IMG/VR virus record: IMGVR_UViG_3300044618_002542 | Location: 1-59,900 of that record | DNA length: 59,900 nt | Direction: 5' to 3' (one strand) | DNA from: a virus | Taxonomy: Duplodnaviria; Caudoviricetes | Shown here: piece after piece, positions 1-59,900 of the stretch | Position numbering within the stretch: the first letter of the stretch is position 1 | Layout of the letters: each line of letters begins with the position of its first letter | Made by a program: the position numbers and the translations under genes | The notes under the pieces: model-generated | Told to the model about the DNA's origin: nothing | The model's input: only the letters and a program-made list of their open reading frames with translations | Database searches by the model: none

Positions 1-435
1 GCCCCCCCCAAGCCATTTTGCATTGACCATATCTTCGAGCCGCTTGGCCTTCGCTATCTCTTCCGGCGTTAGCAGTCCGGCCGCTTTGATTTCCTCCTTG
101 GTTGCCGGTCGGCATTGTCTCCAGCTTGCCGCGCCCCTTCCGTCGACCTTTGAAGTAATAAAATAATCGCCTTCGATTGCCACAAGTTTCTGGGGTCCGT
201 GCTCAGCGTATTCATCGCTATCACGCACCATAACTAATCGACGATTTTTTGCATCTTCTTCGGTCAATTTTGGCTCAACATACGGAAGGCCATTTGTCGT
301 GTTGTTTTCAATAATGCGATCCAAAACATCAATTGCGCATTCGACGCCGACCCCGCCGTTTTTCAGATTAAAAAGTCCTCCACAAATAGATCTTGCGTAG
401 CTTATTTCGTCTCCCGTCAACCTTCTCTGTCCCAT
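1..435 (-). CDS. Hypothetical protein, runs off the left window edge (MGQRRLTGDEISYARS...)
   Basis: ATG at 435 immediately after the thermonuclease stop; frame stays open to base 1 (translated by hand, absent from the ORF track). Confidence 0.7.
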   Translation of the reverse strand, partial: MGQRRLTGDEISYARSICGGLFNLKNGGVGVECAIDVLDRIIENNTTNGLPYVEPKLTEEDAKNRRLVMVRDSDEYAEHGPQKLVAIEGDYFITSKVDGRGAASWRQCRPATKEEIKAAGLLTPEEIAKAKRLEDMVNAKWLGGG

Positions 436-439
436 CGTC

Positions 440-994
440 TCACCCCTCTACCAGTTGAAAAGAATCCCCACCGTCTAGTAATTCAATCATGTACGGTTCG
501 GCCATTCCGGCCCTAACCATTGCGTCATTGATCGAATTCCCGTGCGGATCGAACAGGAAAGCGATATACCGGCCGAAGGTCCGTTTCTGCTTTCGCAAGA
601 TCGGTTCCGGCGTCTTGTTCTGGATCGTTCGAATCCAAATGTAATCGGGCTCGGAAATAAGCTGATGAAGCTTGTTTTTCGCCGCCTTCCCGGCAAGTGT
701 CGTTTCACCCTTTAGTTCCGGCGCGTTAATACTTGCCAGACGAATCGAAGACCGAATCAACGAATTCATCGTTAATTCGACTGTCGCCTGTATTGTGTCG
801 CCGTCGGTCGCCAACACTGAGCCAAACGGCTGCAGATACCAAAATCGATCAGGACGAAATAGAATCGAGTCCCTAGACGGAACCACCCCTGGCGGCATGT
901 CCGACTGCCTAGCGTACTGTTGGGCGTGCAGCATCGCCGACGCCGATCCGACCTGAAACTCTTCCCCGCCGGAAATTACCCTAATTTCTCGCAT
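440..994 (-). CDS. Thermonuclease (SNase-like) family nuclease
   Basis: DGDTI, IRLASINAPEL, FGRYIA and INDAMVRAGMA motifs typical of the staphylococcal nuclease fold. Confidence 0.85.
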   Translation of the reverse strand: MREIRVISGGEEFQVGSASAMLHAQQYARQSDMPPGVVPSRDSILFRPDRFWYLQPFGSVLATDGDTIQATVELTMNSLIRSSIRLASINAPELKGETTLAGKAAKNKLHQLISEPDYIWIRTIQNKTPEPILRKQKRTFGRYIAFLFDPHGNSINDAMVRAGMAEPYMIELLDGGDSFQLVEG

Positions 995-1284
995 TTCTGC
1001 CTCCTTAGAACGTCCTCAATCTTGCTCGACACCGTATTAAGCTTTTTTACGAATTCAAGAAAATCAGCCCGATCCCCCTCATTAACGACTTTGCGACCCG
1101 CTGTCGCGATTACGTCGAGTTCGTAAACCGCGGCACTCAAATCGGCTTGATCCCGTTCGGTGACCAACCCGACGACATTCATATTTTCAACCGATGACAC
1201 GAACGCCACCCATGACTTGTCCGGCGGCGTAACCGCTGAAAAATAGGGGTACTTCCGCGGCATTTCTGACACAAGTTCTGCCAT
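976..1284 (-). CDS. Hypothetical protein
   Basis: Tightly packed between the primase-helicase and nuclease genes. Confidence 0.7.
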   Translation of the reverse strand: MAELVSEMPRKYPYFSAVTPPDKSWVAFVSSVENMNVVGLVTERDQADLSAAVYELDVIATAGRKVVNEGDRADFLEFVKKLNTVSSKIEDVLRRQKCEKLG

Positions 1285-1285
1285 A

Positions 1286-3313
1286 TCAAAACCTCTTCAT
1301 TTCCTTTTCAATAACTGGTTTCAAGCTTAACCCGATCCACTCACGCCAAAAGTAATCGCCATCCCGGCCTCTAGCGACTTCAATCTTCGGGACAATCGAC
1401 CGAACCCGTTTTGCGAATGCCTGCCGTGTCGATCGGTCGACTAGATCATTCGATCGGCACCAGTTTTGATAAGCTTCAAAACAGTCCGCCGCATTGACTT
1501 TGCCGCCTTCCTGGCAGCATTCCCAAACAAAAGCCGATACCGGGGAAGTCTCAATCCGCATCCAGTTAACCGAATCGGTCCCCGATTTCGGTTGCTTGAT
1601 CTTCCCGTTCTTTTCGGAGTAGAGCCGATGGCGGCCAAGAATCGCCCAGTTAAGTATCCCCGACAATTCTGACTGAATCCGCATTTCGACCCGCGGATCT
1701 TCTTTGCCGGCGTGGGTCTTATTCATGACCAAAATGATGATCCGATTCAGGATCGCGTCGGATGAATCCTTGAACAGCGGGATTTCATTCGAAAACAGCA
1801 TAAACCGAATCGGCAAATTGACCCCCGATAGGCTCGGCTTGTACTTCCGCTCGATCTCCTGGGGATCTTCGCCGACGATCGACAGGACACGCTCGGTCAG
1901 AACCGTGTAATCGATCCGGTCGCCAATTCGAGCATCGGGGATAACGGCTAAGGATTTACCGATCAAAGACGCCAAGCCAAACTGACCCGATAGCGTGGTC
2001 GGCGTCGGGGATGCTACCGACGAATGACCGATCATCGCTTTCACGAGCCGCATGATCGTACCCTTGCCTGACCGGGATTTTCCGATTACGCAAAGAAAGC
2101 GTTGCATCGAAGTGTCTTGCGTCAGCAAATAGCCAAACCACTCTTGCAAAGCGTCTATCGCCTCTTGGTCGCCCTCGAATTGCTCCCAGAGCCATTCTTG
2201 CCAGTAAAGACATTGGGCCTCGGGGTCGAAGTCATAATCCAGCTTCAAAGCCGAAAACCATTCGTGATTGTGAGGTCGAAGCGAACCCTCCAAATCACCC
2301 GACAATACCGCGTCGAGGTCGAGCAGTCCGTTTTTCATCGACACCCAATTTCGCCGCCGCCTGTCCGATAGGTGCGATGGCATTTCGACCGAACCGGACA
2401 ACGCGACCAAAGATTTCATGGCGGTCACGACATCGCGGATCAATCGGGTCGATACGTTCCGGACCTTTTTGGGCTTCTGCGGCTCCCCGGTCTCGATTTC
2501 TTTTCTTGCCCGTTCTTCCTCTTGAATTCGCCAAAGCCTTTCGAATTCGGCTCGAATCACTTTAAATAACTTGGCCTGTAGGTCGCTATCGCTGATCGGC
2601 GACCACAGGCCGGACTTCCATTTCCAGAATTCATCGCGCCAAAAAACTAGCTTTCCGCCGGCGAATTCCGAGTAAAACTGCAGATTTAACCGAGCAAGCC
2701 GAGTGTGGTCGTCGTCCGATTCGTCGATATCTACGCTGCCAGGGGTGAATTCTCGCGGCCCTTCTGGTATCGCTGCGATCGCGGTCTCGGCCGTCTGAAT
2801 TCTGACCGGACCGTCGATTTCCGCCGGTTGTTGAATCTGGCCGGATCGCCCTATCGCAAGCAATCGAGCGTATATCTCCTGGTCGTCGAGCCCTTCAAGC
2901 CTCTGATCGGCTATCCAGTCTCGAACGTCTTTTCCGTCCGTCGGGGCGATCGGATAAGGGAGAGTCGCATTCCGAACCGTCTTCGCGAATTTCGCGATCA
3001 CCGGCCCCCATCCGGGCCGCTTTCCGCCGTTCGGTTTACTGACCCATGTCGCGCCATCTTGGCCCGGCACGTCGCAATCGTGAATCACGATAACTTCGCC
3101 CGCACCCGCAAATCGTGAGCAGTATTCGACCGCTTCAGGTTTGGTCGCGTTTTCGTTCGATCCGTAAATGTTGGTCGTTACGATATGCCGCGGCCGCCGA
3201 TCCTCGGGAAACGAGAGAATCAACGAACGAATTGCCGCCGCGTCGGGAAACCCTTCGCATTTCCAGATCAGTTCCGCCGGCTCGGACGGGTCGAAAATAA
3301 AGCCAAACGCCAT
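1286..3313 (-). CDS. P4/D5-family primase-helicase, C-terminal part (TOPRIM + D5_N + SF3 helicase + winged helix), lacking the Zn-binding domain
   Basis: IWKCEGFPD, HDCDVPG and KDVRDW TOPRIM motifs; NGLLDL and LQEWFGY; Walker A GKSRSGKGT; C-terminal FEAYQNWC. Confidence 0.88.
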   Translation of the reverse strand: MAFGFIFDPSEPAELIWKCEGFPDAAAIRSLILSFPEDRRPRHIVTTNIYGSNENATKPEAVEYCSRFAGAGEVIVIHDCDVPGQDGATWVSKPNGGKRPGWGPVIAKFAKTVRNATLPYPIAPTDGKDVRDWIADQRLEGLDDQEIYARLLAIGRSGQIQQPAEIDGPVRIQTAETAIAAIPEGPREFTPGSVDIDESDDDHTRLARLNLQFYSEFAGGKLVFWRDEFWKWKSGLWSPISDSDLQAKLFKVIRAEFERLWRIQEEERARKEIETGEPQKPKKVRNVSTRLIRDVVTAMKSLVALSGSVEMPSHLSDRRRRNWVSMKNGLLDLDAVLSGDLEGSLRPHNHEWFSALKLDYDFDPEAQCLYWQEWLWEQFEGDQEAIDALQEWFGYLLTQDTSMQRFLCVIGKSRSGKGTIMRLVKAMIGHSSVASPTPTTLSGQFGLASLIGKSLAVIPDARIGDRIDYTVLTERVLSIVGEDPQEIERKYKPSLSGVNLPIRFMLFSNEIPLFKDSSDAILNRIIILVMNKTHAGKEDPRVEMRIQSELSGILNWAILGRHRLYSEKNGKIKQPKSGTDSVNWMRIETSPVSAFVWECCQEGGKVNAADCFEAYQNWCRSNDLVDRSTRQAFAKRVRSIVPKIEVARGRDGDYFWREWIGLSLKPVIEKEMKRF

Positions 3314-3318
3314 AGCGT

Positions 3319-3504
3319 CTACCTACGCAACAAAAGCTTGACCGCCGCCGACAGGACCGCCACGACTGCGACCAATACCGTCACCGGCCAAAAAATCGCA
3401 AGCAAAATCATTGAGACGAGCCCGATCCGGCCACCCCGCGGGGAATCGAGAGCCCAGAACAGCAAACAGGCCACCACCCAATAAATCGCACCCAGGACCG
3501 GCAT
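3319..3504 (-). CDS. Small membrane protein with two hydrophobic segments
   Basis: Hydrophobic 61 aa ORF preceded by AAGGGG, first gene of the leftward arm. Confidence 0.65.
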   Translation of the reverse strand: MPVLGAIYWVVACLLFWALDSPRGGRIGLVSMILLAIFWPVTVLVAVVAVLSAAVKLLLRR

Positions 3505-3731
3505 TGTTTTCCCCTTGCGTTAGAGTTGCGGCCGGTTAATCTATCGTCCGCACCAGCCACAATCAACCACATTATCCACAATGTCCACAACTCGACAACG
3601 CGAAAAAAATTTAACCCGTTGCCACGCAAAGACTTGCGGCACAATCTTTTTTTCTCGCCCGATTTTCTGCTTGTCGGTGCCGATACACGTCGCTAGATTT
3701 TCAGCGTCCACACCGTCCACAGCGTCAACAG
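3505..3731. promoter_or_regulatory. Divergent promoter/control region with CCACA repeats and a consensus DnaA box (TTATCCACA, 3572-3580)
   Basis: Non-coding gap between divergent gene arms; six CCACA-core copies spaced about 9-10 bp apart in two clusters. Confidence 0.55.
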
Positions 3732-3944
3732 ATGGCTCAATACCTTAAATCGAAATGTCTCACCCCTGGTTGTCGCCGGCCGTCACGGGCTCGCGGTTGC
3801 TGCGAGTCGTGCTACCGGTCGCACTTACGGGCGGTTCGGTCGGGCAAAACGTCCTGGCGTCGGCTAATTGCGGAAGGGCTGGCCAGGGGTCGTGATCGAG
3901 TTTTGGCGCTGCGGGCTCGGATTGCTGCGGGGGTCCAGAAATGA
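3732..3944 (+). CDS. Small basic Zn-finger protein, possible regulator
   Basis: CLTPGC..ARGCCESCY Cys pattern; first gene of the rightward arm; stop overlaps the next start. Confidence 0.65.
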   Translation: MAQYLKSKCLTPGCRRPSRARGCCESCYRSHLRAVRSGKTSWRRLIAEGLARGRDRVLALRARIAAGVQK

Positions 3945-4492
3945 TGACCGAATTTTGTACGATCCTGCCGATGGCTCAGTCGATTGTCCGCGGGGTCCAT
4001 CTTTTAGAAACAAAAACTTTTCAATACCCCGTCACTGTTGCGTTTCTAGAATCGATGGCAGGCGAGTTTTCTCCGCATTCGGCCTGGATTATACCGGCCA
4101 GTAAAAATGTGATTGCCGGCTATATTGCAATTACCCGCGGGCTTGGGATCGACGGCAAGCCGGTCGTCTCGATCAACTCGATAGCGGTTGACAAGCCTTA
4201 CCGCCGCAGCGAAATCGGCGCGTCGCTTGTGGGTTTTGTGGTTGGAAGGGCGGCCGGTGGCGTGCGGGTTACCGCGACGGTTCCGGATTGTTCGGCCGGC
4301 GCTCAACAGTTTTTCAAGGCTTGCGGCTTTACTTGTGTCGCTATTTTGCGCAATTGCTACGACGAGGGCGGAGACGGGCTGTTATTCCTCTACCCTGGCA
4401 GCCAAGAACCACAGCCGAGGTTTTCCGGATCGGTCAATTGTGATTCTCCGATCAGACTTCGTTCCCGCATTGAATTTAAGGGTCGCCCATGA
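3941..4492 (+). CDS. GNAT (RimI-like) acetyltransferase
   Basis: SIAVDKPYRRSEIGASL (motif A) and AQQFFKACGF (motif B). Confidence 0.8.
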   Translation: MMTEFCTILPMAQSIVRGVHLLETKTFQYPVTVAFLESMAGEFSPHSAWIIPASKNVIAGYIAITRGLGIDGKPVVSINSIAVDKPYRRSEIGASLVGFVVGRAAGGVRVTATVPDCSAGAQQFFKACGFTCVAILRNCYDEGGDGLLFLYPGSQEPQPRFSGSVNCDSPIRLRSRIEFKGRP

Positions 4493-5274
4493 CTTCCGCA
4501 CCGATTATTTTCGACATTGAAACCGGGCCGCTTCCAGTCGAAAGGTTAAAATCGATCCTTCCGCCGTTTGATCCAGCGTCGTTAGGGAAGCATCCAGGGG
4601 AGTTTGATCCCGCGTCAGCCAAGCTGGGAAACGTAAAGGATCCGGCGAAAGTCGAAGCCAAAATTTCCGAATCGGCCGCGAAGCACGCCGCCGAGGTCGT
4701 CGATTTCGAAAAGCGATCGACCGAGGGCGAGCCTGCACACTGGCAGAAGATTGTCGATTCTGCGGCATTGTCCGCCGTGACCGGCGAAGTCTTGGCGATC
4801 GGGTTGTCGGGCAAGACCGACAAGATAATTTGCCAGGATCTTGACGCCGGAATCGACGAGCAATTTTTATTAGAACACTGGTGGAAGATTTATCGCGACG
4901 CGCGAGGATCGCAGAGAAAGCTTGTCGGATGGAACTCAAAAAACTTCGACGTTCAGTTCCTCGTTCAACGATCTTACATCCTGGGAGTCGCCGTCCCTGA
5001 TTCGATTTTGACCCCGACGGGCTACCTCAATCCGATATTCGTTGACCTTCGCGAAATCTGGTTGTCAGGCAATAAATTTAACGCACAGCCGGGAATGACG
5101 ACGCTAGATACCGTTGGCCGAGCCTTGGGGCTTGGCGGAAAAATGGAGGGCGTCACCGGTGCCGATTTTGCTCGATTGTTTGGCGATCCCGAAACCCGGC
5201 CGCAAGCCATCGAGTATTTACGGGGTGATATCGCCCTGACCCGTGCAATCGCCGAGCGTTTCGGCGTGGCGTAG
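4489..5274 (+). CDS. DnaQ/PolB-type 3'-5' exonuclease (DEDD)
   Basis: ExoI FDIET, ExoII GWNSKNFDVQFL, ExoIII YLRGD. Confidence 0.8.
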   Translation: MTSAPIIFDIETGPLPVERLKSILPPFDPASLGKHPGEFDPASAKLGNVKDPAKVEAKISESAAKHAAEVVDFEKRSTEGEPAHWQKIVDSAALSAVTGEVLAIGLSGKTDKIICQDLDAGIDEQFLLEHWWKIYRDARGSQRKLVGWNSKNFDVQFLVQRSYILGVAVPDSILTPTGYLNPIFVDLREIWLSGNKFNAQPGMTTLDTVGRALGLGGKMEGVTGADFARLFGDPETRPQAIEYLRGDIALTRAIAERFGVA

Positions 5275-5298
5275 TCTGTTAGTTTGGAGCATGAGAGC

Positions 5299-6297
5299 AT
5301 GAAAAGTTACGTTGAATTGGCTGGCAACATGCCAGCAATCGAAACCTTGGGGAAGTGGATCGCCGCTTCCGGGATGTTCGGAACGCTCACTTTGGCCCAA
5401 GGCCAAGTGATAGCGGCCCATTGCTTTATTACCGAAACCCCCCTGCTGGACTATCAGCGCCGTAACATGCTGGTCGGCAATCGGCCGGGAATTCCCTATG
5501 ACGCAATGGTCGCCGCGTTTCAAGAGGGTGGCGGGTCGCTAAAAGTTGTCGAAAAGTCGGCAAATGCTGCCAGGGTAGAGCTAACCGTTGGTGGGGTGAC
5601 GACGCCATTCGCGCTGACCTGGGACGAAGCCAAGCGAGAGCCGTTTGTTTATGGCGAAAAGGGGACGACCGAAAAAGAAATCGTACAGATGATTCGGGCC
5701 GAAAAATGGGCCGAACTTGAGAAGATCATGAAGCCGAAATATGCTTCGCCTCGATCCCGTGCTATCATGTTATGGGCTCGTTGCGTCTCCGATGCGATTC
5801 GCACCGTGGATCCGAAGGCCAATTTCGGCACGTACACCGAGGAAGAACTCGAAGATATACCGTCTTCGACACCCGCACCCACCGCACCCGCGGCGGCATC
5901 TACTACGCAGCCGGTTCACCCTCCGGCGCCGCCGCGGGTGCCTCTATCCACAGTCTCGACGCCGCCGGCACAGGCTGAGCCGGAAGTCATGCGCCCGGTT
6001 CCGCCGGCGGCCGTCGAGACGATTGAATCGGCGGTTTCTGAGCGGATCGACGGCCCGGCCAGTGAAGAACAGCGGGTCCGGTGTCTCGAATTGCTGGCCG
6101 AAATCGAGCCCGCATTTCCTGGGGTCAAAGCCAAGTTGGCCGAAAAACTCAAATCGGCAGGCATCCAGGGAGGGATTCGGGGATTGTCGGTCGCCGAGGC
6201 TGGCTCACTTGTCAAAGCGTTGGAAAGTCGAGCGATAGACGCATTTTTTACGCTCGATTTGAAGGGGCACTATCAGCCCCCTTTCGATGGAAAGTAG
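5299..6297 (+). CDS. RecT-like single-strand annealing protein
   Basis: MLWARCVSDAIR..GTYTEEEL motif; follows an exonuclease; Pro-rich linker; start moved to ATG 5299, which has GGAG upstream. Confidence 0.65.
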   Translation: MKSYVELAGNMPAIETLGKWIAASGMFGTLTLAQGQVIAAHCFITETPLLDYQRRNMLVGNRPGIPYDAMVAAFQEGGGSLKVVEKSANAARVELTVGGVTTPFALTWDEAKREPFVYGEKGTTEKEIVQMIRAEKWAELEKIMKPKYASPRSRAIMLWARCVSDAIRTVDPKANFGTYTEEELEDIPSSTPAPTAPAAASTTQPVHPPAPPRVPLSTVSTPPAQAEPEVMRPVPPAAVETIESAVSERIDGPASEEQRVRCLELLAEIEPAFPGVKAKLAEKLKSAGIQGGIRGLSVAEAGSLVKALESRAIDAFFTLDLKGHYQPPFDGK

Positions 6298-6470
6298 GCG
6301 CGGATCTGTTCCGCGATTGTTCGCCCCATGTCGCGAACTTGGTTGATCGGTTTGGAGCCGAGCGGGTATGGGACGCCGGCATTAAGATTCTTGGTTATCC
6401 GCCCACCTGGGCACCTGACGGTTTTGAAATCCTCACACTTGCAGAAAGGTTAGAAAATGGCAAAGCGTAG
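6279..6470 (+). CDS. Candidate -1 frameshift extension of the RecT-like protein
   Basis: C CCT TTC heptamer at 6279-6285; the -1 frame is open to TAG 6470 and fills the gap to the next gene. Confidence 0.5.
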   Translation, partial: PFRWKVGADLFRDCSPHVANLVDRFGAERVWDAGIKILGYPPTWAPDGFEILTLAERLENGKA

Positions 6471-7062
6471 CCTCACCACCCCAACCGCTGACGATCTTGC
6501 AGACAGCGGACGCCTCGACACTCCGGGCGTGTATCATGTTCTGGTGAAGTCGGTCAAAGATATGGAAAAGATCAACGGCGAAGCCGGGGAGGGCTTCACG
6601 GTTGAACTTCAAGTCTTGGCCGGCCCGCAGCAGGACAAGACAATCAAGCAATGGTTCTCGGACGGCCAGCCATCGGACCGAGACGGCGGCGAATTCGCAC
6701 GCAAACGGCAGACGGTTTTCTTGATAGCTGCTAACGTGATTACCCCGGTTCAATTGAACGGCGAAGCGGTCGAGTTTGATCCGGAAGAGGCGAGCGGATC
6801 GCAATTGGTCGTGAAATTCAAGTCGAACGAATACACGAACAAAAAAGGCGAAAAGGCTACCTCGATCGAAGTTGCCTATCTCGATATTTTCCACGTTGAC
6901 GACCCGCGAAAACCTGCTTGCGACATTAACGCCGGCGCGTTGAACCTGATCGACAAAAAGCTTCGTCGAGACGCGACGTTTTTTGCCCCGCTTGCGTCTT
7001 CGTCGAGTCGATCGTCTAAACCGGCGCCCCCGGCCCAAACGTTCGATTCGTCGGACCTATAG
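6457..7062 (+). CDS. Phage single-stranded DNA-binding protein, DUF669-like
   Basis: PGVYHVLVKSV start, acidic tail FDSSDL, position after the annealing protein. Confidence 0.6.
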   Translation: MAKRSLTTPTADDLADSGRLDTPGVYHVLVKSVKDMEKINGEAGEGFTVELQVLAGPQQDKTIKQWFSDGQPSDRDGGEFARKRQTVFLIAANVITPVQLNGEAVEFDPEEASGSQLVVKFKSNEYTNKKGEKATSIEVAYLDIFHVDDPRKPACDINAGALNLIDKKLRRDATFFAPLASSSSRSSKPAPPAQTFDSSDL

Positions 7063-7070
7063 CGGCCCGT

Positions 7071-7150
7071 CCTCACCGTCTTAGCGCCGCCGGGGAGCAA
7101 GTGAGGGCTCCCGCCGTGTTCATGCTCCCACGGCACCGGCGGCGCGTTTT
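7071..7150 (+). ncRNA. Candidate structured RNA (three-way junction) followed by a U tract
   Basis: P1 7084-7093/7136-7145, P2 GGAGC/GCTCC, P3 GCCGTG/CACGGC; loop GTGAGG can pair with CCTCAC at 7071-7076. Confidence 0.45.
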
Positions 7151-7191
7151 TCCCAGCCAATACAAGGCTAGGCGGTCGGACCCTCCAAAAA

Positions 7192-7237
7192 GCCGCCGCG
7201 TTCCGTTCGTTAAGCCAGCGCGGCGGCCTGCCTTTTT
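7192..7237 (+). terminator. Possible intrinsic terminator
   Basis: GCCGCCGCG/CGCGGCGGC stem with a T run a few bases downstream. Confidence 0.45.
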
Positions 7238-7251
7238 ATGGATTAAATGCG

Positions 7252-7491
7252 ATGCCGCTTAGAGATTACCAGACAAAGCCGAAGGGTGACGAAATTCGAA
7301 TTCGATTGGACAGCGGCGCCAACATCCAAAGCGAAAATTGGGAAATAGTCTTGCCTCCCGATCTTGGTTTTGACACCAAGGCCGACTGGGACGCTGCCAG
7401 CGAAGACGAAAAGCTCAAGGCTGTTCAAGAATATTTTTATGGCAATGGTTACCCCGATTGGTCATGGGATGACGAAAGCACCGCAAAATAG
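7252..7491 (+). CDS. Hypothetical acidic protein
   Basis: ORF in operon orientation with protein-like composition. Confidence 0.6.
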   Translation: MPLRDYQTKPKGDEIRIRLDSGANIQSENWEIVLPPDLGFDTKADWDAASEDEKLKAVQEYFYGNGYPDWSWDDESTAK

Positions 7492-7503
7492 GAATTTTTT
7501 ACG

Positions 7504-7818
7504 ATGGACCTCGACGCACCGATTAACGTCCAAAAGTTTCAGGACAAAGCCGCAAACACCGTTGACGACCTACTGAGCCTTCAAGGGCCGAACGGCGCGT
7601 CCGCGGTCGATCGAATTCAAATCGAAGCCCGAAAGCTGGTTGAAGCCCGCAAGTCGGGAGACCTGCCCGGCGCCGTCGCGTCGTCGGCTCTGATCACCGT
7701 TTTTCTATCGTCCGTCCTGCACGATTGCGGGTTCGAGCTAGAACGGGCAATGGCGATGGGGTTGTGGGCGGTCGAGCACGAAATCGCGTACCTGAATCGA
7801 GACGAGCCGAAGGGATAA
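7504..7818 (+). CDS. Hypothetical helical protein
   Basis: ORF packed within the early operon. Confidence 0.65.
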   Translation: MDLDAPINVQKFQDKAANTVDDLLSLQGPNGASAVDRIQIEARKLVEARKSGDLPGAVASSALITVFLSSVLHDCGFELERAMAMGLWAVEHEIAYLNRDEPKG

Positions 7819-7825
7819 TTCTGGC

Positions 7826-8596
7826 ATGACCGACCTACCGATTAACAAAATTGTTTGCGGCGACAACGTAGCGACGATGGCGACGTTCCCATCGGAATCG
7901 ATCGACCTAGTTGTTACTTCGCCGCCGTATGACAACCTGCGGACCTACGGCGGCCACACGTGGGATTTCGAAGGAGTCGCTCAACAGTTGTGGCGAGTAA
8001 TTAAGCCGGGCGGCGTGGTCGTTTGGGTGGTCAATGATGCAACCGTAAACGGCAGCGAAACCGGCACGAGCTTTCGGCAGGCGCTGCGGTTTATGGAGAT
8101 CGGGTTTTGGTTGCATGACACGATGATTTGGGAAAAGACTGGCAGCGGCGCTCTCGGCAGCCCCGATTGCTATGCACAAAACTTCGAGTTTGCATTTGTT
8201 CTTTCAAGTGGAAAGCCTAAGTCACTTAATCTGATAAGCGATCGTCGGAATGTAATTACATCCGGCCTGGTTGCTGTCAATTCTGGACTGAAGGCCGACA
8301 AGTCGAGCACTTCGCGAATTGTCGAGCGAAAGGAATACGGCAAGCGAACGAATGTCTGGAAGGTCGCACCAGCACAAAGAGCAGATCACCCTGCGCCGTT
8401 TCCAGACGATTTAGCCCGCGATCACATCCTAAGCTGGTCAAACGAAGGCGACATCGTGCTGGACCCGTTCAGCGGAAGCGGCACGACGGCCAAGATGGCG
8501 AAGCATAACGGGCGGAAATACATCGGCATCGAGATCAACCCGGAATACTGCGAGATCGCGGCCAAGCGGCTGGAGCAACAGGTTTTCGATTTTTAA
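7826..8596 (+). CDS. Orphan DNA methyltransferase, N4-C/N6-A, beta class
   Basis: Catalytic VTSPPY precedes SAM-binding DPFSGSGTT; HPAPFP motif. Confidence 0.93.
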   Translation: MTDLPINKIVCGDNVATMATFPSESIDLVVTSPPYDNLRTYGGHTWDFEGVAQQLWRVIKPGGVVVWVVNDATVNGSETGTSFRQALRFMEIGFWLHDTMIWEKTGSGALGSPDCYAQNFEFAFVLSSGKPKSLNLISDRRNVITSGLVAVNSGLKADKSSTSRIVERKEYGKRTNVWKVAPAQRADHPAPFPDDLARDHILSWSNEGDIVLDPFSGSGTTAKMAKHNGRKYIGIEINPEYCEIAAKRLEQQVFDF

Positions 8597-8614
8597 TTTA
8601 ACTAAGAAAAACCA

Positions 8615-8908
8615 ATGGTCAGCAAATTAAACCAGTCCGATAGAGCCGTTCTGTCGTTACTTACAGCCGGGAACGGCTCATTCATTACTTGCGAATCCGG
8701 GCCGGTGGGTCGGGCAAGAGTCGTCGTGAGGTTTCCGAGTGTTGAGCACGCTCAAGCATTCCATCGAGCGTTGATTAAATGCGGCGACGCTGCCAGGAGG
8801 TTGATACAGGACGAAGTTCGAGAGCAGGAGAAAGTTTCGATGGCAACTCCGATTGTTTACAGGGTGCAGCCGACGAACGACGGCGAACAACAATACGAGA
8901 AAGGTTAA
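8615..8908 (+). CDS. Hypothetical protein
   Basis: ORF in operon. Confidence 0.6.
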   Translation: MVSKLNQSDRAVLSLLTAGNGSFITCESGPVGRARVVVRFPSVEHAQAFHRALIKCGDAARRLIQDEVREQEKVSMATPIVYRVQPTNDGEQQYEKG

Positions 8909-8914
8909 GCAAAA

Positions 8915-9385
8915 ATGTCAGACGAAAACTGGCCAGAATACAAAGCTAGCGATTTGGCTGAAGCGATTAAAACTTCAATCGACAAAGCCAAAAAGTCGAT
9001 CGGACTCAATTCGCAATTCATTTTAAGGCCAGTAGTAGCCAAGCCGATTAAAGGATTAAGGGGAACGGGCCGGACCACAAAAATGCTGGCGGTGGCCAAG
9101 AATCTTGCGGCCGAGAACCCGAATCGAAGAATTGTCGTGGTAATGGGTAATTTCGCGGAAGCAAACAAAGCGAGAATTTTACTTCCAGAGAAAATTAAAG
9201 TAATTCACGAACAAAACAGCGAGTGGTGTTGGAAAGAAAGAAGAATTCGCGGATTTGACAGAGAAACGGTTTACTTAATTGATCACTATGCAATTGAAAA
9301 AATGTTGAGAAGGGAGTTTGGCGATTTAATTGACCTGCTCCACGAACACGATCCAGAGACGATGTTTCTTCGGTATCAGCGATAG
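8915..9385 (+). CDS. Hypothetical protein with a degenerate P-loop-like motif
   Basis: RGTGRTTKML; AT-richer than neighbouring genes. Confidence 0.6.
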   Translation: MSDENWPEYKASDLAEAIKTSIDKAKKSIGLNSQFILRPVVAKPIKGLRGTGRTTKMLAVAKNLAAENPNRRIVVVMGNFAEANKARILLPEKIKVIHEQNSEWCWKERRIRGFDRETVYLIDHYAIEKMLRREFGDLIDLLHEHDPETMFLRYQR

Positions 9386-9462
9386 AAATTACTTGCTAAC
9401 CTATCACCCCGCCGAATGCGTAAAACGGCAGCCCCGCAACACCCGAACCCCAGAGCAGTCCG

Positions 9463-12105
9463 ATGAGCAGTACACTTGAAATAATCGCCCGCTATCAAGG
9501 CGAGCGCATGCGCTGGCCGATCGACGACCCGGAATCGCCAGGGGATTTTACCCTGATCGGTCTGGCGGCCGTCTGCGAACAATCGCGGGAAATCTGCAAA
9601 TCCGCCGGGATCGACACCGACGAGCCAGTCACAATCAAAGGAATTGCAAACGACGAAGAATTGGAGCGAAACGGCTCTTACCGTTTTTTCGGCTCGTTTT
9701 CGTATTACACAAACCGCCGGACCGGCGACCGCGAAAAACAATTCCATTTTCGATCGTTCACCCGCCATGTCCCGCACGACCCGGACGGGCTTGCCGACTA
9801 TCTAGCCGCGGCCGGCAAAGGGAACGGGATCGGACACCGAAAGGCGATGGCGCTAGTCAGGGCGTTTGGTTGCGAATCGGTATTGTCGAAATGCAAAGAC
9901 GATATCGCCGCGGTGATGGCCGAAACAGGGATCAAAGAGGAACAGGCAAGAGCGTTTGCCGAATTACTTAAAGCCCGTCAGGCTACCGAGAATTCCACCC
10001 TGGAAGTGGAACGGATCTTAGCGAAGAAGAAATTCCCCCGCGCCCTAACGCGCAAACTGATAAAGACCTGGGGCGCCGAAGCCCCACAGCGAATTCATGA
10101 TGATCCGTTTTCGCTGATGCAATTTCGTGGAGTTGGGTTCTTACTTGCCGATCGTCTTTGGATCGATCTAGGCAAGGATCCCGCAGCGATTCGCCGGCAA
10201 GCCGCGTACATTTGGCATGAAGTCCACACGTCGCGCGACGGCCACGCATGGCACGACGTAGAGGCGATCGCGGTCAAGCTCCGTCGAGCAATCGGCGCAA
10301 AAGCGAACCCCCGCGACGCGATATTAGCCGGGAAGGAAATTTTCGCGAAATCGCCGAACGAGTTTGGAGCGATTGCGACTGCTCGGAGTGATTCGAGCGG
10401 CCGATACGATCCGAAGGGCGGAAAAGTTTGGGTCGCTGACGGAAAAGACGAAGAATCGGAACGGTGGGTCGCTGATTTGGTTTCGGCCGCGGTAACGGAA
10501 GTCCGGCCGGTTTACTACTACCGCCAGGACGATCCTCAGCCGACGGCGGCGAAGATACTCGATTCGGCGCGATGCCAGCGATGTTATCGGCCGTTGACCG
10601 CCTCCGATATTCACGTCCTGCACGGTCGGCCGTATGGGCCGACGTGTATCACGCACGTTGACCCGAGAGGGACCGCGGAAATCGTCTCCCAGGAAGAATG
10701 GAACGAACGAAACGAGATCAAGCCACAAGAAGTCTCGCCGGCGAAGCTGGTTAGCGTCCCCGAAGTATCGCTCTGGCCGGACGAATCGGAAATCGAGGGG
10801 ATCAGCGACCACCAGCGAGAGCAAATCGGCAAGTCGTTGACTGCCAGGGTAGGTTTACTCGGGGGCTCACCGGGGACCGGAAAAACATACACGATTGCGG
10901 CATTGATCAAGGCGATCGCACGGGGCGGGCGGGTGCCGCTCGACCAAATCGCGATCGGGGCGCCGACCGGAAAAGCCGCGGTTCGATTGACCGAATCCCT
11001 GCACGCTTGCGGACTCAGCGTCTACGCTCGGACGTGGCATTCCCTCCTGGGAGTCGCGAAGGCCGGCGACGGCGAATCGGAAGAATGGGGGTTCGTTCAC
11101 GGGCTCAAACAGCCGTGGAGCTATCGAGTCATAATCGGCGATGAGACTTCGATGGTTCCAGCCGGCTTGATGGCGTCGATACTCAAAGCCCGGCCGAACG
11201 GCTGCCACGCTCTTTTTGTCGGTGATGCAAACCAGCTTGCCCCCGTTGGGGTCGGCGCCCCGTTCCGCGATTTTATCGGGGCCGGTCTGGCATACGGCGA
11301 GCTTCGCGAAATCAAACGCAATTCCGGCGGCATTGTCGAAGCCTGCGCCGATATTCGCGATCGACGGCCGTGGGCCGCGAATTACTGCGACCCCGGCCAA
11401 AACCTTTGGATCACCGGTGACCGCACGCCGGCAAGTCAAATTGCAAGAATCTTGTCGCTGATCGAAAACTGCCCCGGCGATCCGGTTTGGGACTGTCAAG
11501 TCTTAACGGCGGTCAACCAGCGGTCGGAGTTATCGCGGGAAGTCCTGAACCATATCCTGCAGGATCGACTAAACCCGAATCCTCCGGTTGAAGGAACCGA
11601 CTTTAGAATCGGCGATAAAGTCGTCTGTCTATCCAACGGCGGGTACGATCCGACCGACGACACTGAATCCGATGGGCAAATCTATGTCGCGAACGGCGAA
11701 ATCGGCCGGGTGCGGGAAATCATGCCGGGCCGGATGGTTGTTACGCTCGAATCCGGCGAGCGCGATAAATCGATCGTCGTCTTACGCGGTCCCAAGAGCA
11801 CCGAAGGCGACGCGACCAACGGTTGCCCGTGGGATCTTGCTTACGCCATGTCGGTTCACAAGTATCAGGGAAGCGAGCAGAAGACGGTCATCGGCGTTCT
11901 GGACAACTATTTCGGCGCGAAGATGCTTTGCGACCGTGCCTGGATTTACACGCTGATCAGCCGAGCCAAGCACTTTTGTCAATTGGTCGGGACGAAGGAA
12001 ACCGCCGAGTTGTTTTGCAAGGTTTCCCGAATGCACTTGCGAAAAACGTTTCTTGCCGATCGCATTCGCGAAAAACTTTACTCGCACGACACCGAGGGGT
12101 TGTAA
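9463..12105 (+). CDS. recD2: RecD2-like SF1B helicase with HhH N-terminus and an inserted Zn finger
   Basis: GIGHRKA and GVGFLLAD HhH motifs; GSPGTGKT, APTGKAA, DETSM, GDANQL, AYAMSVHKYQGSE, YTLISRAK. Confidence 0.9.
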   Translation: MSSTLEIIARYQGERMRWPIDDPESPGDFTLIGLAAVCEQSREICKSAGIDTDEPVTIKGIANDEELERNGSYRFFGSFSYYTNRRTGDREKQFHFRSFTRHVPHDPDGLADYLAAAGKGNGIGHRKAMALVRAFGCESVLSKCKDDIAAVMAETGIKEEQARAFAELLKARQATENSTLEVERILAKKKFPRALTRKLIKTWGAEAPQRIHDDPFSLMQFRGVGFLLADRLWIDLGKDPAAIRRQAAYIWHEVHTSRDGHAWHDVEAIAVKLRRAIGAKANPRDAILAGKEIFAKSPNEFGAIATARSDSSGRYDPKGGKVWVADGKDEESERWVADLVSAAVTEVRPVYYYRQDDPQPTAAKILDSARCQRCYRPLTASDIHVLHGRPYGPTCITHVDPRGTAEIVSQEEWNERNEIKPQEVSPAKLVSVPEVSLWPDESEIEGISDHQREQIGKSLTARVGLLGGSPGTGKTYTIAALIKAIARGGRVPLDQIAIGAPTGKAAVRLTESLHACGLSVYARTWHSLLGVAKAGDGESEEWGFVHGLKQPWSYRVIIGDETSMVPAGLMASILKARPNGCHALFVGDANQLAPVGVGAPFRDFIGAGLAYGELREIKRNSGGIVEACADIRDRRPWAANYCDPGQNLWITGDRTPASQIARILSLIENCPGDPVWDCQVLTAVNQRSELSREVLNHILQDRLNPNPPVEGTDFRIGDKVVCLSNGGYDPTDDTESDGQIYVANGEIGRVREIMPGRMVVTLESGERDKSIVVLRGPKSTEGDATNGCPWDLAYAMSVHKYQGSEQKTVIGVLDNYFGAKMLCDRAWIYTLISRAKHFCQLVGTKETAELFCKVSRMHLRKTFLADRIREKLYSHDTEGL

Positions 12106-12605
12106 TGCAGATTTACGCTTTGAACGGCTACCTTTACTCGATTGAACCGCGATTAAAACCCGCCCTGGCAGATTACGTCGTGCAGTTCCCGTATCACGCA
12201 AATTGGACACCGAGACGGGCCGAGGCGCTATCGGCGACGATCCGGAGCCCTTGCATCCTGATCGGATTTTCAGACGGAGCCGATGCGGCGGCCAGAATTG
12301 CGAAATCAAATCCGAACGTCAAAGCCCTGTTTTTTCATTCCGGACTAGACAGCGGAATAAAACTTCCCGATTCGGTTGATTTCGTTGCGTATCGAACGAC
12401 TGGCGATCGCACCCCGACCTACCAACAAACAAAACGGTTTTATTGGCGGCAGCGAGACGGGGTAATGGTTGAACTCGTTCCGGTTGCGTTTGACGATCCA
12501 ACGCGATTCGAGCGGACGTTCTTGACTCCGCTTGGCCATCAGTTTCACAACGCTATCCCGCACTTGGTTTCGGCGATCGGGGAGGTCATGAAAAAATGGT
12601 CCTAG
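12105..12605 (+). CDS. Small alpha/beta-hydrolase (esterase-like)
   Basis: Nucleophile elbow LIGFSDGA, GD and C-terminal GHQF; ATG overlaps the helicase stop (TAATG). Confidence 0.65.
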   Translation: MQIYALNGYLYSIEPRLKPALADYVVQFPYHANWTPRRAEALSATIRSPCILIGFSDGADAAARIAKSNPNVKALFFHSGLDSGIKLPDSVDFVAYRTTGDRTPTYQQTKRFYWRQRDGVMVELVPVAFDDPTRFERTFLTPLGHQFHNAIPHLVSAIGEVMKKWS

Positions 12606-13393
12606 ACTCGAAATTTAAGCTTTTGGTCGATCATTTCGGGATACTTGACCCCGAAGACTGGCAGGCGATTCGTCCGGCGGAAATATCGGCCGTTCCGTCG
12701 ATCGGCTCATCGACGTTAAATCACTTGCGGTTGATGCTGGCCAATCGAGGACTAACCCTCCTGGAAGATCGGACCCCCGAACACTGGCAAGCGGAACTAG
12801 GGTTAAAACGAGGGGCGACGGAGATATCGCAAACCGATAACGCGATCGTTTCGGAGTTTCGGATCCTGATCGACACCAGAGAGCAGAATCCGTTCACGTT
12901 TACGGGAATTAAGGCCGATGCCCGCCAGGGTGGAAAACCCATCCTGGTGGCCACAGAGCGGACTACGCTTGGCGAATCACACGGAGATTACACCGTCCCC
13001 GAATTGATCGACTACTGTCACGTCGAGCGGAAAAGCCGCGAGGACGCATGGGGGACGGTACTCGGTTGGGGTGATCGCCGGGAAGCATTTCAGCGGACGC
13101 TTGAGTATCTAGCAGAGATCCCGGTTGGGCTCGTCGTCGTTGAAGCGACGTGGGGCGATTGCCTAAATAACATGCCCGAACACGGCACCCGTACAAAATC
13201 CAGTAACCAGAAGATTTTCAATCGGCAAGTGTTAGCATGGGGCCAAGACTACGGCGTCCAGTGGCATTTTTTTGACGATAGACGACTGGCCGAAGTCAAT
13301 ACGTTCCGAATCCTTGAACGACAATGGAGGAAGCAGAAAGAAGCACAGAAAAGAGCACAGAAAGAAGCAAGCGAAACCGATTACGAACTATAG
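12596..13393 (+). CDS. ERCC4/XPF-family nuclease
   Basis: IDTREQ, GDY, VERKS and VVEA motifs. Confidence 0.87.
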   Translation: MVLDSKFKLLVDHFGILDPEDWQAIRPAEISAVPSIGSSTLNHLRLMLANRGLTLLEDRTPEHWQAELGLKRGATEISQTDNAIVSEFRILIDTREQNPFTFTGIKADARQGGKPILVATERTTLGESHGDYTVPELIDYCHVERKSREDAWGTVLGWGDRREAFQRTLEYLAEIPVGLVVVEATWGDCLNNMPEHGTRTKSSNQKIFNRQVLAWGQDYGVQWHFFDDRRLAEVNTFRILERQWRKQKEAQKRAQKEASETDYEL

Positions 13394-13422
13394 ACCGAAT
13401 CCCTCACACAAAAGCCCAAACG

Positions 13423-15159
13423 ATGAAACGAACATTACAGCCAGGAAAGATTGTCAAATCACAAGCCCCGCAGGCGGAACCGGCCGCCGAAGCAAAGCCC
13501 GAAGCAAAGCCCGAATCGAACGCCAAGCCGGCGACCGTCGGCGTCAATTTTCTGGACGAAATCTACAGCGATCAGAAGTTGATTTTGAGCCTGCAAACGA
13601 AGATAGCCGGGTTGGTCGAGCAGATTGAAGGCACAAAAGCTCAACTATCGGAAGCGATGACGAAGCAAGCCCGATTCCTTCGCTCTCTTCCAGCCGCGGT
13701 AATTGCGGCTCACGAAGGCCGAAGCGTCGAGGACGTTCAGCAGGAGATCGACGGCGCGGTAATGGATGGGGCCCGTGTTATTTATCGCGGTGTAACGATC
13801 AGGAGCGAGGGATCGGTAATCGGCACGGCGATAGAATCCGGCGAACCCCAGGAGCTTATCAAGGTTGCCATCCCGCCGCCGATCGTCGTTACCGAATCCG
13901 CGCCGGCTGGCGGCCCGGTTACCGCCAAGCCTGCACCCGATACCGCAGTCGTTAGCAACACTGAGCCGTACCCCGAAGGCTGGAACGAAATCCCGACACA
14001 ATCGATTTTGGCCGACGTTCGCGGGCTAGGGCCGAATCGGATTGACGCCATTGTCGAAAAGTTTCCAAAGCTCTCGGACCTGCACAATTCGCGAGTTTTG
14101 GCCGAGTCCCAAAGCCGGTTTTGGTTCAGCGAATTTCCGAAAGGGACCGGGAAGAATATCGTCGCCAGAATTGCGGAATTGATGGACCGGCTCAAGGCCA
14201 AGCAGGACGAACCAGAAGCCGAAGAATCCGCCGAGGTTTGGATCGACGATCCGGTCGAACCTGCCACGGAATCGCCCAAGGCCGATTCGCCACACGTCCG
14301 GCGGGTCAAATCGGTCTACAAGTCGGTTATGTCCGATCCAAGTTTCGATTCACTTTCCGGAGGTGATAGCGACCTGTCGTGGGTCGCCGGGTGGGACGCC
14401 GCGATCGACGGATACGATTACACGCAATGTCCCGAGGAACTTGGGATCGCCGAAGTAACGGCGTGGATCAAGGGGTGGGCGTGCTGGTATGAGCACGAAA
14501 AGCCGAAGCTCGAAGCGATCGAAGCGGGCGAGCAAGGCAAGGTTACCGCGGAGGTTACCACGGAGGTTACCGAACCGACACCCGAGCCGGTTACCGAAGG
14601 CGATTTTGATCAAGACGTAATCGAGCACCGAGCGTTTATTATCCGAACGATGGGGTGGCTTCGCGAAAACCAAGGGGAAATCGGGAAGCGATCGGCAAAC
14701 GACCCGGCGTGGTGGGACCGCGGTTACGCGGCTTTTGCAGAGGGCCAAAGCTTCTACATTTGCCCCGATGCTGAATTGCCGGGCTACGATTTTGAGATCG
14801 ACGAAATCGATCAAATCGACTGGATCCGCGGGTGGGTTGCTGGGCAGATGGAGCAAGCGGCTAAGGTTGATGAGGTTGCCGACGAAGTTACCAGCAAGGT
14901 TACCAGCGAGGTTACCAGCGAACCGCCGATTCTGTCGTTTGATCAGAAAAAAGCGACTGGTTATCACGAAGCGTCAAGCGACTCGTCACCGCGACGGCCG
15001 AAGGTCAGTAAGAAAGCTTACACCGATGGGTATTCTGCTGCACTCCGCGGTATCGAGTCGCCCGATCCGGCTCAATACGAGGATAGCGAGTCGATCCCGC
15101 AACTAGCCGACTGGTATCGGGGGTGGCTCGACGGTCGCGAGCTTGACGCGGACCTATAA
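13423..15159 (+). CDS. Acidic multidomain protein: coiled coil, HhH-like motif, three RMF-like repeats
   Basis: Three G[YW].A...G...(CP)...W..GW units; VRGLGPNRI; start taken at ATG 13423. Confidence 0.7.
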   Translation: MKRTLQPGKIVKSQAPQAEPAAEAKPEAKPESNAKPATVGVNFLDEIYSDQKLILSLQTKIAGLVEQIEGTKAQLSEAMTKQARFLRSLPAAVIAAHEGRSVEDVQQEIDGAVMDGARVIYRGVTIRSEGSVIGTAIESGEPQELIKVAIPPPIVVTESAPAGGPVTAKPAPDTAVVSNTEPYPEGWNEIPTQSILADVRGLGPNRIDAIVEKFPKLSDLHNSRVLAESQSRFWFSEFPKGTGKNIVARIAELMDRLKAKQDEPEAEESAEVWIDDPVEPATESPKADSPHVRRVKSVYKSVMSDPSFDSLSGGDSDLSWVAGWDAAIDGYDYTQCPEELGIAEVTAWIKGWACWYEHEKPKLEAIEAGEQGKVTAEVTTEVTEPTPEPVTEGDFDQDVIEHRAFIIRTMGWLRENQGEIGKRSANDPAWWDRGYAAFAEGQSFYICPDAELPGYDFEIDEIDQIDWIRGWVAGQMEQAAKVDEVADEVTSKVTSEVTSEPPILSFDQKKATGYHEASSDSSPRRPKVSKKAYTDGYSAALRGIESPDPAQYEDSESIPQLADWYRGWLDGRELDADL

Positions 15160-15182
15160 CCCGGCCGATCGGAGGTCGGGCT

Positions 15183-15917
15183 ATGGCGAAGTATGAAATC
15201 AAAGCGCTCAAGGCCGCGGCTTTGGGCGCTTGGCCGGCGATCGTCGAGCGGGTCGGCGGGATATCCGACGACTACTTGGCGAATCGACACGGCCCCTGCC
15301 CTCGATGCGGCGGGAATACTCGGTTCCGAGTGTTCGAAGATTTTGACCGGACCGGCGGGGCGGTGTGTTCCCATTGCGGAAAATTCGGCGACGGTATCGC
15401 GCTCGTCCAGTGGGCGACCGGCCAGAGCTTTTTACAGACGGTGGAGTCGATCGGCGATTTTCTGGGAGTCGCGCCGGCGGGGAAGACTGCCAGGGGTGGT
15501 TCAGCAAAGACGAAACCGGCTGAGGCGGCCAAGAAATCGACGAAGGAACCGAAAAAGGAAACGACAAAGGGAAAAGAGCCCGACGAAGCCTTGAAAACGG
15601 GCCAGGACGAGACGAAAGCCGATCCGATGCGGAATATCCAGTGGATCGCCTGGAATCACCCCTTGGTAGCATTTTGGTGCTTCAGAAAGGGGTTGTCGGT
15701 CGAGTCGCTTCCGGCGGGGTCGAGACTTTGCACTTACCGCAAGCGATACACCTGCCTTGCGGTTCCGGCGAAGTCGATTGGTGGGGAAGTCTGTGCGTGG
15801 TTGATTTACGAAATTGGCGGGGGGCGTCTCCCGCATTTTGAAAAGGGATCAAAAGAGGTAGCGGAATGGTTGAAAGTGAAAATAATCAAGACGAAATCCG
15901 AAGGTTTGCAAAAGTAG
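15183..15917 (+). CDS. Primase N-terminal part: P4-alpha-type Zn-ribbon plus the N-terminal catalytic subdomain
   Basis: HGPCPRCGG.TRFR...CSHCG.GDGIALV; then RKGLS..LAVP..GEV; strong GGAGG RBS. Confidence 0.85.
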   Translation: MAKYEIKALKAAALGAWPAIVERVGGISDDYLANRHGPCPRCGGNTRFRVFEDFDRTGGAVCSHCGKFGDGIALVQWATGQSFLQTVESIGDFLGVAPAGKTARGGSAKTKPAEAAKKSTKEPKKETTKGKEPDEALKTGQDETKADPMRNIQWIAWNHPLVAFWCFRKGLSVESLPAGSRLCTYRKRYTCLAVPAKSIGGEVCAWLIYEIGGGRLPHFEKGSKEVAEWLKVKIIKTKSEGLQK

Positions 15918-16171
15918 TCGGGTGCGGAAGCTGGCACGATTGCGGGAGCGTTTCTTACGTCAAGGCGGCAGAAATCGCAATTCGGAAAGAACTTGAAATC
16001 CGGGAGGGACAGCAATTTGCCGGATTTTTGCATCAGCTTTGCAAATTTGACCACCTTAAAGCCGCGGTTCTTGTCGCCGACAACGACACCTTTACTGGCA
16101 GTCGTTTAATTAGGGCGAACATCTCGCTCAAATTTGAGTTTTTTACTCGTCCACCGGAGTCGAATGAATGA
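15866..16171 (+). CDS. Hypothetical protein
   Basis: Fills the gap; stop overlaps the next start. Confidence 0.5.
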   Translation: MVESENNQDEIRRFAKVVGCGSWHDCGSVSYVKAAEIAIRKELEIREGQQFAGFLHQLCKFDHLKAAVLVADNDTFTGSRLIRANISLKFEFFTRPPESNE

Positions 16172-16497
16172 ATTCCGACGTTCACGCCCCGTTCATGAAA
16201 ATCGGCCCGGCGACGCTCAAGCGAGTTGCCAACGAAAACTGCTTTATTGAGTGGGAGGTCTGGCACGAAATTGAAGAAATTGGAGCGATCCAGTTTTTTG
16301 AGGACGGATCACTTCACGCTCGAAAAGTAAATCGGTACGGCGATTTGATTTACTCGATTGTGAATCTCTCTAGCTGGGTTCTGCTCCCAGTCCCGGTTGT
16401 TCTGATCAGATTTGCAACTATCGCCATTCTTGCGGCAAACGGGATTGTTTGGTCGGAAGACCGATCGACGATTGACTCCATTTTTACAGAGGATTGA
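16168..16497 (+). CDS. Hypothetical protein
   Basis: GGAG RBS, operon packing. Confidence 0.6.
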   Translation: MNSDVHAPFMKIGPATLKRVANENCFIEWEVWHEIEEIGAIQFFEDGSLHARKVNRYGDLIYSIVNLSSWVLLPVPVVLIRFATIAILAANGIVWSEDRSTIDSIFTED

Positions 16498-16503
16498 ACG
16501 AGC

Positions 16504-16854
16504 ATGAGCAAGGAAAAAGAAGCGGCAGAAGCCAACAAAGGCCGGACGTTACTAGTCCCGGACGAGGTAAAGTTTTACCAGCAAGCCGGCGAGATATTCG
16601 GGCGTGTTCATGAGTTACTTCCGTCGGGTCGTCTAAAAATGGAAGTTTTCCTAGAGCCAGGAAAGATGCGATGGATGTCGTACACCTGGGACGATTGGAT
16701 ATCCGGAAAGCCTTGGAGCGGTTCGTTTATCGTCTTACCGGATACGCTTAGAACGGTTTCGAGTATTGAACAATTTTCCCGCGAAATGTTTCGAGAGCTT
16801 AGCCGAATGCATGAATGGCATGGCGGGAAATGCGACCACGAAAAACAGCCTTGA
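16504..16854 (+). CDS. Hypothetical protein
   Basis: GAGG RBS, operon packing. Confidence 0.65.
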   Translation: MSKEKEAAEANKGRTLLVPDEVKFYQQAGEIFGRVHELLPSGRLKMEVFLEPGKMRWMSYTWDDWISGKPWSGSFIVLPDTLRTVSSIEQFSREMFRELSRMHEWHGGKCDHEKQP

Positions 16855-17022
16855 AAACTGAATCGTGATTTATTATTGTCTTAGACGATTGACCGCATTG
16901 AAGCGAACAGCGGGAGAGAACGACCAGTACCAGCCGGTGACCGAATAGTTCGGATAGTTCCGTGAGCACATGCCGAGAAATCGGAAATACTGCACGGTGA
17001 ACAAAAACGGCGAAGCCCGAGT

Positions 17023-17044
17023 CGTGACAGCCGGAGAGACGGCA
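17023..17044 (+). repeat. 22-bp direct repeat, copy 1 (CGTGACAGCCGGAGAGACGGCA)
   Basis: Identical to 17266-17287; contains a GCCG/CGGC hairpin with a purine loop. Confidence 0.9.
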
Positions 17045-17047
17045 GAC

Positions 17048-17116
17048 GGATCGGTAGCTCAGAGGCAGAGCTAGGGGTTGTACCCCTGGTCGCAGGTTCG
17101 AATCCTGCCCGATCCA
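17048..17116 (+). tRNA. tRNA-like gene with a non-canonical anticodon arm (5-nt loop TTGTA), no encoded CCA
   Basis: Acceptor GGATCGG/CCGATCC+A, D arm GCTC/GAGC with GG, T arm GCAGG-TTCGAAT-CCTGC. Confidence 0.8.
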
Positions 17117-17265
17117 ATGATTGCTTTTCGGTTGGTCGACAGACCTATCCTTTACGGAGAAAAAACTAGCAAAGGCTATTGAACGAAAATAGATAGCCCA
17201 GCCAGCCACGGCATCAAGTCACCCCAACTATAACGCAGAACGCGGGGGAAATAGTGGCAAACTTG

Positions 17266-17287
17266 CGTGACAGCCGGAGAGACGGCA
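17266..17287 (+). repeat. 22-bp direct repeat, copy 2
   Basis: Identical to 17023-17044; followed by a T-rich run. Confidence 0.9.
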
Positions 17288-17325
17288 CTTTATTTTGCTT
17301 GGCAATTAAAGGCTTGGGTTGATTT

Positions 17326-17559
17326 ATGGAAAAGCTTAATTCTGTCATAGTGCGGAGGGCAGCCGACGACTTTGAAGCGTTTCAAATCGCAGATGTTATG
17401 CAATCGTTTCAGCATGTCGAAGTTATTTCGATTGTTTTCGAGCGTCTTGGCATTTGGCATGTTTTCGCAAAGTTTGCAAGCGACAAAGTGCATCCCGACC
17501 AAATCGACGACAAAATTGACCAAGTTGTATTTCCGCCAGTTTCGCCAGAAAAAAGTTAA
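17326..17559 (+). CDS. Hypothetical protein
   Basis: ORF in operon orientation. Confidence 0.55.
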   Translation: MEKLNSVIVRRAADDFEAFQIADVMQSFQHVEVISIVFERLGIWHVFAKFASDKVHPDQIDDKIDQVVFPPVSPEKS

Positions 17560-17574
17560 GCCAATTTGCCGATA

Positions 17575-17925
17575 ATGAACCTAAACGACTACGCGAAAGA
17601 ATCCCACGAAGCCAACCGGCAATGGTGGGTCGATATTAAAACCGGCCAGCCCATTCAACGAAATAAGGCCGAACAGCTTTGTCTGATCCACAGCGAAATC
17701 AGCGAGTGCCTGGAAGGCGTCCGCAAGGATCGGATGGACGACCATTTACCGAATCGAAAAATGGAAGAGGTCGAACTAGCGGACGCTCTGATTAGGATTT
17801 TCGACTACGCCGGCGGGCACGGGCTGGACCTGGAAGGGGCGTATCGAGAAAAGACGGCTTACAACGCTTGCCGGGCGGATCACCGGCCGGAAAATCGAGC
17901 GGCCGACGGCGGCAAAAAGTTTTAA
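17575..17925 (+). CDS. MazG-like nucleotide pyrophosphohydrolase
   Basis: LIHSEISECLEG...EEVELADALIRIFD acidic metal-binding motif. Confidence 0.85.
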   Translation: MNLNDYAKESHEANRQWWVDIKTGQPIQRNKAEQLCLIHSEISECLEGVRKDRMDDHLPNRKMEEVELADALIRIFDYAGGHGLDLEGAYREKTAYNACRADHRPENRAADGGKKF

Positions 17926-18144
17926 TTGATCGGCAGTACCGTGAAAAACACTTTATCAGGTTGGGCGATTGCCTTTAGCGTGCCCAAGTCAACGTTTCGA
18001 AATGCTTGGGTTCGGTCCGGCCAGCCGGGGACGATCCGAACGTCTGGGGTTTGGCTTTCCAAGCAGGAGGCCGCCAGGGTGCTGAAATCAATTAACACGA
18101 AACGCGGGAGGCCGAAAAAATGCAAGATTGGATCGAAGCGGTAA
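17926..18144 (+). CDS. Small basic putative DNA-binding protein
   Basis: HTH/excisionase-like size, C-terminal RGRPKK. Confidence 0.45.
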   Translation: MIGSTVKNTLSGWAIAFSVPKSTFRNAWVRSGQPGTIRTSGVWLSKQEAARVLKSINTKRGRPKKCKIGSKR

Positions 18145-18207
18145 AAAATATCGGGCTGTTGGTCGCCGCTGCCATCGCGGTAATTTCTATCTTCACCGAA
18201 GCGCTAA

Positions 18208-18723
18208 TTGAAAATGAATAGCTTTCTGTCCGTTGGCTTTATTTCGGCCGCATTGCTTGCCGTCGCCGAACTCCACTCGTCTACCCCGTGGGTCACCCCG
18301 GATTACTTCGCCCGTCCCGGTGAATTGCAATACCGGTCTGAGCCGAAGCCGGGCAACTGGTGGATGGCCCCGTGTCAGTTTTCAAACGACCCGGAATTTC
18401 GCGAGATTGTCTCTGGCCGATACGACGGGGCGAACGCCGACGACCCGCGAATAGGCGATCGGGCGAAGCTTTACAAAGGGCCGGACGGCTATTATCGGTA
18501 CTGCCGGGCTAAGGAATCTGATCGGGTTAAGTTTACGACTCGACATCACTATTACTGGAAGACTGGCAGTTCCGGCGCCCCGTCGCTTTCACAACTGGCG
18601 TTAGGGGCAGTCTCCCAGGTGGTTGCATCACATGAAGACCGGTTGGCGATAATTCAGTATCGCGGCAAACGCGACGCGATTCTGAACAAAGACGCGGCGG
18701 ATACTTGGAACGCTAAGAAATAA
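18208..18723 (+). CDS. Hypothetical protein; start uncertain
   Basis: Last gene of the rightward arm, converging on the late arm. Confidence 0.6.
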   Translation: MKMNSFLSVGFISAALLAVAELHSSTPWVTPDYFARPGELQYRSEPKPGNWWMAPCQFSNDPEFREIVSGRYDGANADDPRIGDRAKLYKGPDGYYRYCRAKESDRVKFTTRHHYYWKTGSSGAPSLSQLALGAVSQVVASHEDRLAIIQYRGKRDAILNKDAADTWNAKK

Positions 18724-19303
18724 CCGCAAACCCGCCTTTGGACCTAGACCGGATCGACTCCCAAATCGCGATATCTTGCAAATTTGCCGCCCTAACGGCT
18801 TCGCGATCCTCATCAGTGAATTCGACCGGATCGCTTGCGTTAATCCGTTGAATCACACCCTGGTAGCCGGCTGATCGGATCATCGCATCTGCAGAAGCAA
18901 AGACGTACCGATATTTCGATTCGGCAAAGTTTTTCGCGTAATAGTTCGAGAATTCCCCGATATTCTCGCAACACCAGCCGATCGACTTCGATTTGCACAG
19001 TAAATGCCAAGTTTCTTGGCGGTGCATCCGGCAGAATTGATAGAGCGACAAAACACGTTCGACCGGATCGCGGAGAACGGTCATCGGTGACAGTTTCGGA
19101 TTGGCCCAGTTTCGAAGGGTAATCGCACGGTGGCCGCAGACGAGATTGAACCCGTGACGTTGAGATTCGGGCATTGAAGCGAACTCCCGGATCGATCGGT
19201 TCGGGTTTCGCGGGTCGATTTGGAAATGATTCGGGAATATCTCCCGGAGGTGATGACAGACGGTTAATCCGCCGGTTTTGTGCAAGTGATTAAACAAAAT
19301 CAC
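18713..19303 (-). CDS. Sulfotransferase family 2 protein
   Basis: 5'-PSB HLHKTGGLTV, GH, and 3'-PB TVLRDPVERVLSLY. Confidence 0.85.
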   Translation of the reverse strand: MILFNHLHKTGGLTVCHHLREIFPNHFQIDPRNPNRSIREFASMPESQRHGFNLVCGHRAITLRNWANPKLSPMTVLRDPVERVLSLYQFCRMHRQETWHLLCKSKSIGWCCENIGEFSNYYAKNFAESKYRYVFASADAMIRSAGYQGVIQRINASDPVEFTDEDREAVRAANLQDIAIWESIRSRSKGGFAVIS

Positions 19304-20486
19304 CGGATTCTCTCCTTGCGTAAAGTCTCATCCGACTCAATCTTTCGTCGTGCGGGCACAATGCTAAGTGAACTACCTTTGCCGATGGTTCGTCCTGCTT
19401 GAACGTTTTCCAATACCACTGGGTATTGAATTCCGCCGGAAGATCGCGAACGCAAGAAAAGTGAATCGCCCGGTATTCGACCCAAAATTGCTCTGAAGTG
19501 TGGTCGGTGCCGATCAGGATCGGTGGAGGATCCCAAATCCCTGAATCTCGCTGGTCCCAAATTACGACCCCGCTGTTGTAGCATCTGCTTGGTTCGGGCT
19601 TAATAATTTGCTGCTCGCCCATTTTGGACGTTTGCCTCATCGCCCATTCCTGGTGGCCCGGCAGGAGCTTATTCGTGTCCGGGTGCATCCAAACCGCACC
19701 CGGTTCGAATTGCTCGAACAAGTTACCGACGTTTGACCGCAGCCAAATATCGGTATCGAGAAAAACGGCCCGATCATACTTCCTGGCGATCGCACCGACT
19801 CGAAATTTATTGGCAAGCGGATAATCCGGGCACCGATCGTCGTTAATTCCGATGAAATCGGCCCCGATGAATTCGGCGTACTGCCGAAACCGTGGCCAAG
19901 TGATTTTAGATAGGTCGATCGCCTTTTGGCCGGTGGCGACGGAGACGACTGCCAGGGGGTGATTCGGTTCGGCCGGCGGGTCAAGGCTGAACGCGATCGG
20001 GACAGTATCGGGTGTCTGTTTTTTGGTCGGGTGGCAAACCGGGCACCGTTCTAGCCCCTTTTCGCTGAACACACTGGACCCGCATTGATCGCAGTTCCAC
20101 CGCACCCGCAGCCATCGACCAGCCGGACATCGAGCCGTCGGGATTTCGATTCCGACGTGAATTAAACACGGTCGATCAGGTTGAATTGTCTTCAATTCCA
20201 TGCAGACGCCGCCGGAATTGCTCGGGCATCGCTCGCAAGTCGATTCGCGGTCGATTTGATACGCGATCGGTCCGGGCTCGCACTTGTGGCGATAATTCGG
20301 GTAAGCCGCGCGATAGGCCCCGCAGTCCGGACAGTGAAAATCAATTCGGGCTTTCGCCGGCGCCGCCTTCGCGATTTTTTTTCCGCCGATTTCCTCGATC
20401 GCCGACCGCCGAGCCGTAACACCCCTGGCAGCCCCGCCAATCTGGACAAGTTCCGGCGACTCCGATTTCCTAGCCAAACACCCCAT
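19290..20486 (-). CDS. GT-A (GT8-like) glycosyltransferase with a Cys-rich Zn-ribbon N-terminus
   Basis: FLDTDIW (DxD), YNSGVVIW, EQ, FN and VHL motifs; several CxxC pairs; ATG overlaps the upstream stop. Confidence 0.8.
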   Translation of the reverse strand: MGCLARKSESPELVQIGGAARGVTARRSAIEEIGGKKIAKAAPAKARIDFHCPDCGAYRAAYPNYRHKCEPGPIAYQIDRESTCERCPSNSGGVCMELKTIQPDRPCLIHVGIEIPTARCPAGRWLRVRWNCDQCGSSVFSEKGLERCPVCHPTKKQTPDTVPIAFSLDPPAEPNHPLAVVSVATGQKAIDLSKITWPRFRQYAEFIGADFIGINDDRCPDYPLANKFRVGAIARKYDRAVFLDTDIWLRSNVGNLFEQFEPGAVWMHPDTNKLLPGHQEWAMRQTSKMGEQQIIKPEPSRCYNSGVVIWDQRDSGIWDPPPILIGTDHTSEQFWVEYRAIHFSCVRDLPAEFNTQWYWKTFKQDEPSAKVVHLALCPHDERLSRMRLYARRESGDFV

Positions 20487-22102
20487 CAGGTCACCTCGCA
20501 CGGGCACGGACGGCCGCCGGTAATCGTCCCGGTGATCGTCCAATTAAATACGACCCCATCGACCGTCATCGTCCCGGATCCGGTGATTTCGTTGCAATCG
20601 GTCAGGATCGCGTCGAGAACGGCGGCCGAAAACGGCCCATCAGGCATCACGAAATCTAGGCTGATTTGCAGGTTCGGGTCACAGTCTGACGTGCCGAGCG
20701 TAACTCGGGCGCGACCGTGGGGCGGATTCGACGGGGCGCAAGTCTGTGACGTGTCCTCGACATCGACCATTAGGCCATTATCCCGCGGGCACAAAACGCC
20801 ATCGACAAGCTGGCAGATACCGAAATGCTTACTTAACCCCGTTCCGTGCTTCCGGATTTCCGCGGTGTCGGTCGTTCCCCCGCAAAATACGTTACTGTCG
20901 GCAGTAATTTCGATCAGCAGTTCGGTTAATTGAGTTGGTCCGCCGACTTCGTATAGCTCGCCGAATTGCGGATCCTCTTCGGCAGTCTCGCAAAAATCCT
21001 TCGACAGCGGCCAATAGCAATCGCAAACGCAATGGGGAGGGCAGCAGCATCCCGAATTATCCTCTTCGCACGACTCAAATCCGAACGTCGCCCCCAGGGT
21101 GGTTGCTTCGTCGACTTCGACCACGATTGAGACTTCGCCAAGAACGTAAGCTTCGCAATAGATATCGGCGCAGTCCGCAGCCAGCGAAACCGAGTATTCC
21201 GTCTCTGATTTGGTCCCAAAGTTGACCGAGCCGCCATCGTCCGGCGGGGTGTTCGGGTCGGTCGATCCGTCCGCAGGATTCACGGCCGGGGAGTTGTCGG
21301 TTAGCGTCCACGGATTATCAAACGTCACCGATACTGAGTATTCCTTCGCCGGATCCCACCGGGGCGGGATTATCTCGATTTCGACATCGAGCCCTTCGCC
21401 TGGGCAGTATAGGCCGGCCGGTCCGGTGGTGTCGATCGACGCAAGTAGTCTGTAACCGCTGGCCGATTCCGAAACCTGCCAAACCTTTCCCTGGTAGTAC
21501 ACCGGCGCGTCGACCGCCGGCAGGACCAAATAACAGCACGGCTCGCAGTCCGGCCCGTCGCAGCATCGCGGCGAGTCCGGGCACCGCTCTATTTCGATTT
21601 CGAGCGACCATTCGGGATCGTCTAGTCCGATCGTCAGGTAGGCCAAAAACAACGGCGAATCGAGCCAGCATTTTGAGAACGCAAGGGTGGCGGAGAATTC
21701 CTGATCCGTGATCTCGACCCAATCGATCAGGCCGCGGTCAAAAACTTTGGTCGCTTCCGGAGATTCCGATACATAGCCCCAGGCCGCGCCGTAAAAAGCG
21801 AATCCGCCGGTCGGTTCGTCGCCAGGAGAGGTTACGCCAAACGCAACGGTGATCGATTCGCCATCGCACACGATCCGCTGAAACTTGCTCGGAACGGTGA
21901 TTTTGATAGAGATTTCGGTTTCGCCGACAACTTCCGTTCCGACCAAATCGCCCGAATCATCGAACGTCCCCCAATTGATCCGAATACAGCACGGCGGACA
22001 CGCCGGCGGGGGCGGATAGTAATAGCAGCAGCAATCGGGATCGGTGGTGAGTGAATCGCCACCGATCAAAAGAGGTAGCCCGCCGAGGGTGATAAGCGGC
22101 AT
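20486..22102 (-). CDS. Cys-rich acidic virion (distal tail/fibre) protein
   Basis: End of the tail module; CCC and CxxCC clusters separate beta-rich domains. Confidence 0.6.
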   Translation of the reverse strand: MPLITLGGLPLLIGGDSLTTDPDCCCYYYPPPPACPPCCIRINWGTFDDSGDLVGTEVVGETEISIKITVPSKFQRIVCDGESITVAFGVTSPGDEPTGGFAFYGAAWGYVSESPEATKVFDRGLIDWVEITDQEFSATLAFSKCWLDSPLFLAYLTIGLDDPEWSLEIEIERCPDSPRCCDGPDCEPCCYLVLPAVDAPVYYQGKVWQVSESASGYRLLASIDTTGPAGLYCPGEGLDVEIEIIPPRWDPAKEYSVSVTFDNPWTLTDNSPAVNPADGSTDPNTPPDDGGSVNFGTKSETEYSVSLAADCADIYCEAYVLGEVSIVVEVDEATTLGATFGFESCEEDNSGCCCPPHCVCDCYWPLSKDFCETAEEDPQFGELYEVGGPTQLTELLIEITADSNVFCGGTTDTAEIRKHGTGLSKHFGICQLVDGVLCPRDNGLMVDVEDTSQTCAPSNPPHGRARVTLGTSDCDPNLQISLDFVMPDGPFSAAVLDAILTDCNEITGSGTMTVDGVVFNWTITGTITGGRPCPCEVT

Positions 22103-22106
22103 AAAA

Positions 22107-22499
22107 TCACGCCGGGGCGATGATCCGGATCGCGGTTACCCGAACATTCGTACTGGCGGCCGACGCCTTTAGCTCGATTAAATCGGGGTCGACGTGGGGA
22201 AGGACCATCGCCGGATCGTTGGGACGTAATGACCCCATCACCGCGGTAAACGTTCCTGAAATATCGCGTCCGACTTCAACCGTCGCGGTCGTCGATAAAT
22301 TCTTGATGACGAGCATACAAGGATCGGCAACGGCTCCGGTATCAATCGTCGCTTCGGTCGTTCCGACGACGTTCACCACTTCCGCGGCTACGTCGCTCGT
22401 ACTGTTGACCGACGCCGATTCCGGCTGAATCGTCCCGGTTTTGACCAAATTGTTCGACGTGACTTGGATTTGCAAACTGGTATTGATCGCGACGGCCAT
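22107..22499 (-). CDS. Small beta-rich virion protein
   Basis: Thr/Val/Ala-rich, within the tail module. Confidence 0.6.
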   Translation of the reverse strand: MAVAINTSLQIQVTSNNLVKTGTIQPESASVNSTSDVAAEVVNVVGTTEATIDTGAVADPCMLVIKNLSTTATVEVGRDISGTFTAVMGSLRPNDPAMVLPHVDPDLIELKASAASTNVRVTAIRIIAPA

Positions 22500-22508
22500 T
22501 TCTTTCCC

Positions 22509-24989
22509 TTATGGTTCGGTTGGCGGACATTCGGCAAGTTCGATTGTAGCGGGCGAAGCGGAATTATACCCGCAAACTAGAATCGTTGACCGGGTAAATG
22601 CCAAGTAGCCGGGGGCGGCCGGGTTGTTTTCTGGATTGCTGCACGGCGACTGGACCGGCGAACCGGCAACGCTTGGATCTGCTGGCGGAGACGCCGGCGG
22701 GCTCGATACGCACCCGGACGCGCAAGGAGTCGTCAACACCCAAGAGGAAGTAGCAGGATTCCAGGTGTATTCCGCGTAGCCCTCGCACGCCGGGACGGGC
22801 GGGACAAGGTAGGCATTTGTTACTACGTCAATGCTTTGCAAAGTGGGTTCCGTTGTCCCAAGTTCCGGCTCTGATCCGCACGGGAACGCCAGTATAGACT
22901 GTCGGACATAGTTAATCGCACACCCCGTATCGTCATAAGCCACCGCCGAAACAAAATCAATTTCTTCGGGCTCGCCGAGCATCGCCGAACGGGTGGCGTG
23001 GGCGACATAGACCCCGGAGTGCGGATCCAAATCGGCGTAGACCTCGCAAGGCTCGCAAGGCTCCCCCAAGGGGTAGACCACCACGACCGGATCGCCACAG
23101 CTTTCGGGATCTTCCCCGTACCAGTAGTCCAAAATTTCCGGGGTTCCGCCCGTGTATTGAAACAAAATCATCCGGGCACGCCGCCGGGCAGCGTCGCGAA
23201 TTTCCCACCGCGGGGTCGGTGTATTGGTGTAATCACAATCGACGATTTCCTCGCCGGATTCATCGACCGGCGGCCGGCAGGCATCGGTCACAAGCTGCAG
23301 AATAACCGGCGAATTGCAAATCCCGTCAATTTTCCAAGGGTTTTGGAATTCAATCTTCCGCAGTTCATCGATTCCCGGCGGTTCGAGGACGTGGGGGAAT
23401 GTCGACCGAACCTTGACAAATTCGGCCGATCCGGTGCCGTCGTTTCCCGTCAGTGATTCGTCTAGGGTCGCTTCAATCTCGAACCCGTCAAGTTTCTGGG
23501 CGAACGCATCGTAAACCCACCCTGGCAGTCCGCTCTCACCTCCCAAATCAACCGAACACTGATAATGGCAAAGTATCTGGTCGCATTCCTTGAGCGGCGG
23601 CAGGCAATCAAGCGAAATCACCCGCAGCAAAATCGGCCGGCGGTCTGAGCCGAAATAAGGGCCATCGGCGACCACGATTTGAGCTTCTGCCCATCCGTCG
23701 TCGTCTTCATCAAACGTGAGCCGAAAAACTGCCGAATCGGTCGGGTGGACGTAAACCTCGGGATCTTGGCAAAGTGACGTAATCGGATAGAAATTCGGCG
23801 GCAAGCTTTGGATGTGCGTTGACACCGCATCGGGATCGTCGGTGCCGGCGACTCTATAAGAGACGTAATCGTCCCGGCCGGTTAGCTGCCAGGGGTGAAT
23901 CCCGGGAAGTGAGGCGGCATAAGAACGGTTATTCCAGGCCGCATAAGTTTCGGCCAAATAGACGCACGACAAACGGAATTTTTCTGCCGCGGCGGCATCT
24001 ACCACGATTTCCGGGGTGCCGGATACCCTTTCTCGGAAATGCCGGACAAACCAGGGGGAATGAATTGTCGGTCGTAGGGGTCCATTCCCGAACGCGAATG
24101 AATGCGAATAGGGGTATCGCTCTTTGCATTCGTTGGAGTGATCGACGACGGCCCGACCGATAAATCGAACCGACGCCGGGTGGATATTGGCGGGCAATTC
24201 TCCGCCCATCCAAGGGGCCATTGGTGCGACATTGGGGTTAAATCCTTGCGAGGAATCAAACCAACAGACAAGGCCATTAGAAACAAACCGGGGAACTACT
24301 CGATAGCCGATCGAGAGAGCAATCGTTTCCATTGCTACCGAGTAGCCTAGCCCCGGATTATCAAAGGTTTCGCGGTCGGGAACGCCGGCCGACGCTGGCG
24401 GTTGCTGAAAATTAGCCGGCGGGAATGCTGGGTTGCTGATTCGGTTGACAATTTGAGTCCAGGTTTCCCCCTGGGTGCTCTGCGTTAAAATTGCGTCACG
24501 GATCACCGAATATCGGATATCTACAAGCGGCAACAGCCAAAGGTTATTCCCGCCCGTCGCATCAAGCCGTACCGGCGGCAAGGCGAACATCGGCCAAGTA
24601 AACGACCCTTGGTAGTTCAGTTCCAGAATCCCGGAAGTATTTGACAGCCCCCACGATAGCGGAATATACGACAAATCTCCCGCGTAACCCCATAATTGGC
24701 CGGCGATTGCGGCCATCTGTTCGCGACCGAAAACAAATAATCCCCGCCCGTATCGGGTCGCACCCGTCGGGATTATTACTTCATTGAGCCGCGGGGCCGG
24801 AATATCGGGGTATGGCAGGTGAAATCGGGCTGAATTAGTACCCGAAAACGGGTCCGCGGTAAGCTCGAACGTCAGGCGGTCGTGGGCCGCCGGCCATCGG
24901 CTTTCCGGCCATCGTTGAGCGGTGAACCGCTCAAGCGTTTTGCTAACGTCCAGGACGGCCGGCTGGCCGCAGAAGTACACGCCCGGCAT
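22509..24989 (-). CDS. Tail tip/hub-like structural protein
   Basis: 826 aa, tail module position, Cys/Pro-rich C-terminus. Confidence 0.6.
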   Translation of the reverse strand: MPGVYFCGQPAVLDVSKTLERFTAQRWPESRWPAAHDRLTFELTADPFSGTNSARFHLPYPDIPAPRLNEVIIPTGATRYGRGLFVFGREQMAAIAGQLWGYAGDLSYIPLSWGLSNTSGILELNYQGSFTWPMFALPPVRLDATGGNNLWLLPLVDIRYSVIRDAILTQSTQGETWTQIVNRISNPAFPPANFQQPPASAGVPDRETFDNPGLGYSVAMETIALSIGYRVVPRFVSNGLVCWFDSSQGFNPNVAPMAPWMGGELPANIHPASVRFIGRAVVDHSNECKERYPYSHSFAFGNGPLRPTIHSPWFVRHFRERVSGTPEIVVDAAAAEKFRLSCVYLAETYAAWNNRSYAASLPGIHPWQLTGRDDYVSYRVAGTDDPDAVSTHIQSLPPNFYPITSLCQDPEVYVHPTDSAVFRLTFDEDDDGWAEAQIVVADGPYFGSDRRPILLRVISLDCLPPLKECDQILCHYQCSVDLGGESGLPGWVYDAFAQKLDGFEIEATLDESLTGNDGTGSAEFVKVRSTFPHVLEPPGIDELRKIEFQNPWKIDGICNSPVILQLVTDACRPPVDESGEEIVDCDYTNTPTPRWEIRDAARRRARMILFQYTGGTPEILDYWYGEDPESCGDPVVVVYPLGEPCEPCEVYADLDPHSGVYVAHATRSAMLGEPEEIDFVSAVAYDDTGCAINYVRQSILAFPCGSEPELGTTEPTLQSIDVVTNAYLVPPVPACEGYAEYTWNPATSSWVLTTPCASGCVSSPPASPPADPSVAGSPVQSPCSNPENNPAAPGYLAFTRSTILVCGYNSASPATIELAECPPTEP

Positions 24990-25525
24990 TAGGTTACGTC
25001 CCAGTCAAAGGCGGTAGAGACGACAAGTTTCATCGCAACGGCATTCGCTTTTCCAATTATCACGTCGGCGGGGGCGTCAGAATTGAGCGGAGAAAGCTGG
25101 TCGCGCAATAGCGGTTGATCGCCGTCGCGGGGTTCCCATCCGTCGTCAAATCCAAAAAGAGCCTTTAGAATCGCGGTTTTCCACTGGTATATCCCCCAAG
25201 CGCTATCGTCGTCGCCGGTTAATCGCTGGCCGTACTGCCGGGGGCGGTCAAGGTTCACAATTACAATCGGTGTAATAATCACCGATCCGTCTTCGGTGAT
25301 CGTCGCCGACCCGGCGCCCGCGAACATCTGGCCGACAAAACTACCGGCCCCCGGCGAGACCGTCACCGCATATCGGCCTCCAGGGAGGGTTACGGGAATC
25401 GCTTGGTCAGAAAGAAAACAATTCTGGTCGTTGAGCCGCTCGATTTTGTCGCGAAGTCTGCTAACGATCGAACGCAAGATTTTCTCTTGAGTCGTCCGGC
25501 TCCGTAGTTCGGGGTCGATCGTCAT
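24989..25525 (-). CDS. Putative tail/neck structural protein
   Basis: Overlapping start/stop with both neighbours. Confidence 0.55.
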   Translation of the reverse strand: MTIDPELRSRTTQEKILRSIVSRLRDKIERLNDQNCFLSDQAIPVTLPGGRYAVTVSPGAGSFVGQMFAGAGSATITEDGSVIITPIVIVNLDRPRQYGQRLTGDDDSAWGIYQWKTAILKALFGFDDGWEPRDGDQPLLRDQLSPLNSDAPADVIIGKANAVAMKLVVSTAFDWDVT

Positions 25526-27420
25526 TGGAGCCCTTGAACTTGTTCTGAGGAAAGGTCAAGCCAGTTATCTTGCGGGGTTAAGCGGTCAATTTGACTGACC
25601 GCACCTTTCAATTTTGCGAAATTCGATACCCCATTCTCAAGTAAATAAACGTATTCCGAAACTACCGAAAACCGGCGACCGCTTCCATCGGCAAGCAATT
25701 CCGGATTTTTAATGGTGTACGAAAAGCTTTCGAGCACTTCCCGCGACATATTTTGGTCGACCGCTTCCTCGACAAGCAGGGGAACCGCGGGCATTCTTCC
25801 GTCCCTCGTCGAAGTGACCGTAAAAACGCGACGGCTTACCCTGCCGTGAAGCTTCGCCAGCAGGCTCTTATTCCCCTGGGTGTCCGCTAGCGGCATCTGA
25901 GCCCACCCGGTTTTGGTTTCGTGCCGTTGGACTAGCTCGACGAATTGATACGGGAAATCGTAAATGTTGTCCCGTGGGTTATTTTCGTACTTCGGACGAA
26001 GATAAGTCTCGTCCGCCGGTAGTGGGTCGGGGACATTCTCAATTTCCGACTGATCGGGATAATTCGCGGGCTTTACTTCGGGTCGGGTCGGCGGCGAAAT
26101 GTAGCCCGGCAAAACGCCTTGTGGAAATCCGTGCCAAATTGAGCAAGGTGATTGCAAATAGCAGGCAAACGTACCAGCGGGGCCCGGCGAATCAAACGGC
26201 AGGGGAACGGGCCATACGCGGGGGTCGTAGCCTTCGATTTCATACTCGCTCGTCCCGGTCAAAGTCGTAAGCGGCTGGCCCATCCGTTCTAACCGAAGGG
26301 CAAGCGCTCTGGCGGTAACAAGATCGTCGGTGTATTGGGCCTGAATCCGAAGCTCGATCGACGGTTCGTTAAGGACATTCACGACCGAAGCGCTTTTTAA
26401 AATCGTTTTTTGGGTTTGCTTTTTGCCACCCACCCAAACCGGAACCAGTCCGTTAATCCGATCCGTCGCCACCTTTCCGGCGCTGGCGATCAACTGCGTT
26501 TTATCCACCCCTGGCGGCCCCGTCAGCCTAACCGATATCTCTCCGCTCAAAATCAGGCCGTTCCCCGTTGCGGTTTCGGCGTGGTGTGCCGACCAGCTAA
26601 CCGCCGGCCAAGGCGGCGCGGCGTGGGCTTGGCGATCTTCGATTTGATACTTGAGGACAAGTCCGGTCGGATCGTCGGTAAATTTCTGCCGTACCCGTTT
26701 GTATCCTGCCAAGAGAGGTGGAACTACCAGGAACCGCATCAGGTGGGGCCAGTGGGCATGATTCACTACTCGGAGAGTTCCGGATATCGTCCGGGTTGTG
26801 ATCCAGTTTTCGTCCTTGCTTTCGTCCAGGCTCCAACGGTTGCTGAGAACCCGATTGTCGCCGGCCACGGGGCCGAACCCGACCGGCGGTAGGTCGTAAT
26901 TTCCAAGGCACAATCGGCGGGTAACTTCGATCTCAAAAATCACCCGGATTGATCGGCCGCCGATTATCTTCTCGACCCGGACCGCCCGCGGCTTTGGGCC
27001 GTTGTCTACGTCAATCACTGACGACCGGGCCACGGTGCTTGTAATCTGAGTTGATAGCGGGTGCGCCGGCATTGCTCCATCCGGTATCCCGGTTGCGACC
27101 AGGAGGGAACCGTCAACGCCAGAACCCGCCGGGCCGGCTTCGTTTGCTACCCCGCCGTCAACCAAAAGCCAAAAATCCTTGCGGGGCTCGTAGAGACGGG
27201 AGTTGATATCGACCATTCGCTCGACCGCCGACAGTCCGGCAGGGGTCTCGATACCGAATTGCGGCGCGGAGTGAATTGCTACCAGGGTGGATGCTACACG
27301 GATCGTAAATTTCGAGCCGATAACGTCGGTGCCGCTTTCATCAAACTGAACCGATTGTTCAAACGACTGAGTTTCGCAGTCTCGAAGGGTGACGCCGTTG
27401 TAAATTATCGTGGTGGACAT
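25522..27420 (-). CDS. Tail structural protein (distal tail/baseplate-like)
   Basis: Directly follows the tape-measure-position gene. Confidence 0.6.
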   Translation of the reverse strand: MSTTIIYNGVTLRDCETQSFEQSVQFDESGTDVIGSKFTIRVASTLVAIHSAPQFGIETPAGLSAVERMVDINSRLYEPRKDFWLLVDGGVANEAGPAGSGVDGSLLVATGIPDGAMPAHPLSTQITSTVARSSVIDVDNGPKPRAVRVEKIIGGRSIRVIFEIEVTRRLCLGNYDLPPVGFGPVAGDNRVLSNRWSLDESKDENWITTRTISGTLRVVNHAHWPHLMRFLVVPPLLAGYKRVRQKFTDDPTGLVLKYQIEDRQAHAAPPWPAVSWSAHHAETATGNGLILSGEISVRLTGPPGVDKTQLIASAGKVATDRINGLVPVWVGGKKQTQKTILKSASVVNVLNEPSIELRIQAQYTDDLVTARALALRLERMGQPLTTLTGTSEYEIEGYDPRVWPVPLPFDSPGPAGTFACYLQSPCSIWHGFPQGVLPGYISPPTRPEVKPANYPDQSEIENVPDPLPADETYLRPKYENNPRDNIYDFPYQFVELVQRHETKTGWAQMPLADTQGNKSLLAKLHGRVSRRVFTVTSTRDGRMPAVPLLVEEAVDQNMSREVLESFSYTIKNPELLADGSGRRFSVVSEYVYLLENGVSNFAKLKGAVSQIDRLTPQDNWLDLSSEQVQGLQ

Positions 27421-28412
27421 TACTTAAATAGCTCCTTGGGGCCGCCGAATTCTGGCCGCTTCCCGTCAAGCTTTCCGTCCGAAACATCGGCCAGAAACGA
27501 CGACCAGGGCGTAAGCGATTGGTCCGCGTCGTCCTGGCCGAAAATCCATTCGCGAATATCTTTCAGCCCTTCTGCGATCGTCTCTGTCAGCCCGATTACC
27601 TTGTTAGCGTAATTCACGGCCGAAGTGAACGCCGATAGCGTCTGAGCAAACCCGGCGCTGATTTCGTTCGATACTTCCGAAATACCATCCCGCAATTCGG
27701 ATTGTTCTTTAAGCAAGCCTTGTAGCGGCCCCGACATTGTTTCGGCACGCCGGACGCCCCGCTGTATTTCGTCCGCGTCGAATTGAGCGTAGGCCGCGGC
27801 CAATCCTCCCTCGTATTCACTGAGCCCGCGATTGAGGGCGAGAACCCCGGTATTCATCAGTTCCAGGCCACGAACCAGTCCGGTAACTGCCGTCGCCGCC
27901 TTGATCGCCACGCCGGCGAAATCACTTACTGACGAAACCGCGGAAGAAAATGCCGCACCGATCCCGCTTCCCGGCTGATTTGGCGGCGGTTGGCCGGGTG
28001 CCGATCCAGGCGGGGCCGGTGGTGGTGGCGGCGGTGGACCCGCGGCCGATCCCGACGGCTGGGCCAAATTGCTTCCCGACGGAGCCGAAACCCCTCCTGG
28101 CTGCGTCGCCGCGGTCAAAATCCGGTTGAACCGCGCCGAAAACCGACGCTGGTAGAGCTCGTCAGGAACCGCACCGGCCGGCGCGTCTGCTAGTTCGTCG
28201 TCGCTGATTTCCTCTCCGGCCTGCATTCGCTCGACGAACGATTGTCGCATCGACTCGATATCGGAGGTGGGCTCGCTGGCCCCCTCTTTTTCGCCGAGCA
28301 ATCGCGGGAGCCCGGAGATGAACCGGATCCCGCTTCCGACCATTCCACGACCGCCGGACGTGATCGCCGCACCGCCGATCCCGCGAAGTAATGCGCCGAT
28401 GATCGGAATCAT
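27420..28412 (-). CDS. Short tape-measure-like protein (330 aa) with a Pro-rich insert
   Basis: Follows the frameshifted chaperone; Ala/Gly-rich helical C half; ATG 28412 overlaps the stop of the chaperone -1 frame. Confidence 0.55.
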   Translation of the reverse strand: MIPIIGALLRGIGGAAITSGGRGMVGSGIRFISGLPRLLGEKEGASEPTSDIESMRQSFVERMQAGEEISDDELADAPAGAVPDELYQRRFSARFNRILTAATQPGGVSAPSGSNLAQPSGSAAGPPPPPPPAPPGSAPGQPPPNQPGSGIGAAFSSAVSSVSDFAGVAIKAATAVTGLVRGLELMNTGVLALNRGLSEYEGGLAAAYAQFDADEIQRGVRRAETMSGPLQGLLKEQSELRDGISEVSNEISAGFAQTLSAFTSAVNYANKVIGLTETIAEGLKDIREWIFGQDDADQSLTPWSSFLADVSDGKLDGKRPEFGGPKELFK

Positions 28413-28980
28413 TGCCTCACCTGGGATAACGTAAACTGGTACTGATCGTAAGCGTACTTCGCCTCGTCTGGCGACTCGCAAACGCTGTTAAACCACGATG
28501 GGGTCAGTGTACCAAAATAAGAGGCGACGCCAGAACGAACTACCGCAGATTGCCGGACTTCTTCCCGCCGTCGGTTCAACCAGAGACCAAAGAATCGTTC
28601 GTAATCGGTTCGTTCGACGGCGGCGAGGTCGATTCCGTAGAGGGAGGCGAGGTCGGCGAAGTGTCGGTACTTTTTTTTAGCGTCAAGCAGTAGGTGTCAA
28701 ACGCCAGCATTAGTTCAAGCAGTTCGGAAATCGTCAGGCCGCGGCCGGATCCCGAAAGAGAATTGACGCGAAAAACGGTCTGAGCCGTTTTCGCGACTAC
28801 TGCCAGGGCGAGTTCGTCACCTTTTGCCGCATCGAACAAGTGTCGTTCGGTGAATTCTGGATGATCGCGAAGGGCCATTGCGACCGCGATCGGATCGGCG
28901 GCGCGAATTCGCTCGCCATCATAGAAGCGGAAAATCGACCGGCGCCGATTCCATAGCCATCGACGAATAAAACTGAACAT
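28409..28980 (-). CDS. Tail assembly chaperone pair (gpG 28576-28980; gpGT via -1 frameshift ending at 28409)
   Basis: CTA AAA AAA AGT slippery run (28670-28678); -1 frame KYRHFADLASLYGID...QVRQ ends at a TGA overlapping the next ATG. Confidence 0.8.
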
Positions 28981-29000
28981 GACTCAACCCTTGGTGGGCG

Positions 29001-29612
29001 TTACTGGAGCGTGCCGTTAAGCCACCCCGGAACCAAAGACGAATCGCGATTATAGACTACCCCGACGTTATTCGCATTGACCGTTCCGTAGTAATGCCCG
29101 ACGGGTACGCGGTGGGCCTCAAAACTGAACGAAAGGACCGAAAATTTCGTTCCCTGGCCGCATTCGACCGGATCGCCGACAACGCAACACGGGAAGTTTC
29201 GAAAAAACCAGTCCTTGCCGGCGTCGGCTTCGCCAAACGGGATCGGGTTCGACTTGCTTGGGGCAATCACGATCCGGAACGACCGATCCCGCAACAACAA
29301 CGAACCGATTTCGGCATCGGTAATCCGGCCCTCGACTGCGTTGACGTTGTGAGATTCAATCAGGCGTTTCACGGCCGGATCCCACCGGCTGAGCGAAAAT
29401 TGACCGCGGACGATCATGCCGAGTTGCTGTTTTTCGATCGGCGGCCCTTGTGGTCCCCCGTGCGAATCGCCGGGCACGTCATGGGTAAATTTCTGGACGC
29501 TGAGCCGGGTTTCGTCCATCTGCTCGCCGATCTTAACGAGCGTTGAATAGTTGTTTCCGGGGAATCCGATATACAACTTCGACGCCCCGGCGACTTGAAT
29601 GTATTCCGGCAT
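29001..29612 (-). CDS. Putative major tail tube protein
   Basis: Size and position between adaptor and chaperone; beta-rich. Confidence 0.6.
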   Translation of the reverse strand: MPEYIQVAGASKLYIGFPGNNYSTLVKIGEQMDETRLSVQKFTHDVPGDSHGGPQGPPIEKQQLGMIVRGQFSLSRWDPAVKRLIESHNVNAVEGRITDAEIGSLLLRDRSFRIVIAPSKSNPIPFGEADAGKDWFFRNFPCCVVGDPVECGQGTKFSVLSFSFEAHRVPVGHYYGTVNANNVGVVYNRDSSLVPGWLNGTLQ

Positions 29613-30121
29613 TATCGGCCCCTTGGAAGTCTACTGTCTGGCACAGGAAAGTATCGGCCCATTCGGACCGTTAAATCGTTGCGGTTTTCCAAATCAACGA
29701 CGGAAGGGCCGCCGATATCAATTACGCTTGCGTCAATTACCGACGGCAGGCCAAAAACGTTTTCGCCCCGCATAAGTGCTTGAATCGCGTCGCGGGAATT
29801 CTTGGTTAATCGGTCGATCATGTCGCCATCAGCGGCCTCGGGTCGACGCTGGTAAAGCGCCGCCATCGCCAAGCCGCAGACGATCCGCTTTAAGTGGGAC
29901 AACGCGCCGCCGGTCAGTCCCGAAAGCTGGTTGACGGTGTATCGACCGCCGGCCAGCAATGCCGCCTCAACCTCCCCGGAAGCGTCTTCAAGGGCTACCG
30001 CCACCTTGGTTGACGTAGCGACCAAATCGCGATCTTGCGTCGCTCGATCGTCGGTCGCTAGGTCGCCGACTAGATCGACATCGTATCTGTCGATCAGGTC
30101 TTGTCCGGTTGCGTAGGCCAT
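29612..30121 (-). CDS. Head-tail adaptor, Mu gp36/DUF1320-like
   Basis: MAYATGQDLIDRY...ALEDASGEVEAAL..RY...LKRIVCGLAMAALY..R. Confidence 0.85.
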   Translation of the reverse strand: MAYATGQDLIDRYDVDLVGDLATDDRATQDRDLVATSTKVAVALEDASGEVEAALLAGGRYTVNQLSGLTGGALSHLKRIVCGLAMAALYQRRPEAADGDMIDRLTKNSRDAIQALMRGENVFGLPSVIDASVIDIGGPSVVDLENRNDLTVRMGRYFPVPDSRLPRGR

Positions 30122-30154
30122 TGCTGCCAGGGAGGGTTACGGGTCGGGAGTCGA

Positions 30155-31210
30155 TCAGGCCGTGATTACGTCTTTGAAGACGAATCCCGACGCCGAAGCG
30201 GTGATTACCGCGTCGAAATCGTCAACGACGTGACCTTCGAGCCGTCGGTGCTTTTCGTCCTTAAATTCTTCGACGGTCATTTCCTCATACATGAAGAGGC
30301 AGCATGTCGAGAAATTTGGACCATTTCCCGCCGGCGCGACGAGCGAACCGGGGCGAGCCATCAAATAGGCGCGTCCGGGAGTCGCCACGAAACTTCGAGT
30401 CGCGGACGACGCCCCGCGGCGAGAGGTCACCTTGACCGTATCCTCGACGACCACCGGGTAGCCGTAGAGTTCATCCGGCAAGCCGTATTGGCTCCATCGG
30501 CCCGCCTGCCCCTTCACCTGAGCGTAGGCATCCGGCGACCCCTTGATATGGTCGACGATTTCTTGGCATTCGCTGATCCGGTGGGCCGTTTCAACGTCCA
30601 GGACGAGCCTCAAGTCTTTCTTCCGGACAACCGAAAGCGTCGATTTGAGGATCACTTCGGCCGCGTAATTTAACGACCGCTTAATGTCCTGCCTCGCGAC
30701 GGTGGAAGCGTCCCACGGGCCGGTATTGCCCGAAATGTCGTCAACGGCGATTACATGGCTCGATTCCCAATTCGAATCATTGCCCAAAATCGCGTGGACG
30801 CGGGCCGTCCGGGCCGTCATGGCCTGTTGGGCCTTGATCGATTTGTGCGTCTCGCTGATCGCCCAATCGGCCTGCTCGACCGACTTGTTCCCAAGCTTGT
30901 ACGGGTAGTCATACCGCTTGGTGAAGTAATCGAGGTAACCGAAGCTCTCGGTCCCGTCGTTATTTTGCGGCCGATCGGCACCGTCGGGCCAAACGAATTC
31001 CGCCAAATCGGTACTGAGAATCCGGCCGGCTTCCTCGGTCGTGACTTTCAAATAAAACCCGCGGTCTTTCGTAACGGGCTTGAGTTGAATGTAGCTGTTC
31101 AGCGGGAATTGATCCGGGTTTCGGCTGAACCCGATCACCAATCCGCCAGTCGCCTCATGGTCGGGGACGTAAGTGTTCGATTGTCCCGGACGCACAAAAG
31201 TAGTCGTCAT
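30155..31210 (-). CDS. Major capsid protein (HK97 fold)
   Basis: 351 aa between the decoration gene and the adaptor; ends SGFVFKDVITA. Confidence 0.8.
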   Translation of the reverse strand: MTTTFVRPGQSNTYVPDHEATGGLVIGFSRNPDQFPLNSYIQLKPVTKDRGFYLKVTTEEAGRILSTDLAEFVWPDGADRPQNNDGTESFGYLDYFTKRYDYPYKLGNKSVEQADWAISETHKSIKAQQAMTARTARVHAILGNDSNWESSHVIAVDDISGNTGPWDASTVARQDIKRSLNYAAEVILKSTLSVVRKKDLRLVLDVETAHRISECQEIVDHIKGSPDAYAQVKGQAGRWSQYGLPDELYGYPVVVEDTVKVTSRRGASSATRSFVATPGRAYLMARPGSLVAPAGNGPNFSTCCLFMYEEMTVEEFKDEKHRRLEGHVVDDFDAVITASASGFVFKDVITA

Positions 31211-31306
31211 TTCGCGTTATCCTCTTTGTGGCTCGGGAGCCCGAAGCCTTACGGGTTGAGTAATGCCGCGGGAGACGAGCCCCCGCGGCTACGGAAGTTC
31301 AAAAAA

Positions 31307-32035
31307 TCAGGCGAGGACCGGCGTGGTCGCGGCGCCCGTTGCAACGTTGAGCCTTTCAACGACGACCCACTCGGCGCCGTCCCAAACGAGCCGAACTTGG
31401 TCGCCGACGTTGGAGAACGTGATCGTGGTCCCGTCCTTCAGGTTCGTTGGGGTCAAGGTGCCGTCTCCGCCGTCGACTACCAGGGTGATGACCTTTTGCT
31501 GGCCAACACTGGTTCCGTCGGCCAGGGTGCCGGCATTCGCGCCCGTGGTCGTCCAGTTCGTCGAGAACGAAGTGATGTTGATTGCGCCCGCACCAGAAAG
31601 AGACTGGACGCCGGCGGTAAGGACACCGTCGAGACCGTCACCGGTTACGACGCCGGCCATCACGGTTACCTTGCAGTTCTGATCGACAACGCAAGCCGCA
31701 TCGGCGATTGCCGAATAGGCTTCGCCAACGCCGGCGACGACGGCTTTTCCGTTGGCATCGGGCTTGAGCTTGTCCCCGGCGGCAATCGTTCCACCCGCCA
31801 CGACTTCGCAGGGCATCCCCTCGGTATAAACCAAGCAGGATTCGCCGGCCAAAGCCGCTTGAGCGGTGACGCCCGGCAGGGGAGCGTATCGCGTCCCTTC
31901 GTAGGAAACGCCGACGGACAAATCACCGGCGACGGCTTGAAGGATCCCCATATCGGTAGCGGTGTCCCGCTTGACGAATCGCGAGGGGAGGATCGTGCCC
32001 CGCGCGATGTAACTTCGTTGGCTATTGCCCGACAT
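31307..32035 (-). CDS. Capsid decoration/cement protein with an extra C-terminal domain
   Basis: EVVAGGTIAAGDKLKPDANGKAV motif typical of DUF2190-like cement proteins. Confidence 0.75.
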   Translation of the reverse strand: MSGNSQRSYIARGTILPSRFVKRDTATDMGILQAVAGDLSVGVSYEGTRYAPLPGVTAQAALAGESCLVYTEGMPCEVVAGGTIAAGDKLKPDANGKAVVAGVGEAYSAIADAACVVDQNCKVTVMAGVVTGDGLDGVLTAGVQSLSGAGAINITSFSTNWTTTGANAGTLADGTSVGQQKVITLVVDGGDGTLTPTNLKDGTTITFSNVGDQVRLVWDGAEWVVVERLNVATGAATTPVLA

Positions 32036-32095
32036 TTTCTATGCCTCGGTCTATTGCTGCGTGGGTAGGAAAACGCCCTTTCCGGGCACAAAAAA

Positions 32096-33793
32096 TCAGT
32101 GGCCGCCCATTTCTTCTTGGGCGAGCTTTTTGGCTTCGCTGTGGGTCAGCTTCCGGCCGGCCGCCAAGGCTTGCGTGTAGACCTCGACGGTCCGCGCCGC
32201 CAAATTGGCCTCATATCGCTCGGTTTCGACCGACCGCGACCGCTCGGGAAACACACCCTGGGGGATCATTCCCGTCGCGACGGGGGCCTTCGCGGCGTAG
32301 TGTTCGAGTTCTTCCAGGTGGGATGCGAATTGGTCGTCATCCATTTGGGAACCGGCTGAATAGAGGCACTTCGAGAATTCCCGGTCGGGCTCGACGAAAT
32401 GCGGGTATTGGTTGGCCAATTCGTTGATCGACGCCCGGCGGTTGGCGTCGGCCTCTCGCATCCGGACCTCGGCGAACCCGCGACGGAGGGCGGCGTGTTC
32501 TTCGAGCAATTCCCGGTGGCTCGACTCAAGGGCCGAATATCGCTCGGAAAGTTCCTCGTTCTGGTCGATGATCGCTTGGTACTGTTCGCGGCTCATTTCG
32601 TCATCCCCCTCGGCGGCGCCGAATCGGTTGGTCATGTACTGTTGATTTTGCTGGGGCATTCCCATCCCGCCGTAGGGCGACATGGAGCCGGCCCCGTACT
32701 TCGGCCCACAAGCGAACTTGTCCGATTCGTCAGGCTTTCCGCCCATTCCGCCGGGCTGTCCCATTCCTGGCGGTTGACTCGGGGCAGGCTGGCCCATTGC
32801 GGAAGTGGCCGGCGGCGGCTGGGCTCCCCCAACTGCGCCGGCGCCCACCGGCGCGGCTGACCCTCCCATACCGCCGCCGGCTGGCTCCATTTCCCCGCCT
32901 TGCTGCATCATTTGGCTAAGGAATTGAAATTGCGGCGTGCTTTGGATCGCTTCAAGAATCTGGGTAATGTCTTCGGGGGCTAGCATTTTCGCCTTCTCCG
33001 GCTGCGTGGGTGGGGTTCCGGTTGCGTACTCGTCGCGGTCGTCGTCGTCGGTCTCGCCCGGTATGTAGGTGTTCCCGCCACCAGGGAGGGCGGCGACGGC
33101 TTCGTAGATTTCCCGGTGGCCTCCTTCGGCCGCGTCGAATCCGTATTGGACCGGAAGCGGTAATCTGGGGGCTTCCGAAAGGGCAGCGATCGGGTCGATA
33201 TACGAACGGCCATTTGCCCGTAGGGTCAAAACTTCGACCGATCGGCGGGGGCGATCGCGGAAAGTGTGCGACTCGTCTCGGCGGCGGTGCTCGTCACCAA
33301 ACAGGGCGAATCGAGGGCTGACCCGGCCGATCATGCCGATTCTGAACGGCCCGGCGAATCCGATTGTCCTTGGCGGGATCGGGTCACGCTTCCCGCTCGG
33401 AAGGGTGTGCTTATCGACGATCGCGCTGTATGCGTCGGTGTCGGCAATTCGCAGATTGTTTTCGCGGACGATCGACTTAATCCGCTCGATATCGTTTTTC
33501 TTGACGATTTCGGCCCCGGTTTCGGGGTCGCGGGTCGCGGTTTCGTGCTCATGCCACAAGCAGACGTTCCGCCGACATTCAAACTGTTCCGGCGGGAAAA
33601 CGGCCTGAGCCCGTTCGGTTTCGGGGTCGCCGAAACTTGCGTCGCAAGCTTCCCAAACGACTTGGTTTCGCTGTGCGGGGTCAGGGAAGATCGCCATTAG
33701 TTCCCGATGTGCGCGAACCGTGTAATCTTCGCGGGATTCACCCGGAAGCGGTCGCGGCGCGGAAACTGGGAGTCGTGCGATCATTTGGTCCAT
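32096..33793 (-). CDS. Prohead protease/scaffold protein
   Basis: Globular N half (H...RRSVE...IAAL...PRL) and low-complexity/coiled-coil C half; directly upstream of capsid genes; start reassigned to ATG 33793. Confidence 0.7.
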   Translation of the reverse strand: MDQMIARLPVSAPRPLPGESREDYTVRAHRELMAIFPDPAQRNQVVWEACDASFGDPETERAQAVFPPEQFECRRNVCLWHEHETATRDPETGAEIVKKNDIERIKSIVRENNLRIADTDAYSAIVDKHTLPSGKRDPIPPRTIGFAGPFRIGMIGRVSPRFALFGDEHRRRDESHTFRDRPRRSVEVLTLRANGRSYIDPIAALSEAPRLPLPVQYGFDAAEGGHREIYEAVAALPGGGNTYIPGETDDDDRDEYATGTPPTQPEKAKMLAPEDITQILEAIQSTPQFQFLSQMMQQGGEMEPAGGGMGGSAAPVGAGAVGGAQPPPATSAMGQPAPSQPPGMGQPGGMGGKPDESDKFACGPKYGAGSMSPYGGMGMPQQNQQYMTNRFGAAEGDDEMSREQYQAIIDQNEELSERYSALESSHRELLEEHAALRRGFAEVRMREADANRRASINELANQYPHFVEPDREFSKCLYSAGSQMDDDQFASHLEELEHYAAKAPVATGMIPQGVFPERSRSVETERYEANLAARTVEVYTQALAAGRKLTHSEAKKLAQEEMGGH

Positions 33794-33798
33794 AAACG

Positions 33799-33859
33799 AA
33801 AAAAGCCGGCGGGCTGCAGGATTTCTCCCGCGGCCCACCGGCTCCGTTTTTCGGTTGCC
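33799..33859 (-). terminator. Intrinsic terminator overlapped by an upstream alternative hairpin (attenuator)
   Basis: 17-bp stem with GAAA loop and T6; GGC-AA-CCG-AAAAA-CGG-A-GCC shares GCC with the terminator 5' arm. Confidence 0.7.
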
Positions 33860-33893
33860 TAGTGGCTGTTTGGTGGTGGTCTAGTGGTTGGTA

Positions 33894-34109
33894 CTATAAC
33901 GACTTTTTATCAATGTCGCCAAGTATTTGAGTTTTTTCAGTTGCGATTTTCGACAATCGGATTTTCCCGTGCTGGACTTGAAGCTCAAGCCGCGCGGAAA
34001 AAAACTCGTTGATTTCAAGCTGTGACCGGATCGTCTTTGCGAATTCGGTCAGGACGCTGAATATCAACGACTCGTTTTCATCTTTCGCCATAGCTCGATT
34101 GTCGGTCAC
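33894..34109 (-). CDS. Small protein resembling DUF2292/YezD-like regulators
   Basis: Helix followed by FSARLELQVQHGKI beta-hairpin; sits just upstream of the attenuator. Confidence 0.55.
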   Translation of the reverse strand: MTDNRAMAKDENESLIFSVLTEFAKTIRSQLEINEFFSARLELQVQHGKIRLSKIATEKTQILGDIDKKSL

Positions 34110-37100
34110 CTGATCGCCTGAGTCAATCGAGGACGAAACGACCCGCCCGGTGAACTTACCCTGGCGGAATATCGCTCGGTGATCGCGAATCGACCGGCGG
34201 AGAACGGAACGAAATCATCGTCCTGCTGGCGTTCCTCCCGTTCCTCTTCCCATTCGGACGGGGTTCCCATTCGTTCGTAATCCGATCGGTCCCACGCCGC
34301 GTCGATAACTTCCGGCGAATCCTTGGCCAGTTTTTCGGGGATCCCGTCGCGTAGAAGTGCAAACAAAGCCCCCTCCACGTCACCGCCGGCACCTTTCATT
34401 TTCGGGGCCAGGATGTGTGGATATTCCCGCTGCGCAAACTGGGCCATCTGATCGAATCGGGAGATTTTGTCGTAATCACGGGCCGCCTTTACTTGGTTGA
34501 TAAAAGCCCCGGCATTTCGGCCATAACCCGCAAACGCCATGATTTCACGAATCGCCGACAACCGATCCTGAGCGTCGGAATTCATCTCTGAGAACGTTCG
34601 ATCGACGATTTTTCGAAACTCCCGAACGTCGGTCGGGTGGTCGCCGATTTTCTCGACGATCGCCTTTTCCAGTTTAGTCACGGGGACAAATTTCTTCCCG
34701 CCGGTCGCCTTGGCCTTTTTACGGGCCGCTTTGGCTTTCTCCTGGCTGTTGTCGGTTCGGTATTCGCCGGTTTCCTTGATTCGCTTGACGCTGCCAGGGA
34801 GGAATACGGGTCGGGCTTCGTCGCCTTCCCCGACAGTGATGAATCGGCCTCGGTCGCCGTAGGTGCCGGTTACGGTTTTCGGCTTCTTTTCCTTTTTGGC
34901 GGTGCCCGATCCGGCTCGGTATTGTTCGAGGAATCGATCGATTTGATCGGCTGAAAACATATCCCGTTGCCCCGGAAGCGACTTCCGGCTCTCGGCTCGC
35001 TTCTTTTCTTCCTCGTCGATTTGCTCAAGCAGACTCGCCGACGGTGCTTCACCCTTCCTGGCTGCCCGCTGATCGGCCTTGGTCGGTCGAACCATGTTGA
35101 ACAGCGACTTTTGGCCGGTGTTCATGTCATCGCCGCCGAATAGCGACGCCTGTTGACCGGGGACCATTTCGGGGGTGAAGGTTGACGGGTTGGGGGCGGG
35201 GGAGGGTTTAGATCCCGCCTGTTGCTTGCCGCGATCAAAAGCGACGCTGGCCGCGTTGGCGATCTTATCGGTAACGTCCCCACGGGAAACGGCGGAATTG
35301 ATCGCGGAATCAAATCCCTTTTCAAAGTCTTTGGCGGTCAGTTTCCCGGCAGTCTGCAGCGCCCGACCGAGATAAAACTTTCGTATGTCATCGTCCGAGT
35401 AGTTGTTGATCTTGCCGGTTTCGTACCAACTTGAAGACGATTCCTCGCCCGGCATTTTCTGCCCGGACGCTTCGCGGATCTTGCCTTTCATTGCCGATTG
35501 AGCGAACGGATGGGCGGGGGCGGGGGCGGGCTTCTTAATCGACTTCAAGTGATTGAAGTAGTCCATTTCCGTTTTGGTCGCCCTGAGCGATAGCGTATTG
35601 TCCTTCGGGTCGACAAACTCAAGATCGTCGCCAGGCGTGTAACCTTCTTCATGGAGCCGCTCAACCCACTCTCGCTTGCTTGTAATCTTTCCGTTCGACC
35701 TTACAAGTTTGTCGAGAGCCAATTTCGACTTGCCGAACTTCATCGGGTTGTCAGCCAAAAATCCTTTGTATGAATCAATTTCGGATTTTTTCTTGATTGC
35801 TGCGTCTGACTCTTTCTTTTCTTGCTCGGCAGCGATTCGCTTTCTTGACAAATCGTTTCTCTGGCTTATTTCCGCCGATTTTATCGCCTCGCTTTCGGTT
35901 GGATGAATTTCGTCTCCGAACGGCCTTTCGTTTTCGCTGAGTTTTACCATGAACTTTCCGCCCGATCGGTAGACGGAAAACCTTGGAATGCTTTCGTAAT
36001 CTTGCTGTGACTTTGGCTCGGGAATCCCGCTTCCCGCACCGCTCCCCGGCGCATCCGGATTCTGCCACTTGCTGACCGACTTGATATCCGTGCGGTGGTC
36101 CGGGTTCTTCGCCTTGGCCGTGTCGTTGATCGCGAACGTCACCCCGCTGTCCCGGTTCACTTGCGGCTTGCCATTGATAACCGGGTGAGCAACAACGGTT
36201 CCGAATCGAGACTTGAAAACCTCGTACTCTTGGCCGGTCGAATCGGTGAACCGGTCGCGGGCTTGCAGGTCGGCGGCTTCGGGGGTGGTCTGTGTTTCAG
36301 TTTTTGCCACTGACGTTTTTGGAGCAATGTCCGGATAGTCGGCCAAAACTTCCGGGCGAACTGGCTTGCCCATTGCCATAGCCATCCGAACTTGCTTTCG
36401 GTGCTGCGACTTGTCGAAGTCCGAAAACTCATCGCCAGATTCCGCAAACTGGCCTTTCCTTTCGGCGATGGTCTGTTCATGGCTTCCGTCAAGAATGTTT
36501 TCGATTGACGTCGGCACTTCTTGATACTGTGGGCGATTGTTCTTGTCTTTCACCGGACCGCGTTTTCCAGGTTGCACCCATTCGCCCGTTTGCGTGTCGT
36601 AATACTTGTAGAACCCCATCGGTCTTTTGCTTTTGAAGTCTGCGATGTCGTCGGTGTGGTCCTCTGCTTCAAATCGCCCCTGCCGTTTGCTGACAACGAT
36701 AAAGCGCCCTGAGGCTGGCTTTTCGGCTTCAGCCGCCGGCTTCCCCGATTCCGCCGGCTTCCCTTCCGCCGCCTTCTCCGCCGGCTTCGCACCACCGCCC
36801 TTCCCAATCTCCCCGATCTTCATTCCATCGAATTTCCCGCCCATCCCCGCTTTAATCGTCCCGTCTTTCTTGTCGATCATCACGGGTACGCCCTTCGTGC
36901 CCGCGCCGTTTGGGTGAACGGTGATCCAATCGAACATTTGCTGACCAGGGGAGGATTTCAGCTTGCGTGCGGCGTACTGCTCGACGGATAGGCCAAGCAA
37001 GTCCGCCATAAATCGATCGACCAAGGAATCGGCGGCGGAATACTGGGAGGATTTCGGCTTTTCTTTATCGTTCAAAATGATGGCCAATTCGCTTACCCCG

Positions 37101-40100
37101 TTTGGTTCGATTCTAAACTTGCCCGTGGTCAGTCCGTGCGATTCTAACTGCCTGAACATGACTTCTTCTCGGGAATTGGACGGCTTTTTAATCGCGATCG
37201 CATTCCGCTTGATGGATCGAGGTTCTTTCGATTCGAAATCAAACCCGAAAAGCTTTGACATTCCGCTAATCGTGCTTTGTTGCTGGCTAGTCAAGCCTCC
37301 CTTTGTTGGGGATTTCGCGGGACTGCTTTCGGTTGGACTTTTGAAAGCTTTTTCAATTACCTCGTCGGCGTGCTTGCGGTCAAAGTTTATTCCGCTAAAT
37401 CCAACAACTACCCCAACGGTCTCTCCTGACTTGTCTCTGAAAATTAAATGATCGGCGTCCTTTCCTACGTGCATGGTTGCGCCCGGATTTTCTTTCAATA
37501 CGGTTTCAACCATTCTTGAATCAAAAATTCCCTTATTTTTTTTGCTATCGCCAATCAATAGCTGTTTTTCTCCTTTAAGCGACTCCGAAAACTCCCTTCC
37601 GCCAACGATTTTTGCCTCTTCCCTGTGAAATTTCTTGCCAAGAATTTCGTCAATAGTTTTCTTGGCAAGCTCGTTTCCTTCGCTTCCGAGTTTTCTTTTT
37701 TCTAGTGCCTGTTTTTTGGTTTTTTCTGACAGTTTTGTTATGAACCTTCCGTTTGTAAAAAGACCATATTTTTCGAGCGTTTTGAAATGGTTGTATCGAA
37801 GAGAGCTATTCATTTCCGACGCCATGTTTGCGGCCGAAAGCGGCTTACCGCCTTCGGCGTGTTCTTCAGTAAACATTGACGCGGCTTTTTGAGATTCGGC
37901 CTCTTTGGCTTCGCTTTCCTTTGCTCTCTTGATTGAAGATTCGTACTGGGCGTTTTGTAATGCGATTGCGCCTCTGATGCTTTTTGCGGACGATTTCAGG
38001 TGGCTTATTATTTCCGGATTTCCGCCAACAACCGACAGCATTTCGGCCCGCTTTTCCATTAAGTTGGCGTTGTCAGATTCTTCATTCTGGTACTTCTTTC
38101 TCTGCTCCCAATCATTTGCCAAGTCCTTGGACGACTTCCCATAAGACGGATTTTGATTCAGCCACCAATTAACTTCCCTGCGGGAATTTGGGTTTATATG
38201 CTTTTCGAGCGACTGCCTCAGCGAGTCTTCGCTTGGGGCGTGCATTGCGTCAAGCATTTGATTTGAAAACGAACTATTTAATTCCTGCGGCGTTATTTGC
38301 ACGCCCTTTGAATTAAAGAAATCGGCGGCGCCGTGAACGATAGAATTAAATTGATTTTTCCCGGACTGAGTCTGCCTTGAAACCGCTTCACTAAGCGACT
38401 CCGATTTTGGCTCGGCTGCCGCTTCCGTCAATTTTGCCCGCGAAGCATCTACACGAAATGTCCCGTCCTGCCCGTCTGGCTTTACTTCGACGATTTCGCC
38501 GTTATTTAGGACTCGTTGAACGGTTCCTTCGTAAGCGTCTTCCCATTTCTTAGCTGGCTCAACCCTTACCCGTGATCCGTGCCATTTCATTTCGTCACCG
38601 CCGGACTTCCAGGGGGAATTCGTTCTCTGTGTCGCCGGTTCTGGCCGCTTCACCTCTCTCGGCTCCTGGCCAGGCTCGCCTTTCCCCCGGCCGATCTCCC
38701 CGATTTTCTGCCCGTTAAACTTGCCGCCCATCCCGGCGGCGATCGTCCCGTCCTTTTTGCTGATCATCACCGGATGGCCAACGGTTCCAGGTCCGTTCGG
38801 GTGAACGGTGATCCATTGGAATTCCATTTGGCCGGGCGACGATTTGAGCCGGCGCTGGGCGTACTGCTCGACAGTGATCCCAAGAGCCTGGGCCATGTAG
38901 CGATCGATAAACGCTTCGGCGTCTGCCAGGGAGTATTTAACCGGCTCGTCTAGCTTTAATCGGTGCTTCCGGTAGGCCTCAAAAAGCTTGTCAAATGCCG
39001 GGGATATCTTTTCGACTTCGGCGTCGGTTGGCCACAATCCGCCCGACTTGTAAGCCTTTGTTGATATGCCCGCCAAGTATGTATTTTTGCGGCCAGAATT
39101 CTCAAGCTTTGCTTGTATGTGCCGCTCAAAAGTTCTGGCAAAAATTTCTTGGCTTGTGTTCCAGTATTTATTTGCCTTGTCTACGCTGATTTGCTTTTTA
39201 TTGACCATTAACTGCAATTCATCGAACAGCCTGGTTCTGTAACCGCTTGACACCCATGCCGCTTCGAGCCCCTGCATCGCGTCTGATAACGGACTTCCTT
39301 GTATCGATCTCTCGGAAAGAAATGCTTGACGCGATCCCGGCTCCCCCCTTCCCATTTCGTTGTCGAATGCGTGGCCCCATTCGTGGGCAAGCGAACCGAC
39401 CCCGCTTTTTCTTGTAAGGTTGATAACCTTGGTCGATGGCTCGTAATGGGCGAGCGCGTTACCCTTACCCCTTGCGCCCATAGCAAGCCCGAGTTTTCCG
39501 CCTAACCCGACCGCATCGACCGGGAATCCCATGACGCTTGCCAAATCAAGCATCGCGCCGGCGGCCATTTTCGCATGATGCTCTCGCTCGGCGTCGGTGA
39601 CGCTGTTGCCAAACTGGACGCCCCGCAAGCCGGCCTTGTCTATCAAATAATTAAGCGACTCTTTCGCCGTTTTCGCTGGCAATTCCGGCCCGCCGGATCG
39701 CTCGGCCTTTCCGACATAAAGTTCGGCAGGATCAAATTTCTTTTCCCGCTTTTCGCCTTTCCTTCCAAGGACTTGGCTAAACGTTTTCCCTTCGATTATT
39801 TGCATCGCAACATCGGCCGCGGTTCCTTCTGGAACGTCGGTTTTGGATATCCCTGATTGCGAGATAAATTCCTTAACCTTGCTGCTTAAAGAATTCCGCT
39901 TGTAGGTCATCCGAAGGGAGTTTGAATAATTGACAAGGCCGTTGGCGGTGTCGTTCCATCGGCCAAATTGCGTCCTGAGCCTATCTATTTCGCCAGACAC
40001 GGTTTGCGACATAAGGAAGGAAATCCTAACGGGATCGTCTTCGCCGCTCGCCGCTATCTTTTCTGCTTCCGCCTTAACGGTTCGGTAGGCGTCAAGGTAT

Positions 40101-40885
40101 TCGGAACGGTTTTGCTTGGCCTCTTGTTCGGTTAGTGTTCTCGCCTTGTATCCCGGCTTGGGCGGAAATGCTCGTAAAATTTCATTCAGCATGATCACGC
40201 CAATCGGATTCTTATCGGCGTGGTTCGACAGATTGTGTGGTTCGTTTTTTAGCAACTGATCGCGGGTAACAAGCTGCTCGGCCATGCCGTCTCGTTCGGC
40301 GTCTTCGAGCGTTCGCCATTGATTGCGGATATGACGCGCCGACCCCTTGAGGTCTTCGCCGGCGTTTGAAATCGCTGATTTTCTGGCGAATTCGTAGTCC
40401 TCGTCTAGCTTCCGCTGATAGGCTTCCGCATTTTCGCGGGGTGTCTTGTTTTCGTCATAAGTCGGCAGTTCGCCCGGCGCAATGGCTGGAAGTTCCTCGC
40501 CTTTCTTTTCTTCGGCAGGCTCGGCCTTTTCTTCGGGCTCCTTTTCTTCGGGATTTTTTTCTTCGGGCTGTTTTTCCTTGTCTTCCCTTTTCTCGCTTTC
40601 CGCCACGCTTACCGCCCCGCCCGCCCCTGAACCCTCCCTGGGTGCAAACTGCCCGCCCTCGCCCGTTCCGGCCGGGTGCCTGGGGTGTGCGTCCTCGTCC
40701 CATAGCGACTTTTGCCGGGCCGATGTTCTGAGCAGATTTGACTCGGTGGCCGGATCGTCCCATAGGGATAGCTGGCCAGGGGAATTACGGGCTCGGCGTC
40801 GTTCGTATTGTTCGACCGAAACCCCAAGCAGGTCCGCCATGAATCGATCGGTAACGCGGCCCAAAATTTGATCGTAAGCGCCCAC
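34106..40885 (-). CDS. Large polyvalent protein (2259 aa) with an LPD1-like zincin module and internal repeats
   Basis: GVQFGN...LAMGARGKG..AHYEP..INLT...SLAHEWGHAFD...EIFARTFE...WPT..E; WDEDAHPR..GGQF; repeated linkers. Confidence 0.8.
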   Translation of the reverse strand: MGAYDQILGRVTDRFMADLLGVSVEQYERRRARNSPGQLSLWDDPATESNLLRTSARQKSLWDEDAHPRHPAGTGEGGQFAPREGSGAGGAVSVAESEKREDKEKQPEEKNPEEKEPEEKAEPAEEKKGEELPAIAPGELPTYDENKTPRENAEAYQRKLDEDYEFARKSAISNAGEDLKGSARHIRNQWRTLEDAERDGMAEQLVTRDQLLKNEPHNLSNHADKNPIGVIMLNEILRAFPPKPGYKARTLTEQEAKQNRSEYLDAYRTVKAEAEKIAASGEDDPVRISFLMSQTVSGEIDRLRTQFGRWNDTANGLVNYSNSLRMTYKRNSLSSKVKEFISQSGISKTDVPEGTAADVAMQIIEGKTFSQVLGRKGEKREKKFDPAELYVGKAERSGGPELPAKTAKESLNYLIDKAGLRGVQFGNSVTDAEREHHAKMAAGAMLDLASVMGFPVDAVGLGGKLGLAMGARGKGNALAHYEPSTKVINLTRKSGVGSLAHEWGHAFDNEMGRGEPGSRQAFLSERSIQGSPLSDAMQGLEAAWVSSGYRTRLFDELQLMVNKKQISVDKANKYWNTSQEIFARTFERHIQAKLENSGRKNTYLAGISTKAYKSGGLWPTDAEVEKISPAFDKLFEAYRKHRLKLDEPVKYSLADAEAFIDRYMAQALGITVEQYAQRRLKSSPGQMEFQWITVHPNGPGTVGHPVMISKKDGTIAAGMGGKFNGQKIGEIGRGKGEPGQEPREVKRPEPATQRTNSPWKSGGDEMKWHGSRVRVEPAKKWEDAYEGTVQRVLNNGEIVEVKPDGQDGTFRVDASRAKLTEAAAEPKSESLSEAVSRQTQSGKNQFNSIVHGAADFFNSKGVQITPQELNSSFSNQMLDAMHAPSEDSLRQSLEKHINPNSRREVNWWLNQNPSYGKSSKDLANDWEQRKKYQNEESDNANLMEKRAEMLSVVGGNPEIISHLKSSAKSIRGAIALQNAQYESSIKRAKESEAKEAESQKAASMFTEEHAEGGKPLSAANMASEMNSSLRYNHFKTLEKYGLFTNGRFITKLSEKTKKQALEKRKLGSEGNELAKKTIDEILGKKFHREEAKIVGGREFSESLKGEKQLLIGDSKKNKGIFDSRMVETVLKENPGATMHVGKDADHLIFRDKSGETVGVVVGFSGINFDRKHADEVIEKAFKSPTESSPAKSPTKGGLTSQQQSTISGMSKLFGFDFESKEPRSIKRNAIAIKKPSNSREEVMFRQLESHGLTTGKFRIEPNGVSELAIILNDKEKPKSSQYSAADSLVDRFMADLLGLSVEQYAARKLKSSPGQQMFDWITVHPNGAGTKGVPVMIDKKDGTIKAGMGGKFDGMKIGEIGKGGGAKPAEKAAEGKPAESGKPAAEAEKPASGRFIVVSKRQGRFEAEDHTDDIADFKSKRPMGFYKYYDTQTGEWVQPGKRGPVKDKNNRPQYQEVPTSIENILDGSHEQTIAERKGQFAESGDEFSDFDKSQHRKQVRMAMAMGKPVRPEVLADYPDIAPKTSVAKTETQTTPEAADLQARDRFTDSTGQEYEVFKSRFGTVVAHPVINGKPQVNRDSGVTFAINDTAKAKNPDHRTDIKSVSKWQNPDAPGSGAGSGIPEPKSQQDYESIPRFSVYRSGGKFMVKLSENERPFGDEIHPTESEAIKSAEISQRNDLSRKRIAAEQEKKESDAAIKKKSEIDSYKGFLADNPMKFGKSKLALDKLVRSNGKITSKREWVERLHEEGYTPGDDLEFVDPKDNTLSLRATKTEMDYFNHLKSIKKPAPAPAHPFAQSAMKGKIREASGQKMPGEESSSSWYETGKINNYSDDDIRKFYLGRALQTAGKLTAKDFEKGFDSAINSAVSRGDVTDKIANAASVAFDRGKQQAGSKPSPAPNPSTFTPEMVPGQQASLFGGDDMNTGQKSLFNMVRPTKADQRAARKGEAPSASLLEQIDEEEKKRAESRKSLPGQRDMFSADQIDRFLEQYRAGSGTAKKEKKPKTVTGTYGDRGRFITVGEGDEARPVFLPGSVKRIKETGEYRTDNSQEKAKAARKKAKATGGKKFVPVTKLEKAIVEKIGDHPTDVREFRKIVDRTFSEMNSDAQDRLSAIREIMAFAGYGRNAGAFINQVKAARDYDKISRFDQMAQFAQREYPHILAPKMKGAGGDVEGALFALLRDGIPEKLAKDSPEVIDAAWDRSDYERMGTPSEWEEEREERQQDDDFVPFSAGRFAITERYSARVSSPGGSFRPRLTQAIR

Positions 40886-40953
40886 GGCTGGCCTCTAAAA
40901 GCGTAGAGAAATCGGTTCCGAGTAGTGTACCGACCGGGGACGATCGGCACAAA

Positions 40954-42336
40954 TTAAGCAAATCGGGCCGAAAACCGTTCTTCCGGCTTGACCGGTTCGA
41001 ATAGCTTCGGATTCGGCTTGAGCTTCGCCGCCAGAATCCGGGGGATCATGTTGTTGTGTAAAATGAACGGCCGGATATCAACTCCCTGTTGCCGTGCTTC
41101 TTGGATCATCGCGGTAAGTTTTCCAAGGTGATTCGCAACCTGCTTCGGATCGACTCCCGAAACCGCTTGGGATGTCTGCCGAACCCCCATTGCGACGAGT
41201 TTCGGATCGACGCCGCCGGATTCGACATAACCTCCCCACTGACGCGCCGCGGCTTTTCGGATCGAATCGGCGAGCGTATCGCCGGGGGACGGCTCAAATT
41301 CTTGGCCGGATTTGGCCGCCCGCAATCGTTGTTCGGATTGCCTTGATTCGTGGGCCAATTTCGCCCCGTGCATCGCTTGGGCGATCGGTTGGACAATCGC
41401 TTCGGCGTCGTTCGTCCAGGCGATCAGGGGCCGCCGGATCGCTTCGGGGAGGTTGGAATAGTGGAGGGGGTGGGATTTGCTGCCAGGGGTGGGTTCTTTG
41501 ACTTCGCCGGTGGACTGGACCGGTTTCTCTTTGGCCGTTTGGTCGCCCTGCTGCATCGGCAATCGTCCTTCCAGGTCGATCCCAGTACCGCCCCCTGGGT
41601 GCTTCATCGTCTTTTTGGGTATCGCCGCCGGCCGATTTCCAGCCGGCCCCGGCGTCGATTTGACCGGGCTTGGCGGGCCGGTGATTTTCTTCCCGGTCCG
41701 GCCGATTTCGCCGGAATTGGTTAGGAAAAACTGCTGGCCGCCGTCGCCGGTGACGTACCGGCCGCGGTCGCCAAATTTTCCGGTCGTTTGGCCGTCGGCG
41801 GCGTACCGGCTGACCTGCTTATTTATCGGCGCGTTTTGTGTTCCCCGCTCCAGCCAAGCCTTAAATTGACCGATTGTCATTGTGGTCACTGGCCCCAGCC
41901 GCCACCCCTTCGAGTAGCACGCTAGGTAAGCTTTTTTGGCTTCGTCGGTGGTCCTGAACCCGATCAGGGCTTTGTGTTCGTCAAATTGCCCGTTCTGGTT
42001 GACCTGATCGACCACCACAACAATTTCGCTGTCGGTGTCGGGTCCAATAAAAACGTCGAAGTGGTCGCCGTCGTGGCCTTTCGTTCCTTTGACGTACCCG
42101 TAATGTGCGGCAAGTTTTGGCCATCCGGGCTTGCGAGACTCACCCCTGGGAGTCTCGATCGTGATATTCAGTCCGTAGATCCTGACGTGCCCCTTGGCGT
42201 AATTTCCGGCTTCCCGCTGCGCTTCGGTAGGCTTCTGGATTTTGCGTATCACTTCGGGCGACACACCCGCAGAAAACCGGTCGATAATCGCCCTGGCAGT
42301 AAAAGCGGCGGCAATGGCGTGAGCGTTGGATATCAC
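40954..42336 (-). CDS. Protein with the inorganic-pyrophosphatase-like domain found in phage polyvalent proteins
   Basis: PTEAQREAGNYAKGH..GLNITIETPRG..HYGYVKGT.G.DGDHFDVFIGP...FDEHKALIGF. Confidence 0.82.
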   Translation of the reverse strand: MISNAHAIAAAFTARAIIDRFSAGVSPEVIRKIQKPTEAQREAGNYAKGHVRIYGLNITIETPRGESRKPGWPKLAAHYGYVKGTKGHDGDHFDVFIGPDTDSEIVVVVDQVNQNGQFDEHKALIGFRTTDEAKKAYLACYSKGWRLGPVTTMTIGQFKAWLERGTQNAPINKQVSRYAADGQTTGKFGDRGRYVTGDGGQQFFLTNSGEIGRTGKKITGPPSPVKSTPGPAGNRPAAIPKKTMKHPGGGTGIDLEGRLPMQQGDQTAKEKPVQSTGEVKEPTPGSKSHPLHYSNLPEAIRRPLIAWTNDAEAIVQPIAQAMHGAKLAHESRQSEQRLRAAKSGQEFEPSPGDTLADSIRKAAARQWGGYVESGGVDPKLVAMGVRQTSQAVSGVDPKQVANHLGKLTAMIQEARQQGVDIRPFILHNNMIPRILAAKLKPNPKLFEPVKPEERFSARFA

Positions 42337-43787
42337 GGTGAGTAAACCTGAGAAAGTGAAGCGCTGGCCGCGTTCGGCGTGGTGATCCGGATTTTCGCGA
42401 TCGTCCCGTTCTGGCGTGCGAAAGAAAGATCGTATTCCTGTTCGCGGTACAACATTAACTGAGCTAATCCCGTCGAGTCGGTCACATCCTCGATAACCGC
42501 ATTAACGGCCATCGCCCCGGATGCTACCGACCACCCGGCCGGGAATCGGGCTGTTACGGTCACCGATTCGAACGGGCTGCCGGACTGCTTTGCGACGTAC
42601 ACCGAAAGCAGGCATTGAGACGGCGACGGCGGGGTCGGTGCGGGGATCGCGACTAAGGTTTTCGTGACCGTCGCGTCGGCGGAGACTACCAGGGAAGAAT
42701 CTGCGACGGGTTGGTATCCCGGCGGGGGAGTCGTCCGAAGTGTGTAGGTATCGGCGTCGAGATTGATCACCGCGATGCCCGACGAATTTGAGTAGACGAC
42801 TATCGACGTTCCGACGATTGAAAATTTTGTCGCGGGTACGGCGCCGCCGGCCGAAGTGGCTACCAGGGTGATTGCGTAGTCGCCTTCGCCACCGCCGCCG
42901 GAAGGGGCTTGAGATAGTGCCGTCGATTTCCACCGCCACACACCCGTGACCAATTCAAGCATCTGCGAGAATGCGTACATCACCAACCCCATCGTTCCGG
43001 TTGCGGCTGAATACGCACTGGACGCTGCGGACCAAATTCCCGCTGCTACATCCGCGATCGCATGGACGTGGCTTGTTGGGTCGATCAACACTGTATCACC
43101 CGCAACAGGTGCCGTTACCAAAGCCTCTTCGAGGGTGATTGTCAGTGTGCCGTCGCCGTTATTTACGGTCGTTAGAATCGGACTATTTTGCTCTGCCGAT
43201 GTCCCGCTGTTCATCCACAGCACGGAATGCTCAAGGGCTCCCGTCGGGTAATCCGCCCCGCTGATGCGGAACGTCGTCGTCGTTGGCGTCGGGCTCGCTA
43301 GGATCGTGCCTTCGATTACTGTGTTGGATTTCCGCAAGGTGTCCATTAGCTTGCCGAACGTGCCTGCGGTGGTGTGCTGATTGTAGGGCTCGTCCCAAAC
43401 TGCATCCGCATTTGCCGCTGCCGTTGGAGGCGTCGTCGTGTTGGCTCCCAATGCCGCAAGCGATGGGTTGTACGCCACAACTCGATGCTGCTCTGCGTAG
43501 ACACTGCTGTCGGTCAACGCCCCGTAGAATTGCACAAGTGCCCCAAGATTGCCAACAGCGTAAACGCTATCCGCAACGTCGACATAATATTTCCCGCCGC
43601 CAACTTCGAACCAGTTGCCAGAAGTAAGCGTGATCGCAACCGCTGACCCTGTGCCGATTCGATAACTGATCGATAGACCCGAAGCGTTAAAAGCCACGCC
43701 GGTTTTTGGCTTGCTTGTCGCGTCATCAAGAATCAGAATCGTTGCCCGATTGCCCGTTGATCCGTTGAAAATATCTTTTGCGGTCAT
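42333..43787 (-). CDS. Virion structural protein (fibre/appendage-like, Ig-like C-terminal domains)
   Basis: Thr/Ala/Gly-rich; ADAVWDE..HTTAGTFGK repeat type. Confidence 0.6.
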   Translation of the reverse strand: MTAKDIFNGSTGNRATILILDDATSKPKTGVAFNASGLSISYRIGTGSAVAITLTSGNWFEVGGGKYYVDVADSVYAVGNLGALVQFYGALTDSSVYAEQHRVVAYNPSLAALGANTTTPPTAAANADAVWDEPYNQHTTAGTFGKLMDTLRKSNTVIEGTILASPTPTTTTFRISGADYPTGALEHSVLWMNSGTSAEQNSPILTTVNNGDGTLTITLEEALVTAPVAGDTVLIDPTSHVHAIADVAAGIWSAASSAYSAATGTMGLVMYAFSQMLELVTGVWRWKSTALSQAPSGGGGEGDYAITLVATSAGGAVPATKFSIVGTSIVVYSNSSGIAVINLDADTYTLRTTPPPGYQPVADSSLVVSADATVTKTLVAIPAPTPPSPSQCLLSVYVAKQSGSPFESVTVTARFPAGWSVASGAMAVNAVIEDVTDSTGLAQLMLYREQEYDLSFARQNGTIAKIRITTPNAASASLSQVYSP

Positions 43788-43790
43788 CGC

Positions 43791-44600
43791 TTAGTATCCA
43801 AATGTAAAAAAATGAACCGCTGCATTTCCGCCCTTTGTTGGCGGGCCGTTTTTGTAGGGATGGTCATTTGGCAAGCCGCCTTGCAATCCCCACCGCCATG
43901 CCGTGTAGCCCTCGACTTTTTGGCGATCAGCCAACCCGCAAACAATTACCTCGCCTATGTCGCCGGATAAATAGCTTGTCGGTGTCGCTCCGCCAGCGTA
44001 AAGAGACCCAATCGTTGTTCGGTTTGGCGTGATTGCACCAAGCGAATTGCTTGCCAAAGTGCCGGCTGTTCCGTCGCGATAGGGCGTAACTACATTTCCG
44101 CTTCGCGTGCCGCCGAGCAAATACCAAGTATTGTTAGCAAGGCCAGGAATCGAGGTGGAGTTAATTACTCCCGCATCGTCGCGAACGTTGAATTGGCTCG
44201 CGCCAGCATTTTGCGAAACCTGCGGGTTAATTGGCAATGCACTACTATTACTGCGGCAAACAAAGTAGCCGGCCGTTGCAGTCGCTGCATTTGTTGCTCT
44301 GCCAACCACAATCACAGCATGGCTCGTGCCCCACGCCGCAAACGTCGATTCGAGCCAATCGTTACTACCGTCGAATCGCAGCACGTCCAAGCTGTTTTGT
44401 ATCGACGTTTTTCGCAACGGCCTGCTCAACAACGTACCCTGCGTCAAATGCCTAGCGTTGCCGCTTTTGTCCTCGATTCGTGCCACCGCACCATCCGACG
44501 CAACTAGACTTCCGCCGGTCGTCGCGTCGAATAGCGTCGACGCGTCGGCAGCGTCAAGCCAAATGGCGGTTGTAGTGTCTGCTGGCGTCCAAAGTGCCAT
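43791..44600 (-). CDS. LamG/concanavalin-A-like lectin domain virion protein
   Basis: WLDAAD..DKSGNARHLTQ..FDGSND..GDIGEVIV..VEGY.AWRWG..HPYK. Confidence 0.75.
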   Translation of the reverse strand: MALWTPADTTTAIWLDAADASTLFDATTGGSLVASDGAVARIEDKSGNARHLTQGTLLSRPLRKTSIQNSLDVLRFDGSNDWLESTFAAWGTSHAVIVVGRATNAATATAGYFVCRSNSSALPINPQVSQNAGASQFNVRDDAGVINSTSIPGLANNTWYLLGGTRSGNVVTPYRDGTAGTLASNSLGAITPNRTTIGSLYAGGATPTSYLSGDIGEVIVCGLADRQKVEGYTAWRWGLQGGLPNDHPYKNGPPTKGGNAAVHFFTFGY

Positions 44601-45151
44601 TAATCAAACGCCTCTACTGTTGCGTTTTCAATTTCTTCGCCGGTCTTTGTCGCGTCGTCAATCGCTTCGCGTCTCGCTTCGCTTGCTGCGTTGATTCGTG
44701 CGGCTGTTGACGCAATCGCAAGCTCGCGGCCCTTGCGAAATTCAACGTCGCTAATCGTCGGCTGGCTTGCGAATCCTTCGAGCGTCCAACGCGGACGCCT
44801 TTCGACGCCCCAGGATTTCATCGTTTGAACCCTGCTTGGGGTGAACACGGCTGGATCGATTTGACCTAAAGCGTCAAGGATCGCCTGAACCTTTGGCTTC
44901 CCGAAGTCATCACCGCCGATAAGAATCTGGTAGAAGTCCTCGTATCCATTCCGGATCAAAGACTGCTTCATTTCTTTGAGCGTTGACGAATCGAAAACGT
45001 GAGCAATTCGGTTCAGTTGAACCCACGCCGTGTCGTCTCGCGACTTGTCGGCCGGGATTCTGCGTTCGACCGTTTTGAGAAGTTGGTCAAGGATTGCTTC
45101 TGCTGGCTGGGTCCAATCAATCGATTCGGACATTCTGTTCCCTCTGTTCAA
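44600..45151 (-). CDS. Hypothetical protein
   Basis: Operon packing. Confidence 0.65.
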   Translation of the reverse strand: MNRGNRMSESIDWTQPAEAILDQLLKTVERRIPADKSRDDTAWVQLNRIAHVFDSSTLKEMKQSLIRNGYEDFYQILIGGDDFGKPKVQAILDALGQIDPAVFTPSRVQTMKSWGVERRPRWTLEGFASQPTISDVEFRKGRELAIASTAARINAASEARREAIDDATKTGEEIENATVEAFD

Positions 45152-45383
45152 TCTTGACTTCTAGGCAATAGTCGCCGATCAATCGATCGGCTGAGAGTTT
45201 CTTGTAATCGCTTTCAAGCAAATAAAGCCTTTGCTCGACCCTTGAAAATCGACGCCCAAGATTGCACAGCAAGCAGAATAGGAAAATCGACAGACCGATA
45301 TACCAAATCGCCGTCAAGTCCCCGTTAGTTGCGCGAGACAACTCTTCATAGAGTTCCGGGCTCGACGGATTCGGCTGCGACAT
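45117..45383 (-). CDS. Small single-pass membrane protein
   Basis: One hydrophobic segment; GGAGGGG RBS. Confidence 0.55.
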   Translation of the reverse strand: MSQPNPSSPELYEELSRATNGDLTAIWYIGLSIFLFCLLCNLGRRFSRVEQRLYLLESDYKKLSADRLIGDYCLEVKIEQREQNVRID

Positions 45384-45500
45384 CGGTTCCCCTCCACCAT
45401 TGGACCATTCGAAGGATTAGTGTGATCGGGTTTAGATCGTAGGTCGGTGCCGAAATCAACGGCTCAAAAACCCAGCGATACAATAATTCGAAAAAAAACG

Positions 45501-45812
45501 TCATTTTGTTTTCACCAAGCTTTCCAGGTGTTCGACTCGTTCGCGTAAATGCTGACGATCAGCAATACACTCGCTGTTCGCGGTCAGTAATGATTCGAGT
45601 TTTACCTCGATTTTGCTTTTGTAGTCAGAGAAAGCCGACCGCGAATCGACCAAATCCTGCCGCGTCTCTTTTATCTGCGATTCCATCAAGCCGAAGTTGA
45701 CGCGAAACAAAAAGCCGATGGCCCCGGTCAGTGTCGAAGCCCCGACGGCGATTGCCCACGGAACCCATTCGACGATTGACTGCCCTGGGTGCGGAGGTTG
45801 TAAATCGGTCAT
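45501..45812 (-). CDS. Single-pass membrane protein with coiled coil (holin-like candidate)
   Basis: TM segment WAIAVGASTLTGAIGFLF followed by a heptad-like region. Confidence 0.55.
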   Translation of the reverse strand: MTDLQPPHPGQSIVEWVPWAIAVGASTLTGAIGFLFRVNFGLMESQIKETRQDLVDSRSAFSDYKSKIEVKLESLLTANSECIADRQHLRERVEHLESLVKTK

Positions 45813-47416
45813 TTCGCGAGTCCTCTGCTCTGTAGTTCGCGGCCTAAAGACTGGGCGAAAGCTTCCGGGGAGGGGAATACTGCGCCGGCCCCTCGCATCG
45901 CTGCGAAAGCGGCTTTGGGGCTTCCAGGGGGTGTTGGCTCACCGCCGGCGGCCGATCCGGGAACCATTCCTGGCGGCATTCCCGGTTGCTGAGGCGGGTG
46001 AATCTTCGGGTTGGCCAAGATTTCGTCGTCCGCATCCGGCCGGGCCGATCCGATTATCTGATAAAGCTCGTCCGACTTGATCTTGAGCCCCATTTCGTAG
46101 GCTTTTCCGATGGCGTCGAGTCGTTCGCGGACGTTATCGGATTCGGTATCAATGACGAATTTGACGCCGATATGCGCCGACTTCGGAAAATTCCAAAGCT
46201 GCATCGGCCGCAAAATATCGGTGGTGATCGCTTCCTGAAGCTTCACCGCGTCATAACTGAGGATATCGCCAAGCGTCGCTAAGTGTGCGTCGGCAACCCC
46301 TGAACCCATCCCGGTTGCGTCCGCTTCGCTTGAAAGCGTTTGGCCAAGGATATATCGCTTGATCTTGTGGCCAAAATACGTCCGGATTATCTCAATTGTC
46401 GTATTGACCCCGCCGAGCCCCGGTTCGACAAGTTGAGGCATGTACCGGTCAGAATCCTCGCCGGCGGGAATCGGTGCAAGAATCACTGTCCGCCCGCCAC
46501 CCATCGCGGCGTAAGCGGCTTTTTCCGTCTCGATTTTCGCTTTTTGATTGCCGCTTTGATACGGCCAAATCTCAATCCCAAATGCGGCCCGGTCCAGGTA
46601 CTCGATAACCCGCTGCAAACACTCGATTTGGGCGTACCACGTCCAATAAATCCGATCGCGAATCCCGACCCCGTGGATTCGGCCGGCCATGCGGGGCTGA
46701 TCCCACGGGCCGTCTTCAATTAAATGCTTGTGGACCGCGACGGTGGCCCGCTCCCATCGGTTTAACCAGTAAACCAAGCCGGATTCGGTTGCCTGAATCC
46801 TGGCTCGGCCTCTTTCGTCCCTGTTGCTGGGGAGTTCTGGCCGGAATGCGGACGAAACACGGATCCCGATTTGGTCGGGGTCGATATCGTGGGATCCGTC
46901 GTCGTACCGAAAAACAAGCTTATCTCCGTGCCGCGGCTCCCATCGGCGAATGACCGTTCGCCATTTTCCGCCGATGTTTTTCGCCCCGTACTGATTGGCG
47001 ACGGCATAACGGCCGTACCAGATTGCTTCCTGCATTACCCGCCGATATTCCGTGAAATACGGCGTATTTTCCAAAATCGTCGTCAGCGCCGCGGCCAAAT
47101 CTTTTTGTTCTTGGCTCTTTTCGTCATCCGTGGCTAAGTGCCACGGACAAAGGGCGACGGTTCGCTGCCGACCTTCGACGCACTCCATGATCCCGCAATC
47201 GGCCCGCATCCTCTGAGCATTTGCTCTGCTGTCTTGCAGAGCTTCATCCATATTCAGGTAGCTTTTGGACGAAACGCCAAACCGGCCCGATGCCGTGTGA
47301 ATATGGGGAACGACATCCATCCCGAAATTCGGCGGCGCCCCTGTCCCCTTGGCTGGATCGCGCAAAGACGCCTGAATTATCGACGCTGGGATCATGCGGG
47401 GGTCGATTTCGGCCAT
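45809..47416 (-). CDS. Portal protein, Mu gp29/DUF935-like
   Basis: AIWYGRYAV and ILGQTLSSEA...GVADAH motifs; 535 aa, downstream of terminase. Confidence 0.85.
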   Translation of the reverse strand: MAEIDPRMIPASIIQASLRDPAKGTGAPPNFGMDVVPHIHTASGRFGVSSKSYLNMDEALQDSRANAQRMRADCGIMECVEGRQRTVALCPWHLATDDEKSQEQKDLAAALTTILENTPYFTEYRRVMQEAIWYGRYAVANQYGAKNIGGKWRTVIRRWEPRHGDKLVFRYDDGSHDIDPDQIGIRVSSAFRPELPSNRDERGRARIQATESGLVYWLNRWERATVAVHKHLIEDGPWDQPRMAGRIHGVGIRDRIYWTWYAQIECLQRVIEYLDRAAFGIEIWPYQSGNQKAKIETEKAAYAAMGGGRTVILAPIPAGEDSDRYMPQLVEPGLGGVNTTIEIIRTYFGHKIKRYILGQTLSSEADATGMGSGVADAHLATLGDILSYDAVKLQEAITTDILRPMQLWNFPKSAHIGVKFVIDTESDNVRERLDAIGKAYEMGLKIKSDELYQIIGSARPDADDEILANPKIHPPQQPGMPPGMVPGSAAGGEPTPPGSPKAAFAAMRGAGAVFPSPEAFAQSLGRELQSRGLAK

Positions 47417-47482
47417 TTTGCTACCAGGGTGGGTTACGCGGCGGGGTTGATCGTATCATAAATCGGGGCGGATTTCGACACT

Positions 47483-48451
47483 TTACCGGCCTCGATTTGG
47501 CTCCCCACGGTCGGGTTCGCCCCGGTTTGGTTGCGCGAAAAGCCTCTCGGGCAGGGTCGACCGTGTATAGGATCGCCGAATCGCCCTGCCCCGTTCGCCA
47601 ACCGGCGTAAATTCTGACTGGCGAAATGGTCCTTCCCCGCCCATTCTGGCGACGGTTCGCGTCCTGAATCCGGCGGCCGTCGCTTTCCTCGGGACGTAAT
47701 CGCCGTGCGACTGAATAAGGCGGTAGGTGTGCTGATGGCTCCAAACCGACCCACGGACGCGAAGATAATCCCAGACGGCCCCGCCGGCGGACTGTGCGGA
47801 CGCTCTCGAAAAATCGTGGTATTTCCTGACGGGAACGTCGTAATAGGCGTAGGTCTGCCCCGGACCGGATCGGCCGCCGCTGGAAGTCACTCCCAGGAAA
47901 GTGACGTACAAAATCCCGCGGGTTCTCGATTCCGGCTCGAAGAAATACCCGTAGACGTTGGTCGATCCGGGGGTCAGCCGCATCGCGTCCATCATTTCCG
48001 CGAATTGCTGCGGATCGTATGCGGCGCCCCTGCCGAATAATCCCCGCGGCTTTTCCGGCTCTGGGGGCGGAGGGGCTGCCGGTGATGGCGGCGCGGGTGG
48101 CGGCGGTCCCGGTGGTGGAGGGGCTGCCGTCGGCCTGCTTGGGTACGTTATCTGTGGCGGCGGTGATGGCCATTCCCGAATCTGTATCGGCGGGGCTCCC
48201 GGCCGCCAGTCCGGCGCCCGTTCCTCCCGTTGCTCCTGCTGCTGCCTTTGCCGAAAAACAAGTTCAGCTAGCCGCCGGGCAACTGCTCTTGCGAAATCCT
48301 GAGCGGCGACCGGCCTGAACGATCGGCGGCCGATTGTTTGCCGAATGTACGGCCCGGTTTCGGTTTCCGGCGGCCGTCCGGTTACCGCTTGGCTAATAAT
48401 CCCGCGGACGGTGCGGCCGGCCGATTTTGCAAGGTTGAACAATCGGCTCAT
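47483..48451 (-). CDS. KTSC-domain protein with a Pro-rich linker
   Basis: STNVYGYFFE...LYVTF...YAYYDVP..Y..F..A.SAG. Confidence 0.75.
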   Translation of the reverse strand: MSRLFNLAKSAGRTVRGIISQAVTGRPPETETGPYIRQTIGRRSFRPVAAQDFARAVARRLAELVFRQRQQQEQREERAPDWRPGAPPIQIREWPSPPPQITYPSRPTAAPPPPGPPPPAPPSPAAPPPPEPEKPRGLFGRGAAYDPQQFAEMMDAMRLTPGSTNVYGYFFEPESRTRGILYVTFLGVTSSGGRSGPGQTYAYYDVPVRKYHDFSRASAQSAGGAVWDYLRVRGSVWSHQHTYRLIQSHGDYVPRKATAAGFRTRTVARMGGEGPFRQSEFTPVGERGRAIRRSYTRSTLPERLFAQPNRGEPDRGEPNRGR

Positions 48452-49851
48452 CGGTATTGCCTGTCCCTTTTGTCACGGATCCGCTGAAGGGCGACCACGG
48501 CCCCAAATCGTTGCGAGTCGACCGTCTGCCGTGTCTTCGTCGCCGGCTCCCCTGCCGACATCATACCGCTTGCCAGCTTGTTAAATGCCCCGGCCGTTGC
48601 ATCCACTTGGTCGTCGTGAGCGAATTCCGGGAAAGCGGTCAACTCATCAATCCAATCTGAATTCCACGGCGCCGATACAATCCGGATATTTCCGGCCTCT
48701 GCCTGAGCGGACAGCCCCATTGCCCGAACGATTTTCGCCTCCCCTGGCAGTTTTTCCCCGCCGACCATCCGGCGGCTTGCACCTACTGAAACGTTATCAA
48801 TGAATGCCGGGAAGCCTACCAGCATTTTAACGAACATCTGCGAAACTTCCTTTCCGCCCGACCCGCCTTCCTGCTCACCGAATACCAGAACCTCGTTTTG
48901 GTACTTTCGCGCATCATCCCTGGCGGTCTGCAGAATGACCTGATTTCGGTCGTGATAACTCCATTGGCCACGTTTTACGTCCTCGACGTAGAAGATCCCG
49001 CGACTATCGACCGCCATCAGGACGCCCGCCGAATAGTCGCCGTCCCCCTCGGTGGAAGCCCGATCCCAGTACCGGACCCGTTGACAGTCCCTCGGGACGT
49101 GGTCGACAAATTGAAACCACTCCCGGCGGAACATCAGCCCTTCGATATCGACGAATTCGCCTTCGAGTTCCTGGGCGGACAATCGCGAAGAATACCGGCC
49201 GCGAATGTTTTCAAAAAATTCCTTCGGCAAGAACGGGTTGTCAATCGTTCTTGCCCGGATGAGGCCGGTGTTATTTTTCGGCTTGTATGGCTTGCCGTTC
49301 GCCGTTACGCATCCCTCGAAATAATCTTCATTTTGTCCTAGCGGTTCAAAGCATTCGGTGAACGTCCAGTGTTTCGTCCCCCTGGGTGTGAACGTCAGCC
49401 ACAGCGGCCCCATTTTGCCCTTGTAGCGAAGCGTCGGGATAATCACGTCAAACGCGGCGCGGCTTGTCAAACTGGCTTCATCGATCCAGACGCCAGCTTT
49501 TGACGGCCCGGCCAGTTTGTCCGGCACCTCGGCCGATCGAAAAACAATCGACGCGACCCCGCGGTCGGAGGTTCGCCACCAAATCCTGGGGTACGGTGAC
49601 AGGATTTGGCGAATGTACACGTCCGTTTGCTTGGCTACTTCCTCGAACGTCGGGAAGGTTGTTTCCCGGACGACCCCAGCGTCAGGGGATAAGGCGGTAA
49701 ACTGATCGCCCGATTTCGCGTATTTTTGGACGGCGCGAGCCCCGATAACCGTCTTACCGACACCGCGGCCCCCGCAAAAAGCACGAATCCAGGTTTTCAG
49801 GTCGATAAAACCGGCTTGCTTGCGGTAGATCGGAAACGGCCTGACTTTCAT
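48448..49851 (-). CDS. terL: Terminase large subunit
   Basis: GGRGVGKT, WIDEAS, TFTP, DNPFL; nuclease YWDRAS and HDDQVDA. Confidence 0.93.
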   Translation of the reverse strand: MKVRPFPIYRKQAGFIDLKTWIRAFCGGRGVGKTVIGARAVQKYAKSGDQFTALSPDAGVVRETTFPTFEEVAKQTDVYIRQILSPYPRIWWRTSDRGVASIVFRSAEVPDKLAGPSKAGVWIDEASLTSRAAFDVIIPTLRYKGKMGPLWLTFTPRGTKHWTFTECFEPLGQNEDYFEGCVTANGKPYKPKNNTGLIRARTIDNPFLPKEFFENIRGRYSSRLSAQELEGEFVDIEGLMFRREWFQFVDHVPRDCQRVRYWDRASTEGDGDYSAGVLMAVDSRGIFYVEDVKRGQWSYHDRNQVILQTARDDARKYQNEVLVFGEQEGGSGGKEVSQMFVKMLVGFPAFIDNVSVGASRRMVGGEKLPGEAKIVRAMGLSAQAEAGNIRIVSAPWNSDWIDELTAFPEFAHDDQVDATAGAFNKLASGMMSAGEPATKTRQTVDSQRFGAVVALQRIRDKRDRQYR

Positions 49852-50405
49852 TGCCCGCGGGCTCGTTTGTAATCTTCCAGCGAAATCGCCCGGAATTCCT
49901 CGGCCTCTTCCCTCGTCTCGATCAGCAAATCGACCACTTCCGGCGAATCGGCGGCTTTCCCTTCGTCAACTTTTTCGAACGTCAAGCCAAGCAATTCACA
50001 CCGCTGTCGGACGGTATTGGTTATCGTGGCCAGAAATGCCGGGGAGCCGGCTTGGTTGATTCTCTTTGTGCCGGTTTTGACCGTCGGCCCCTTCGGGCTG
50101 TCGGTTTCTTCGTCGACGACCTGAACCTCGTCCTTTAGCGATCGGTCCCACCCCTCCCAGGCGGCCCGCTCCACAGCGTCAAGTTTCGCGCATTCTTTGG
50201 CGATCAAATCGTTCCGGGCCTTTTTTGTCCTGGCCCGCCATCGCTTTCGTTCGCGGGAAATGATCTTCCGGATTTCTCCGCCGTCAATTCCTTCCCGCTG
50301 GGTAATTTCGTGAATCGGATACCCGCGGACGTAAAGACCGACAATCCGGCCCGCCGTTGCGGTCGTAATGTCGGCCGATTGCGTCTTGTCTACGGGTTTA
50401 ATCAC
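49848..50405 (-). CDS. terS: Terminase small subunit (putative)
   Basis: N-terminal HTH-like segment, RCELLGL, overlaps the terL start. Confidence 0.7.
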   Translation of the reverse strand: MIKPVDKTQSADITTATAGRIVGLYVRGYPIHEITQREGIDGGEIRKIISRERKRWRARTKKARNDLIAKECAKLDAVERAAWEGWDRSLKDEVQVVDEETDSPKGPTVKTGTKRINQAGSPAFLATITNTVRQRCELLGLTFEKVDEGKAADSPEVVDLLIETREEAEEFRAISLEDYKRARGQ

Positions 50406-50406
50406 T

Positions 50407-51393
50407 TCACTTTACCGCCGGGGATTCCAGCATTTTTGCGACCTTGGCCCCGGTGAGTCCGGGGTACTCGTTTTTCAGCGCGGAGGCAATTTCGCCGGGC
50501 TTCATGCCGTCGACCGCACAAGCGGCCACCCGCTCGACCACGTTATCAATTTCGGCGTGCGGTCCCCTCTGGCCGGCGGATTTCGCCCGCTGAAACTGCT
50601 CGTCCTCCTGTCGTCGCATTTCGGCCAAGCGATCGGCGGGGGAGGCTGCCAGGGAAGGTAACTGCCCGTCAATCGGCATTCCGAGGAAATCGGCCCGCTC
50701 CTTGACCTGCTCGACGCTAACCCCCTTCATCCGTGCGATTTGGGCAGACGGAACCCGCTGCTCGATCAATGAATCGATCGACTCGGGGGCGATCTTCGCC
50801 GGCTTCGGCTTGCTCGGATTCGCGTACCGGTTTCGTTTGGTACGCTCGGACCATTCCTTTTCAGTCTGTTCGACTTTTCGCCGATAGGCCGGTGAAGTCC
50901 AGGTTTTCCGGTCGTAATGAGTGCCCGGCTTTTCGTATTCTTCTCGCACCATCCGAACGTCGGCAAATCCGTACTGTAGAGCGATTTGACGATCTGAAAC
51001 GCCTTGGACCTCAATGAGCGTCTTGATCGATTCGGGGTAAACGATCTTCAACGGCTTCACGTCGCCGATCGCCGACCATGCGTTCCAAAGCTGATGACTG
51101 CCGGCTGGGTCGGTGTTTGAAGCGTCGATTTCAATCCCTTGGCTCCAATCTGCCAGGGTGTGTTCAAATCGGTCAATCGCCAGGACTAGCGGCTTGGCTT
51201 CCATTTCTGCTTCGGCCGTGTCGCATAGATCGATCAAATCGGCCCACGCATTCGCGACGGCTTCGGAAATTGTCTTTCGTTCAGCCCCCCGCCAGTTCAC
51301 AAGCGGAGCCGATTCCTCGGGCATTTCGTTCCACTGGTCGATCGTCGCTTGGGCTCTAGCGATTTGGTCGGTTAGTTGTTGTCTGGTCAGCAT
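50407..51393 (-). CDS. Protein with repeated HTH-like units
   Basis: ESIKTLIEVQGVSDRQIA, ESIDSLIEQRVPSAQIA and GMKPGEIA repeats. Confidence 0.65.
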   Translation of the reverse strand: MLTRQQLTDQIARAQATIDQWNEMPEESAPLVNWRGAERKTISEAVANAWADLIDLCDTAEAEMEAKPLVLAIDRFEHTLADWSQGIEIDASNTDPAGSHQLWNAWSAIGDVKPLKIVYPESIKTLIEVQGVSDRQIALQYGFADVRMVREEYEKPGTHYDRKTWTSPAYRRKVEQTEKEWSERTKRNRYANPSKPKPAKIAPESIDSLIEQRVPSAQIARMKGVSVEQVKERADFLGMPIDGQLPSLAASPADRLAEMRRQEDEQFQRAKSAGQRGPHAEIDNVVERVAACAVDGMKPGEIASALKNEYPGLTGAKVAKMLESPAVK

Positions 51394-51426
51394 CGAACCA
51401 TTCCTGGCAGTTTGTTGGGGGATTTC

Positions 51427-51460
51427 AAAACAAAACCCCGCCGAATTTTAGCCGGCGGGG
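51427..51460 (-). terminator. Intrinsic terminator
   Basis: CCCCGCCG stem followed by TTTTGTTTT on the minus strand. Confidence 0.7.
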
Positions 51461-51475
51461 CGATCGATCGGCAAA

Positions 51476-51877
51476 TCAAAGCCCGAAAAGCTTGAGAATC
51501 GCCGGAAGATATTTCATCACAAGCTCGAAAAACGCGGCCCAATCGCGAGCCATAAGCGTACCGTCGGGGGCCTCTTCGAGTTCGCCGGAAGTCTCCATTT
51601 CGTGAAGAACATTGTCAACGATATTTTCTTTCAGCCGCGGCCGGCGACCGTCACGGAAGATCCCTTCCAGCCGGCGGCGCTGCATCGGCCGAAGGTCGGG
51701 ATTTTGGTCGATTGACTCAAGAATCGCCGCTTCGACTTCCTTTCGGTTGACCGCTTGGGGCTGGCGAATCGCTTCCGGTTGCTCCTTGTCTTTCCACAAA
51801 GCTTCAAGTTGTTCTTGAGGTGCTGGGACTGGTTTCGGTGCTGGCCGCTTGGGCTTCGGCTTGGATTTTGTGACCAT
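51476..51877 (-). CDS. Hypothetical protein with a C-terminal amphipathic helix
   Basis: DWAAFFELVMKYLPAILKLFGL. Confidence 0.7.
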   Translation of the reverse strand: MVTKSKPKPKRPAPKPVPAPQEQLEALWKDKEQPEAIRQPQAVNRKEVEAAILESIDQNPDLRPMQRRRLEGIFRDGRRPRLKENIVDNVLHEMETSGELEEAPDGTLMARDWAAFFELVMKYLPAILKLFGL

Positions 51878-51884
51878 TTTTGCC

Positions 51885-52808
51885 TTAGAACTTGGGGGAA
51901 CGAACGATCAGAAACTCTTCGTCCGTTCGCTTATCGACAATTCGAAAATCGGCAAACGGGTTCGAGGGGTCGGGGGTTGGTGGCGGGTCGACCGGATCCG
52001 GTTTCCCGCCGGGGACGCGAAGCATTACTTCATCAGAGGGGCGCACCTTGTTTTTCACGATGTAGCCAAGCGACCTGGACTGAGCAAAGTCCGCTTCGGC
52101 TTGCCACGCCTTGCGGGCTAGCGATTGCTGATTGATTTCCGGCCTCATCAGAGCCCCGGCCGTCTGAACGTGAGGATGCCCCAATGCGTGCCCGATTTCG
52201 TGCGCCATCGTCGTAGCGCCGAACCATAGTTGCCACGTCCGATCGGAGTCGATCCGCTGCTGCTTTGGCCGGCTGCACGAATTATCTGCGAGGTAAGACC
52301 ATGCTAGGGTTGACCCGCTGAGAGACGCCGCATCGCACCAAATATGTGCGCCGTCCTTCACCCATCCGGGGTTGGGGGTGATCAAGACATCCAGGGAGTG
52401 ATTCCAGCAATTCATCGCCGCGATCAACATCTGATCAACTTCGGCTTGGCTCAATCCCTTGAGGGCCTTGAATACCCTGCCGTATCGAAGTTTACCGCGG
52501 CATGACTGCGGCCAGTTCGCTTCGGCCGGCTGATCCGAAGCGTAGAGCCGAACACCTGCAGAATCGACCGGGAAATCGGGGAAACCGCACCGGGGTTCTT
52601 CGATGATCGCCGAAAATTCCGGACTATCGCCTTCGTGGTCGACTTTCGACCGCATGAAAAGCTGATAGCTTTCGATCGCCGTTTTGACCGCTTGGTCGGT
52701 CAATTTCAGAAGCGGCAAGTCTTTTTCCGCTATCCCGGTCGGGGCTACCGGATTGTTGAAATGCCCCAAATCGTACAAGCGGCGGATAATTTCGGCGGAT
52801 CGCATCAT
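51885..52808 (-). CDS. Matrixin/MMP-like (M10) zinc metalloprotease with a cysteine-switch prodomain
   Basis: PRCGFPD, HEIGHALGHPH, Met-turn ALMRP. Confidence 0.88.
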   Translation of the reverse strand: MMRSAEIIRRLYDLGHFNNPVAPTGIAEKDLPLLKLTDQAVKTAIESYQLFMRSKVDHEGDSPEFSAIIEEPRCGFPDFPVDSAGVRLYASDQPAEANWPQSCRGKLRYGRVFKALKGLSQAEVDQMLIAAMNCWNHSLDVLITPNPGWVKDGAHIWCDAASLSGSTLAWSYLADNSCSRPKQQRIDSDRTWQLWFGATTMAHEIGHALGHPHVQTAGALMRPEINQQSLARKAWQAEADFAQSRSLGYIVKNKVRPSDEVMLRVPGGKPDPVDPPPTPDPSNPFADFRIVDKRTDEEFLIVRSPKF

Positions 52809-53416
52809 TTCTTCCCGATCAGTTCATTAACTTTGGCGGTAACTTCGACGGCCTTTTCAAGCGTGATTTTGTCGGCCGATCGCTCGACCCCTTGGGAAAT
52901 CGCGATCAAAAACGTTGACATTTTGGCGGCGTCCATCGGCCCGCCCGTCGCAATCTTTTCCGCGGCTTCTGAACCTACGCGGGTGCGGAAGGTTTCCCAC
53001 CCTTTGACCAATGATTCGGCGGCCGATTTGGTGACGTTTGCGGCATTATCCGGCGGCACTTCGCCGCGCTGGACCGCTTCACCGACCTGCTGGTAGATCG
53101 TCGCGATGATCCCGGCCCCGTCCCTGTCGTTTTCGCCCCTGGCCCATTCATCGGCCTTAACGCTCAAGGCTTCGTCGGGGCTCTTGGGCGGTTCCGGCGG
53201 CGTCGGTGGGTTTGGTGGGTTTGGTGGGTCCGGATTCGGATCCGGCGGTGATGCCGTCCGTAAATCGGCAACTGATGACGCCCTGGTAAGGATCGGCGTC
53301 CCATCACCCGATTGCGTCAAAACGAAATAACCCGCGTCGGTGATGACGACGGCGGGTTCGGTGGAAAACGCGATCGCGGGGAATGCGATCGCGAACAAAA
53401 TCAAGGCTCGTAACAT
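52805..53416 (-). CDS. Exported protein with a Pro-rich linker
   Basis: Signal peptide MLRALILFAIAFPAIA. Confidence 0.7.
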   Translation of the reverse strand: MLRALILFAIAFPAIAFSTEPAVVITDAGYFVLTQSGDGTPILTRASSVADLRTASPPDPNPDPPNPPNPPTPPEPPKSPDEALSVKADEWARGENDRDGAGIIATIYQQVGEAVQRGEVPPDNAANVTKSAAESLVKGWETFRTRVGSEAAEKIATGGPMDAAKMSTFLIAISQGVERSADKITLEKAVEVTAKVNELIGKK

Positions 53417-53451
53417 TGCGCGTCCGTGGGCTAGCGTCGCGGTTGGGGTAA

Positions 53452-53871
53452 TCAGCGTATCGACGTTCGGGTCGATCCAAGCAAGCCTAGCGGCCCGCGT
53501 CTACTGACTTGATCGATTCTTTGGCGTCCTGGGGCTTGGATCGCAAGAATTCGCTGTTGAACGGCGGACTGAGTAAAGCAGGCACCGCCGGCGCATTCCG
53601 CCACCCCGCTTCTTATTCGGATCCGCTGGACCTGTGCGGGTTGCACCTTAACCGCCTGAATTCTTTGGATTTTCTGGACCTGTTGAATTTGAACCGGCTG
53701 AACTTTTACTGCCTGGACGGCTTGCAATTCATAAACCGGATCGGCCTGGATCAATTGAACAACCTGGTCACCGTGCCCGCCGGCTTCGGAAATCGTCGGC
53801 AATCCAATCGCAACAAAGCAAACGGCCACAATGGCCAGCAAACCTAAAAAGCGTCGCAACTTCCCTAGCAT
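53452..53871 (-). CDS. Exported Gln/Val-rich low-complexity protein
   Basis: Signal/TM segment, QAVKVQP repeats, CAGGAC. Confidence 0.65.
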   Translation of the reverse strand: MLGKLRRFLGLLAIVAVCFVAIGLPTISEAGGHGDQVVQLIQADPVYELQAVQAVKVQPVQIQQVQKIQRIQAVKVQPAQVQRIRIRSGVAECAGGACFTQSAVQQRILAIQAPGRQRIDQVSRRGPLGLLGSTRTSIR

Positions 53872-53872
53872 A

Positions 53873-54373
53873 TCACCAGTCTCCCAGGAACAGTAATTTA
53901 GCCACTTCACCGCGTTCCTGATCGGTAAGTGGCTCCAAATCCTTCGGCATTTCGCCGCTTAGAATCGAACGCATGACCTTAGACTTCTGCTCTGCGGTCA
54001 GCGTCGCCGATCCGTCGAGCACGATTCCGCCGGCCGAATTTTGAGCAGAATGACATTTGGCGCACTTCTGGGCCAGGATGGAATTCACCGGGGCCGATCT
54101 CGATTCGGCGATTGATTTTTCGGCTTGAAGAAACAAGCGAAATTTCTTCAATAGCTCGGCGTCTTCATGGTCCGCCGATTGTCCCATCCTAGCAGACTCG
54201 ACAAGCACCTGAGCCCGATACGGCGCACCGACGAGGTAAAGCACCTGCGGGGCGGCTTTTTGCACGACCGCATACTCTACCGATCGCTGAACCTGCTGAA
54301 CCTGATAACAATCGGTCGCGGTCGCGGGGACGGATGCAAACAGGACTGCCAGGAGAGTTACAAATCGGATCAC
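53873..54373 (-). CDS. Exported planctomycete-type monoheme cytochrome c domain protein
   Basis: Signal peptide; ILAQKCAKCH...GGIVLD...ILSGEMPK...LTDQE (CxxCH plus distal Met). Confidence 0.85.
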   Translation of the reverse strand: MIRFVTLLAVLFASVPATATDCYQVQQVQRSVEYAVVQKAAPQVLYLVGAPYRAQVLVESARMGQSADHEDAELLKKFRLFLQAEKSIAESRSAPVNSILAQKCAKCHSAQNSAGGIVLDGSATLTAEQKSKVMRSILSGEMPKDLEPLTDQERGEVAKLLFLGDW

Positions 54374-55656
54374 GGCTGCGATCTCCAGTCTTGGACCGAT
54401 CGCACCGCTTGGGCATAAATCGATTCCCAGGACGTTCTGGGGATCGTGAATCCGTGGGCGAGGGCGATCAACCGGGGGTGAACGGGTTGCCCGCTATTCT
54501 GAGCGTATCCGATTGCTTTTGTCAAATCGTCGGGGATTACGCCGACTTCACGGGCTGCGGTTTCGATCGTCAACGGCGAGTCGTAAAGCTTGACCGTCGA
54601 AACAAAATCGGCGACGGCTTCGCGGGGCGGCTTACCCGTCACCGCTTCGACAATCGCCGCGAATTCCTTTCGGTTTTCGCGTAGTTCGTTCTCTAGGTCA
54701 GACAGGTGAAACGACTCGATTTTCCGCTGCGTGGTCTTGTCGCTGGCGTATAGCTCGGCCCCGGCCCCGATCAGTTCCCGAACCTCGTTTGATTTAACGT
54801 CGATCAGCCCCTCGGCATGGCAAGCAATACACGAAACGCCGTTTCGAATTTCGGTTGCGTTGTGACGAACTCGGGTGTAGTCGCTCGCCACGTCCGGCGG
54901 CGCCGCTTCCTGTCTTTGGCCGGCGGCGTTGCTCAATAGATAAACCTGCAAAGCCCCGCGGGTGCCGGTCGCCGTGTGGATCTTCGGCACGCCCACAATC
55001 CATTCTTCGGCCTCATGCTGAAAGCTGCCGTCGGGCCGAAGCGTCGGGTCGGTTCGGTCGTTGATTGTTGACGAATCCCGCGTCCCGTAGGCGTAACCTT
55101 GACGAACTCCGAACGACTCAATCCATCGTTTCTTCGATAGGATCACCCCGGAATTCCCTTCGATCAAACCGAACGACTGACCGGCCGATCGGGACACGCC
55201 GACCCGTGACAGAAAATCATCCCTGGTTGCCGGCGGGGCGCCGAATAGCAAATCGTAATAACTGGTCGATTCCTTCGCGTCGGTCGCGAACGTAATAAAC
55301 CAATCGGCCCGGATCACCAGAGATGGCCGGCCCTTCGCGAAAACTGCGTAAGGGTTTCGGGCTGCGACAATCGGGAATCGAGATTCCCAGCCGAATGCCG
55401 CGGTATCGATCCAATAAAGCCCTTCGCCGGCCGGGTTTGGTTTCTGATAGTCGACGATGGGCTCAAGGGATAGCGACGGCAGGATCAGACGGAGGGCTGC
55501 CAGGGTGGGTTCGTGTCGGTCCGGCGGAAGGTGGTTGACCGAAAAGTAATAAGTCGTCGCCGGATCGAGCCCGCTAGAATCGCGGTGGGCGGTCGCCGCG
55601 GCCCCGTCGAGGACGGGAAGCACGCCGGCGAGTAAAAGATAGATAATGGTCAGCAT
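54370..55656 (-). CDS. Exported protein with a c-type heme motif
   Basis: Hydrophobic N-terminus; IRNGVSCIACHAEG. Confidence 0.75.
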   Translation of the reverse strand: MLTIIYLLLAGVLPVLDGAAATAHRDSSGLDPATTYYFSVNHLPPDRHEPTLAALRLILPSLSLEPIVDYQKPNPAGEGLYWIDTAAFGWESRFPIVAARNPYAVFAKGRPSLVIRADWFITFATDAKESTSYYDLLFGAPPATRDDFLSRVGVSRSAGQSFGLIEGNSGVILSKKRWIESFGVRQGYAYGTRDSSTINDRTDPTLRPDGSFQHEAEEWIVGVPKIHTATGTRGALQVYLLSNAAGQRQEAAPPDVASDYTRVRHNATEIRNGVSCIACHAEGLIDVKSNEVRELIGAGAELYASDKTTQRKIESFHLSDLENELRENRKEFAAIVEAVTGKPPREAVADFVSTVKLYDSPLTIETAAREVGVIPDDLTKAIGYAQNSGQPVHPRLIALAHGFTIPRTSWESIYAQAVRSVQDWRSQP

Positions 55657-55703
55657 CGGGGATCCGTGGGCTAGTCGGATGGCCGAAATCGGCTCCCCTG
55701 ACG

Positions 55704-55979
55704 TTATCCGCCGACCGGCTCCCCGTCAAGCTTGCGCCGCGTCCGTTCGATTCGGGCCATCACCAGCCATTGACGAAACGGGGTCCACTCCCGAACCGCG
55801 GCGTCGATCGACTCGGATTGATTCGGCGTCGATCGAAGAAATTCGGCCACGTCGCGGGTCAAAACTGCAGAGGTTTCGATCTTGCGCCCGGAGCTATGTT
55901 TGGGCTTGCGCCCGGAGTTCGGCCGCTTTCCGCCGCGGTTGCGCCCGGAACTAGTAATTTCTGTTAATTGTGATTCCAT
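55704..55979 (-). CDS. Small DNA-binding protein (RGG.R..SGRKP arm plus RHH-like segment)
   Basis: NRGGKRPNSGRKP motif. Confidence 0.65.
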   Translation of the reverse strand: MESQLTEITSSGRNRGGKRPNSGRKPKHSSGRKIETSAVLTRDVAEFLRSTPNQSESIDAAVREWTPFRQWLVMARIERTRRKLDGEPVGG

Positions 55980-56200
55980 TACGATAATTCCTTATTTGAA
56001 ATAAATGGCCCGCGTTTTGTTATCCTGACGCATTCGCCGAATTTCTGAACTCCAACCCATTCGCCATCAAGCAAGCAAGGCACATTATTTAACGCAATAG
56101 CGTTTTCTTTCGAAGTCCAGTTTCCGCGAATGTTTTTATATTTTTTCCCGCATTGTTTTCGCCAAACAGAGCGATAAAAACTGTTACCTTCTGGCTTCAT
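55979..56200 (-). CDS. Hypothetical protein
   Basis: Operon packing, AT-rich. Confidence 0.5.
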   Translation of the reverse strand: MKPEGNSFYRSVWRKQCGKKYKNIRGNWTSKENAIALNNVPCLLDGEWVGVQKFGECVRITKRGPFISNKELS

Positions 56201-56528
56201 GGCCTGTTACCTGTTGCTTGTATTCAATCACAATTTGTCGGTTTCTTTCATCTCGCCAAACCTCGACGGTATCGAGATTTGATGCCAACATAAACGACGA
56301 ATCACCGATTCGGAGTTCTCCGCCATTTTGCTTGGCGAGAAGCATTAGCAAATATGCAGCATCGAATTCATTGACCTGCGGTCGATGCTGAGGCTGCGAC
56401 CTGTCGTTGCGAATCTTGTCAAGTTTCGAATCTTGCATAATGTCCCAGATCCGCCGGCAATCATCGCAAACATCCCGACCGCCGGCTGTTGTCGTGGCCG
56501 CGTCGCGGCAGTAATGGCAAGTTGTCAT
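56184..56528 (-). CDS. Hypothetical protein with an N-terminal CxxC..CxxC finger
   Basis: ATG 56528 with GGAG RBS overlaps the upstream stop; CHYC...CDDC. Confidence 0.6.
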   Translation of the reverse strand: MTTCHYCRDAATTTAGGRDVCDDCRRIWDIMQDSKLDKIRNDRSQPQHRPQVNEFDAAYLLMLLAKQNGGELRIGDSSFMLASNLDTVEVWRDERNRQIVIEYKQQVTGHEARR

Positions 56529-57115
56529 GATTTTTTCTCCGTCTTTCGAAATTCGATCGCCCAGACCCACGGATTCGCGGCCCACGATTCGGGGCCGTTG
56601 ATCGATTCCCAGAGTTCGCGAAACCAATCGCAAGGATTCTGACCGTAAGCGAGGTTTGAATGCGGGCACCCCTCGGCCATTGCATCGCCTCTGCTAATTT
56701 CGTTCAAACGCTCGACGCGAACGTCAGTAATTTCCAGCGTGATCCGGCTCGCGCGTCGCGGCATGTGAATCGACGGTTTCCAGCGGTCACACCCAACCAA
56801 ATGCTGATCAGTCGCGGCGTAAGCGATTTCGTTGCCGTGAATCGCAAACGTTTCGCGCACCCAAAGCCGATCGCCGGGCTTGCCGTGCGGGCAGTATTTC
56901 GCCATCGCCGAGCCGATTTCATCGACCTTCCATGCTTGCAATTTGCACTTTTGGCCGATGCTCCATCCCCACCCAGCAGACACTAGGCCGTCGCTGCCAT
57001 GCTCAAAAGGCTGCGGCTTAATCACCCGCCGCGTCTGCGTCTTTCGTCCGTGCAAAATCGCCCGGACCATTAGACCGCTGAATAGAATCGGCCGCTCTTT
57101 CGGTGTTGTAGTCAT
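56525..57115 (-). CDS. ASCH/PUA-like conserved phage protein
   Basis: ERPILFS..MVRAIL.GRKTQTRR, GDRLWVRETF, WKPSIHMPR.ASRI.LEI, NPWVWAIEF. Confidence 0.85.
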   Translation of the reverse strand: MTTTPKERPILFSGLMVRAILHGRKTQTRRVIKPQPFEHGSDGLVSAGWGWSIGQKCKLQAWKVDEIGSAMAKYCPHGKPGDRLWVRETFAIHGNEIAYAATDQHLVGCDRWKPSIHMPRRASRITLEITDVRVERLNEISRGDAMAEGCPHSNLAYGQNPCDWFRELWESINGPESWAANPWVWAIEFRKTEKKS

Positions 57116-57191
57116 GCTGTCACCTGCTTGAATTGCAATTCGTAAACCCAGACGCCTTTCGGCGTTTCGGCCTTCCGGCCTCGTCAGTGGG

Positions 57192-57578
57192 CTATTCCCA
57201 GCACCCTAACTCGGCAGCGACTCGGCAAAGCAATCGAGACCGCTCGGCGGCTTTAGACTCTTTGCTTATCCGATCGTCGAATAGTCGCGTCCCGATCGAA
57301 TTAGCGCCGGCACCGGAAAGCGTTACTTTGTTCGCTGGAATTTCGACGGCCCGACTGTAAACGTACTCAACCCCGTTGTGAACGATCGCCACGACTCCGA
57401 CCGCAGTCGTCACGGCTGGGTGCTTGTATGAGTTTGCAACCGCGCCGCCATGCTCAACCGAAACGCATACGCCAGTCTTTTTTCTTGCGGTCTCAATCGC
57501 ATCTTGAATCACGGCTGCTTGATTAACGATGCGAGTACGGCGGCGGCTACTTACGTTGCTAATAATTACATGGTTCAT
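57192..57578 (-). CDS. Hypothetical protein (early)
   Basis: Directly downstream of a sigma70-type promoter. Confidence 0.7.
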   Translation of the reverse strand: MNHVIISNVSSRRRTRIVNQAAVIQDAIETARKKTGVCVSVEHGGAVANSYKHPAVTTAVGVVAIVHNGVEYVYSRAVEIPANKVTLSGAGANSIGTRLFDDRISKESKAAERSRLLCRVAAELGCWE

Positions 57579-57635
57579 TTTCGCTATTCCAGTTATCGAT
57601 GTGAGGTTCTGTCGTTATCGCGTTTGCGATGCTTG

Positions 57636-57677
57636 ATCTTAATCGGCTGCCGTTTGATTGTCAAATACAAAATCAAA
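57636..57677 (-). promoter_or_regulatory. Sigma70-type promoter with a palindromic operator
   Basis: TTGACA-17 bp-TAAGAT; TTTGAT...ATCAAA brackets the -35; near-identical copy at 58540-58580. Confidence 0.8.
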
Positions 57678-57711
57678 GAAAAATCCCCCGGATTTTTGCT
57701 CCGGGGGATTT
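57675..57711 (-). terminator. Intrinsic terminator
   Basis: AAATCCCCCGGA/TCCGGGGGATTT stem with a T-rich tail. Confidence 0.75.
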
Positions 57712-57731
57712 GGTGTCGATTAGTTCACTAA

Positions 57732-58181
57732 TTACCGTCGCTTCGCACACGTCGGGCCGATCCCGCTCTTGATTGACTCGGGAGTCGTCAGCACCCGGTT
57801 ACACTTCCGGCATCGGCCCTCGAAGTGGTAGGTCAGCCCGATCGACCGGAAGTGCTCGACTTTCTGCAGAACGCGGATCAGGGCGTGGTACTGCTCGGTC
57901 TGGTATCGCTTCCACAAAAACACCCGGCCGTCATCCTTGACGAATCCGATCCCCAGATAGTCGGATCCGTTGTCCGCACCGATCAGAAGCGACAGGATCC
58001 GCTCGCCCGGTGCAAATTTCGCGTCCGCCGGCTGGGTTTCAATCCGGAATGTCCGGTGAGTCCCGCGGGCCGGGTTTTCGACAGTGATGATCCCGTTGTG
58101 GGTCTCGATCGCAAAGTGATTGACGACTTCAGCGAATTCGGCGGTTTCGGCGGTTTCGATTTCTGCGATCATGCTTTTCAC
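57732..58181 (-). CDS. DUF6011-like Zn-finger protein
   Basis: GRCRKCNRVLTTPESIKSGIGPTC. Confidence 0.8.
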   Translation of the reverse strand: MKSMIAEIETAETAEFAEVVNHFAIETHNGIITVENPARGTHRTFRIETQPADAKFAPGERILSLLIGADNGSDYLGIGFVKDDGRVFLWKRYQTEQYHALIRVLQKVEHFRSIGLTYHFEGRCRKCNRVLTTPESIKSGIGPTCAKRR

Positions 58182-58253
58182 GTTTGGGTTTAAGAGGGGA
58201 AGGGGAAATGGAAAAGCCGGAGCCTATCCCGGCGGGGGCGTGAGGGGTGTGAC

Positions 58254-58499
58254 TTACTGAGCGGCTGCCCAGACTTTTTCGACAAGCTTGTCATACTCGC
58301 CATCACCTAAAACCATGTCGAATGCGTCTTTGACTGGTACGCCAAGCTTAACCAGTTGGTCAAACGCCAAAGCAACGACAAACTTTTTAAAATCTTCGAC
58401 GCTGCCAAACTCTTTCCTGAGGTCGATTTGGTTTGCGTTTGCAAAATCCAGCAGGAGCTTTTGAATACCGTTCAACAGTTCAAGGCTTTGGCTTTTCAT
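58254..58499 (-). CDS. Hypothetical protein (early)
   Basis: Start reassigned to ATG 58499, downstream of the promoter. Confidence 0.7.
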   Translation of the reverse strand: MKSQSLELLNGIQKLLLDFANANQIDLRKEFGSVEDFKKFVVALAFDQLVKLGVPVKDAFDMVLGDGEYDKLVEKVWAAAQ

Positions 58500-58539
58500 T
58501 TTTGCGTTCCGTTGTTTGGGGTGACTGTCTGACTCCCTA

Positions 58540-58580
58540 AATATATCGTCCGCCGTTTGATTGTCAAATAGCAAATCAAA
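58540..58580 (-). promoter_or_regulatory. Sigma70-type promoter with a palindromic operator, copy 2
   Basis: TTTGATTTGCTATTTGACAATCAAACGGCGGACGATATATT. Confidence 0.75.
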
Positions 58581-58611
58581 CATTTTTCCCGAAATACCTC
58601 CCGACCCGCCT

Positions 58612-59109
58612 TTATTCAGCAAATCGGCCCGAAAGACTATCTTTTTCCGCTTTTCTCTCTGCTTTCACCCGCTCATATTCCGCTTTTGCCGATTCCCCCG
58701 TCGCTTTCACCCCGCACACCGCACACCGCGTATCCGTCGTCCCGTCCGAATAATGCTGTTCAGCCAGCATCGACGACCAGCACCTAACGCAAACCGGCTC
58801 GAAACACTGAAGCCAGTTCCGGCCAGTCTCCCAGACGATCGCCGGGACGCTGCCAGGGGTGGTTTCTCCGCTCGTCGTTGGCTCGGGCGACGGCTCGGGC
58901 GGGATTTCAGCCAGGGTGGGTTCCTCGGTCGCGTCCTGGGGCCGTTTTTCGCGGCCTAGCGTGATCGGCAGGGCGTCCGGCCCGCGGTCGATCGCTGCCA
59001 GGGTGAGTTCATCGTCCGGGGTCAGGATCGGCGACGGTCCGGCCTGAGTCGGTTTCGCGTCTGGTTTCGCGGCTGGTTCGAACCGCTTGAAGTTTGGGAA
59101 TAGCGCCAT
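58612..59109 (-). CDS. Hypothetical protein with a C-terminal Zn ribbon
   Basis: CVRC...CAVC; AAGG upstream. Confidence 0.65.
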   Translation of the reverse strand: MALFPNFKRFEPAAKPDAKPTQAGPSPILTPDDELTLAAIDRGPDALPITLGREKRPQDATEEPTLAEIPPEPSPEPTTSGETTPGSVPAIVWETGRNWLQCFEPVCVRCWSSMLAEQHYSDGTTDTRCAVCGVKATGESAKAEYERVKAERKAEKDSLSGRFAE

Positions 59110-59157
59110 CGATAAACCTTTAAGGGAAAACAGCTAAGGGAAAAGTGCAAAAATCTC

Positions 59158-59605
59158 GTGCTCGTGTGCGCGTTTTTGCGCAGGAAGGTCAGCTACTAGC
59201 TATTTTGGCCTAAAACACCAAAAACAGCCAAAAGGCTCCCTGACACTCTTTCCCCAGCAATATCGAGCACACGAGCACAGAATTTCTTAGAATAATCAAT
59301 TGAAAATCAAAAAGTATCATATTTACGGGCATTTTAACGTTTTTTCGTCCGGTAGTCAATCAAAAACTTTTGTGCTCGTTTTTCTTGCATCGAGCACATG
59401 CGAGCACAATCGAGCACAGAATTCTTTCGCCCGACCGCCCGAACCGAGTTTTTTCTTCATCTGAAAAACCGTTGCCGTTTCAAACGTCCAAAAATTCGGT
59501 TTTTTCGTCTCCGTCGTCAAGAAAATCGACTCGGACCGCCTGAACGGTCAAAATCTGTGCTCGATCCGTGCTCGTTTGTGCTCGATCGGCCAATTTTGCG
59601 AGCAC
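59158..59605. repeat. Iteron array (11 x CGAGCAC in both orientations) around an AT-rich core: candidate replication origin
   Basis: Copies at 59158, 59264, 59272, 59372, 59391, 59401, 59411, 59557, 59568, 59578, 59599; AT-rich 59280-59370. Confidence 0.8.
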
Positions 59606-59661
59606 ACGAATAGCGGCCTGAATTTTCACCTTATTTGTTTTTTTGTTACCGCTTGAACACT

Positions 59662-59701
59662 AAACAAAAACCCGGCGGACAAAATTGATTCGTCCGCCGG
59701 G
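59662..59701 (-). terminator. Intrinsic terminator
   Basis: CCCGGCGGAC/GTCCGCCGGG stem followed by TTTTTGTTT. Confidence 0.75.
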
Positions 59702-59731
59702 TTCGGTTTTGTCCGTCGTGTTTGCTTGCGA

Positions 59732-59899
59732 TCAGGAATAGCTTGCCCGGTGAATGACCGGCCACGAAAAGAAAGCTGTGTCTATGCCGTGCTCGTCGAA
59801 TTCGATCCGAAGTTCATCCGGCCCGTAAAAGTCACGAAGCCTTTCCGGATCGAATCGAAGCATGTCCGCGGCGATCATATATCCCTGTTCGTGCTCGAA
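59732..59899 (-). CDS. 3' end of a hypothetical gene entering from the right edge
   Basis: Open frame FEHEQGYMIAADMLRFDPERL...ASYS* ending just before a terminator. Confidence 0.6.
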   Translation of the reverse strand, partial: FEHEQGYMIAADMLRFDPERLRDFYGPDELRIEFDEHGIDTAFFSWPVIHRASYS

Positions 59900-59900
59900 T

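Follow-up and report, generated by a model that had tools for sequence, protein, structure and literature searches.

A lake-water phage appears to divide its primase-helicase between two proteins, PriN (P0001) and PriC (P0002), encoded on opposite strands with 11.9 kb between the genes, start to start. The sequence comes from the metagenomic IMG/VR virus record IMGVR_UViG_3300044618_002542, whose whole 59,900-nt stretch is called the window here. Sequence comparison and structural modelling indicate that the pair is very probably an evolutionarily fixed fission of a P4-alpha/D5-type primase-helicase, with a primase of the T7 gp4/DnaG fold, whose parts are predicted to reassemble as two subunits. 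A preliminary description of this DNA had proposed that the two genes are halves of one primase-helicase forming a two-subunit enzyme, and this reading is supported by the collinearity of both products with a single fused homologue, by the retention of the split in relatives, by selection on both halves and by a confident co-fold of the two chains.

Layout of the two genes

Both open reading frames are present with the ends first described, as judged from the ORF map and the sequence (Table 1), and encode proteins of 244 aa (PriN) and 675 aa (PriC). The priC ATG is preceded by an in-frame TAG at a distance of three codons. The priC gene heads one arm and priN lies inside the other, the two divergent transcription units having one common intergenic region. 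This region harbors a single sigma-70-like site, on the minus strand from 3598 to 3571 (mean after shuffling, 0.3), and three of the five copies of GTCCACA found in the window. The module between the halves encodes acetyltransferase-like, PolB-exo-like exonuclease, candidate RecT-like and SSB-like proteins, together with a DNA methyltransferase, a RecD/Dda-like helicase and an ERCC4-type nuclease. It also encodes a 611-aa protein that belongs to no known family and for which the Atlas returned nothing. GenBank phages include no close relative, and IMG/VR scans with P0003, P0004 and P0007 as queries returned no relatives.

Table 1. Coordinates of the split primase-helicase genes, their domains and the regions between them (positions in the window; residues are those of the encoded protein).
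Feature	Position	Strand	Basis
priC: predicted docking strand, TOPRIM, acidic linker, D5_N, SF3/D5-type helicase, C-terminal Pox_D5-like domain	1286..3313	-	profile matches, alignment
P-loop core of D5/SF3-type helicase, residues 410-519 (GKSRSGKGT)	1757..2086	-	PF19263
D5_N domain, residues 261-377	2183..2533	-	PF08706 (25.2 bits, cut-off 22.4)
TOPRIM fold (assigned), about residues 9-160 (E20, G21, D24, D79, D81, D129)	2834..3289	-	invariant columns
Predicted docking strand, residues 2-8 (AFGFIFD)	3290..3310	-	complex model
61-aa ORF, ending 5 nt before the priC start codon	3319..3504	-	no Pfam family
Divergent intergenic region between the arms	3505..3731	.	ORF map
Replication/recombination module between the halves	3732..15159	+	syntenic in G001 and G002
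priN: Zn ribbon, flexible linker, N-terminal subdomain of the RNA-polymerase domain	15183..15917	+	stop TAG 15915-15917
Primase-type Cys4 zinc ribbon, residues 34-72 (C39, C42, C62, C65)	15282..15398	+	PF08273
Lys/Glu/Pro/Ala-rich linker, residues 104-149	15492..15629	+	length and sequence vary in alignment A1
Beta-rich N-terminal subdomain of T7/DnaG-type RNA-polymerase domain, residues 150-241	15630..15905	+	aligned to fused homologues

Domains of PriN and PriC

PriN had been described as a zinc ribbon followed by the N-terminal catalytic subdomain of a primase, and both parts are borne out by a match to Pfam Zn_Ribbon_Prim (PF08273; 48.6 bits, cut-off 23) and by alignment to fused homologues. 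Residues 1-117 fall on positions 10-126 of the 667 positions of the PHROG 510 "DNA primase" profile. P4 alpha aligns to residues 3-103 with 37.6% identity, and GenBank phage matches reach residues 1-103 only; a PDB sequence search with PriN gave nothing useful. The zinc-ribbon cysteines are invariant or nearly so in alignment A1, and the zinc-ribbon part (residues 1-103) has a dN/dS of 0-0.024. The linker has a dN/dS of 0.24-0.57, and its counterpart in P0007, a fused homologue of 915 aa, is modelled at a pLDDT below 50 (residues 107-141). The N-terminal subdomain, from residue 150, has a dN/dS of 0.12-0.13, closes with a conserved KVK...G motif and keeps the residues that are conserved in the fused enzymes (K169, Y185, P195, Y209, G213, P217 and the KVK motif).

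The helicase attributed to PriC is likewise evident, with matches above the cut-offs of D5_N, of DUF5906 (PF19263; 54.2 bits against 27.6) and of TIGR01613, the model named "phage/plasmid primase, P4 family" (145.3 bits, cut-off 108.7). PriC also matches the PHROG 6088 primase profile over positions 211-754 of 772, and its Pox_D5 match, at 19 bits, lies under the Pfam cut-off of 21.4. The helicase part of the SaPI5 primase-helicase (7ola; phmmer E 3.5e-10) was the only useful match in a PDB sequence search with PriC, and the full-length model of the fused protein resembles ASFV PrimPol and the SaPI5 and MPXV E5 helicases. The best GenBank phage match to PriC has 28.6% identity.

No Pfam Toprim model matches PriC at E <= 1. 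The TOPRIM assignment rests on six residues (E20, G21, D24, D79, D81 and D129) that are invariant in alignments A3 (n=5), A4 (n=40) and A5 (n=41), and on the predicted fold of a homologue with 39% identity across PriC residues 11-650.

Collinearity with fused homologues and the position of the cut

The two chains are collinear, end to end, with the single protein P0007. PriN residues 4-241 align to its residues 10-238 (41% identity, E 9e-46) and PriC residues 2-671 to its residues 243-914 (40% identity, E 1e-162), so that one intact homologue, the comparison proposed in the preliminary description, covers both and the claim that these parts are normally one polypeptide holds. At the joint, P0007 has four residues (DRNK) where the window has LQK-stop and a methionine. 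PriN ends three residues past a conserved glycine and PriC starts one residue before a conserved FGF strand. The gene is thus split through the catalytic domain, as first proposed, but not inside TOPRIM, since the whole of that fold with all of its acidic residues lies in PriC; the cut is between the N-terminal subdomain and TOPRIM, two parts of one catalytic domain.

Structural modelling places the cut similarly. In the AF2 model of P0007 (mean pLDDT 86.7), residues 238-242 fall below 50, and the backbone would be cut in this low-confidence surface loop just past the conserved glycine. The T7/DnaG fold, in which the N-terminal subdomain packs on TOPRIM, was examined on P0157, a segment of a fused homologue, rather than on the chains of the window. 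P0157 is predicted as one unit (pLDDT 92.2, pTM 0.88), and over model residues 1-246 it resembles the T7 primase (1nui_B; Z 15.1, rmsd 4.3, 195 aligned), followed by Aquifex DnaG (2au3_A; Z 14.2), the E. coli DnaG core (1dd9_A; Z 12.5) and T4 gp61 (8dvf_H; Z 11.0), with Foldseek matches at E 1.6e-6 to 3e-5. Structures that consist of TOPRIM only align to this model from residues 101-113 on, which is the position of the cut. The uncut arrangement prevails where the C-subdomain lies within the match: seven of nine such metagenome loci are fused in frame into TOPRIM, one (L010) stops and one leaves its contig, and seven of eight such genome loci are fused, the eighth (L091, in G001) being split.

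A predicted two-subunit enzyme

Co-folding of PriN with PriC, another check put forward at the outset, gave a confident complex with clean controls (ipSAE 0.89 in 3/3 runs, best control 0.00), a result that may reflect memorized structures because single-chain T7 and DnaG primases have been solved. At least 96% of contacts are common to the runs, and the partner pLDDT is 85-86. The mark used was reached by 58/80 solved complexes and 2/110 mismatched pairs, counts that are only approximate here because the co-fold used purpose-built alignments of 17 and 5 rows. In the complex model, PriC residues 2-8 contact PriN residues 194-199, 204-207 and 232-236 with an expected error of 0.4-0.8 Å, and the predicted interface consists of exactly the strands that adjoin the cut.

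The model suggests how the parts may work together. PriN would contribute a zinc ribbon that reads the template and, beyond a flexible linker, the N-terminal part of the RNA-polymerase domain, and PriC the TOPRIM metal-binding fold, D5_N and a hexameric SF3-type helicase. The first strand of PriC would dock on the beta-sheet of PriN, restoring without a covalent link the cleft in which the N-terminal subdomain faces the TOPRIM acidic residues. With the cleft rebuilt in this way, each helicase ring could carry detachable PriN subunits. Replication would then need both arms to be expressed, as the preliminary description supposed.

Persistence of the split

The divergent two-half layout recurs in three IMG/VR contigs of 87-95% nucleotide identity, each keeping its own stop and start codons, and locus L002 has just the C half. 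Other C halves, 683-705 aa long and at 69-74% identity, begin at the same strand, and the separate start and stop codons are kept in relatives at ~70% identity. The same divergent split is found in a syntenic prophage on a 1.13-Mb Planctomycetaceae contig (G001; ~45-55% protein identity), with the C half at 377700-379715 (-) and the N half at 400947-401662 (+). The latter is frameshifted within the linker and may be a decaying copy or an assembly error. Since relatives keep the split layout, the halves most likely reassemble to work.

Both halves are under purifying selection: dN/dS is 0.12-0.16 in the N half, measured against three relatives, and 0.02-0.03 in the C half. That two loci in divergent operons are each constrained in this way indicates that neither half has fallen out of use. 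They might nevertheless be used apart: the PriC helicase would act alone, its TOPRIM being inactive or self-sufficient or priming being left to the host DnaG, and PriN would have been repurposed, for example as a zinc-ribbon DNA-binding regulator. Detached primase-type zinc ribbons have been described in group 2 jumbo phages (PMC7824862), showing that such parts can persist, and the frameshift in the prophage N half fits the same idea. Against it stand the constraint on the PriN N-terminal subdomain and its retained conserved residues, the intact set of TOPRIM acidic residues in PriC and the predicted interface at the strands beside the cut, and independent roles for the two proteins are improbable.

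Origin of the split

The two-subunit reading raises the question of how the gene was cut. Inverting 3314-15917 does set the halves head to tail, as simple arithmetic confirms. The imperfect inverted repeat (11/15) reported at the two junctions is present but not above chance, since in a test of the best 15-mer complementarity between 300 random pairs of 60-nt windows, 64/300 pairs reached at least 11. No longer inverted match occurs within 700 nt of each junction, no recombinase family was matched among the 32/84 window ORFs scanned (23 of these in 1-18.7 kb), and a search of Rfam gave only one tRNA, with neither introns nor other RNAs near the junctions.

In G002, L034, L036, L043 and L020, the fused gene follows the same nuclease and helicase genes, which lie on one strand with it. 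In L019, L020 and L022, the fused gene is followed on its own strand by a homologue of the window gene at 54370-55656, and in the window that gene lies downstream of priC; matches of the w53873 homologue are weak (E ~2e-4). The presence of the fused gene at the priN site in syntenic relatives fits a single ancient inversion. For the genes that follow priN today (15866-18723), the fused relatives show no detectable homologue, the G002 fused gene is flanked by no genes in common with the window outside the replication module, and neither a repeat nor a recombinase marks the breakpoints. The proposed origin by inversion thus stands as plausible with comparative backing, while its repeat is at chance level and the event is not recent but old and fixed in the lineage. 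A single old inversion of the replication module, one of whose breakpoints fell in the surface loop of a once-fused gene, is moderately likely.

A reversible, programmed inversion of about 3314-15917, which would leave a fused gene in part of the population, is very unlikely. The flipped segment would put the priN stop directly before the priC ATG, but the TAG would still part the frames after the flip. The chance-level repeat and the lack of a recombinase match in the ORFs scanned speak against a switch of this kind, as do the three other assemblies and the prophage, all in the same orientation, and the separate start and stop codons kept at ~70% identity. The search for the alternative orientation suggested in the preliminary description found no such joints in contigs of four runs, although a minor orientation could escape contigs, which drop rare variants.

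An assembly artefact, in which a chimeric or mis-oriented contig broke a contiguous primase gene, has a negligible probability. The window is metagenomic and the two runs in which it is best represented may be its own source. Nevertheless, the three IMG/VR contigs show the same order and orientation, each junction is bridged by a contig from another run (2971-3607 in run X3, 15713-16046 in run X5), the Planctomycetaceae prophage has the same split, and the proper stop and start codons come with no residues lost or gained. Misassembly is thereby effectively refuted.

Replication-enzyme halves far apart on opposite strands recall cyanobacterial DnaE, whose halves are rejoined by a split intein, but trans-splicing is next to impossible here because P0007 has only four residues at the joint, leaving no extra sequence at the cut and no room for an intein N part of ~100 aa and C part of ~35 aa, in agreement with the earlier statement that no intein motif is seen.

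Relation to known primases and split genes

The single-chain forms of the P4 alpha/D5 type, namely P0007 and the Planctomycetota prophage genes in L092-L096, have the same domains, order and conserved residues. Relative to the nearest fused form, identity is 40-41% over both halves, and here the chain is cut before TOPRIM and divided between opposite strands. The zinc ribbon and the D5_N and P-loop helicase region of the P4-alpha/D5 family are found, but not on one polypeptide, and the enzyme is therefore classed as a split member of that family. T7 gp4 and DnaG (1nui, 2au3, 1dd9) share the fold of N-terminal subdomain and TOPRIM but are single chains. The T7 helicase belongs to SF4 (DnaB-like), whereas a D5/SF3-type helicase is found here. 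The likeness to T7 and DnaG extends to a zinc-binding domain on a flexible linker and to a basic DNA-binding cleft opposite the acidic TOPRIM residues (PMC2910064). In the same account, neither the T7 ZBD nor the RPD detectably bound template when the two were purified apart, but there the cut was at the ZBD linker, whereas here it is inside the RPD.

Other separations of primase parts differ in position. Within the same family, L014 joins ZBD and RPD in 394 aa with the helicase in a separate ORF, and L090 has a 369-aa primase-only ORF; both are cut after TOPRIM, at the primase/helicase linker, and keep the catalytic domain whole, unlike the window. Group 2 jumbo phages have a standalone primase-type zinc ribbon beside DnaG-like primases (PMC7824862), and that report describes only the ribbon as detached, whereas here half of the catalytic RNA-polymerase domain goes with it and the operons are divergent.

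The halves of split genes in T4-like phages, as far as is known, remain adjacent and on one strand; here they are on opposite strands, 11.9 kb apart, and no mobile insert is seen. Those splits include Aeh1 nrdA (mobE), T4 topoisomerase 39/60 (mobA) and phage 25 43A/43B, and they result from, or are associated with, the insertion of a homing-endonuclease gene or the presence of an intercistronic spacer (PMC2988022). In each, an essential enzyme of DNA metabolism is cut in a functional region and its halves reassemble, with activity shown for split NrdA and gp43A/B (PMC2988022). Literature searches within an open-access library turned up no primase reported to be divided within its RNA-polymerase domain.

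The loop between the N-subdomain and TOPRIM may have been cut more than once. Among cluster representatives that bear the subdomain, 23/78 end within 35 residues past it, some of which may be truncated gene calls, and on a tree of 79 rows the short forms need 15 state changes, of which well-supported branches force at least four. It is a speculative and rather unlikely extension that this loop is a recurrent fission point of T7/DnaG-fold primases, the detached ribbon and N-subdomain serving as a dissociable, dosage-limited activator and specificity subunit of a helicase-bound TOPRIM. If so, a phage could time or throttle priming through separate expression of the two arms.

Implications

The usual view of DnaG/T7-type primases is that the zinc domain, the N-terminal subdomain with its basic cleft and the TOPRIM metal site must be on one chain or, at minimum, that the last two must share one folded domain. 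A lineage that keeps these parts on two proteins suggests that the catalytic cleft can be restored from chains that are not covalently joined. Sequence and modelling thus argue that this is a real and conserved two-subunit variant of a known enzyme. The syntenic prophage links this group of lake-water phages to Planctomycetaceae hosts, and planctomycetes are probably the host group of the phage. In routine annotation the products would look unrelated, one being labelled a 244-aa "zinc-ribbon protein" and the other a 675-aa "helicase", and a complete primase would seem to be missing. The split enzyme would also offer a natural system for studying the delivery of the zinc domain and N-subdomain to TOPRIM and their stoichiometry on the helicase hexamer.

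Collinearity of the Two Halves with Fused Homologues

Translation of priN and priC gives the protein termini that were quoted in the preliminary description, and the domain and profile matches of each ORF identify their products, P0001 and P0002, as complementary parts of the primase profile. Residues 34-72 of P0001 match the primase-helicase zinc ribbon in Pfam (PF08273, 48.6 bits, cut-off 23), and the match of this protein to PHROG 510, "DNA primase", is confined to profile positions 10-126 of 667. P0002 contains D5_N and DUF5906 as well as a sub-threshold Pox_D5 match (Pfam), scores 145.3 bits (above 108.7) for TIGR01613, "phage/plasmid primase, P4 family", and covers positions 211 to 754 of 772 in PHROG 6088, also "DNA primase". 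The description held that such parts are normally a single polypeptide, and alignment to an intact homologue bears this out: the halves are collinear from end to end with P0007, a fused single-chain protein of 915 aa. P0007 residues 10-238 align with P0001 residues 4-241 (41% identity, E 9e-46), residues 243-914 align with P0002 residues 2-671 (40% identity, E 1e-162), and the joint consists of four residues, DRNK, whose counterpart in the window is LQK, a stop and the initiator Met. As no residue is lost and none is inserted there, this collinearity shows that P0001 and P0002 are two parts of one ancestral gene. An intein at the split is excluded for the same reason.

A query with P0001 against 1.84 billion cluster representatives (E <= 0.001) returned 3279 matches, among which both short and long proteins are represented. 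The C-terminal part of P0001 corresponds to the N-terminal subdomain of the T7/DnaG-type RNA-polymerase domain. Seven of nine metagenome loci matching this part read through into TOPRIM in the same frame, whereas L010 (225 aa) stops and the remaining locus runs past the end of its contig; among eight such loci in species genomes, seven are fused and one is split. Fused primase-helicases are thus the rule among relatives.

Position of the Cut in the Fold

The claim that the split runs through the catalytic domain holds at the domain level, where the RNA-polymerase domain is cut, but not for the TOPRIM fold, which is uncut and whose conserved acidic residues (E20, D24, D79, D81 and D129) are all within P0002. 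In T7 primase, the N-terminal subdomain and the TOPRIM fold jointly form the RNA-polymerase domain, which has a basic cleft for DNA binding and carries catalytic acidic residues in the TOPRIM fold (PMC2910064). The cut in the window falls at an invariant glycine, residue 103, in the model of P0157, a 277-aa segment of a fused homologue from L016 that is 39% identical over P0002 residues 11-650. This model is a single compact unit (pLDDT 92.2, pTM 0.88) that resembles the T7 primase fragment 1nui_B (Z 15.1, rmsd 4.3, 195 aligned, model residues 1-246), Aquifex DnaG 2au3_A (Z 14.2), Twinkle (Z 13.3-13.6), the DnaG cores of B. subtilis (Z 13.0) and E. coli (1dd9_A, Z 12.5), and T4 gp61 (Z 11.0), and Foldseek is consistent with these matches. 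TOPRIM-only structures match just from model residues 101-113 on (Z <= 8.9), so that the cut, as modelled, divides the N-terminal subdomain from the TOPRIM fold. In the AF2 model of P0007 (mean pLDDT 86.7), pLDDT drops below 50 in just five places: both termini, a pair of long linkers, and residues 238-242, the last being exactly the split point of the window.

Selection and Predicted Association

In comparison with close relatives of the window, the N half has a dN/dS of 0.12-0.16 and the C half one of 0.02-0.03; inside the N half the ratio is 0-0.024 in the zinc-ribbon part, 0.24-0.57 in the linker and 0.12-0.13 in the N-subdomain. Co-folding of P0001 residues 140-244 with P0002 residues 1-175, using alignments that we built, favors the two-subunit enzyme proposed in the preliminary description: ipSAE was 0.89 in all three runs (0.00 for the best of three controls), contacts agreed in at least 96%, and partner pLDDT was 85-86. 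Of 80 solved complexes, 58 reached the mark used, as did two of 110 mismatched pairs. Structures of the single-chain fold exist for T7 and DnaG, and resemblance to these may account for the result. According to the model, P0002 residues 2-8, its first strand, pack against P0001 residues 194-199, 204-207 and 232-236, the last of these being the final strand of P0001, and the predicted interface is a simple sheet break.

Split phage enzymes that reassemble are a kind already known, as described for Aeh1 NrdA, T4 gp39/60 and phage 25 gp43A/B (PMC2988022), and jumbo phages are reported to carry a standalone primase zinc ribbon alongside DnaG-like primases (PMC7824862). No report of a primase cut within its RNA-polymerase domain, or of primase halves in divergent operons, was found in the open-access literature. 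That the two products function as a split primase-helicase is what we infer.

Conservation of the Split

Relatives of P0002 occur on four IMG/VR contigs and relatives of P0001 on three. Three contigs carry both halves in the order and orientation of the window (87-95% nucleotide identity), preserving the stop of the N half and the start of the C half; C halves of 683-705 aa with 69-74% identity begin at the same FGF strand. Contigs from two other lake-water runs bridge 2971-3607 (X3) and 15713-16046 (X5), and no joints were reported among the contigs of four runs. A 1.13-Mb Planctomycetaceae MAG contig, G001, contains a prophage of about 63 kb that is syntenic with the whole window, with structural-gene homologues at 338.9-369.5 kb, followed by the C half and then the same + strand module. 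The prophage keeps the divergent layout, with ~21 kb between its halves and about 45-55% protein identity; a frameshift in the variable linker of its N half may be an assembly error or decay. An assembly artefact is rejected on the evidence of the three IMG/VR contigs, the bridging contigs and G001, and the split is, on these comparisons, not recent.

Features of the window and of the G001 prophage
Feature	Position	Strand	Remarks
priC (P0002)	1286-3313	-	ORF, 675 aa
GTCCACA copies	3583-3589, 3706-3712, 3715-3721		
PolB-exonuclease-like protein	4489-5274	+	standalone; PF10108, 29.3 bits; PHROG 403
RecT-like lead	5284-6297	+	337 aa
611-aa protein	13324-15159	+	immediately upstream of priN
priN (P0001)	15183-15917	+	ORF, 244 aa
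tRNA-Thr (anticodon TGT)	17048-17116	+	sole tRNA gene of the window; + arm, downstream of priN
2259-aa ORF	34106-40885	-	among structural genes; conserved in G001 prophage just in parts
G001 prophage	C1:338876-401662		loci L170-L172, L175-L178; syntenic with window
G001 C half	377700-379715	-	open frame, 706 aa, without stops
G001 N half	400947-401662	+	

Origin of the Split

In the Pirellulaceae chromosome G002, the replication module and a fused 841-aa primase-helicase are all on one strand, in the order exonuclease, RecT-like, SSB-like, RecD-like helicase, nuclease, a weak match to the 611-aa protein, and the fused gene. Similarly, a helicase and/or nuclease precedes a fused primase on one strand in L034, L036, L043 and L020. 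A homologue of window gene 54370-55656 lies 3' of the fused gene, on the same strand, in L019, L020 and L022, and 53873-54373 has a weaker match there in L020 and L022; in the window, both genes are downstream of P0002. These gene orders indicate that the neighbors upstream of the fused gene stayed with the N half, and those downstream with the C half. A single inversion of the segment between the module's head and the primase-gene loop would yield the present map, and we consider this origin somewhat probable. The 11/15 inverted repeat noted at the junctions is present, but 64 of 300 random pairs score as high, and it therefore lends no support to any particular mechanism.

Genome Layout, Host and Neighboring Genes

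All genes of the window are on the - strand except those at 3732-18723. Its positions 1 and 59900 adjoin in four relatives (L001-L004), so that the window is a nearly complete, circularly connected phage genome. The sequence between the ends that is absent from the window is roughly 0.35 to 0.5 kb in L001, L003 and L004, and L002 has an unaligned gap of about 1.4 kb, which suggests that the genome measures about 60 kb or slightly more. In species genomes, P0001 has its closest full-length relatives exclusively in Planctomycetota, and the G001 prophage suggests that this group of lake-water phages infects planctomycetes. Homology to the window stops just past the priN homologue in this prophage, and an attachment site may therefore fall near the tRNA-Thr region downstream of priN.

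The PolB-exonuclease-like protein and its neighbor, which falls closest to RecT-like clusters in the Atlas (score 0.95, taken as a lead only), look like an exonuclease/annealase recombination pair and are both kept in G001 and G002. The 611-aa protein has no family match in Pfam, PHROG, PDB or Atlas; its sole matches are two weak Rmf/CrpP-like ones (E 1e-4 and 4.5e-4), with a homologue of 24.5% identity in G001 and a weak G002 match in the corresponding place ahead of the primase. The 32 window ORFs scanned include no recognisable DNA polymerase. The window has five GTCCACA copies, three of them in the divergent intergenic region of 227 bp that separates the arms; the total count is not above chance, the clustering is striking, and the cluster may be a candidate operator or iteron.

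Short Forms and Other Break Points in the Family

The primase-helicase family is broken at further points too: L014:2789-5672 encodes the ZBD together with an intact RNA-polymerase domain in an ORF of 394 aa and the helicase part in another ORF ~0.9 kb downstream, and L090:280-1389 is a primase-only ORF of 369 aa.

Among the best 150 cluster representatives, 78 contain the C-terminal subdomain of P0001, with 52 fused, 23 terminating no more than 35 residues past it, and three unclear; truncation during gene calling may explain some of the short forms. When these 78 and the window are placed on a tree built by a quick method, the short/fused label requires 15 changes (~20.5 for shuffled labels), the starred branches force at least four, and the window clusters with P0003 and P0004, both short (support 95-98). 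This distribution hints that fission at the loop between the N-subdomain and TOPRIM has recurred.

Follow-up and report, generated by a model that had tools for sequence, protein, structure and literature searches.

The window, i.e. the whole stretch of 59,900 nucleotides analysed here, is a nearly complete tailed-phage genome that carries, all along its length and under purifying selection, an asymmetric site built around the word CTRCCAGGG. We propose, at a probability of roughly 55%, that this word is a phage-owned and density-dependent tag that is maintained by selection and read by a phage-encoded factor.

Results

Over-representation and shape of the site

CTRCCAGGG has exactly 29 matches in the window, 21 on the plus and 8 on the minus strand, which confirms both number and location of the copies given in an earlier note on this DNA. 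In 100 dinucleotide-preserving shuffles of the window the mean count is 0.28 and the largest 2, and CTGCCAGGG is the top over-represented 9-mer (22 copies vs 0.52 expected under an order-3 Markov model). The earlier note had proposed a codon-preserving shuffle as a check; the enrichment persists when synonymous codons are shuffled within genes (300 shuffles; mean 4.19, sd 1.06, maximum 9). The copies are on average 2.0 kb apart (CV 0.74), as the spread of about 2 kb described previously implied, and they are found in genes of both orientations and between genes, again as described: 26 of the 29 lie within called genes, with all three frames represented, and three are intergenic, including the two already reported just 5' of start codons (2 nt from the adaptor, 4 nt from the portal). 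Frame preference tracks coding cost, sense copies being mostly x-Leu-Ala/Val-x.

Although enriched as written, CTRCCAGGG is too narrow a description, as position 3 is N (G22, A7, T3 and C1 among 33 copies in the window) and a flank is present. Position -1 is R, C is excluded from positions +10 to +12, and degenerate members exist. When membership is set at a weight matrix (PWM) score of 12 bits or more, the window contains 48 sites, spaced 1-2 kb (Table 1), vs 0-1 in Markov-1 random sequence. The site is asymmetric and ~17 bp long: C..CCAGGG is invariant, position -1 is R, and the 3' flank is rich in purines and free of C. The flank varies by lineage while the core stays the same, i.e. the site has two parts.

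Table 1. Members of the site in the window.
Position	Strand	Sequence	Basis	Remarks
887..895	-	CCGCCAGGG	degenerate, PWM 17.6 bits	
2736..2744	+	CTGCCAGGG	exact	
4393..4401	-	CTGCCAGGG	exact	
5567..5575	+	CTGCCAGGG	exact	
6162..6170	+	CATCCAGGG	degenerate, PWM 15.4 bits	
9182..9190	+	CTTCCAGAG	weak degenerate, PWM 12.4 bits	at threshold
9998..10006	-	CTTCCAGGG	position-3 variant count and PWM	
10841..10849	+	CTGCCAGGG	exact	
12163..12171	-	CTGCCAGGG	exact	
15487..15495	+	CTGCCAGGG	exact	G002 prophage site at same position (within 3 nt)
15661..15669	-	CTACCAAGG	degenerate, PWM 15.0 bits	
18858..18866	-	CTACCAGGG	exact	
19949..19957	+	CTGCCAGGG	exact	
20423..20431	-	CTGCCAGGG	exact	
21489..21497	-	CTACCAGGG	exact	
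23520..23528	-	CTGCCAGGG	exact	
23886..23894	+	CTGCCAGGG	exact	
25377..25385	+	CCTCCAGGG	degenerate, PWM 14.6 bits	
26509..26517	-	CCGCCAGGG	degenerate, PWM 14.8 bits	
27279..27287	+	CTACCAGGG	exact	orthologous position common to G002 prophage
28095..28103	-	CAGCCAGGA	weak degenerate, PWM 12.2 bits	at threshold
28800..28808	+	CTGCCAGGG	exact	
30124..30132	+	CTGCCAGGG	exact	intergenic, 2 nt upstream of adaptor gene start
31477..31485	+	CTACCAGGG	exact	
34159..34167	-	CCGCCAGGG	degenerate, PWM 14.8 bits	
34791..34799	+	CTGCCAGGG	exact	
38606..38614	+	CTTCCAGGG	position-3 variant count and PWM	
38923..38931	+	CTGCCAGGG	exact	
40636..40644	-	CACCCAGGG	degenerate, PWM 14.0 bits	
41480..41488	+	CTGCCAGGG	exact	
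42144..42152	-	CTCCCAGGG	position-3 variant count and PWM	
42291..42299	-	CTGCCAGGG	exact	intergenic
42686..42694	+	CTACCAGGG	exact	CTACCAAGG in L002
42860..42868	+	CTACCAGGG	exact	
45921..45929	+	CTTCCAGGG	position-3 variant count and PWM	
47421..47429	+	CTACCAGGG	exact	intergenic, 4 nt upstream of portal gene start
48742..48750	-	CTGCCAGGG	exact	within TerL; position common to G002 prophage and L146
48918..48926	-	CCGCCAGGG	degenerate, PWM 13.5 bits	
50646..50654	+	CTGCCAGGG	exact	position 3 G->A in L002 keeps the word; CTGCCAAGG in L001
51150..51158	+	CTGCCAGGG	exact	
51402..51410	-	CTGCCAGGA	degenerate, PWM 15.4 bits	outside called genes
52388..52396	+	CATCCAGGG	degenerate, PWM 13.7 bits	
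54346..54354	+	CTGCCAGGA	degenerate, PWM 13.0 bits	
55221..55229	-	CAACCAGGG	degenerate, PWM 14.3 bits	exact CTRCCAGGG nearby in L001 and L002 (place approximate, by coordinate arithmetic)
55497..55505	+	CTGCCAGGG	exact	
58850..58858	+	CTGCCAGGG	exact	within conserved zinc-ribbon gene
58908..58916	+	CAGCCAGGG	degenerate, PWM 17.1 bits	
58995..59003	+	CTGCCAGGG	exact	within conserved zinc-ribbon gene

Placement and coding opportunity

The polarity suggested by the 21:8 split drops to 29:19 with full membership (39:30 in a second full set) and is gone once coding opportunity is counted, peptide-compatible positions being occupied at 40/114 in sense and 18/68 in antisense (Fisher p = 0.25). The 21:8 split hence results from which peptides can host the word. 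About one third of all peptide-compatible positions carry it (window 26/75, related prophage 32/107), vs 0/42 in the host flanks of the prophage. Four of the 48 sites lie outside genes, as compared with 6.6% non-coding DNA, which indicates random placement. Strand, reading frame, gene boundaries and the replication origin have no influence on where the sites lie. The divergent control region (3,313-3,731) has no copy of the word and carries its own GTCCACA repeats, and in a clustered iteron array (59,158-59,599) 11 copies of GTGCTCG lie within ~450 bp; these operator-like and origin-like repeats of the phage differ in sequence from the word.

Restriction to phage DNA

A 62 kb prophage in genome G002 (C1:342,895-405,238) contains CTRCCAGGG 33 times. 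It is a true integrated relative, flanked by host genes at the left and a tyrosine integrase at the right, and is syntenic with the window, with proteins 35-73% identical. The G002 host genome (7.0 Mb) overall has 126 copies, 33 of them in the prophage, vs 126 of the reversed-word control; with the flank included, 15 of 16 matches fall in the prophage and the control gives 0. Moreover, CTNCCAGGG has 52 copies in 67 kb of prophage and is absent from 32.7 kb of host flank. G408, a second candidate host MAG, is not enriched (55 vs control 97), and the phage contig is the only one there with three copies. The earlier note had suggested that Planctomycetota chromosomes be searched for enrichment; four further such genomes are at or near control, G003 among them with a mild excess (255 vs 156), so that the absence from hosts covers these four plus G002 and G408, which hold relatives, while the window phage's own host may differ. 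As the prophage and further lineages are saturated while the G002 host genome stays at control, host Chi, KOPS and uptake signals are refuted. Of the two readings of the earlier note, a host Chi/translocase signal is hence not supported; the other, a site for a phage protein, agrees with all findings, whether the site may serve packaging, methylation, nicking or another purpose. Being present in phages and absent from their hosts' chromosomes, the word looks phage-owned and not like a host recombination signal.

Further carriers are L146 (10 copies in 16.8 kb) and L006 (CTTCCAGGG three times in 5.3 kb), and carriers group together, with support 88/73, on a TerL tree of 29 loci picked by the analyst plus the window. 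In the sister lineage L005 the packaging block is the same, yet its 13 kb contain 0 copies and no replacement word, which argues against a simple link to packaging genes. The same phenomenon recurs with another word, TACTSAGTA, all 21 copies of which in a 3.1 Mb genome lie inside one 29 kb prophage.

Selection, turnover and search for the reader

Purifying selection acts on the sites: 10 of 11 are kept in L001 and likewise in L002, vs 0.54 and 0.51 of control 9-mers, and one change falls at the degenerate position. Between the window and the G002 prophage only 3/14 and 3/19 sites are at shared positions, i.e. positions turn over while density and sequence stay conserved.

The search yielded no reader, and among the regions examined no gene is exclusive to word carriers. 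L056 and L069, both word-less, likewise have the zinc-ribbon family and the D5 primase, and a probable multi-HTH protein adjoining the terminase, assigned from sub-threshold hits only, is found in 84 of 225 loci, the majority of which lack the word.

Discussion

In population-genetic behaviour the closest match to the word appears to be the uptake sequences of Pasteurellaceae (USS) and Neisseria (DUS). Like the word, these have a core (9-10 bp) with a weaker flank, occur about once per 1-2 kb, lie mostly in genes, in the cheapest frames and without strand bias, and turn over in position at constant density. Nevertheless, USS and DUS saturate the bacterial chromosome, and their reader is the competence machinery, whereas the word is confined to phage DNA and at background level in the host.

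We favour a tag of the phage itself. A clade of Planctomycetota tailed phages holds the word at ~1 copy per 1-2 kb genome-wide, wherever the peptide allows, and the host chromosomes do not. The site would be read on double-stranded DNA by a sequence-specific factor, presumably phage-encoded although it may be host-encoded, and probably equipped with two reading heads, of which that for the core is conserved and that for the flank diverges; a two-part site would fit a monomer of this kind, as described for the stoperators of Cluster A mycobacteriophages (PMC6550527, PMC9283540). As the effect of the factor would be set by the number of copies per DNA molecule, the word would label a DNA molecule as the phage's own ('self') in a step of the lytic cycle that involves the whole genome. 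Tentatively, we regard as the likeliest form of this mechanism a DNA-binding protein without catalytic activity, whose mark would serve packaging selection or shielding of the phage DNA.

Rather unlikely, though the best placed of the alternatives, is a recognition site of a phage-encoded nickase or base-modifying enzyme, by which each copy in packaged DNA would receive a nick or a chemical mark, by analogy with the localized single-strand interruptions known from phages T5, phiKMV and tf. In tf the site is a strict 9-mer, TACT/RTGMC, in which one position is R; it occurs 14 times in 46 kb, near-miss variants are almost lacking, relatives have versions specific to their lineage, and the function of nick sites is unknown even in these model phages (PMC3517423). 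The statistics of the word are very similar, with a strict 9-mer core, one degenerate position, dispersal and lineage specificity; the window has genes for two nucleases, one an SNase-like endonuclease and one ERCC4-like, and for an N6/N4 methyltransferase, and the word contains CCWGG, as the earlier note rightly remarked, with a C5 methylase encoded by the G002 prophage only. However, all nick sites of tf, T5 and phiKMV-type phages lie on one strand (PMC3517423), whereas the word is on both (29:19 and 39:30) and 3-4 times denser. In addition, methyltransferases are not conserved between lineages with a common core, and the G002 prophage lacks a counterpart of the SNase-like gene.

Stoperator-like silencing, in which an immunity repressor bound to many copies would stop prophage transcription as in Cluster A mycobacteriophages (L5, Bxb1, TipsytheTRex), is clearly unlikely. 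Stoperators are likewise asymmetric, phage-restricted and lineage-specific, 13-17 bp long and present at 20-30+ per roughly 50 kb (tens per 50-60 kb), and their reader is a monomer that has two DNA-binding domains, but they sit in promoters and in the short gaps between genes and are oriented with transcription (PMC6550527, PMC9283540). Among the word carriers, at least one is an integrated prophage that has an integrase. In contrast to stoperators, 44 of the 48 sites lie inside genes, orientation is untied from transcription, its bias vanishing after normalisation, and the early control region has its own repeats instead of copies. No repressor was found for the word, the window phage, in which no integrase was seen, still keeps its sites under selection, and the early regions of core-sharing lineages are largely unrelated. 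In placement and strand, the word is neither like stoperators nor like nick sites.

Less likely again is a Chi-like attenuator, i.e. host RecBCD/AddAB, or a phage RecD2-type helicase plus nuclease, that would spare word-bearing DNA. Chi, too, is short, asymmetric and dispersed with a density-dependent effect, and among the phage's proteins are an exonuclease, a RecT-like protein and a RecD2-like helicase with 51% identity between lineages; missing polarity would be no objection, since a circularly permuted linear genome would need both orientations. Yet Chi is over-represented in its own host's chromosome, whereas the counts in G002 and G408 show no enrichment, and, against a phage version, no RecD2-family helicase is known to us to recognise a Chi-type sequence. 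The resemblance to E. coli Chi pointed out in the earlier note extends to CTGG and no further.

Start sites of the Zn-ribbon primase or loading sites of the D5 primase-helicase, at about Okazaki-fragment spacing, are quite improbable. Both proteins are conserved in both complete genomes, and the distances of 1-2 kb and the purine at -1 would suit them, but the natural target of a primase-helicase is the separate GTGCTCG array, a flank able to hold a GTT-type trinucleotide is missing in the prophage lineage, and the D5 family also occurs in word-less relatives. Moreover, the one long primase site checked, that of NrS-1, proved flexible with a 3-nt minimum (PMC8718748).

Finally, a functionless by-product of codon or peptide usage, a repeated protein motif, mutation bias or recombination joints is extremely improbable and, although frame preference follows coding cost, already contradicted by the synonymous shuffles (4.2 vs 29) and the unoccupied compatible positions of adjacent host genes, besides the presence of copies in every frame, on either strand and in intergenic DNA; as for recombination joints, boundaries of L001/L002 homology blocks are no nearer to sites than random (median 445 vs 397 nt, P = 0.65).

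Definition of the word and its excess

The window contains 29 exact copies of CTRCCAGGG (CCCTGGYAG), 21 on the + and eight on the - strand, at the very coordinates that an earlier note had read by eye. By chance hardly any are expected (mean 0.28, maximum 2 in 100 dinucleotide-preserving shuffles), and under an order-3 Markov model CTGCCAGGG is by far the top 9-mer (n = 22 vs 0.52 expected), i.e. the claimed over-representation holds. It also persists under a codon-aware null, where the earlier note had allowed that it might vanish: 300 synonymous-codon shuffles averaged 4.19 copies and never exceeded 9. As described from the sequence, copies lie within genes (26 of 29, in every reading frame and in either orientation) and between them (three of 29), and two intergenic copies precede start codons, 2 nt upstream of the adaptor gene and 4 nt upstream of the portal gene.

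Although the enrichment stands, the 9-mer as originally written is too narrow, since all four bases occur at position 3. With this position opened to N the window has 33 copies (G22, A7, T3, C1) and the related prophage integrated in the 7.0 Mb planctomycete genome G002 has 52 (G29, T16, A4, C3), with none in 32.7 kb of host flank; the version in the close relative L006 is CTTCCAGGG. The flank of the window copies is constrained as well, with a purine at -1, C never found at +10 to +12, and mostly T at +13 and +14. Full site membership was defined by weight matrices with a cut-off of 12 bits, resulting in 48 window sites (29 on +, 19 on -; 0-1 in random sequence) and 69 prophage sites (39 on +, 30 on -; 1-2 in random sequence). 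The window consensus reads R-C-[T>a,c]-N-CCAGGG-N-D-D-D-T-T-Y and that of the prophage R-C-T-N-CCAGGG-G-R-R-R-G-G; thus, the core is identical and the flank differs.

A word of the phage lineage and not of the tested hosts

Pfam and PHROGs gene matches identify the window as a tailed phage. Its replication and recombination genes encode a D5-type primase-helicase, a Zn-ribbon primase, a RecD2-like helicase and an exonuclease; other enzymes are an N6/N4 methyltransferase and an ERCC4-like nuclease, and structural and packaging genes comprise a Mu-type portal and adaptor and a large terminase, next to a 2,243-aa polyvalent protein. As the close relative L001 continues across the window end into the window start, with ~350 nt between, the window is almost a whole genome, circularly permuted. 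Its TerL relatives carry names from Planctomycetota. A blastn search of the phage collection with the portal-TerL region found no similar record, and no integrase is detectable among the window genes.

The TerL relative L004 (59% identity), a word carrier on a 1.13 Mb contig from a Planctomycetaceae MAG, is the prophage of G002, the only hit when 401 Planctomycetota genomes were searched for TerL. This prophage is syntenic with the window (35-73% protein identity), with host Usp and Fe-S genes at its left border and a tyrosine integrase at its right, and has additional genes for a C5 methylase, an HTH protein, ThyA and DnaJ. A recombination module is common to both phages (see table).

Coordinates of features in the window and in other loci
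Feature	Window	Other loci	Remarks
Divergent control region with GTCCACA-type repeats	3,520-3,731		between primase operon and rightward operon
Conserved 70-aa Cys-rich ORF	3732-3944 (+)	G002 prophage 383,711-384,037	just after control region; match E 1e-15
Recombination module	4489-7062		common to G002 prophage
3'-5' exonuclease	4489-5274		common to G002 prophage
RecT-like protein	5284-6297		atlas score 0.95, 24/30 hits; common to G002 prophage
Conserved 201-aa protein	6457-7062		common to G002 prophage
328-aa protein (~330-aa family)	50407-51393		previously unannotated; beside terminase genes
Zinc-ribbon protein	58612-59109	G002 prophage 376,543-377,058; L146 1673-2176	conserved
GTGCTCG array	59,158-59,599		11 copies in ~450 non-coding bases, both orientations, often ~10-nt spacing; between zinc-ribbon gene and next early gene
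G002 prophage		C1:342,895-405,238	
Tyrosine integrase of G002 prophage		C1:404,928-405,980	
Prophage in G007		C18:597,883-626,979	29 kb
Tandem coding repeat		L054 16,975-19,496	TACGCCGAC, n = 30 at multiples of 45 nt

For the hosts amenable to testing, the suggested host Chi or translocase signal is refuted. The whole G002 genome has 126 copies of CTRCCAGGG and 126 of the reversed control word, and 33 of the former are packed into the prophage; with the flank included, 15 of 16 genome-wide matches lie in the prophage, and the control has none. G408, the MAG holding L006, shows no enrichment (55 copies vs 97), and the Planctomycetota genomes G004-G006 are at control level. As host counts are at control and copies are concentrated in the prophage, the word is owned by the phage lineage and not by the host chromosome, the hosts tested being those of relatives as distinct from the window phage's own. 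Hence membership among host Chi, KOPS or uptake signals is removed. A KOPS/FtsK-type skew is likewise not seen, as the window and prophage sites lack a strong strand bias (29:19 and 39:30); in the two half-circles about the iteron array (~59.4 kb) the 48 window sites number 11+:11- and 18+:8-, showing no polarity switch. A mild excess was observed in G003, the genome of the word-less lineage L005 (255 CTRCCAGGG vs 156 control copies, scattered over many contigs).

Conservation and turnover of sites

The word is carried by the window, its close relatives L001 and L002, the G002 prophage, L146 (10 copies in 16.8 kb; TerL 77% identical to that of the prophage) and L006. In a TerL tree of the window and 29 loci of our choice, from which L006 was left out because a contig end cuts its TerL, the carriers with full-length TerL (the window, L001, L002, L004 and L146) form one group (support 88/73), and L005 branches as their sister within a 100/98 clade, with 0 copies in 13 kb vs ~6.5 expected by our own arithmetic. 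No replacement word was found in L005; the candidate TGGACGAA was rejected as a Leu/Met-Asp-Glu codon effect (rank 13 of 39 loci).

L001 and L002 are ~92% identical to the window across 15.5 kb, and each keeps 10 of 11 sites, vs 54% and 51% of control 9-mers unchanged; one site change in these relatives is G to A at degenerate position 3, preserving the word. Between window and prophage only 3 of 14 sites are shared at orthologous positions (3 of 19 in the reverse comparison), i.e. what persists across lineages is the sequence and its density, not the place of each site. Sites occupy 26 of 75 peptide-compatible positions in the window, 32 of 107 in the prophage and 0 of 42 in adjacent host genes. 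Since about one third of the positions permitted by the proteins are occupied, selection acts strongly enough to mould synonymous sites genome-wide.

Placement, orientation and spacing

The 21:8 strand split of the strict 9-mer had pointed to directionality, which full membership reduces to the ratios given for the skew. Occupancy in window and prophage taken together is 40/114 for sense and 18/68 for antisense positions (Fisher p = 0.25), and the resulting 40:18 agrees with the sense share of opportunities, 0.63 (p = 0.35), i.e. the strand bias is accounted for by coding opportunity. Of the 48 window sites, 44 fall within called genes and 4 outside, vs 6.6% non-coding DNA. Spacing is at best weakly more even than random (CV 0.80 in the window and 0.88 in the prophage vs 0.98; P = 0.07 and 0.17). 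Site pairs 140-180 nt apart are in excess in the window by a post hoc test (4 vs 1.4 expected, P = 0.04) and not significantly so in the prophage (3 vs 2.4).

A role of the sites as crossover points was rejected, homology-block boundaries being a median of 445 nt away vs 397 nt for random positions (P = 0.65), and so was a Sigma-54-type or other promoter, since no downstream TTGC is visible by eye and sense copies show no excess close to gene ends. Among the 32 pieces listed of 256, 9 of 62 contig ends fall within 60 nt of a site (6.1 expected, P = 0.15). At 20,001-40,000 contigs from four runs vary at 17 places, none of them in a site, and show no starts or ends of molecules, an outcome that speaks neither for nor against a role of the sites.

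Neither the GTGCTCG array, which is probably the replication origin, nor the divergent control region contains a copy of the word. Origin iterons, e.g. the sites of P4-alpha/D5-type primase-helicases, are clustered and non-coding, whereas the word is scattered.

Candidate readers

Outside the virion genes, the lineages have in common the replication and recombination set, two small zinc-finger proteins and a 328-aa protein. The RecD2 helicase, the Zn-ribbon primase and the D5 primase-helicase are among the shared proteins, as are a small-terminase-like protein and the ERCC4-like nuclease; in the regions compared, none of the candidate genes is exclusive to carriers. No common HTH repressor was found at E < 0.01. 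The zinc-ribbon protein combines a Cys4 zinc ribbon and a basic helix with a proline-rich N-terminus, and its gene contains one or two word copies in the window, the prophage and L146; the family also occurs in the word-less loci L056 and L069.

The 328-aa protein was considered as reader and set aside. Its family is present in 84 of 225 loci, the majority of which lack the word, and its gene always lies just upstream of a small-terminase-like gene and TerL. Its predicted model is good (pLDDT 84.5), and on our reading the fold may comprise an N-terminal four-helix bundle and three HTH-like units. Foldseek gave no match at E <= 0.001, with sigma factors as top rows (E 0.13 and weaker), VIA-align matched only the generic N-terminal helix bundle (Z <= 7.4), and Pfam HTH hits in 3 of 17 family members lie below the cut-offs; these HTH-like leads are consistent at a sub-threshold level. 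Sequence searches with the remaining shared unknown proteins gave no match.

A proposed phage-encoded self tag and its alternatives

Dispersed recognition words include Chi, KOPS and uptake sequences in chromosomes and stoperators and nick sites in phages. Uptake sequences (USS/DUS) consist of a core and a weaker flank, are mostly intragenic, have no strand bias and turn over in position. The word shares these features, and its statistical behaviour is closest to theirs, except that it is phage-owned: uptake sequences fill the chromosome of a competent bacterium, whereas the word is at background in hosts. The literature searched, i.e. papers without their supplements, holds no description of such a phage word.

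The best-supported account is a phage-encoded, density-dependent self tag. We speculate that a phage factor would read the copies to tell phage DNA from the much larger host chromosome, which may serve the choice of DNA to package or sparing from a phage-made nuclease. The tags would be orientation-free, their effect would depend on density, and the words would evolve like uptake sequences, accumulating where coding allows. A binding protein is the sub-mechanism that we tentatively favour.

Rather unlikely is a role as nick or modification target. The nick sites of phage tf have strict 9-mer statistics like those of the word, but 14 of 14 lie on the top strand, and the localized nick sites of tf, T5 and phiKMV are all on one DNA strand (PMC3517423), whereas the present sites occupy both. 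Methylation would demand an enzyme conserved along with the word, but the methyltransferase is not conserved: the window N6/N4 methylase and the SNF2-methylase fusion of the prophage are weakly related (E 3.5e-9 over a short stretch), and the C5 methylase of the prophage is absent from the window.

Silencing by stoperator-like sites is improbable. Stoperators of Cluster A mycobacteriophages are asymmetric sites of 13-14 bp with 20-30 copies and a phage-specific consensus, read by a two-domain monomer, placed in promoters and in short gaps between genes, and oriented with transcription (PMC6550527, PMC9283540). The word (~17 bp, 48 and 69 copies) resembles them in asymmetry, copy number and lineage-specific consensus, but it is mostly intragenic, missing from the divergent control region and independent of transcription in its orientation once coding opportunity is counted. 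It departs in placement and strand from both phage precedents.

A nuclease attenuator is more doubtful still; a Chi site of the host would be over-represented in its chromosome, which is not so in G002 and G408. Priming, for which long primase recognition sites are a weak precedent, is the least probable of these mechanisms.

Private words in other phages

The palindromic TACTSAGTA has 21 copies in G007, an Anaerolineaceae MAG of 3.1 Mb, and every one of them lies in a single prophage (L025, L142-L144; control word 9 copies); L029 has 11 copies. The viral contigs L127, L128 and L129 contain TACCGAGCG at 10-14 copies per 9-14 kb, L127 and L129 having 14 and 13 in ~14 kb together with 19-20 copies of the 8-mer GCTCGGTA, and the words of these contigs are dispersed over both strands. 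L208 carries CTTCACCCC (11 copies in 17.8 kb vs 0.15 expected). TerL is all that L025, L029, L127 and L129 have in common with the window, L208 being outside this comparison.

That unrelated phages in the same data set have private words hints at a widespread property of phage genomes, overlooked by annotation pipelines. The words may form an unrecognised class of phage self-identity words of independent origins, i.e. CTNCCAGGG here, TACTSAGTA in the Anaerolineae prophage, and TACCGAGCG and CTTCACCCC elsewhere, a possibility to which we assign a probability of roughly 0.3. Private words would help to delimit prophages and to connect contigs that stem from one phage lineage.

A weaker private word, TATCGACC, may exist in L010, with 10 copies in 21 kb vs 1.0 expected. 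The repeat TACGCCGAC in L054 is a tandem coding repeat and has no relation to the dispersed words.

Follow-up and report, generated by a model that had tools for sequence, protein, structure and literature searches.

Baculovirus matrix metalloproteases (MMPs) help to break down host barriers late in infection. Canonical endolysins await a membrane lesion in the cytoplasm. In Listeria, a phage-derived metzincin (Mtz) and a TIMP-like lipoprotein (Tim) have been linked, as outlined in the report, to wall change, higher sensitivity to phage-mediated lysis and virion release (PMC8235301). The locus described here lies in a 59,900-nt stretch of DNA from a tailed planctomycete phage, analysed as a whole and hereafter called the window. 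Its six genes, g1 to g6, form a conserved cassette in which a pair of exported heme-binding proteins is combined with a latent zinc protease of animal type, similar to matrix metalloproteases.

The protease, g5, shares with matrixin zymogens (M10A, PF00413; proMMP-1, -3, -9 and -10) a prodomain with the PRCGxPD switch, the HExxHxxGxxH motif, the Met-turn and the overall fold, and its top Foldseek matches cover both the prodomain and the catalytic domain. It differs from them in having neither signal peptide nor hemopexin domain, in its Pro-rich linker and C-terminal beta unit, in two extra invariant cysteines and in being encoded by a bacterial phage. Viral matrixin folds (granulovirus, entomopoxvirus, ascovirus, nudivirus) are also found among the structural matches to g5, but these insect-virus MMPs are secreted enzymes of eukaryotic viruses. 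By its description, the Listeria system likewise pairs a phage-derived metzincin with envelope proteins encoded together with it; however, Mtz is secreted, has a TIMP-like lipoprotein as partner and belongs to a Gram-positive host, whereas g5 is signal-less and accompanied by heme proteins (PMC8235301). No TIMP-like partner was recognised in the phage cassette.

The lack of a signal is a feature that g5 shares with canonical endolysins. The cassette as a whole recalls the holin-endolysin-spanin cassettes of Gram-negative phages in its position by packaging genes, its tight packing, its signal-less hydrolase and its small membrane or exported proteins. Unlike them, it has no muralytic domain and no recognisable holin or spanin family, and it encodes two heme c proteins. 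On the heme side, the closest known systems are cytochrome P460 and cytochrome c'-beta (PF16694) and the planctomycete PSCyt1-type proteins and receptor Ser/Thr kinases. In the latter, a PSCyt1 or Cytochrom_C domain directly precedes a g1-like domain, once behind a Pkinase domain. g2 is the free-standing counterpart of this PSCyt1-type cytochrome c domain. In the phage, by contrast, each of the two domains has its own gene, no output domain is present, and g2 has an extra N-terminal segment.

Gene content of the cassette

As the initial annotation had it, the minus-strand block 51476-55656 contains six closely packed open reading frames of one orientation and ends in a strong terminator-like hairpin (Table 1). 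The g1 stop overlaps the g2 start (GTGA), and the g4 stop overlaps the g5 start (ATGA). The hairpin with its T-run begins 15 nt past the g6 stop. The GC content of the cassette is the same as that of neighbouring genes. No promoter-like site was found before g1 in a sigma-70-type scan. The neighbouring up91 protein, which has no family match, is also encoded upstream of g1 in loci L001-L003 (97-100% identity over residues 10-91 or 14-91) and L005 (44%). Export signals were called from hydrophobicity only; on this basis, g1, g2, g3 and g4 have export-type N-termini, and g5 and g6 have none.

Table 1. Features of the cassette and its immediate surroundings in the window
Feature	Position	Strand	Description
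up91 (outside cassette)	55704-55979	minus	91 aa; conserved neighbour 47 nt upstream of g1
g1	54370-55656	minus	428 aa; export-type protein bearing one motif for heme c attachment
g1 CIACH motif	54817-54831		heme c attachment; behind the signal-like N-terminus
g2	53873-54373	minus	166 aa; signal-like N-terminus and class I cytochrome c domain
g2 CAKCH motif	54050-54064
g3	53452-53871	minus	139 aa from ATG at 53871 (likelier); 152 aa from GTG at 53910
g4	52805-53416	minus	203 aa; small N-domain after a signal-like N-terminus, then a Pro-rich linker and a conserved helical-looking C-terminal domain
g5	51885-52808	minus	307 aa; pro-matrixin-like zinc metalloprotease, no signal peptide
g5 PRCGFPD motif	52575-52595		cysteine switch of the prodomain
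g5 HEIGHALGHPH motif	52170-52202		zinc site; followed by Met-turn, Pro-rich linker and small C-terminal beta unit
g6	51476-51877	minus	133 aa; Lys/Pro-rich N-terminus, C-terminal amphipathic or hydrophobic helix
Intrinsic-terminator-like hairpin	51435-51461	minus	10-bp stem (8 G-C), 7-nt loop, then TTTTGTTTTG
328-aa gene (packaging module, not cassette)	50407-51393	minus	downstream of the terminator

The four motifs translate as first reported and are conserved across homologues; the CxxCH, switch and zinc-site motifs are therefore not due to chance. The g1 domain, here a protein by itself, belongs to a large family; no Pfam model covers this domain, yet it matches 5060 protein clusters. CxxCH is present in 31/31 close homologues and in 147/147 top representatives, and 26 of 44 longer g1-like representatives have two such motifs. 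The folds nearest to the heme region are those of the ligand-binding cytochromes P460 and c'-beta. The resemblance is weak; when profiles were compared, the CxxCH alone aligned with P460.

Across 13 g2 sequences, residues C104, C107, H108 and P143 do not vary, and M142 reaches a conservation of at least 90%. Met142-Pro143 is the likely distal ligand. A conserved FYFVGxPxR segment lies between the signal-like N-terminus and the cytochrome c domain. The initial annotation gave g2 a planctomycete cytochrome c pattern; its Pfam scores lie below curated cut-offs (PSCyt1, 16.4 versus 22 bits; Cytochrome_CBB3, 23.3 versus 27 bits). A search of the PDB with the 13-sequence profile retrieved CcoP (E 2.8e-5), a bc1 cytochrome c subunit and cytochrome c6. 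g2 comes after g1 in each of the 18 loci for which downstream sequence is available; in L001 this covers the first 68 g2 residues only. Together, g1 and g2 correspond to a periplasmic module of planctomycete cells, split here into two genes; in the cellular version, a cytochrome c domain and a g1-like domain belong to one protein. Such a neighbouring cytochrome c domain was found in 10 of 15 cellular g1-like proteins scanned. Fusion to additional domains is frequent in these relatives, namely to Pkinase (L038), FGE-sulfatase (L036, L037), DUF4384 (L032-L034) and TPR (L035). In L038, the cytochrome c and g1-like domains stand behind the Ser/Thr kinase domain. These cellular relatives resemble the sensor modules that receptor kinases carry.

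g5 is a zinc protease of the pro-matrixin type, latent and without an export signal. It matches Peptidase_M10 with 26.8 bits (cut-off 24), and its alignment to proMMP-1 (1su3) spans both the switch and the zinc site. The AF2 model (pLDDT 85.9) has proMMP-10, -1, -3 and -9 as best Foldseek matches in the PDB (E 1.6e-9 to 1.4e-8, 228-269 columns). Among viral proteins, the best structural match (A0A6J5RTD2, E 1.7e-12) is uncharacterised and comes from an uncultured tailed phage. Switch residue Cys74, HExxHxxGxxH and M221 of the Met-turn are invariant in 22 diverse relatives. So are C103 and C178, which would fit a disulfide made outside the cytoplasm. Within the family (n=107), 106 members have HExxHxxGxxH, 104 a switch-like motif and one an N-terminal hydrophobic stretch. 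No g5 homologues were found among GenBank phages.

Composition and hydrophobicity values agree with the initial description of g3 as Gln/Val-rich, of g4 as a Pro-linker protein and of g6 as ending in an amphipathic helix. g3 has a strongly hydrophobic N-terminal segment, which may simply be a signal peptide, and a low-complexity region rich in Q and V. It also has a pair of Cys residues, and its C-terminal tail is basic. Q+V account for 27% of g3 residues (33% past the hydrophobic segment), versus 9-12% in TerL, portal and g1. The g3 HMM retrieves close relatives only. A positional analogue with a signal peptide and a Q/V/F-rich segment follows g2 in ten loci (L004, L006, L007, L043, L044, L045, L047, L049, L050, L051), six of which (L006, L007, L045, L049, L050, L051) also show the basic tail; no g3-like ORF is listed after g2 in L008. 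g4 is confined to the type-A gene order and gave no PDB sequence match, no usable Atlas match and no family match. The conserved C-terminal helix of g6 (...DWAAFFELVMKYLPAILKLFGL) is predicted to be membrane-seeking: the final 18 residues have a mean hydrophobicity of 0.54 and a helical moment of 0.45 (Eisenberg scale). g6 has no signal peptide and does not reach the TM threshold. In both gene orders, g6-like proteins with a similar C-terminal helix adjoin g5, after it in L004, L042 and L010 and before it in L006, L045, L043 and L046.

Distribution and packaging neighbourhood

Synteny of the cassette is kept at g1 identities of 36-98%, in contigs from IMG/VR and from metagenomes and in planctomycete MAGs that contain prophages. 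g5 lies inside the cassette in 13/13 phage-type loci with both flanks (5 of type A and 8 of type B gene order), and the g1-g2-g5 linkage holds across these two gene orders and two terminase types. Conservation is highest in the heme proteins. The g1-g2 pair also occurs in a 595-kb phage (L152) with no g5 within 8 kb, and in L084 with no g5 in the 20 kb fetched downstream.

The initial annotation had placed the cassette just upstream of terminase. It does lie directly upstream of the packaging module and points the same way, but the 328-aa and small-terminase-like (TerS) genes stand between it and TerL. In L006, L007, L008, L045 and L049, the distance from g2 to the downstream TerL is 0.7-5 kb. 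The cassette is an accessory unit and is missing in 9 of the 12 relatives that share the 328-aa/TerS/TerL module. In cassette-less relatives, for example L074-L096, the 328-aa gene stays with TerL, and with the TerS-like gene where the HMM detects it. In two MAG contigs (L006, L045), the cassette sits at the edge of the phage region, beside host-like genes.

In agreement with the first reading of the window, no muralytic domain, endolysin, holin or spanin was recognised among 55 window ORFs with Pfam or 29 with PHROGs. PF00959, PF01510, PF01464 and PF01183 were each found in 0/3 MAGs with related prophages, whereas control genomes matched. No cassette protein of the window has a clear holin topology. 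The scanned ORFs were mostly at least 110 aa long, and roughly half of the ORFs in the window matched no family, so a divergent endolysin could hide there.

Candidate functions of the cassette

Our preferred but tentative explanation is that the cassette is a discrete, late, protease-based module for opening the planctomycete envelope, in which the heme pair would act as cofactor or trigger. The effector of the attack at the end of infection would be a protease and not a muramidase or amidase. g1 to g4 would leave the cytoplasm through Sec, and g1 and g2 would receive their heme from the cytochrome c maturation system of the host. g5 would build up in the cytoplasm, kept inactive by the Cys74-zinc bond, until a membrane lesion caused by g6 or a holin lets it reach the wall. 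There the switch would open and g5 would cleave peptide or protein components of the envelope, leading to virion release. The heme pair might sense the periplasmic redox or gas state, or supply the oxidant that opens the switch. Redox-linked lysis is thus our inference. The initial interpretation is partly supported, namely in gene content, in conservation among phages, in the site directly upstream of the packaging module and in that no conventional endolysin was recognised. In favour of lysis are this site, the lack of other recognised lysis genes, the pro-MMP-like and signal-less nature of g5, its linkage to g1-g2 and to g6-like proteins, and the Listeria precedent. Small proteins with one or two TM segments and charged tails, found 3' of the g3-like gene in L043, L044, L007, L045 and L050, also argue for lysis. 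Against it, heme proteins, the best-conserved part here, are not known from any lysis cassette, the matrixin fold is not known to cut peptidoglycan, and a clear holin topology was not seen in the window cassette. The terminator of its own and the absence from most packaging-module relatives are as expected of a moron, and the association of cellular g1-like domains with cytochrome c and Pkinase points to sensing, not lysis.

A moron that acts in periplasmic redox or sensing comes close to a lysis module in likelihood, given the accessory character of the cassette, its own terminator, its prophage-edge site, the g1-g2 pairs without g5 and the sensor-like cellular relatives. In this view, which takes up the alternative named in the initial annotation, a soluble, host-type g1-g2 module for heme sensing or electron transfer would reside in the periplasm with g3 and g4 and bring about host conversion, altering redox physiology or intercepting a signalling pathway, with g5 and g6 as processing or regulatory partners. 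This possibility gains from the fusion of cytochrome c and g1-like domains with Pkinase, FGE-sulfatase, DUF4384 or TPR in cellular proteins, from the paired CxxCH motifs of longer relatives, from the P460-type fold, from the variable presence of the cassette among close relatives and from the g1-g2 pair standing alone in a jumbo phage. Yet the P460 likeness is weak and limited to CxxCH in the profile comparison, no promoter-like site precedes g1, up91 ends just 47 nt upstream, and the cassette is directed into the late or packaging operon. Moreover, without an export signal g5 would have no contact with its exported partners while the membrane is intact. It is rather unlikely that two independent units share one variable slot, namely the heme pair g1-g2 in an auxiliary role, possibly joined by g3, and a protease unit of g5, g6 and g4 that alone serves lysis or egress. 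The different block order of types A and B, the loci L152 and, as far as fetched, L084, and translational coupling inside blocks (g1/g2, g4/g5) with none between them would fit. However, the retention of g5 in every phage-type locus with both flanks, at g1 identities down to 36% and with two terminase types, exceeds what slot sharing predicts, and GenBank phages yielded no g5 homologues.

Exported phage proteins often act in exclusion, and g5, signal-less and encoded by packaging and structural genes, could be packaged or released to digest the envelope at infection or superinfection while the exported proteins block further phage. Such an entry role is improbable: no cassette protein resembles virion proteins in PHROGs, a latent prodomain form would be an odd cargo, and we know of no role of heme proteins in exclusion. 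Least probable are recent host-derived passenger genes without phage function. Planctomycete genomes do hold both g1-like domains and matrixin-like genes, but phage-type g1 was found in 1 of 401 sampled Planctomycetota genomes, the 10 others with matches having distant multidomain paralogues. The closest Atlas clusters mostly carry a Uroviricota label. This survey, these labels and the synteny largely refute a recent host block, one not conserved in phages, that the initial annotation had considered; the invariant active-site residues and the absence of a GC anomaly also argue against it.

For protease-based lysis, a parallel case may be offered by L074, whose TerL is 54% identical. The same slot there encodes a 93-aa one-TM protein, two N-terminally anchored proteins and a 276-aa signal-less protein with weak papain-family protease likeness (E 0.05), in which the active-site and NSW motifs are aligned.

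Organization and conservation of the cassette

The six cassette genes, g1 to g6, are all minus-strand ORFs, tightly packed and closed by a terminator, as described in the initial annotation (Table). Stop and start codons overlap by 4 nt at the g1/g2 and g4/g5 junctions. The terminator is a hairpin located 15 nt past the g6 stop codon, with a 10-bp stem (8 G-C pairs) followed by a T-run. The predicted heme c motifs CIACH (g1) and CAKCH (g2), the cysteine switch and the zinc site of g5 translate as claimed. More generally, ORFs, motifs and domain searches bear out the gene-level description. The cassette has about the same GC content as the adjoining DNA. It is oriented like the packaging and late genes and lies directly before the packaging genes (a 328-aa gene, TerS and TerL). 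No promoter-like site was found before g1 in a scan with the sigma-70 consensus, from which planctomycete promoters may differ.

Table. Features of the window and domain architectures of cellular g1-like paralogues (L numbers denote related loci)
Feature	Position	Strand	Length	Remark
g1	54370-55656	-	428 aa	
g2	53873-54373	-	166 aa	
g3	53452-53910	-	152 aa from GTG	139 aa from likelier ATG at 53871
g4	52805-53416	-	203 aa	
g5	51885-52808	-	307 aa	
g6	51476-51877	-	133 aa	
Large terminase (TerL)	48448-49851			
Mu-type portal	45809-47416			
tRNA-Thr	17048-17116	+		anticodon TGT
Small ORF	3319-3504	-	61 aa	two predicted TM segments
Small ORF	45117-45383	-	88 aa	one predicted TM segment
Small ORF	16168-16497	+	109 aa	one predicted TM segment
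PSCyt1 + g1-like only			583 and 594 aa	
g1-like + DUF4384	L032-L034		about 810 aa	three proteins
g1-like + FGE-sulfatase	L036:3526-7014, L037:169-3597		about 1150 aa	two proteins
g1-like + TPR repeats	L035:4623-10061		1812 aa	
Pkinase, PSCyt1, g1-like, in this order	L038:2779-5637		952 aa	one protein

The window covers a tailed-phage genome, wholly or in large part. Besides the portal and TerL, it encodes a Mu Gp36-like protein, a D5-type primase, a RecD-like helicase and an N6/N4 methylase. No terminal repeat was found in it. The tRNA-Thr gene sits at the boundary between plus-strand replication genes and minus-strand late genes. In the structural region, a 2259-aa ORF (34106-40885, minus strand) has LPD1, the large polyvalent protein-associated domain 1, as its sole Pfam match (residues 570-640). 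Beside it, among the virion genes, a 460-aa protein (40954-42336, minus strand) matches InPase (PF18823, E 5e-43).

Upstream of the cassette, positions 56176-57600 form a variable patch, with many joints and replaced segments in relatives' contigs from four sequencing runs; within it, 56176-56455 is replaced by 102 other letters. An ORF overlapping the patch (56525-57115) matches phrog_874 (E 2.6e-75). Among the small upstream genes, one encodes a 149-aa protein (57732-58181, minus strand) bearing a C-terminal DUF6011 zinc-ribbon-like motif (E 3e-13). Of the four runs, two are DNA and the other two were presumed to be RNA but may be DNA; none is recorded as RNA. Their contigs span both the cassette and the structural genes and represent relatives roughly 90% identical to the window, hence they are silent on expression and timing.

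Related loci were collected from IMG/VR, species-representative genomes and metagenomes, the related-locus search using a 10-sequence alignment, and were then scanned iteratively with HMMs built from the cassette proteins. Wherever downstream sequence is available, g1 is followed by g2 (18 of 18 loci: the window, L001, which is partial, L002-L004, L006-L008, L042-L045, L047, L049-L051, L084 and L152), and g5 is found within the cassette in 13 of the 13 phage-type loci with both flanks. This conservation in phages sets the cassette apart from the recent host-derived block that the initial annotation had considered.

Two gene orders are observed. Type A, g1-g2-g3-g4-g5-g6, is that of the window, L002, L003, L004 and L042, and the split MAG contigs L005 and L010 are consistent with it. 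In type B, g5 is directly upstream of g1 (L006, L007, L008, L043, L045, L046, L047 and L048). A g6-like protein with a similar C-terminal helix adjoins g5 in both types; g4 is confined to type A. A small signal-bearing protein rich in Q, V and F follows g2 in ten divergent loci, with a basic tail in six; no such Q/V/F-rich ORF was seen after g2 in L008. In L004, the type A order is found at 55% g1 identity, beside a different terminase type.

The hosts are planctomycetes. The loci were found in Planctomycetaceae, Pirellulaceae and Planctomycetota MAGs, and genomes annotated as Roseiconus, Novipirellula and Pirellulaceae contain relatives of TerL. In IMG/VR, at least 418 contigs are TerL-related.

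Predicted heme proteins and their cellular relatives

g2 starts with a signal-like N-terminus followed by a conserved FYFVGxPxR segment. Across 13 sequences, C104, C107, H108 and P143 are invariant and M142 is at least 90% conserved. Searched against the PDB, the 13-sequence profile retrieved class I cytochromes c (CcoP, E 2.8e-5; QcrC, the bc1 cytochrome c subunit; cytochrome c6), the matches covering positions about 105-176. By its sequence, g2 has the class I c-type cytochrome pattern, with CxxCH and a distal Met in a predicted small helical domain. With the single sequence, Pfam scores were below cut-off (Cytochrome_CBB3, 23.3 vs 27 bits; PSCyt1, 16.4 vs 22).

g1 has no Pfam, PHROG or NCBIfam match (Pfam to E≤0.1). 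An S-C-x-x-C-H-x-x-G motif is present in all 31 close homologues. Whatever the function of the cassette, the g1-like heme domain represents a large family without a model: among 1.84 billion representatives, the g1 profile matched 5060 clusters at E≤1e-3 and 2355 at E≤1e-30. All of the best 147 representatives contain CxxCH. In this set, the 103 proteins of at most 480 aa each have exactly one such motif, 96 of them with a signal-like N-terminus, and 26 of the 44 longer ones have two. The Atlas clusters nearest to g1 are unnamed and mostly labelled Uroviricota.

The AlphaFold model of g1 is confident (pLDDT 93.4, pTM 0.92). A Foldseek search of the PDB with this model returned no match at E≤0.001, and the g1 profile had none at E≤1 among PDB sequences. 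When the g1 alignment was compared with 15 planctomycete P460 sequences using hhalign, 10 columns aligned at a probability of 33-50%, and the CxxCH alone was aligned. From the model, the heme region of g1 may be P460/c'-beta-like in fold, an unconfirmed assignment that does not make it a family member. Complex predictions for g1 (residues 20-428, 35-row alignment) and g2 (residues 20-166, 13 rows) with two hemes, run without controls, scored 0.34, 0.00 and 0.01, the mark being 0.32; these scores neither support a complex nor speak against binding.

Distant cellular homologues align across nearly the whole of g1, and in them the g1-like domain is immediately preceded by a PSCyt1 or cytochrome c domain. 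At E≤1e-5, the g1 profile matched 11 of 401 sampled Planctomycetota genomes; one has a prophage-type copy and ten have multidomain paralogues, at most four per genome. Ten g1-like paralogues were scanned for domains (Table). One of them, a 774-aa protein, gave no family match, and in the FGE-sulfatase and TPR forms Pfam matched nothing within the first 320-350 residues. FGS is described as a binding domain in one published account (PMC7159879). In cells, the g1-like domain is coupled to Ser/Thr kinases and to further domains of the sensor type, a predicted domain grammar that typifies extracytoplasmic sensor modules. In the phage form, the cytochrome c and g1-like domains are encoded by adjacent, translationally coupled genes. 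Judging from these architectures, g1 and g2 together are a split form of the cellular planctomycete module. The phage g1-like proteins are compact, stand-alone versions, suited to learning the ligand of the domain.

A predicted pro-matrixin without export signal

g5 scores 26.8 bits against Pfam Peptidase_M10 (PF00413; gathering cut-off 24). Of the 107 homologues found, most have a precomputed PF00413 match, and one, from a Stieleria-type genome of 10.8 Mb, bears the annotation of a matrixin-family metalloprotease. In a phmmer alignment with human proMMP-1, residues 46-225 of g5 span the zinc site (HEIGHALGHPH) and the Met-turn, and PRCGFPD pairs with PRCGVPD of proMMP-1. Cys74 of this motif would be the cysteine switch that keeps the protease latent through a bond to zinc. 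C74, H203, E204, H207, G210, H213 and M221 are invariant across 22 diverse members, as are two extra cysteines, C103 and C178. HExxHxxGxxH is present in 106 of the 107 relatives and a switch-like pattern in 104.

The AlphaFold model of g5 (pLDDT 85.9) has proMMP-10, -1, -3 and -9 as its top Foldseek matches in the PDB (E 1.6e-9 to 1.4e-8, 228-269 columns), spanning prodomain and catalytic domain. Lone catalytic domains give TM values of 0.66-0.76, normalised to the target. Among viral models, an uncharacterised protein from an uncultured tailed phage ranks first and insect-virus MMPs come next; g5 had no match in the GenBank phage collection. Unlike animal MMPs, which have an export signal, g5 has none. 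A hydrophobicity scan of the 107 relatives for a secretion signal found an N-terminal hydrophobic 10-mer in one, and it is not signal-peptide-like. Taken together, the Pfam score, the proMMP-1 alignment, the invariant residues, the Foldseek matches and the lack of a hydrophobic N-terminus argue that g5 is probably a genuine pro-matrixin-type zymogen made without an export signal.

Possible roles of the cassette

To our knowledge, almost nothing is known about phage lysis of Planctomycetes. Our literature searches retrieved no description of planctomycete phage lysis genes, or of phage c-type cytochromes linked to a metalloprotease. The six cassette proteins show no known muralytic domain (Pfam, PHROGs, NCBIfam), and no holin or spanin PHROG was matched, a negative that holin diversity makes weak. 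The proposal that the window has no conventional endolysin elsewhere held within the sensitivity of Pfam (55 ORFs) and PHROGs (29 ORFs), which revealed no muralytic domain, holin or spanin family. Among the cassette proteins, a strong hydrophobic segment is found in g3 only, at its N-terminus, and g6 has an amphipathic C-terminal helix. g4 has no usable Atlas match and none in the PDB better than E 0.1. A lipoprotein or o-spanin assignment of g2 or g4 was rejected because the lipobox Cys is absent at the predicted cleavage site. Away from the cassette, any of the three small TM ORFs (61, 88 and 109 aa) could be a candidate holin; they have no informative PHROG match.

We tentatively favour the reading that the cassette is a late module which opens the envelope by means of a protease, the heme pair serving as trigger or cofactor. 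Its site before the packaging genes and the lack of the usual lysis families count in favour, as does the pairing of the signal-less hydrolase g5 with g6, a protein with a membrane-seeking helix. Small TM proteins with charged tails, encoded after the g3-like gene in five type B loci, count likewise. Phage_lysozyme, Amidase_2, SLT and GH25 were also absent from a six-frame search of the three 6-Mb planctomycete MAGs holding type B prophages (G001, G002 and G003, with L006, L007 and L008, respectively); 14 control genomes did yield matches, each family in 3 to 8 of them. Judged by these four families, the hosts seem to have few of the common peptidoglycan hydrolases. GH108 (PF05838) was found neither in these MAGs nor in the controls, which makes its absence uninformative. 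Further support comes from Listeria, for which one report describes a metzincin of phage origin that promotes phage-mediated lysis (PMC8235301), and from the cassette slot of L074, an IMG/VR locus whose TerL is 54% identical to that of the window. Encoded in this slot (L074:3925-7420) are a 93-aa protein with a single TM segment, proteins of 321 aa and of 276 aa (the latter signal-less), and two proteins anchored by a hydrophobic N-terminus. The 276-aa protein is weakly papain-family-like (cathepsin K, E 0.05, with the active-site Cys and NSW motifs aligned). The L074 set may represent a second type of protease-based cassette carried by phages of planctomycetes.

Several observations count against lysis or egress. 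The cassette is accessory: of 12 relatives that carry the packaging module and at least 5 kb of upstream sequence, 3 have cassette genes, two being near-identical to the window and one, L084, having g1 and g2 only. In the other 9, the slot is filled by tail-fibre-like genes, by integrase, repressor and replication genes, or by the L074 set. This patchy presence among close relatives and the cassette's own terminator are traits of a moron, and a periplasmic redox or sensing moron is an explanation only somewhat less likely than the favoured one; the cellular domain architecture also points to sensing rather than lysis. That g1 and g2 occur without g5 in a 595-kb uncultured phage counts against lysis as well. 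This record (LR756511.1), the single one with g1 in the GenBank phage collection, contains a g1-like ORF (612 aa stop to stop) directly followed by a g2-like one (246 aa), each with one CxxCH (L152:7125-9701). At this place, one of two reported in the record, no g3, g4, g5 or g6 HMM match was found within 8 kb on either side. That the heme pair and the protease are two independent units sharing one slot is rather unlikely, and a role in entry or exclusion is improbable. Host-like neighbours, which adjoin the cassette in L006 and L045, also count against lysis; functionless passenger genes from the host are very hard to credit given the conservation in phages.

Within the envelope-opening reading, a specific mechanism in which the cysteine switch is gated by redox chemistry is quite unlikely as formulated. 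In such a scheme, the host would mature both phage heme c proteins in its periplasm; one would have a ligand-binding P460/c'-beta-like site and the other would act as electron carrier. The pro-matrixin would be stored in the cytoplasm and its switch triggered after membrane breach, through oxidation or nitrosylation by the heme pair. The MMP-type protease would then lyse the protein-rich planctomycete envelope, at a time set by the periplasmic redox or respiratory state. In host cells, the g1-like heme domain would do the sensing for receptor Ser/Thr kinases. Should g5 be the lytic effector, whatever its trigger, the cassette would represent a protease-based lysis strategy with an animal-MMP-type zymogen switch. 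It would then bear on planctomycete envelope biology and provide a new class of enzymes for attacking cell walls of unusual make-up.

Finally, the host-like gene next to the L006 cassette, at the prophage edge (L006:3628-5808, minus strand), encodes a 726-aa Cys-rich protein with many CKPVWETKTKEICYTV-type repeats, which we take to resemble the planctomycete cell-wall 'YTV' proteins. Its place beside the cassette may be coincidental.
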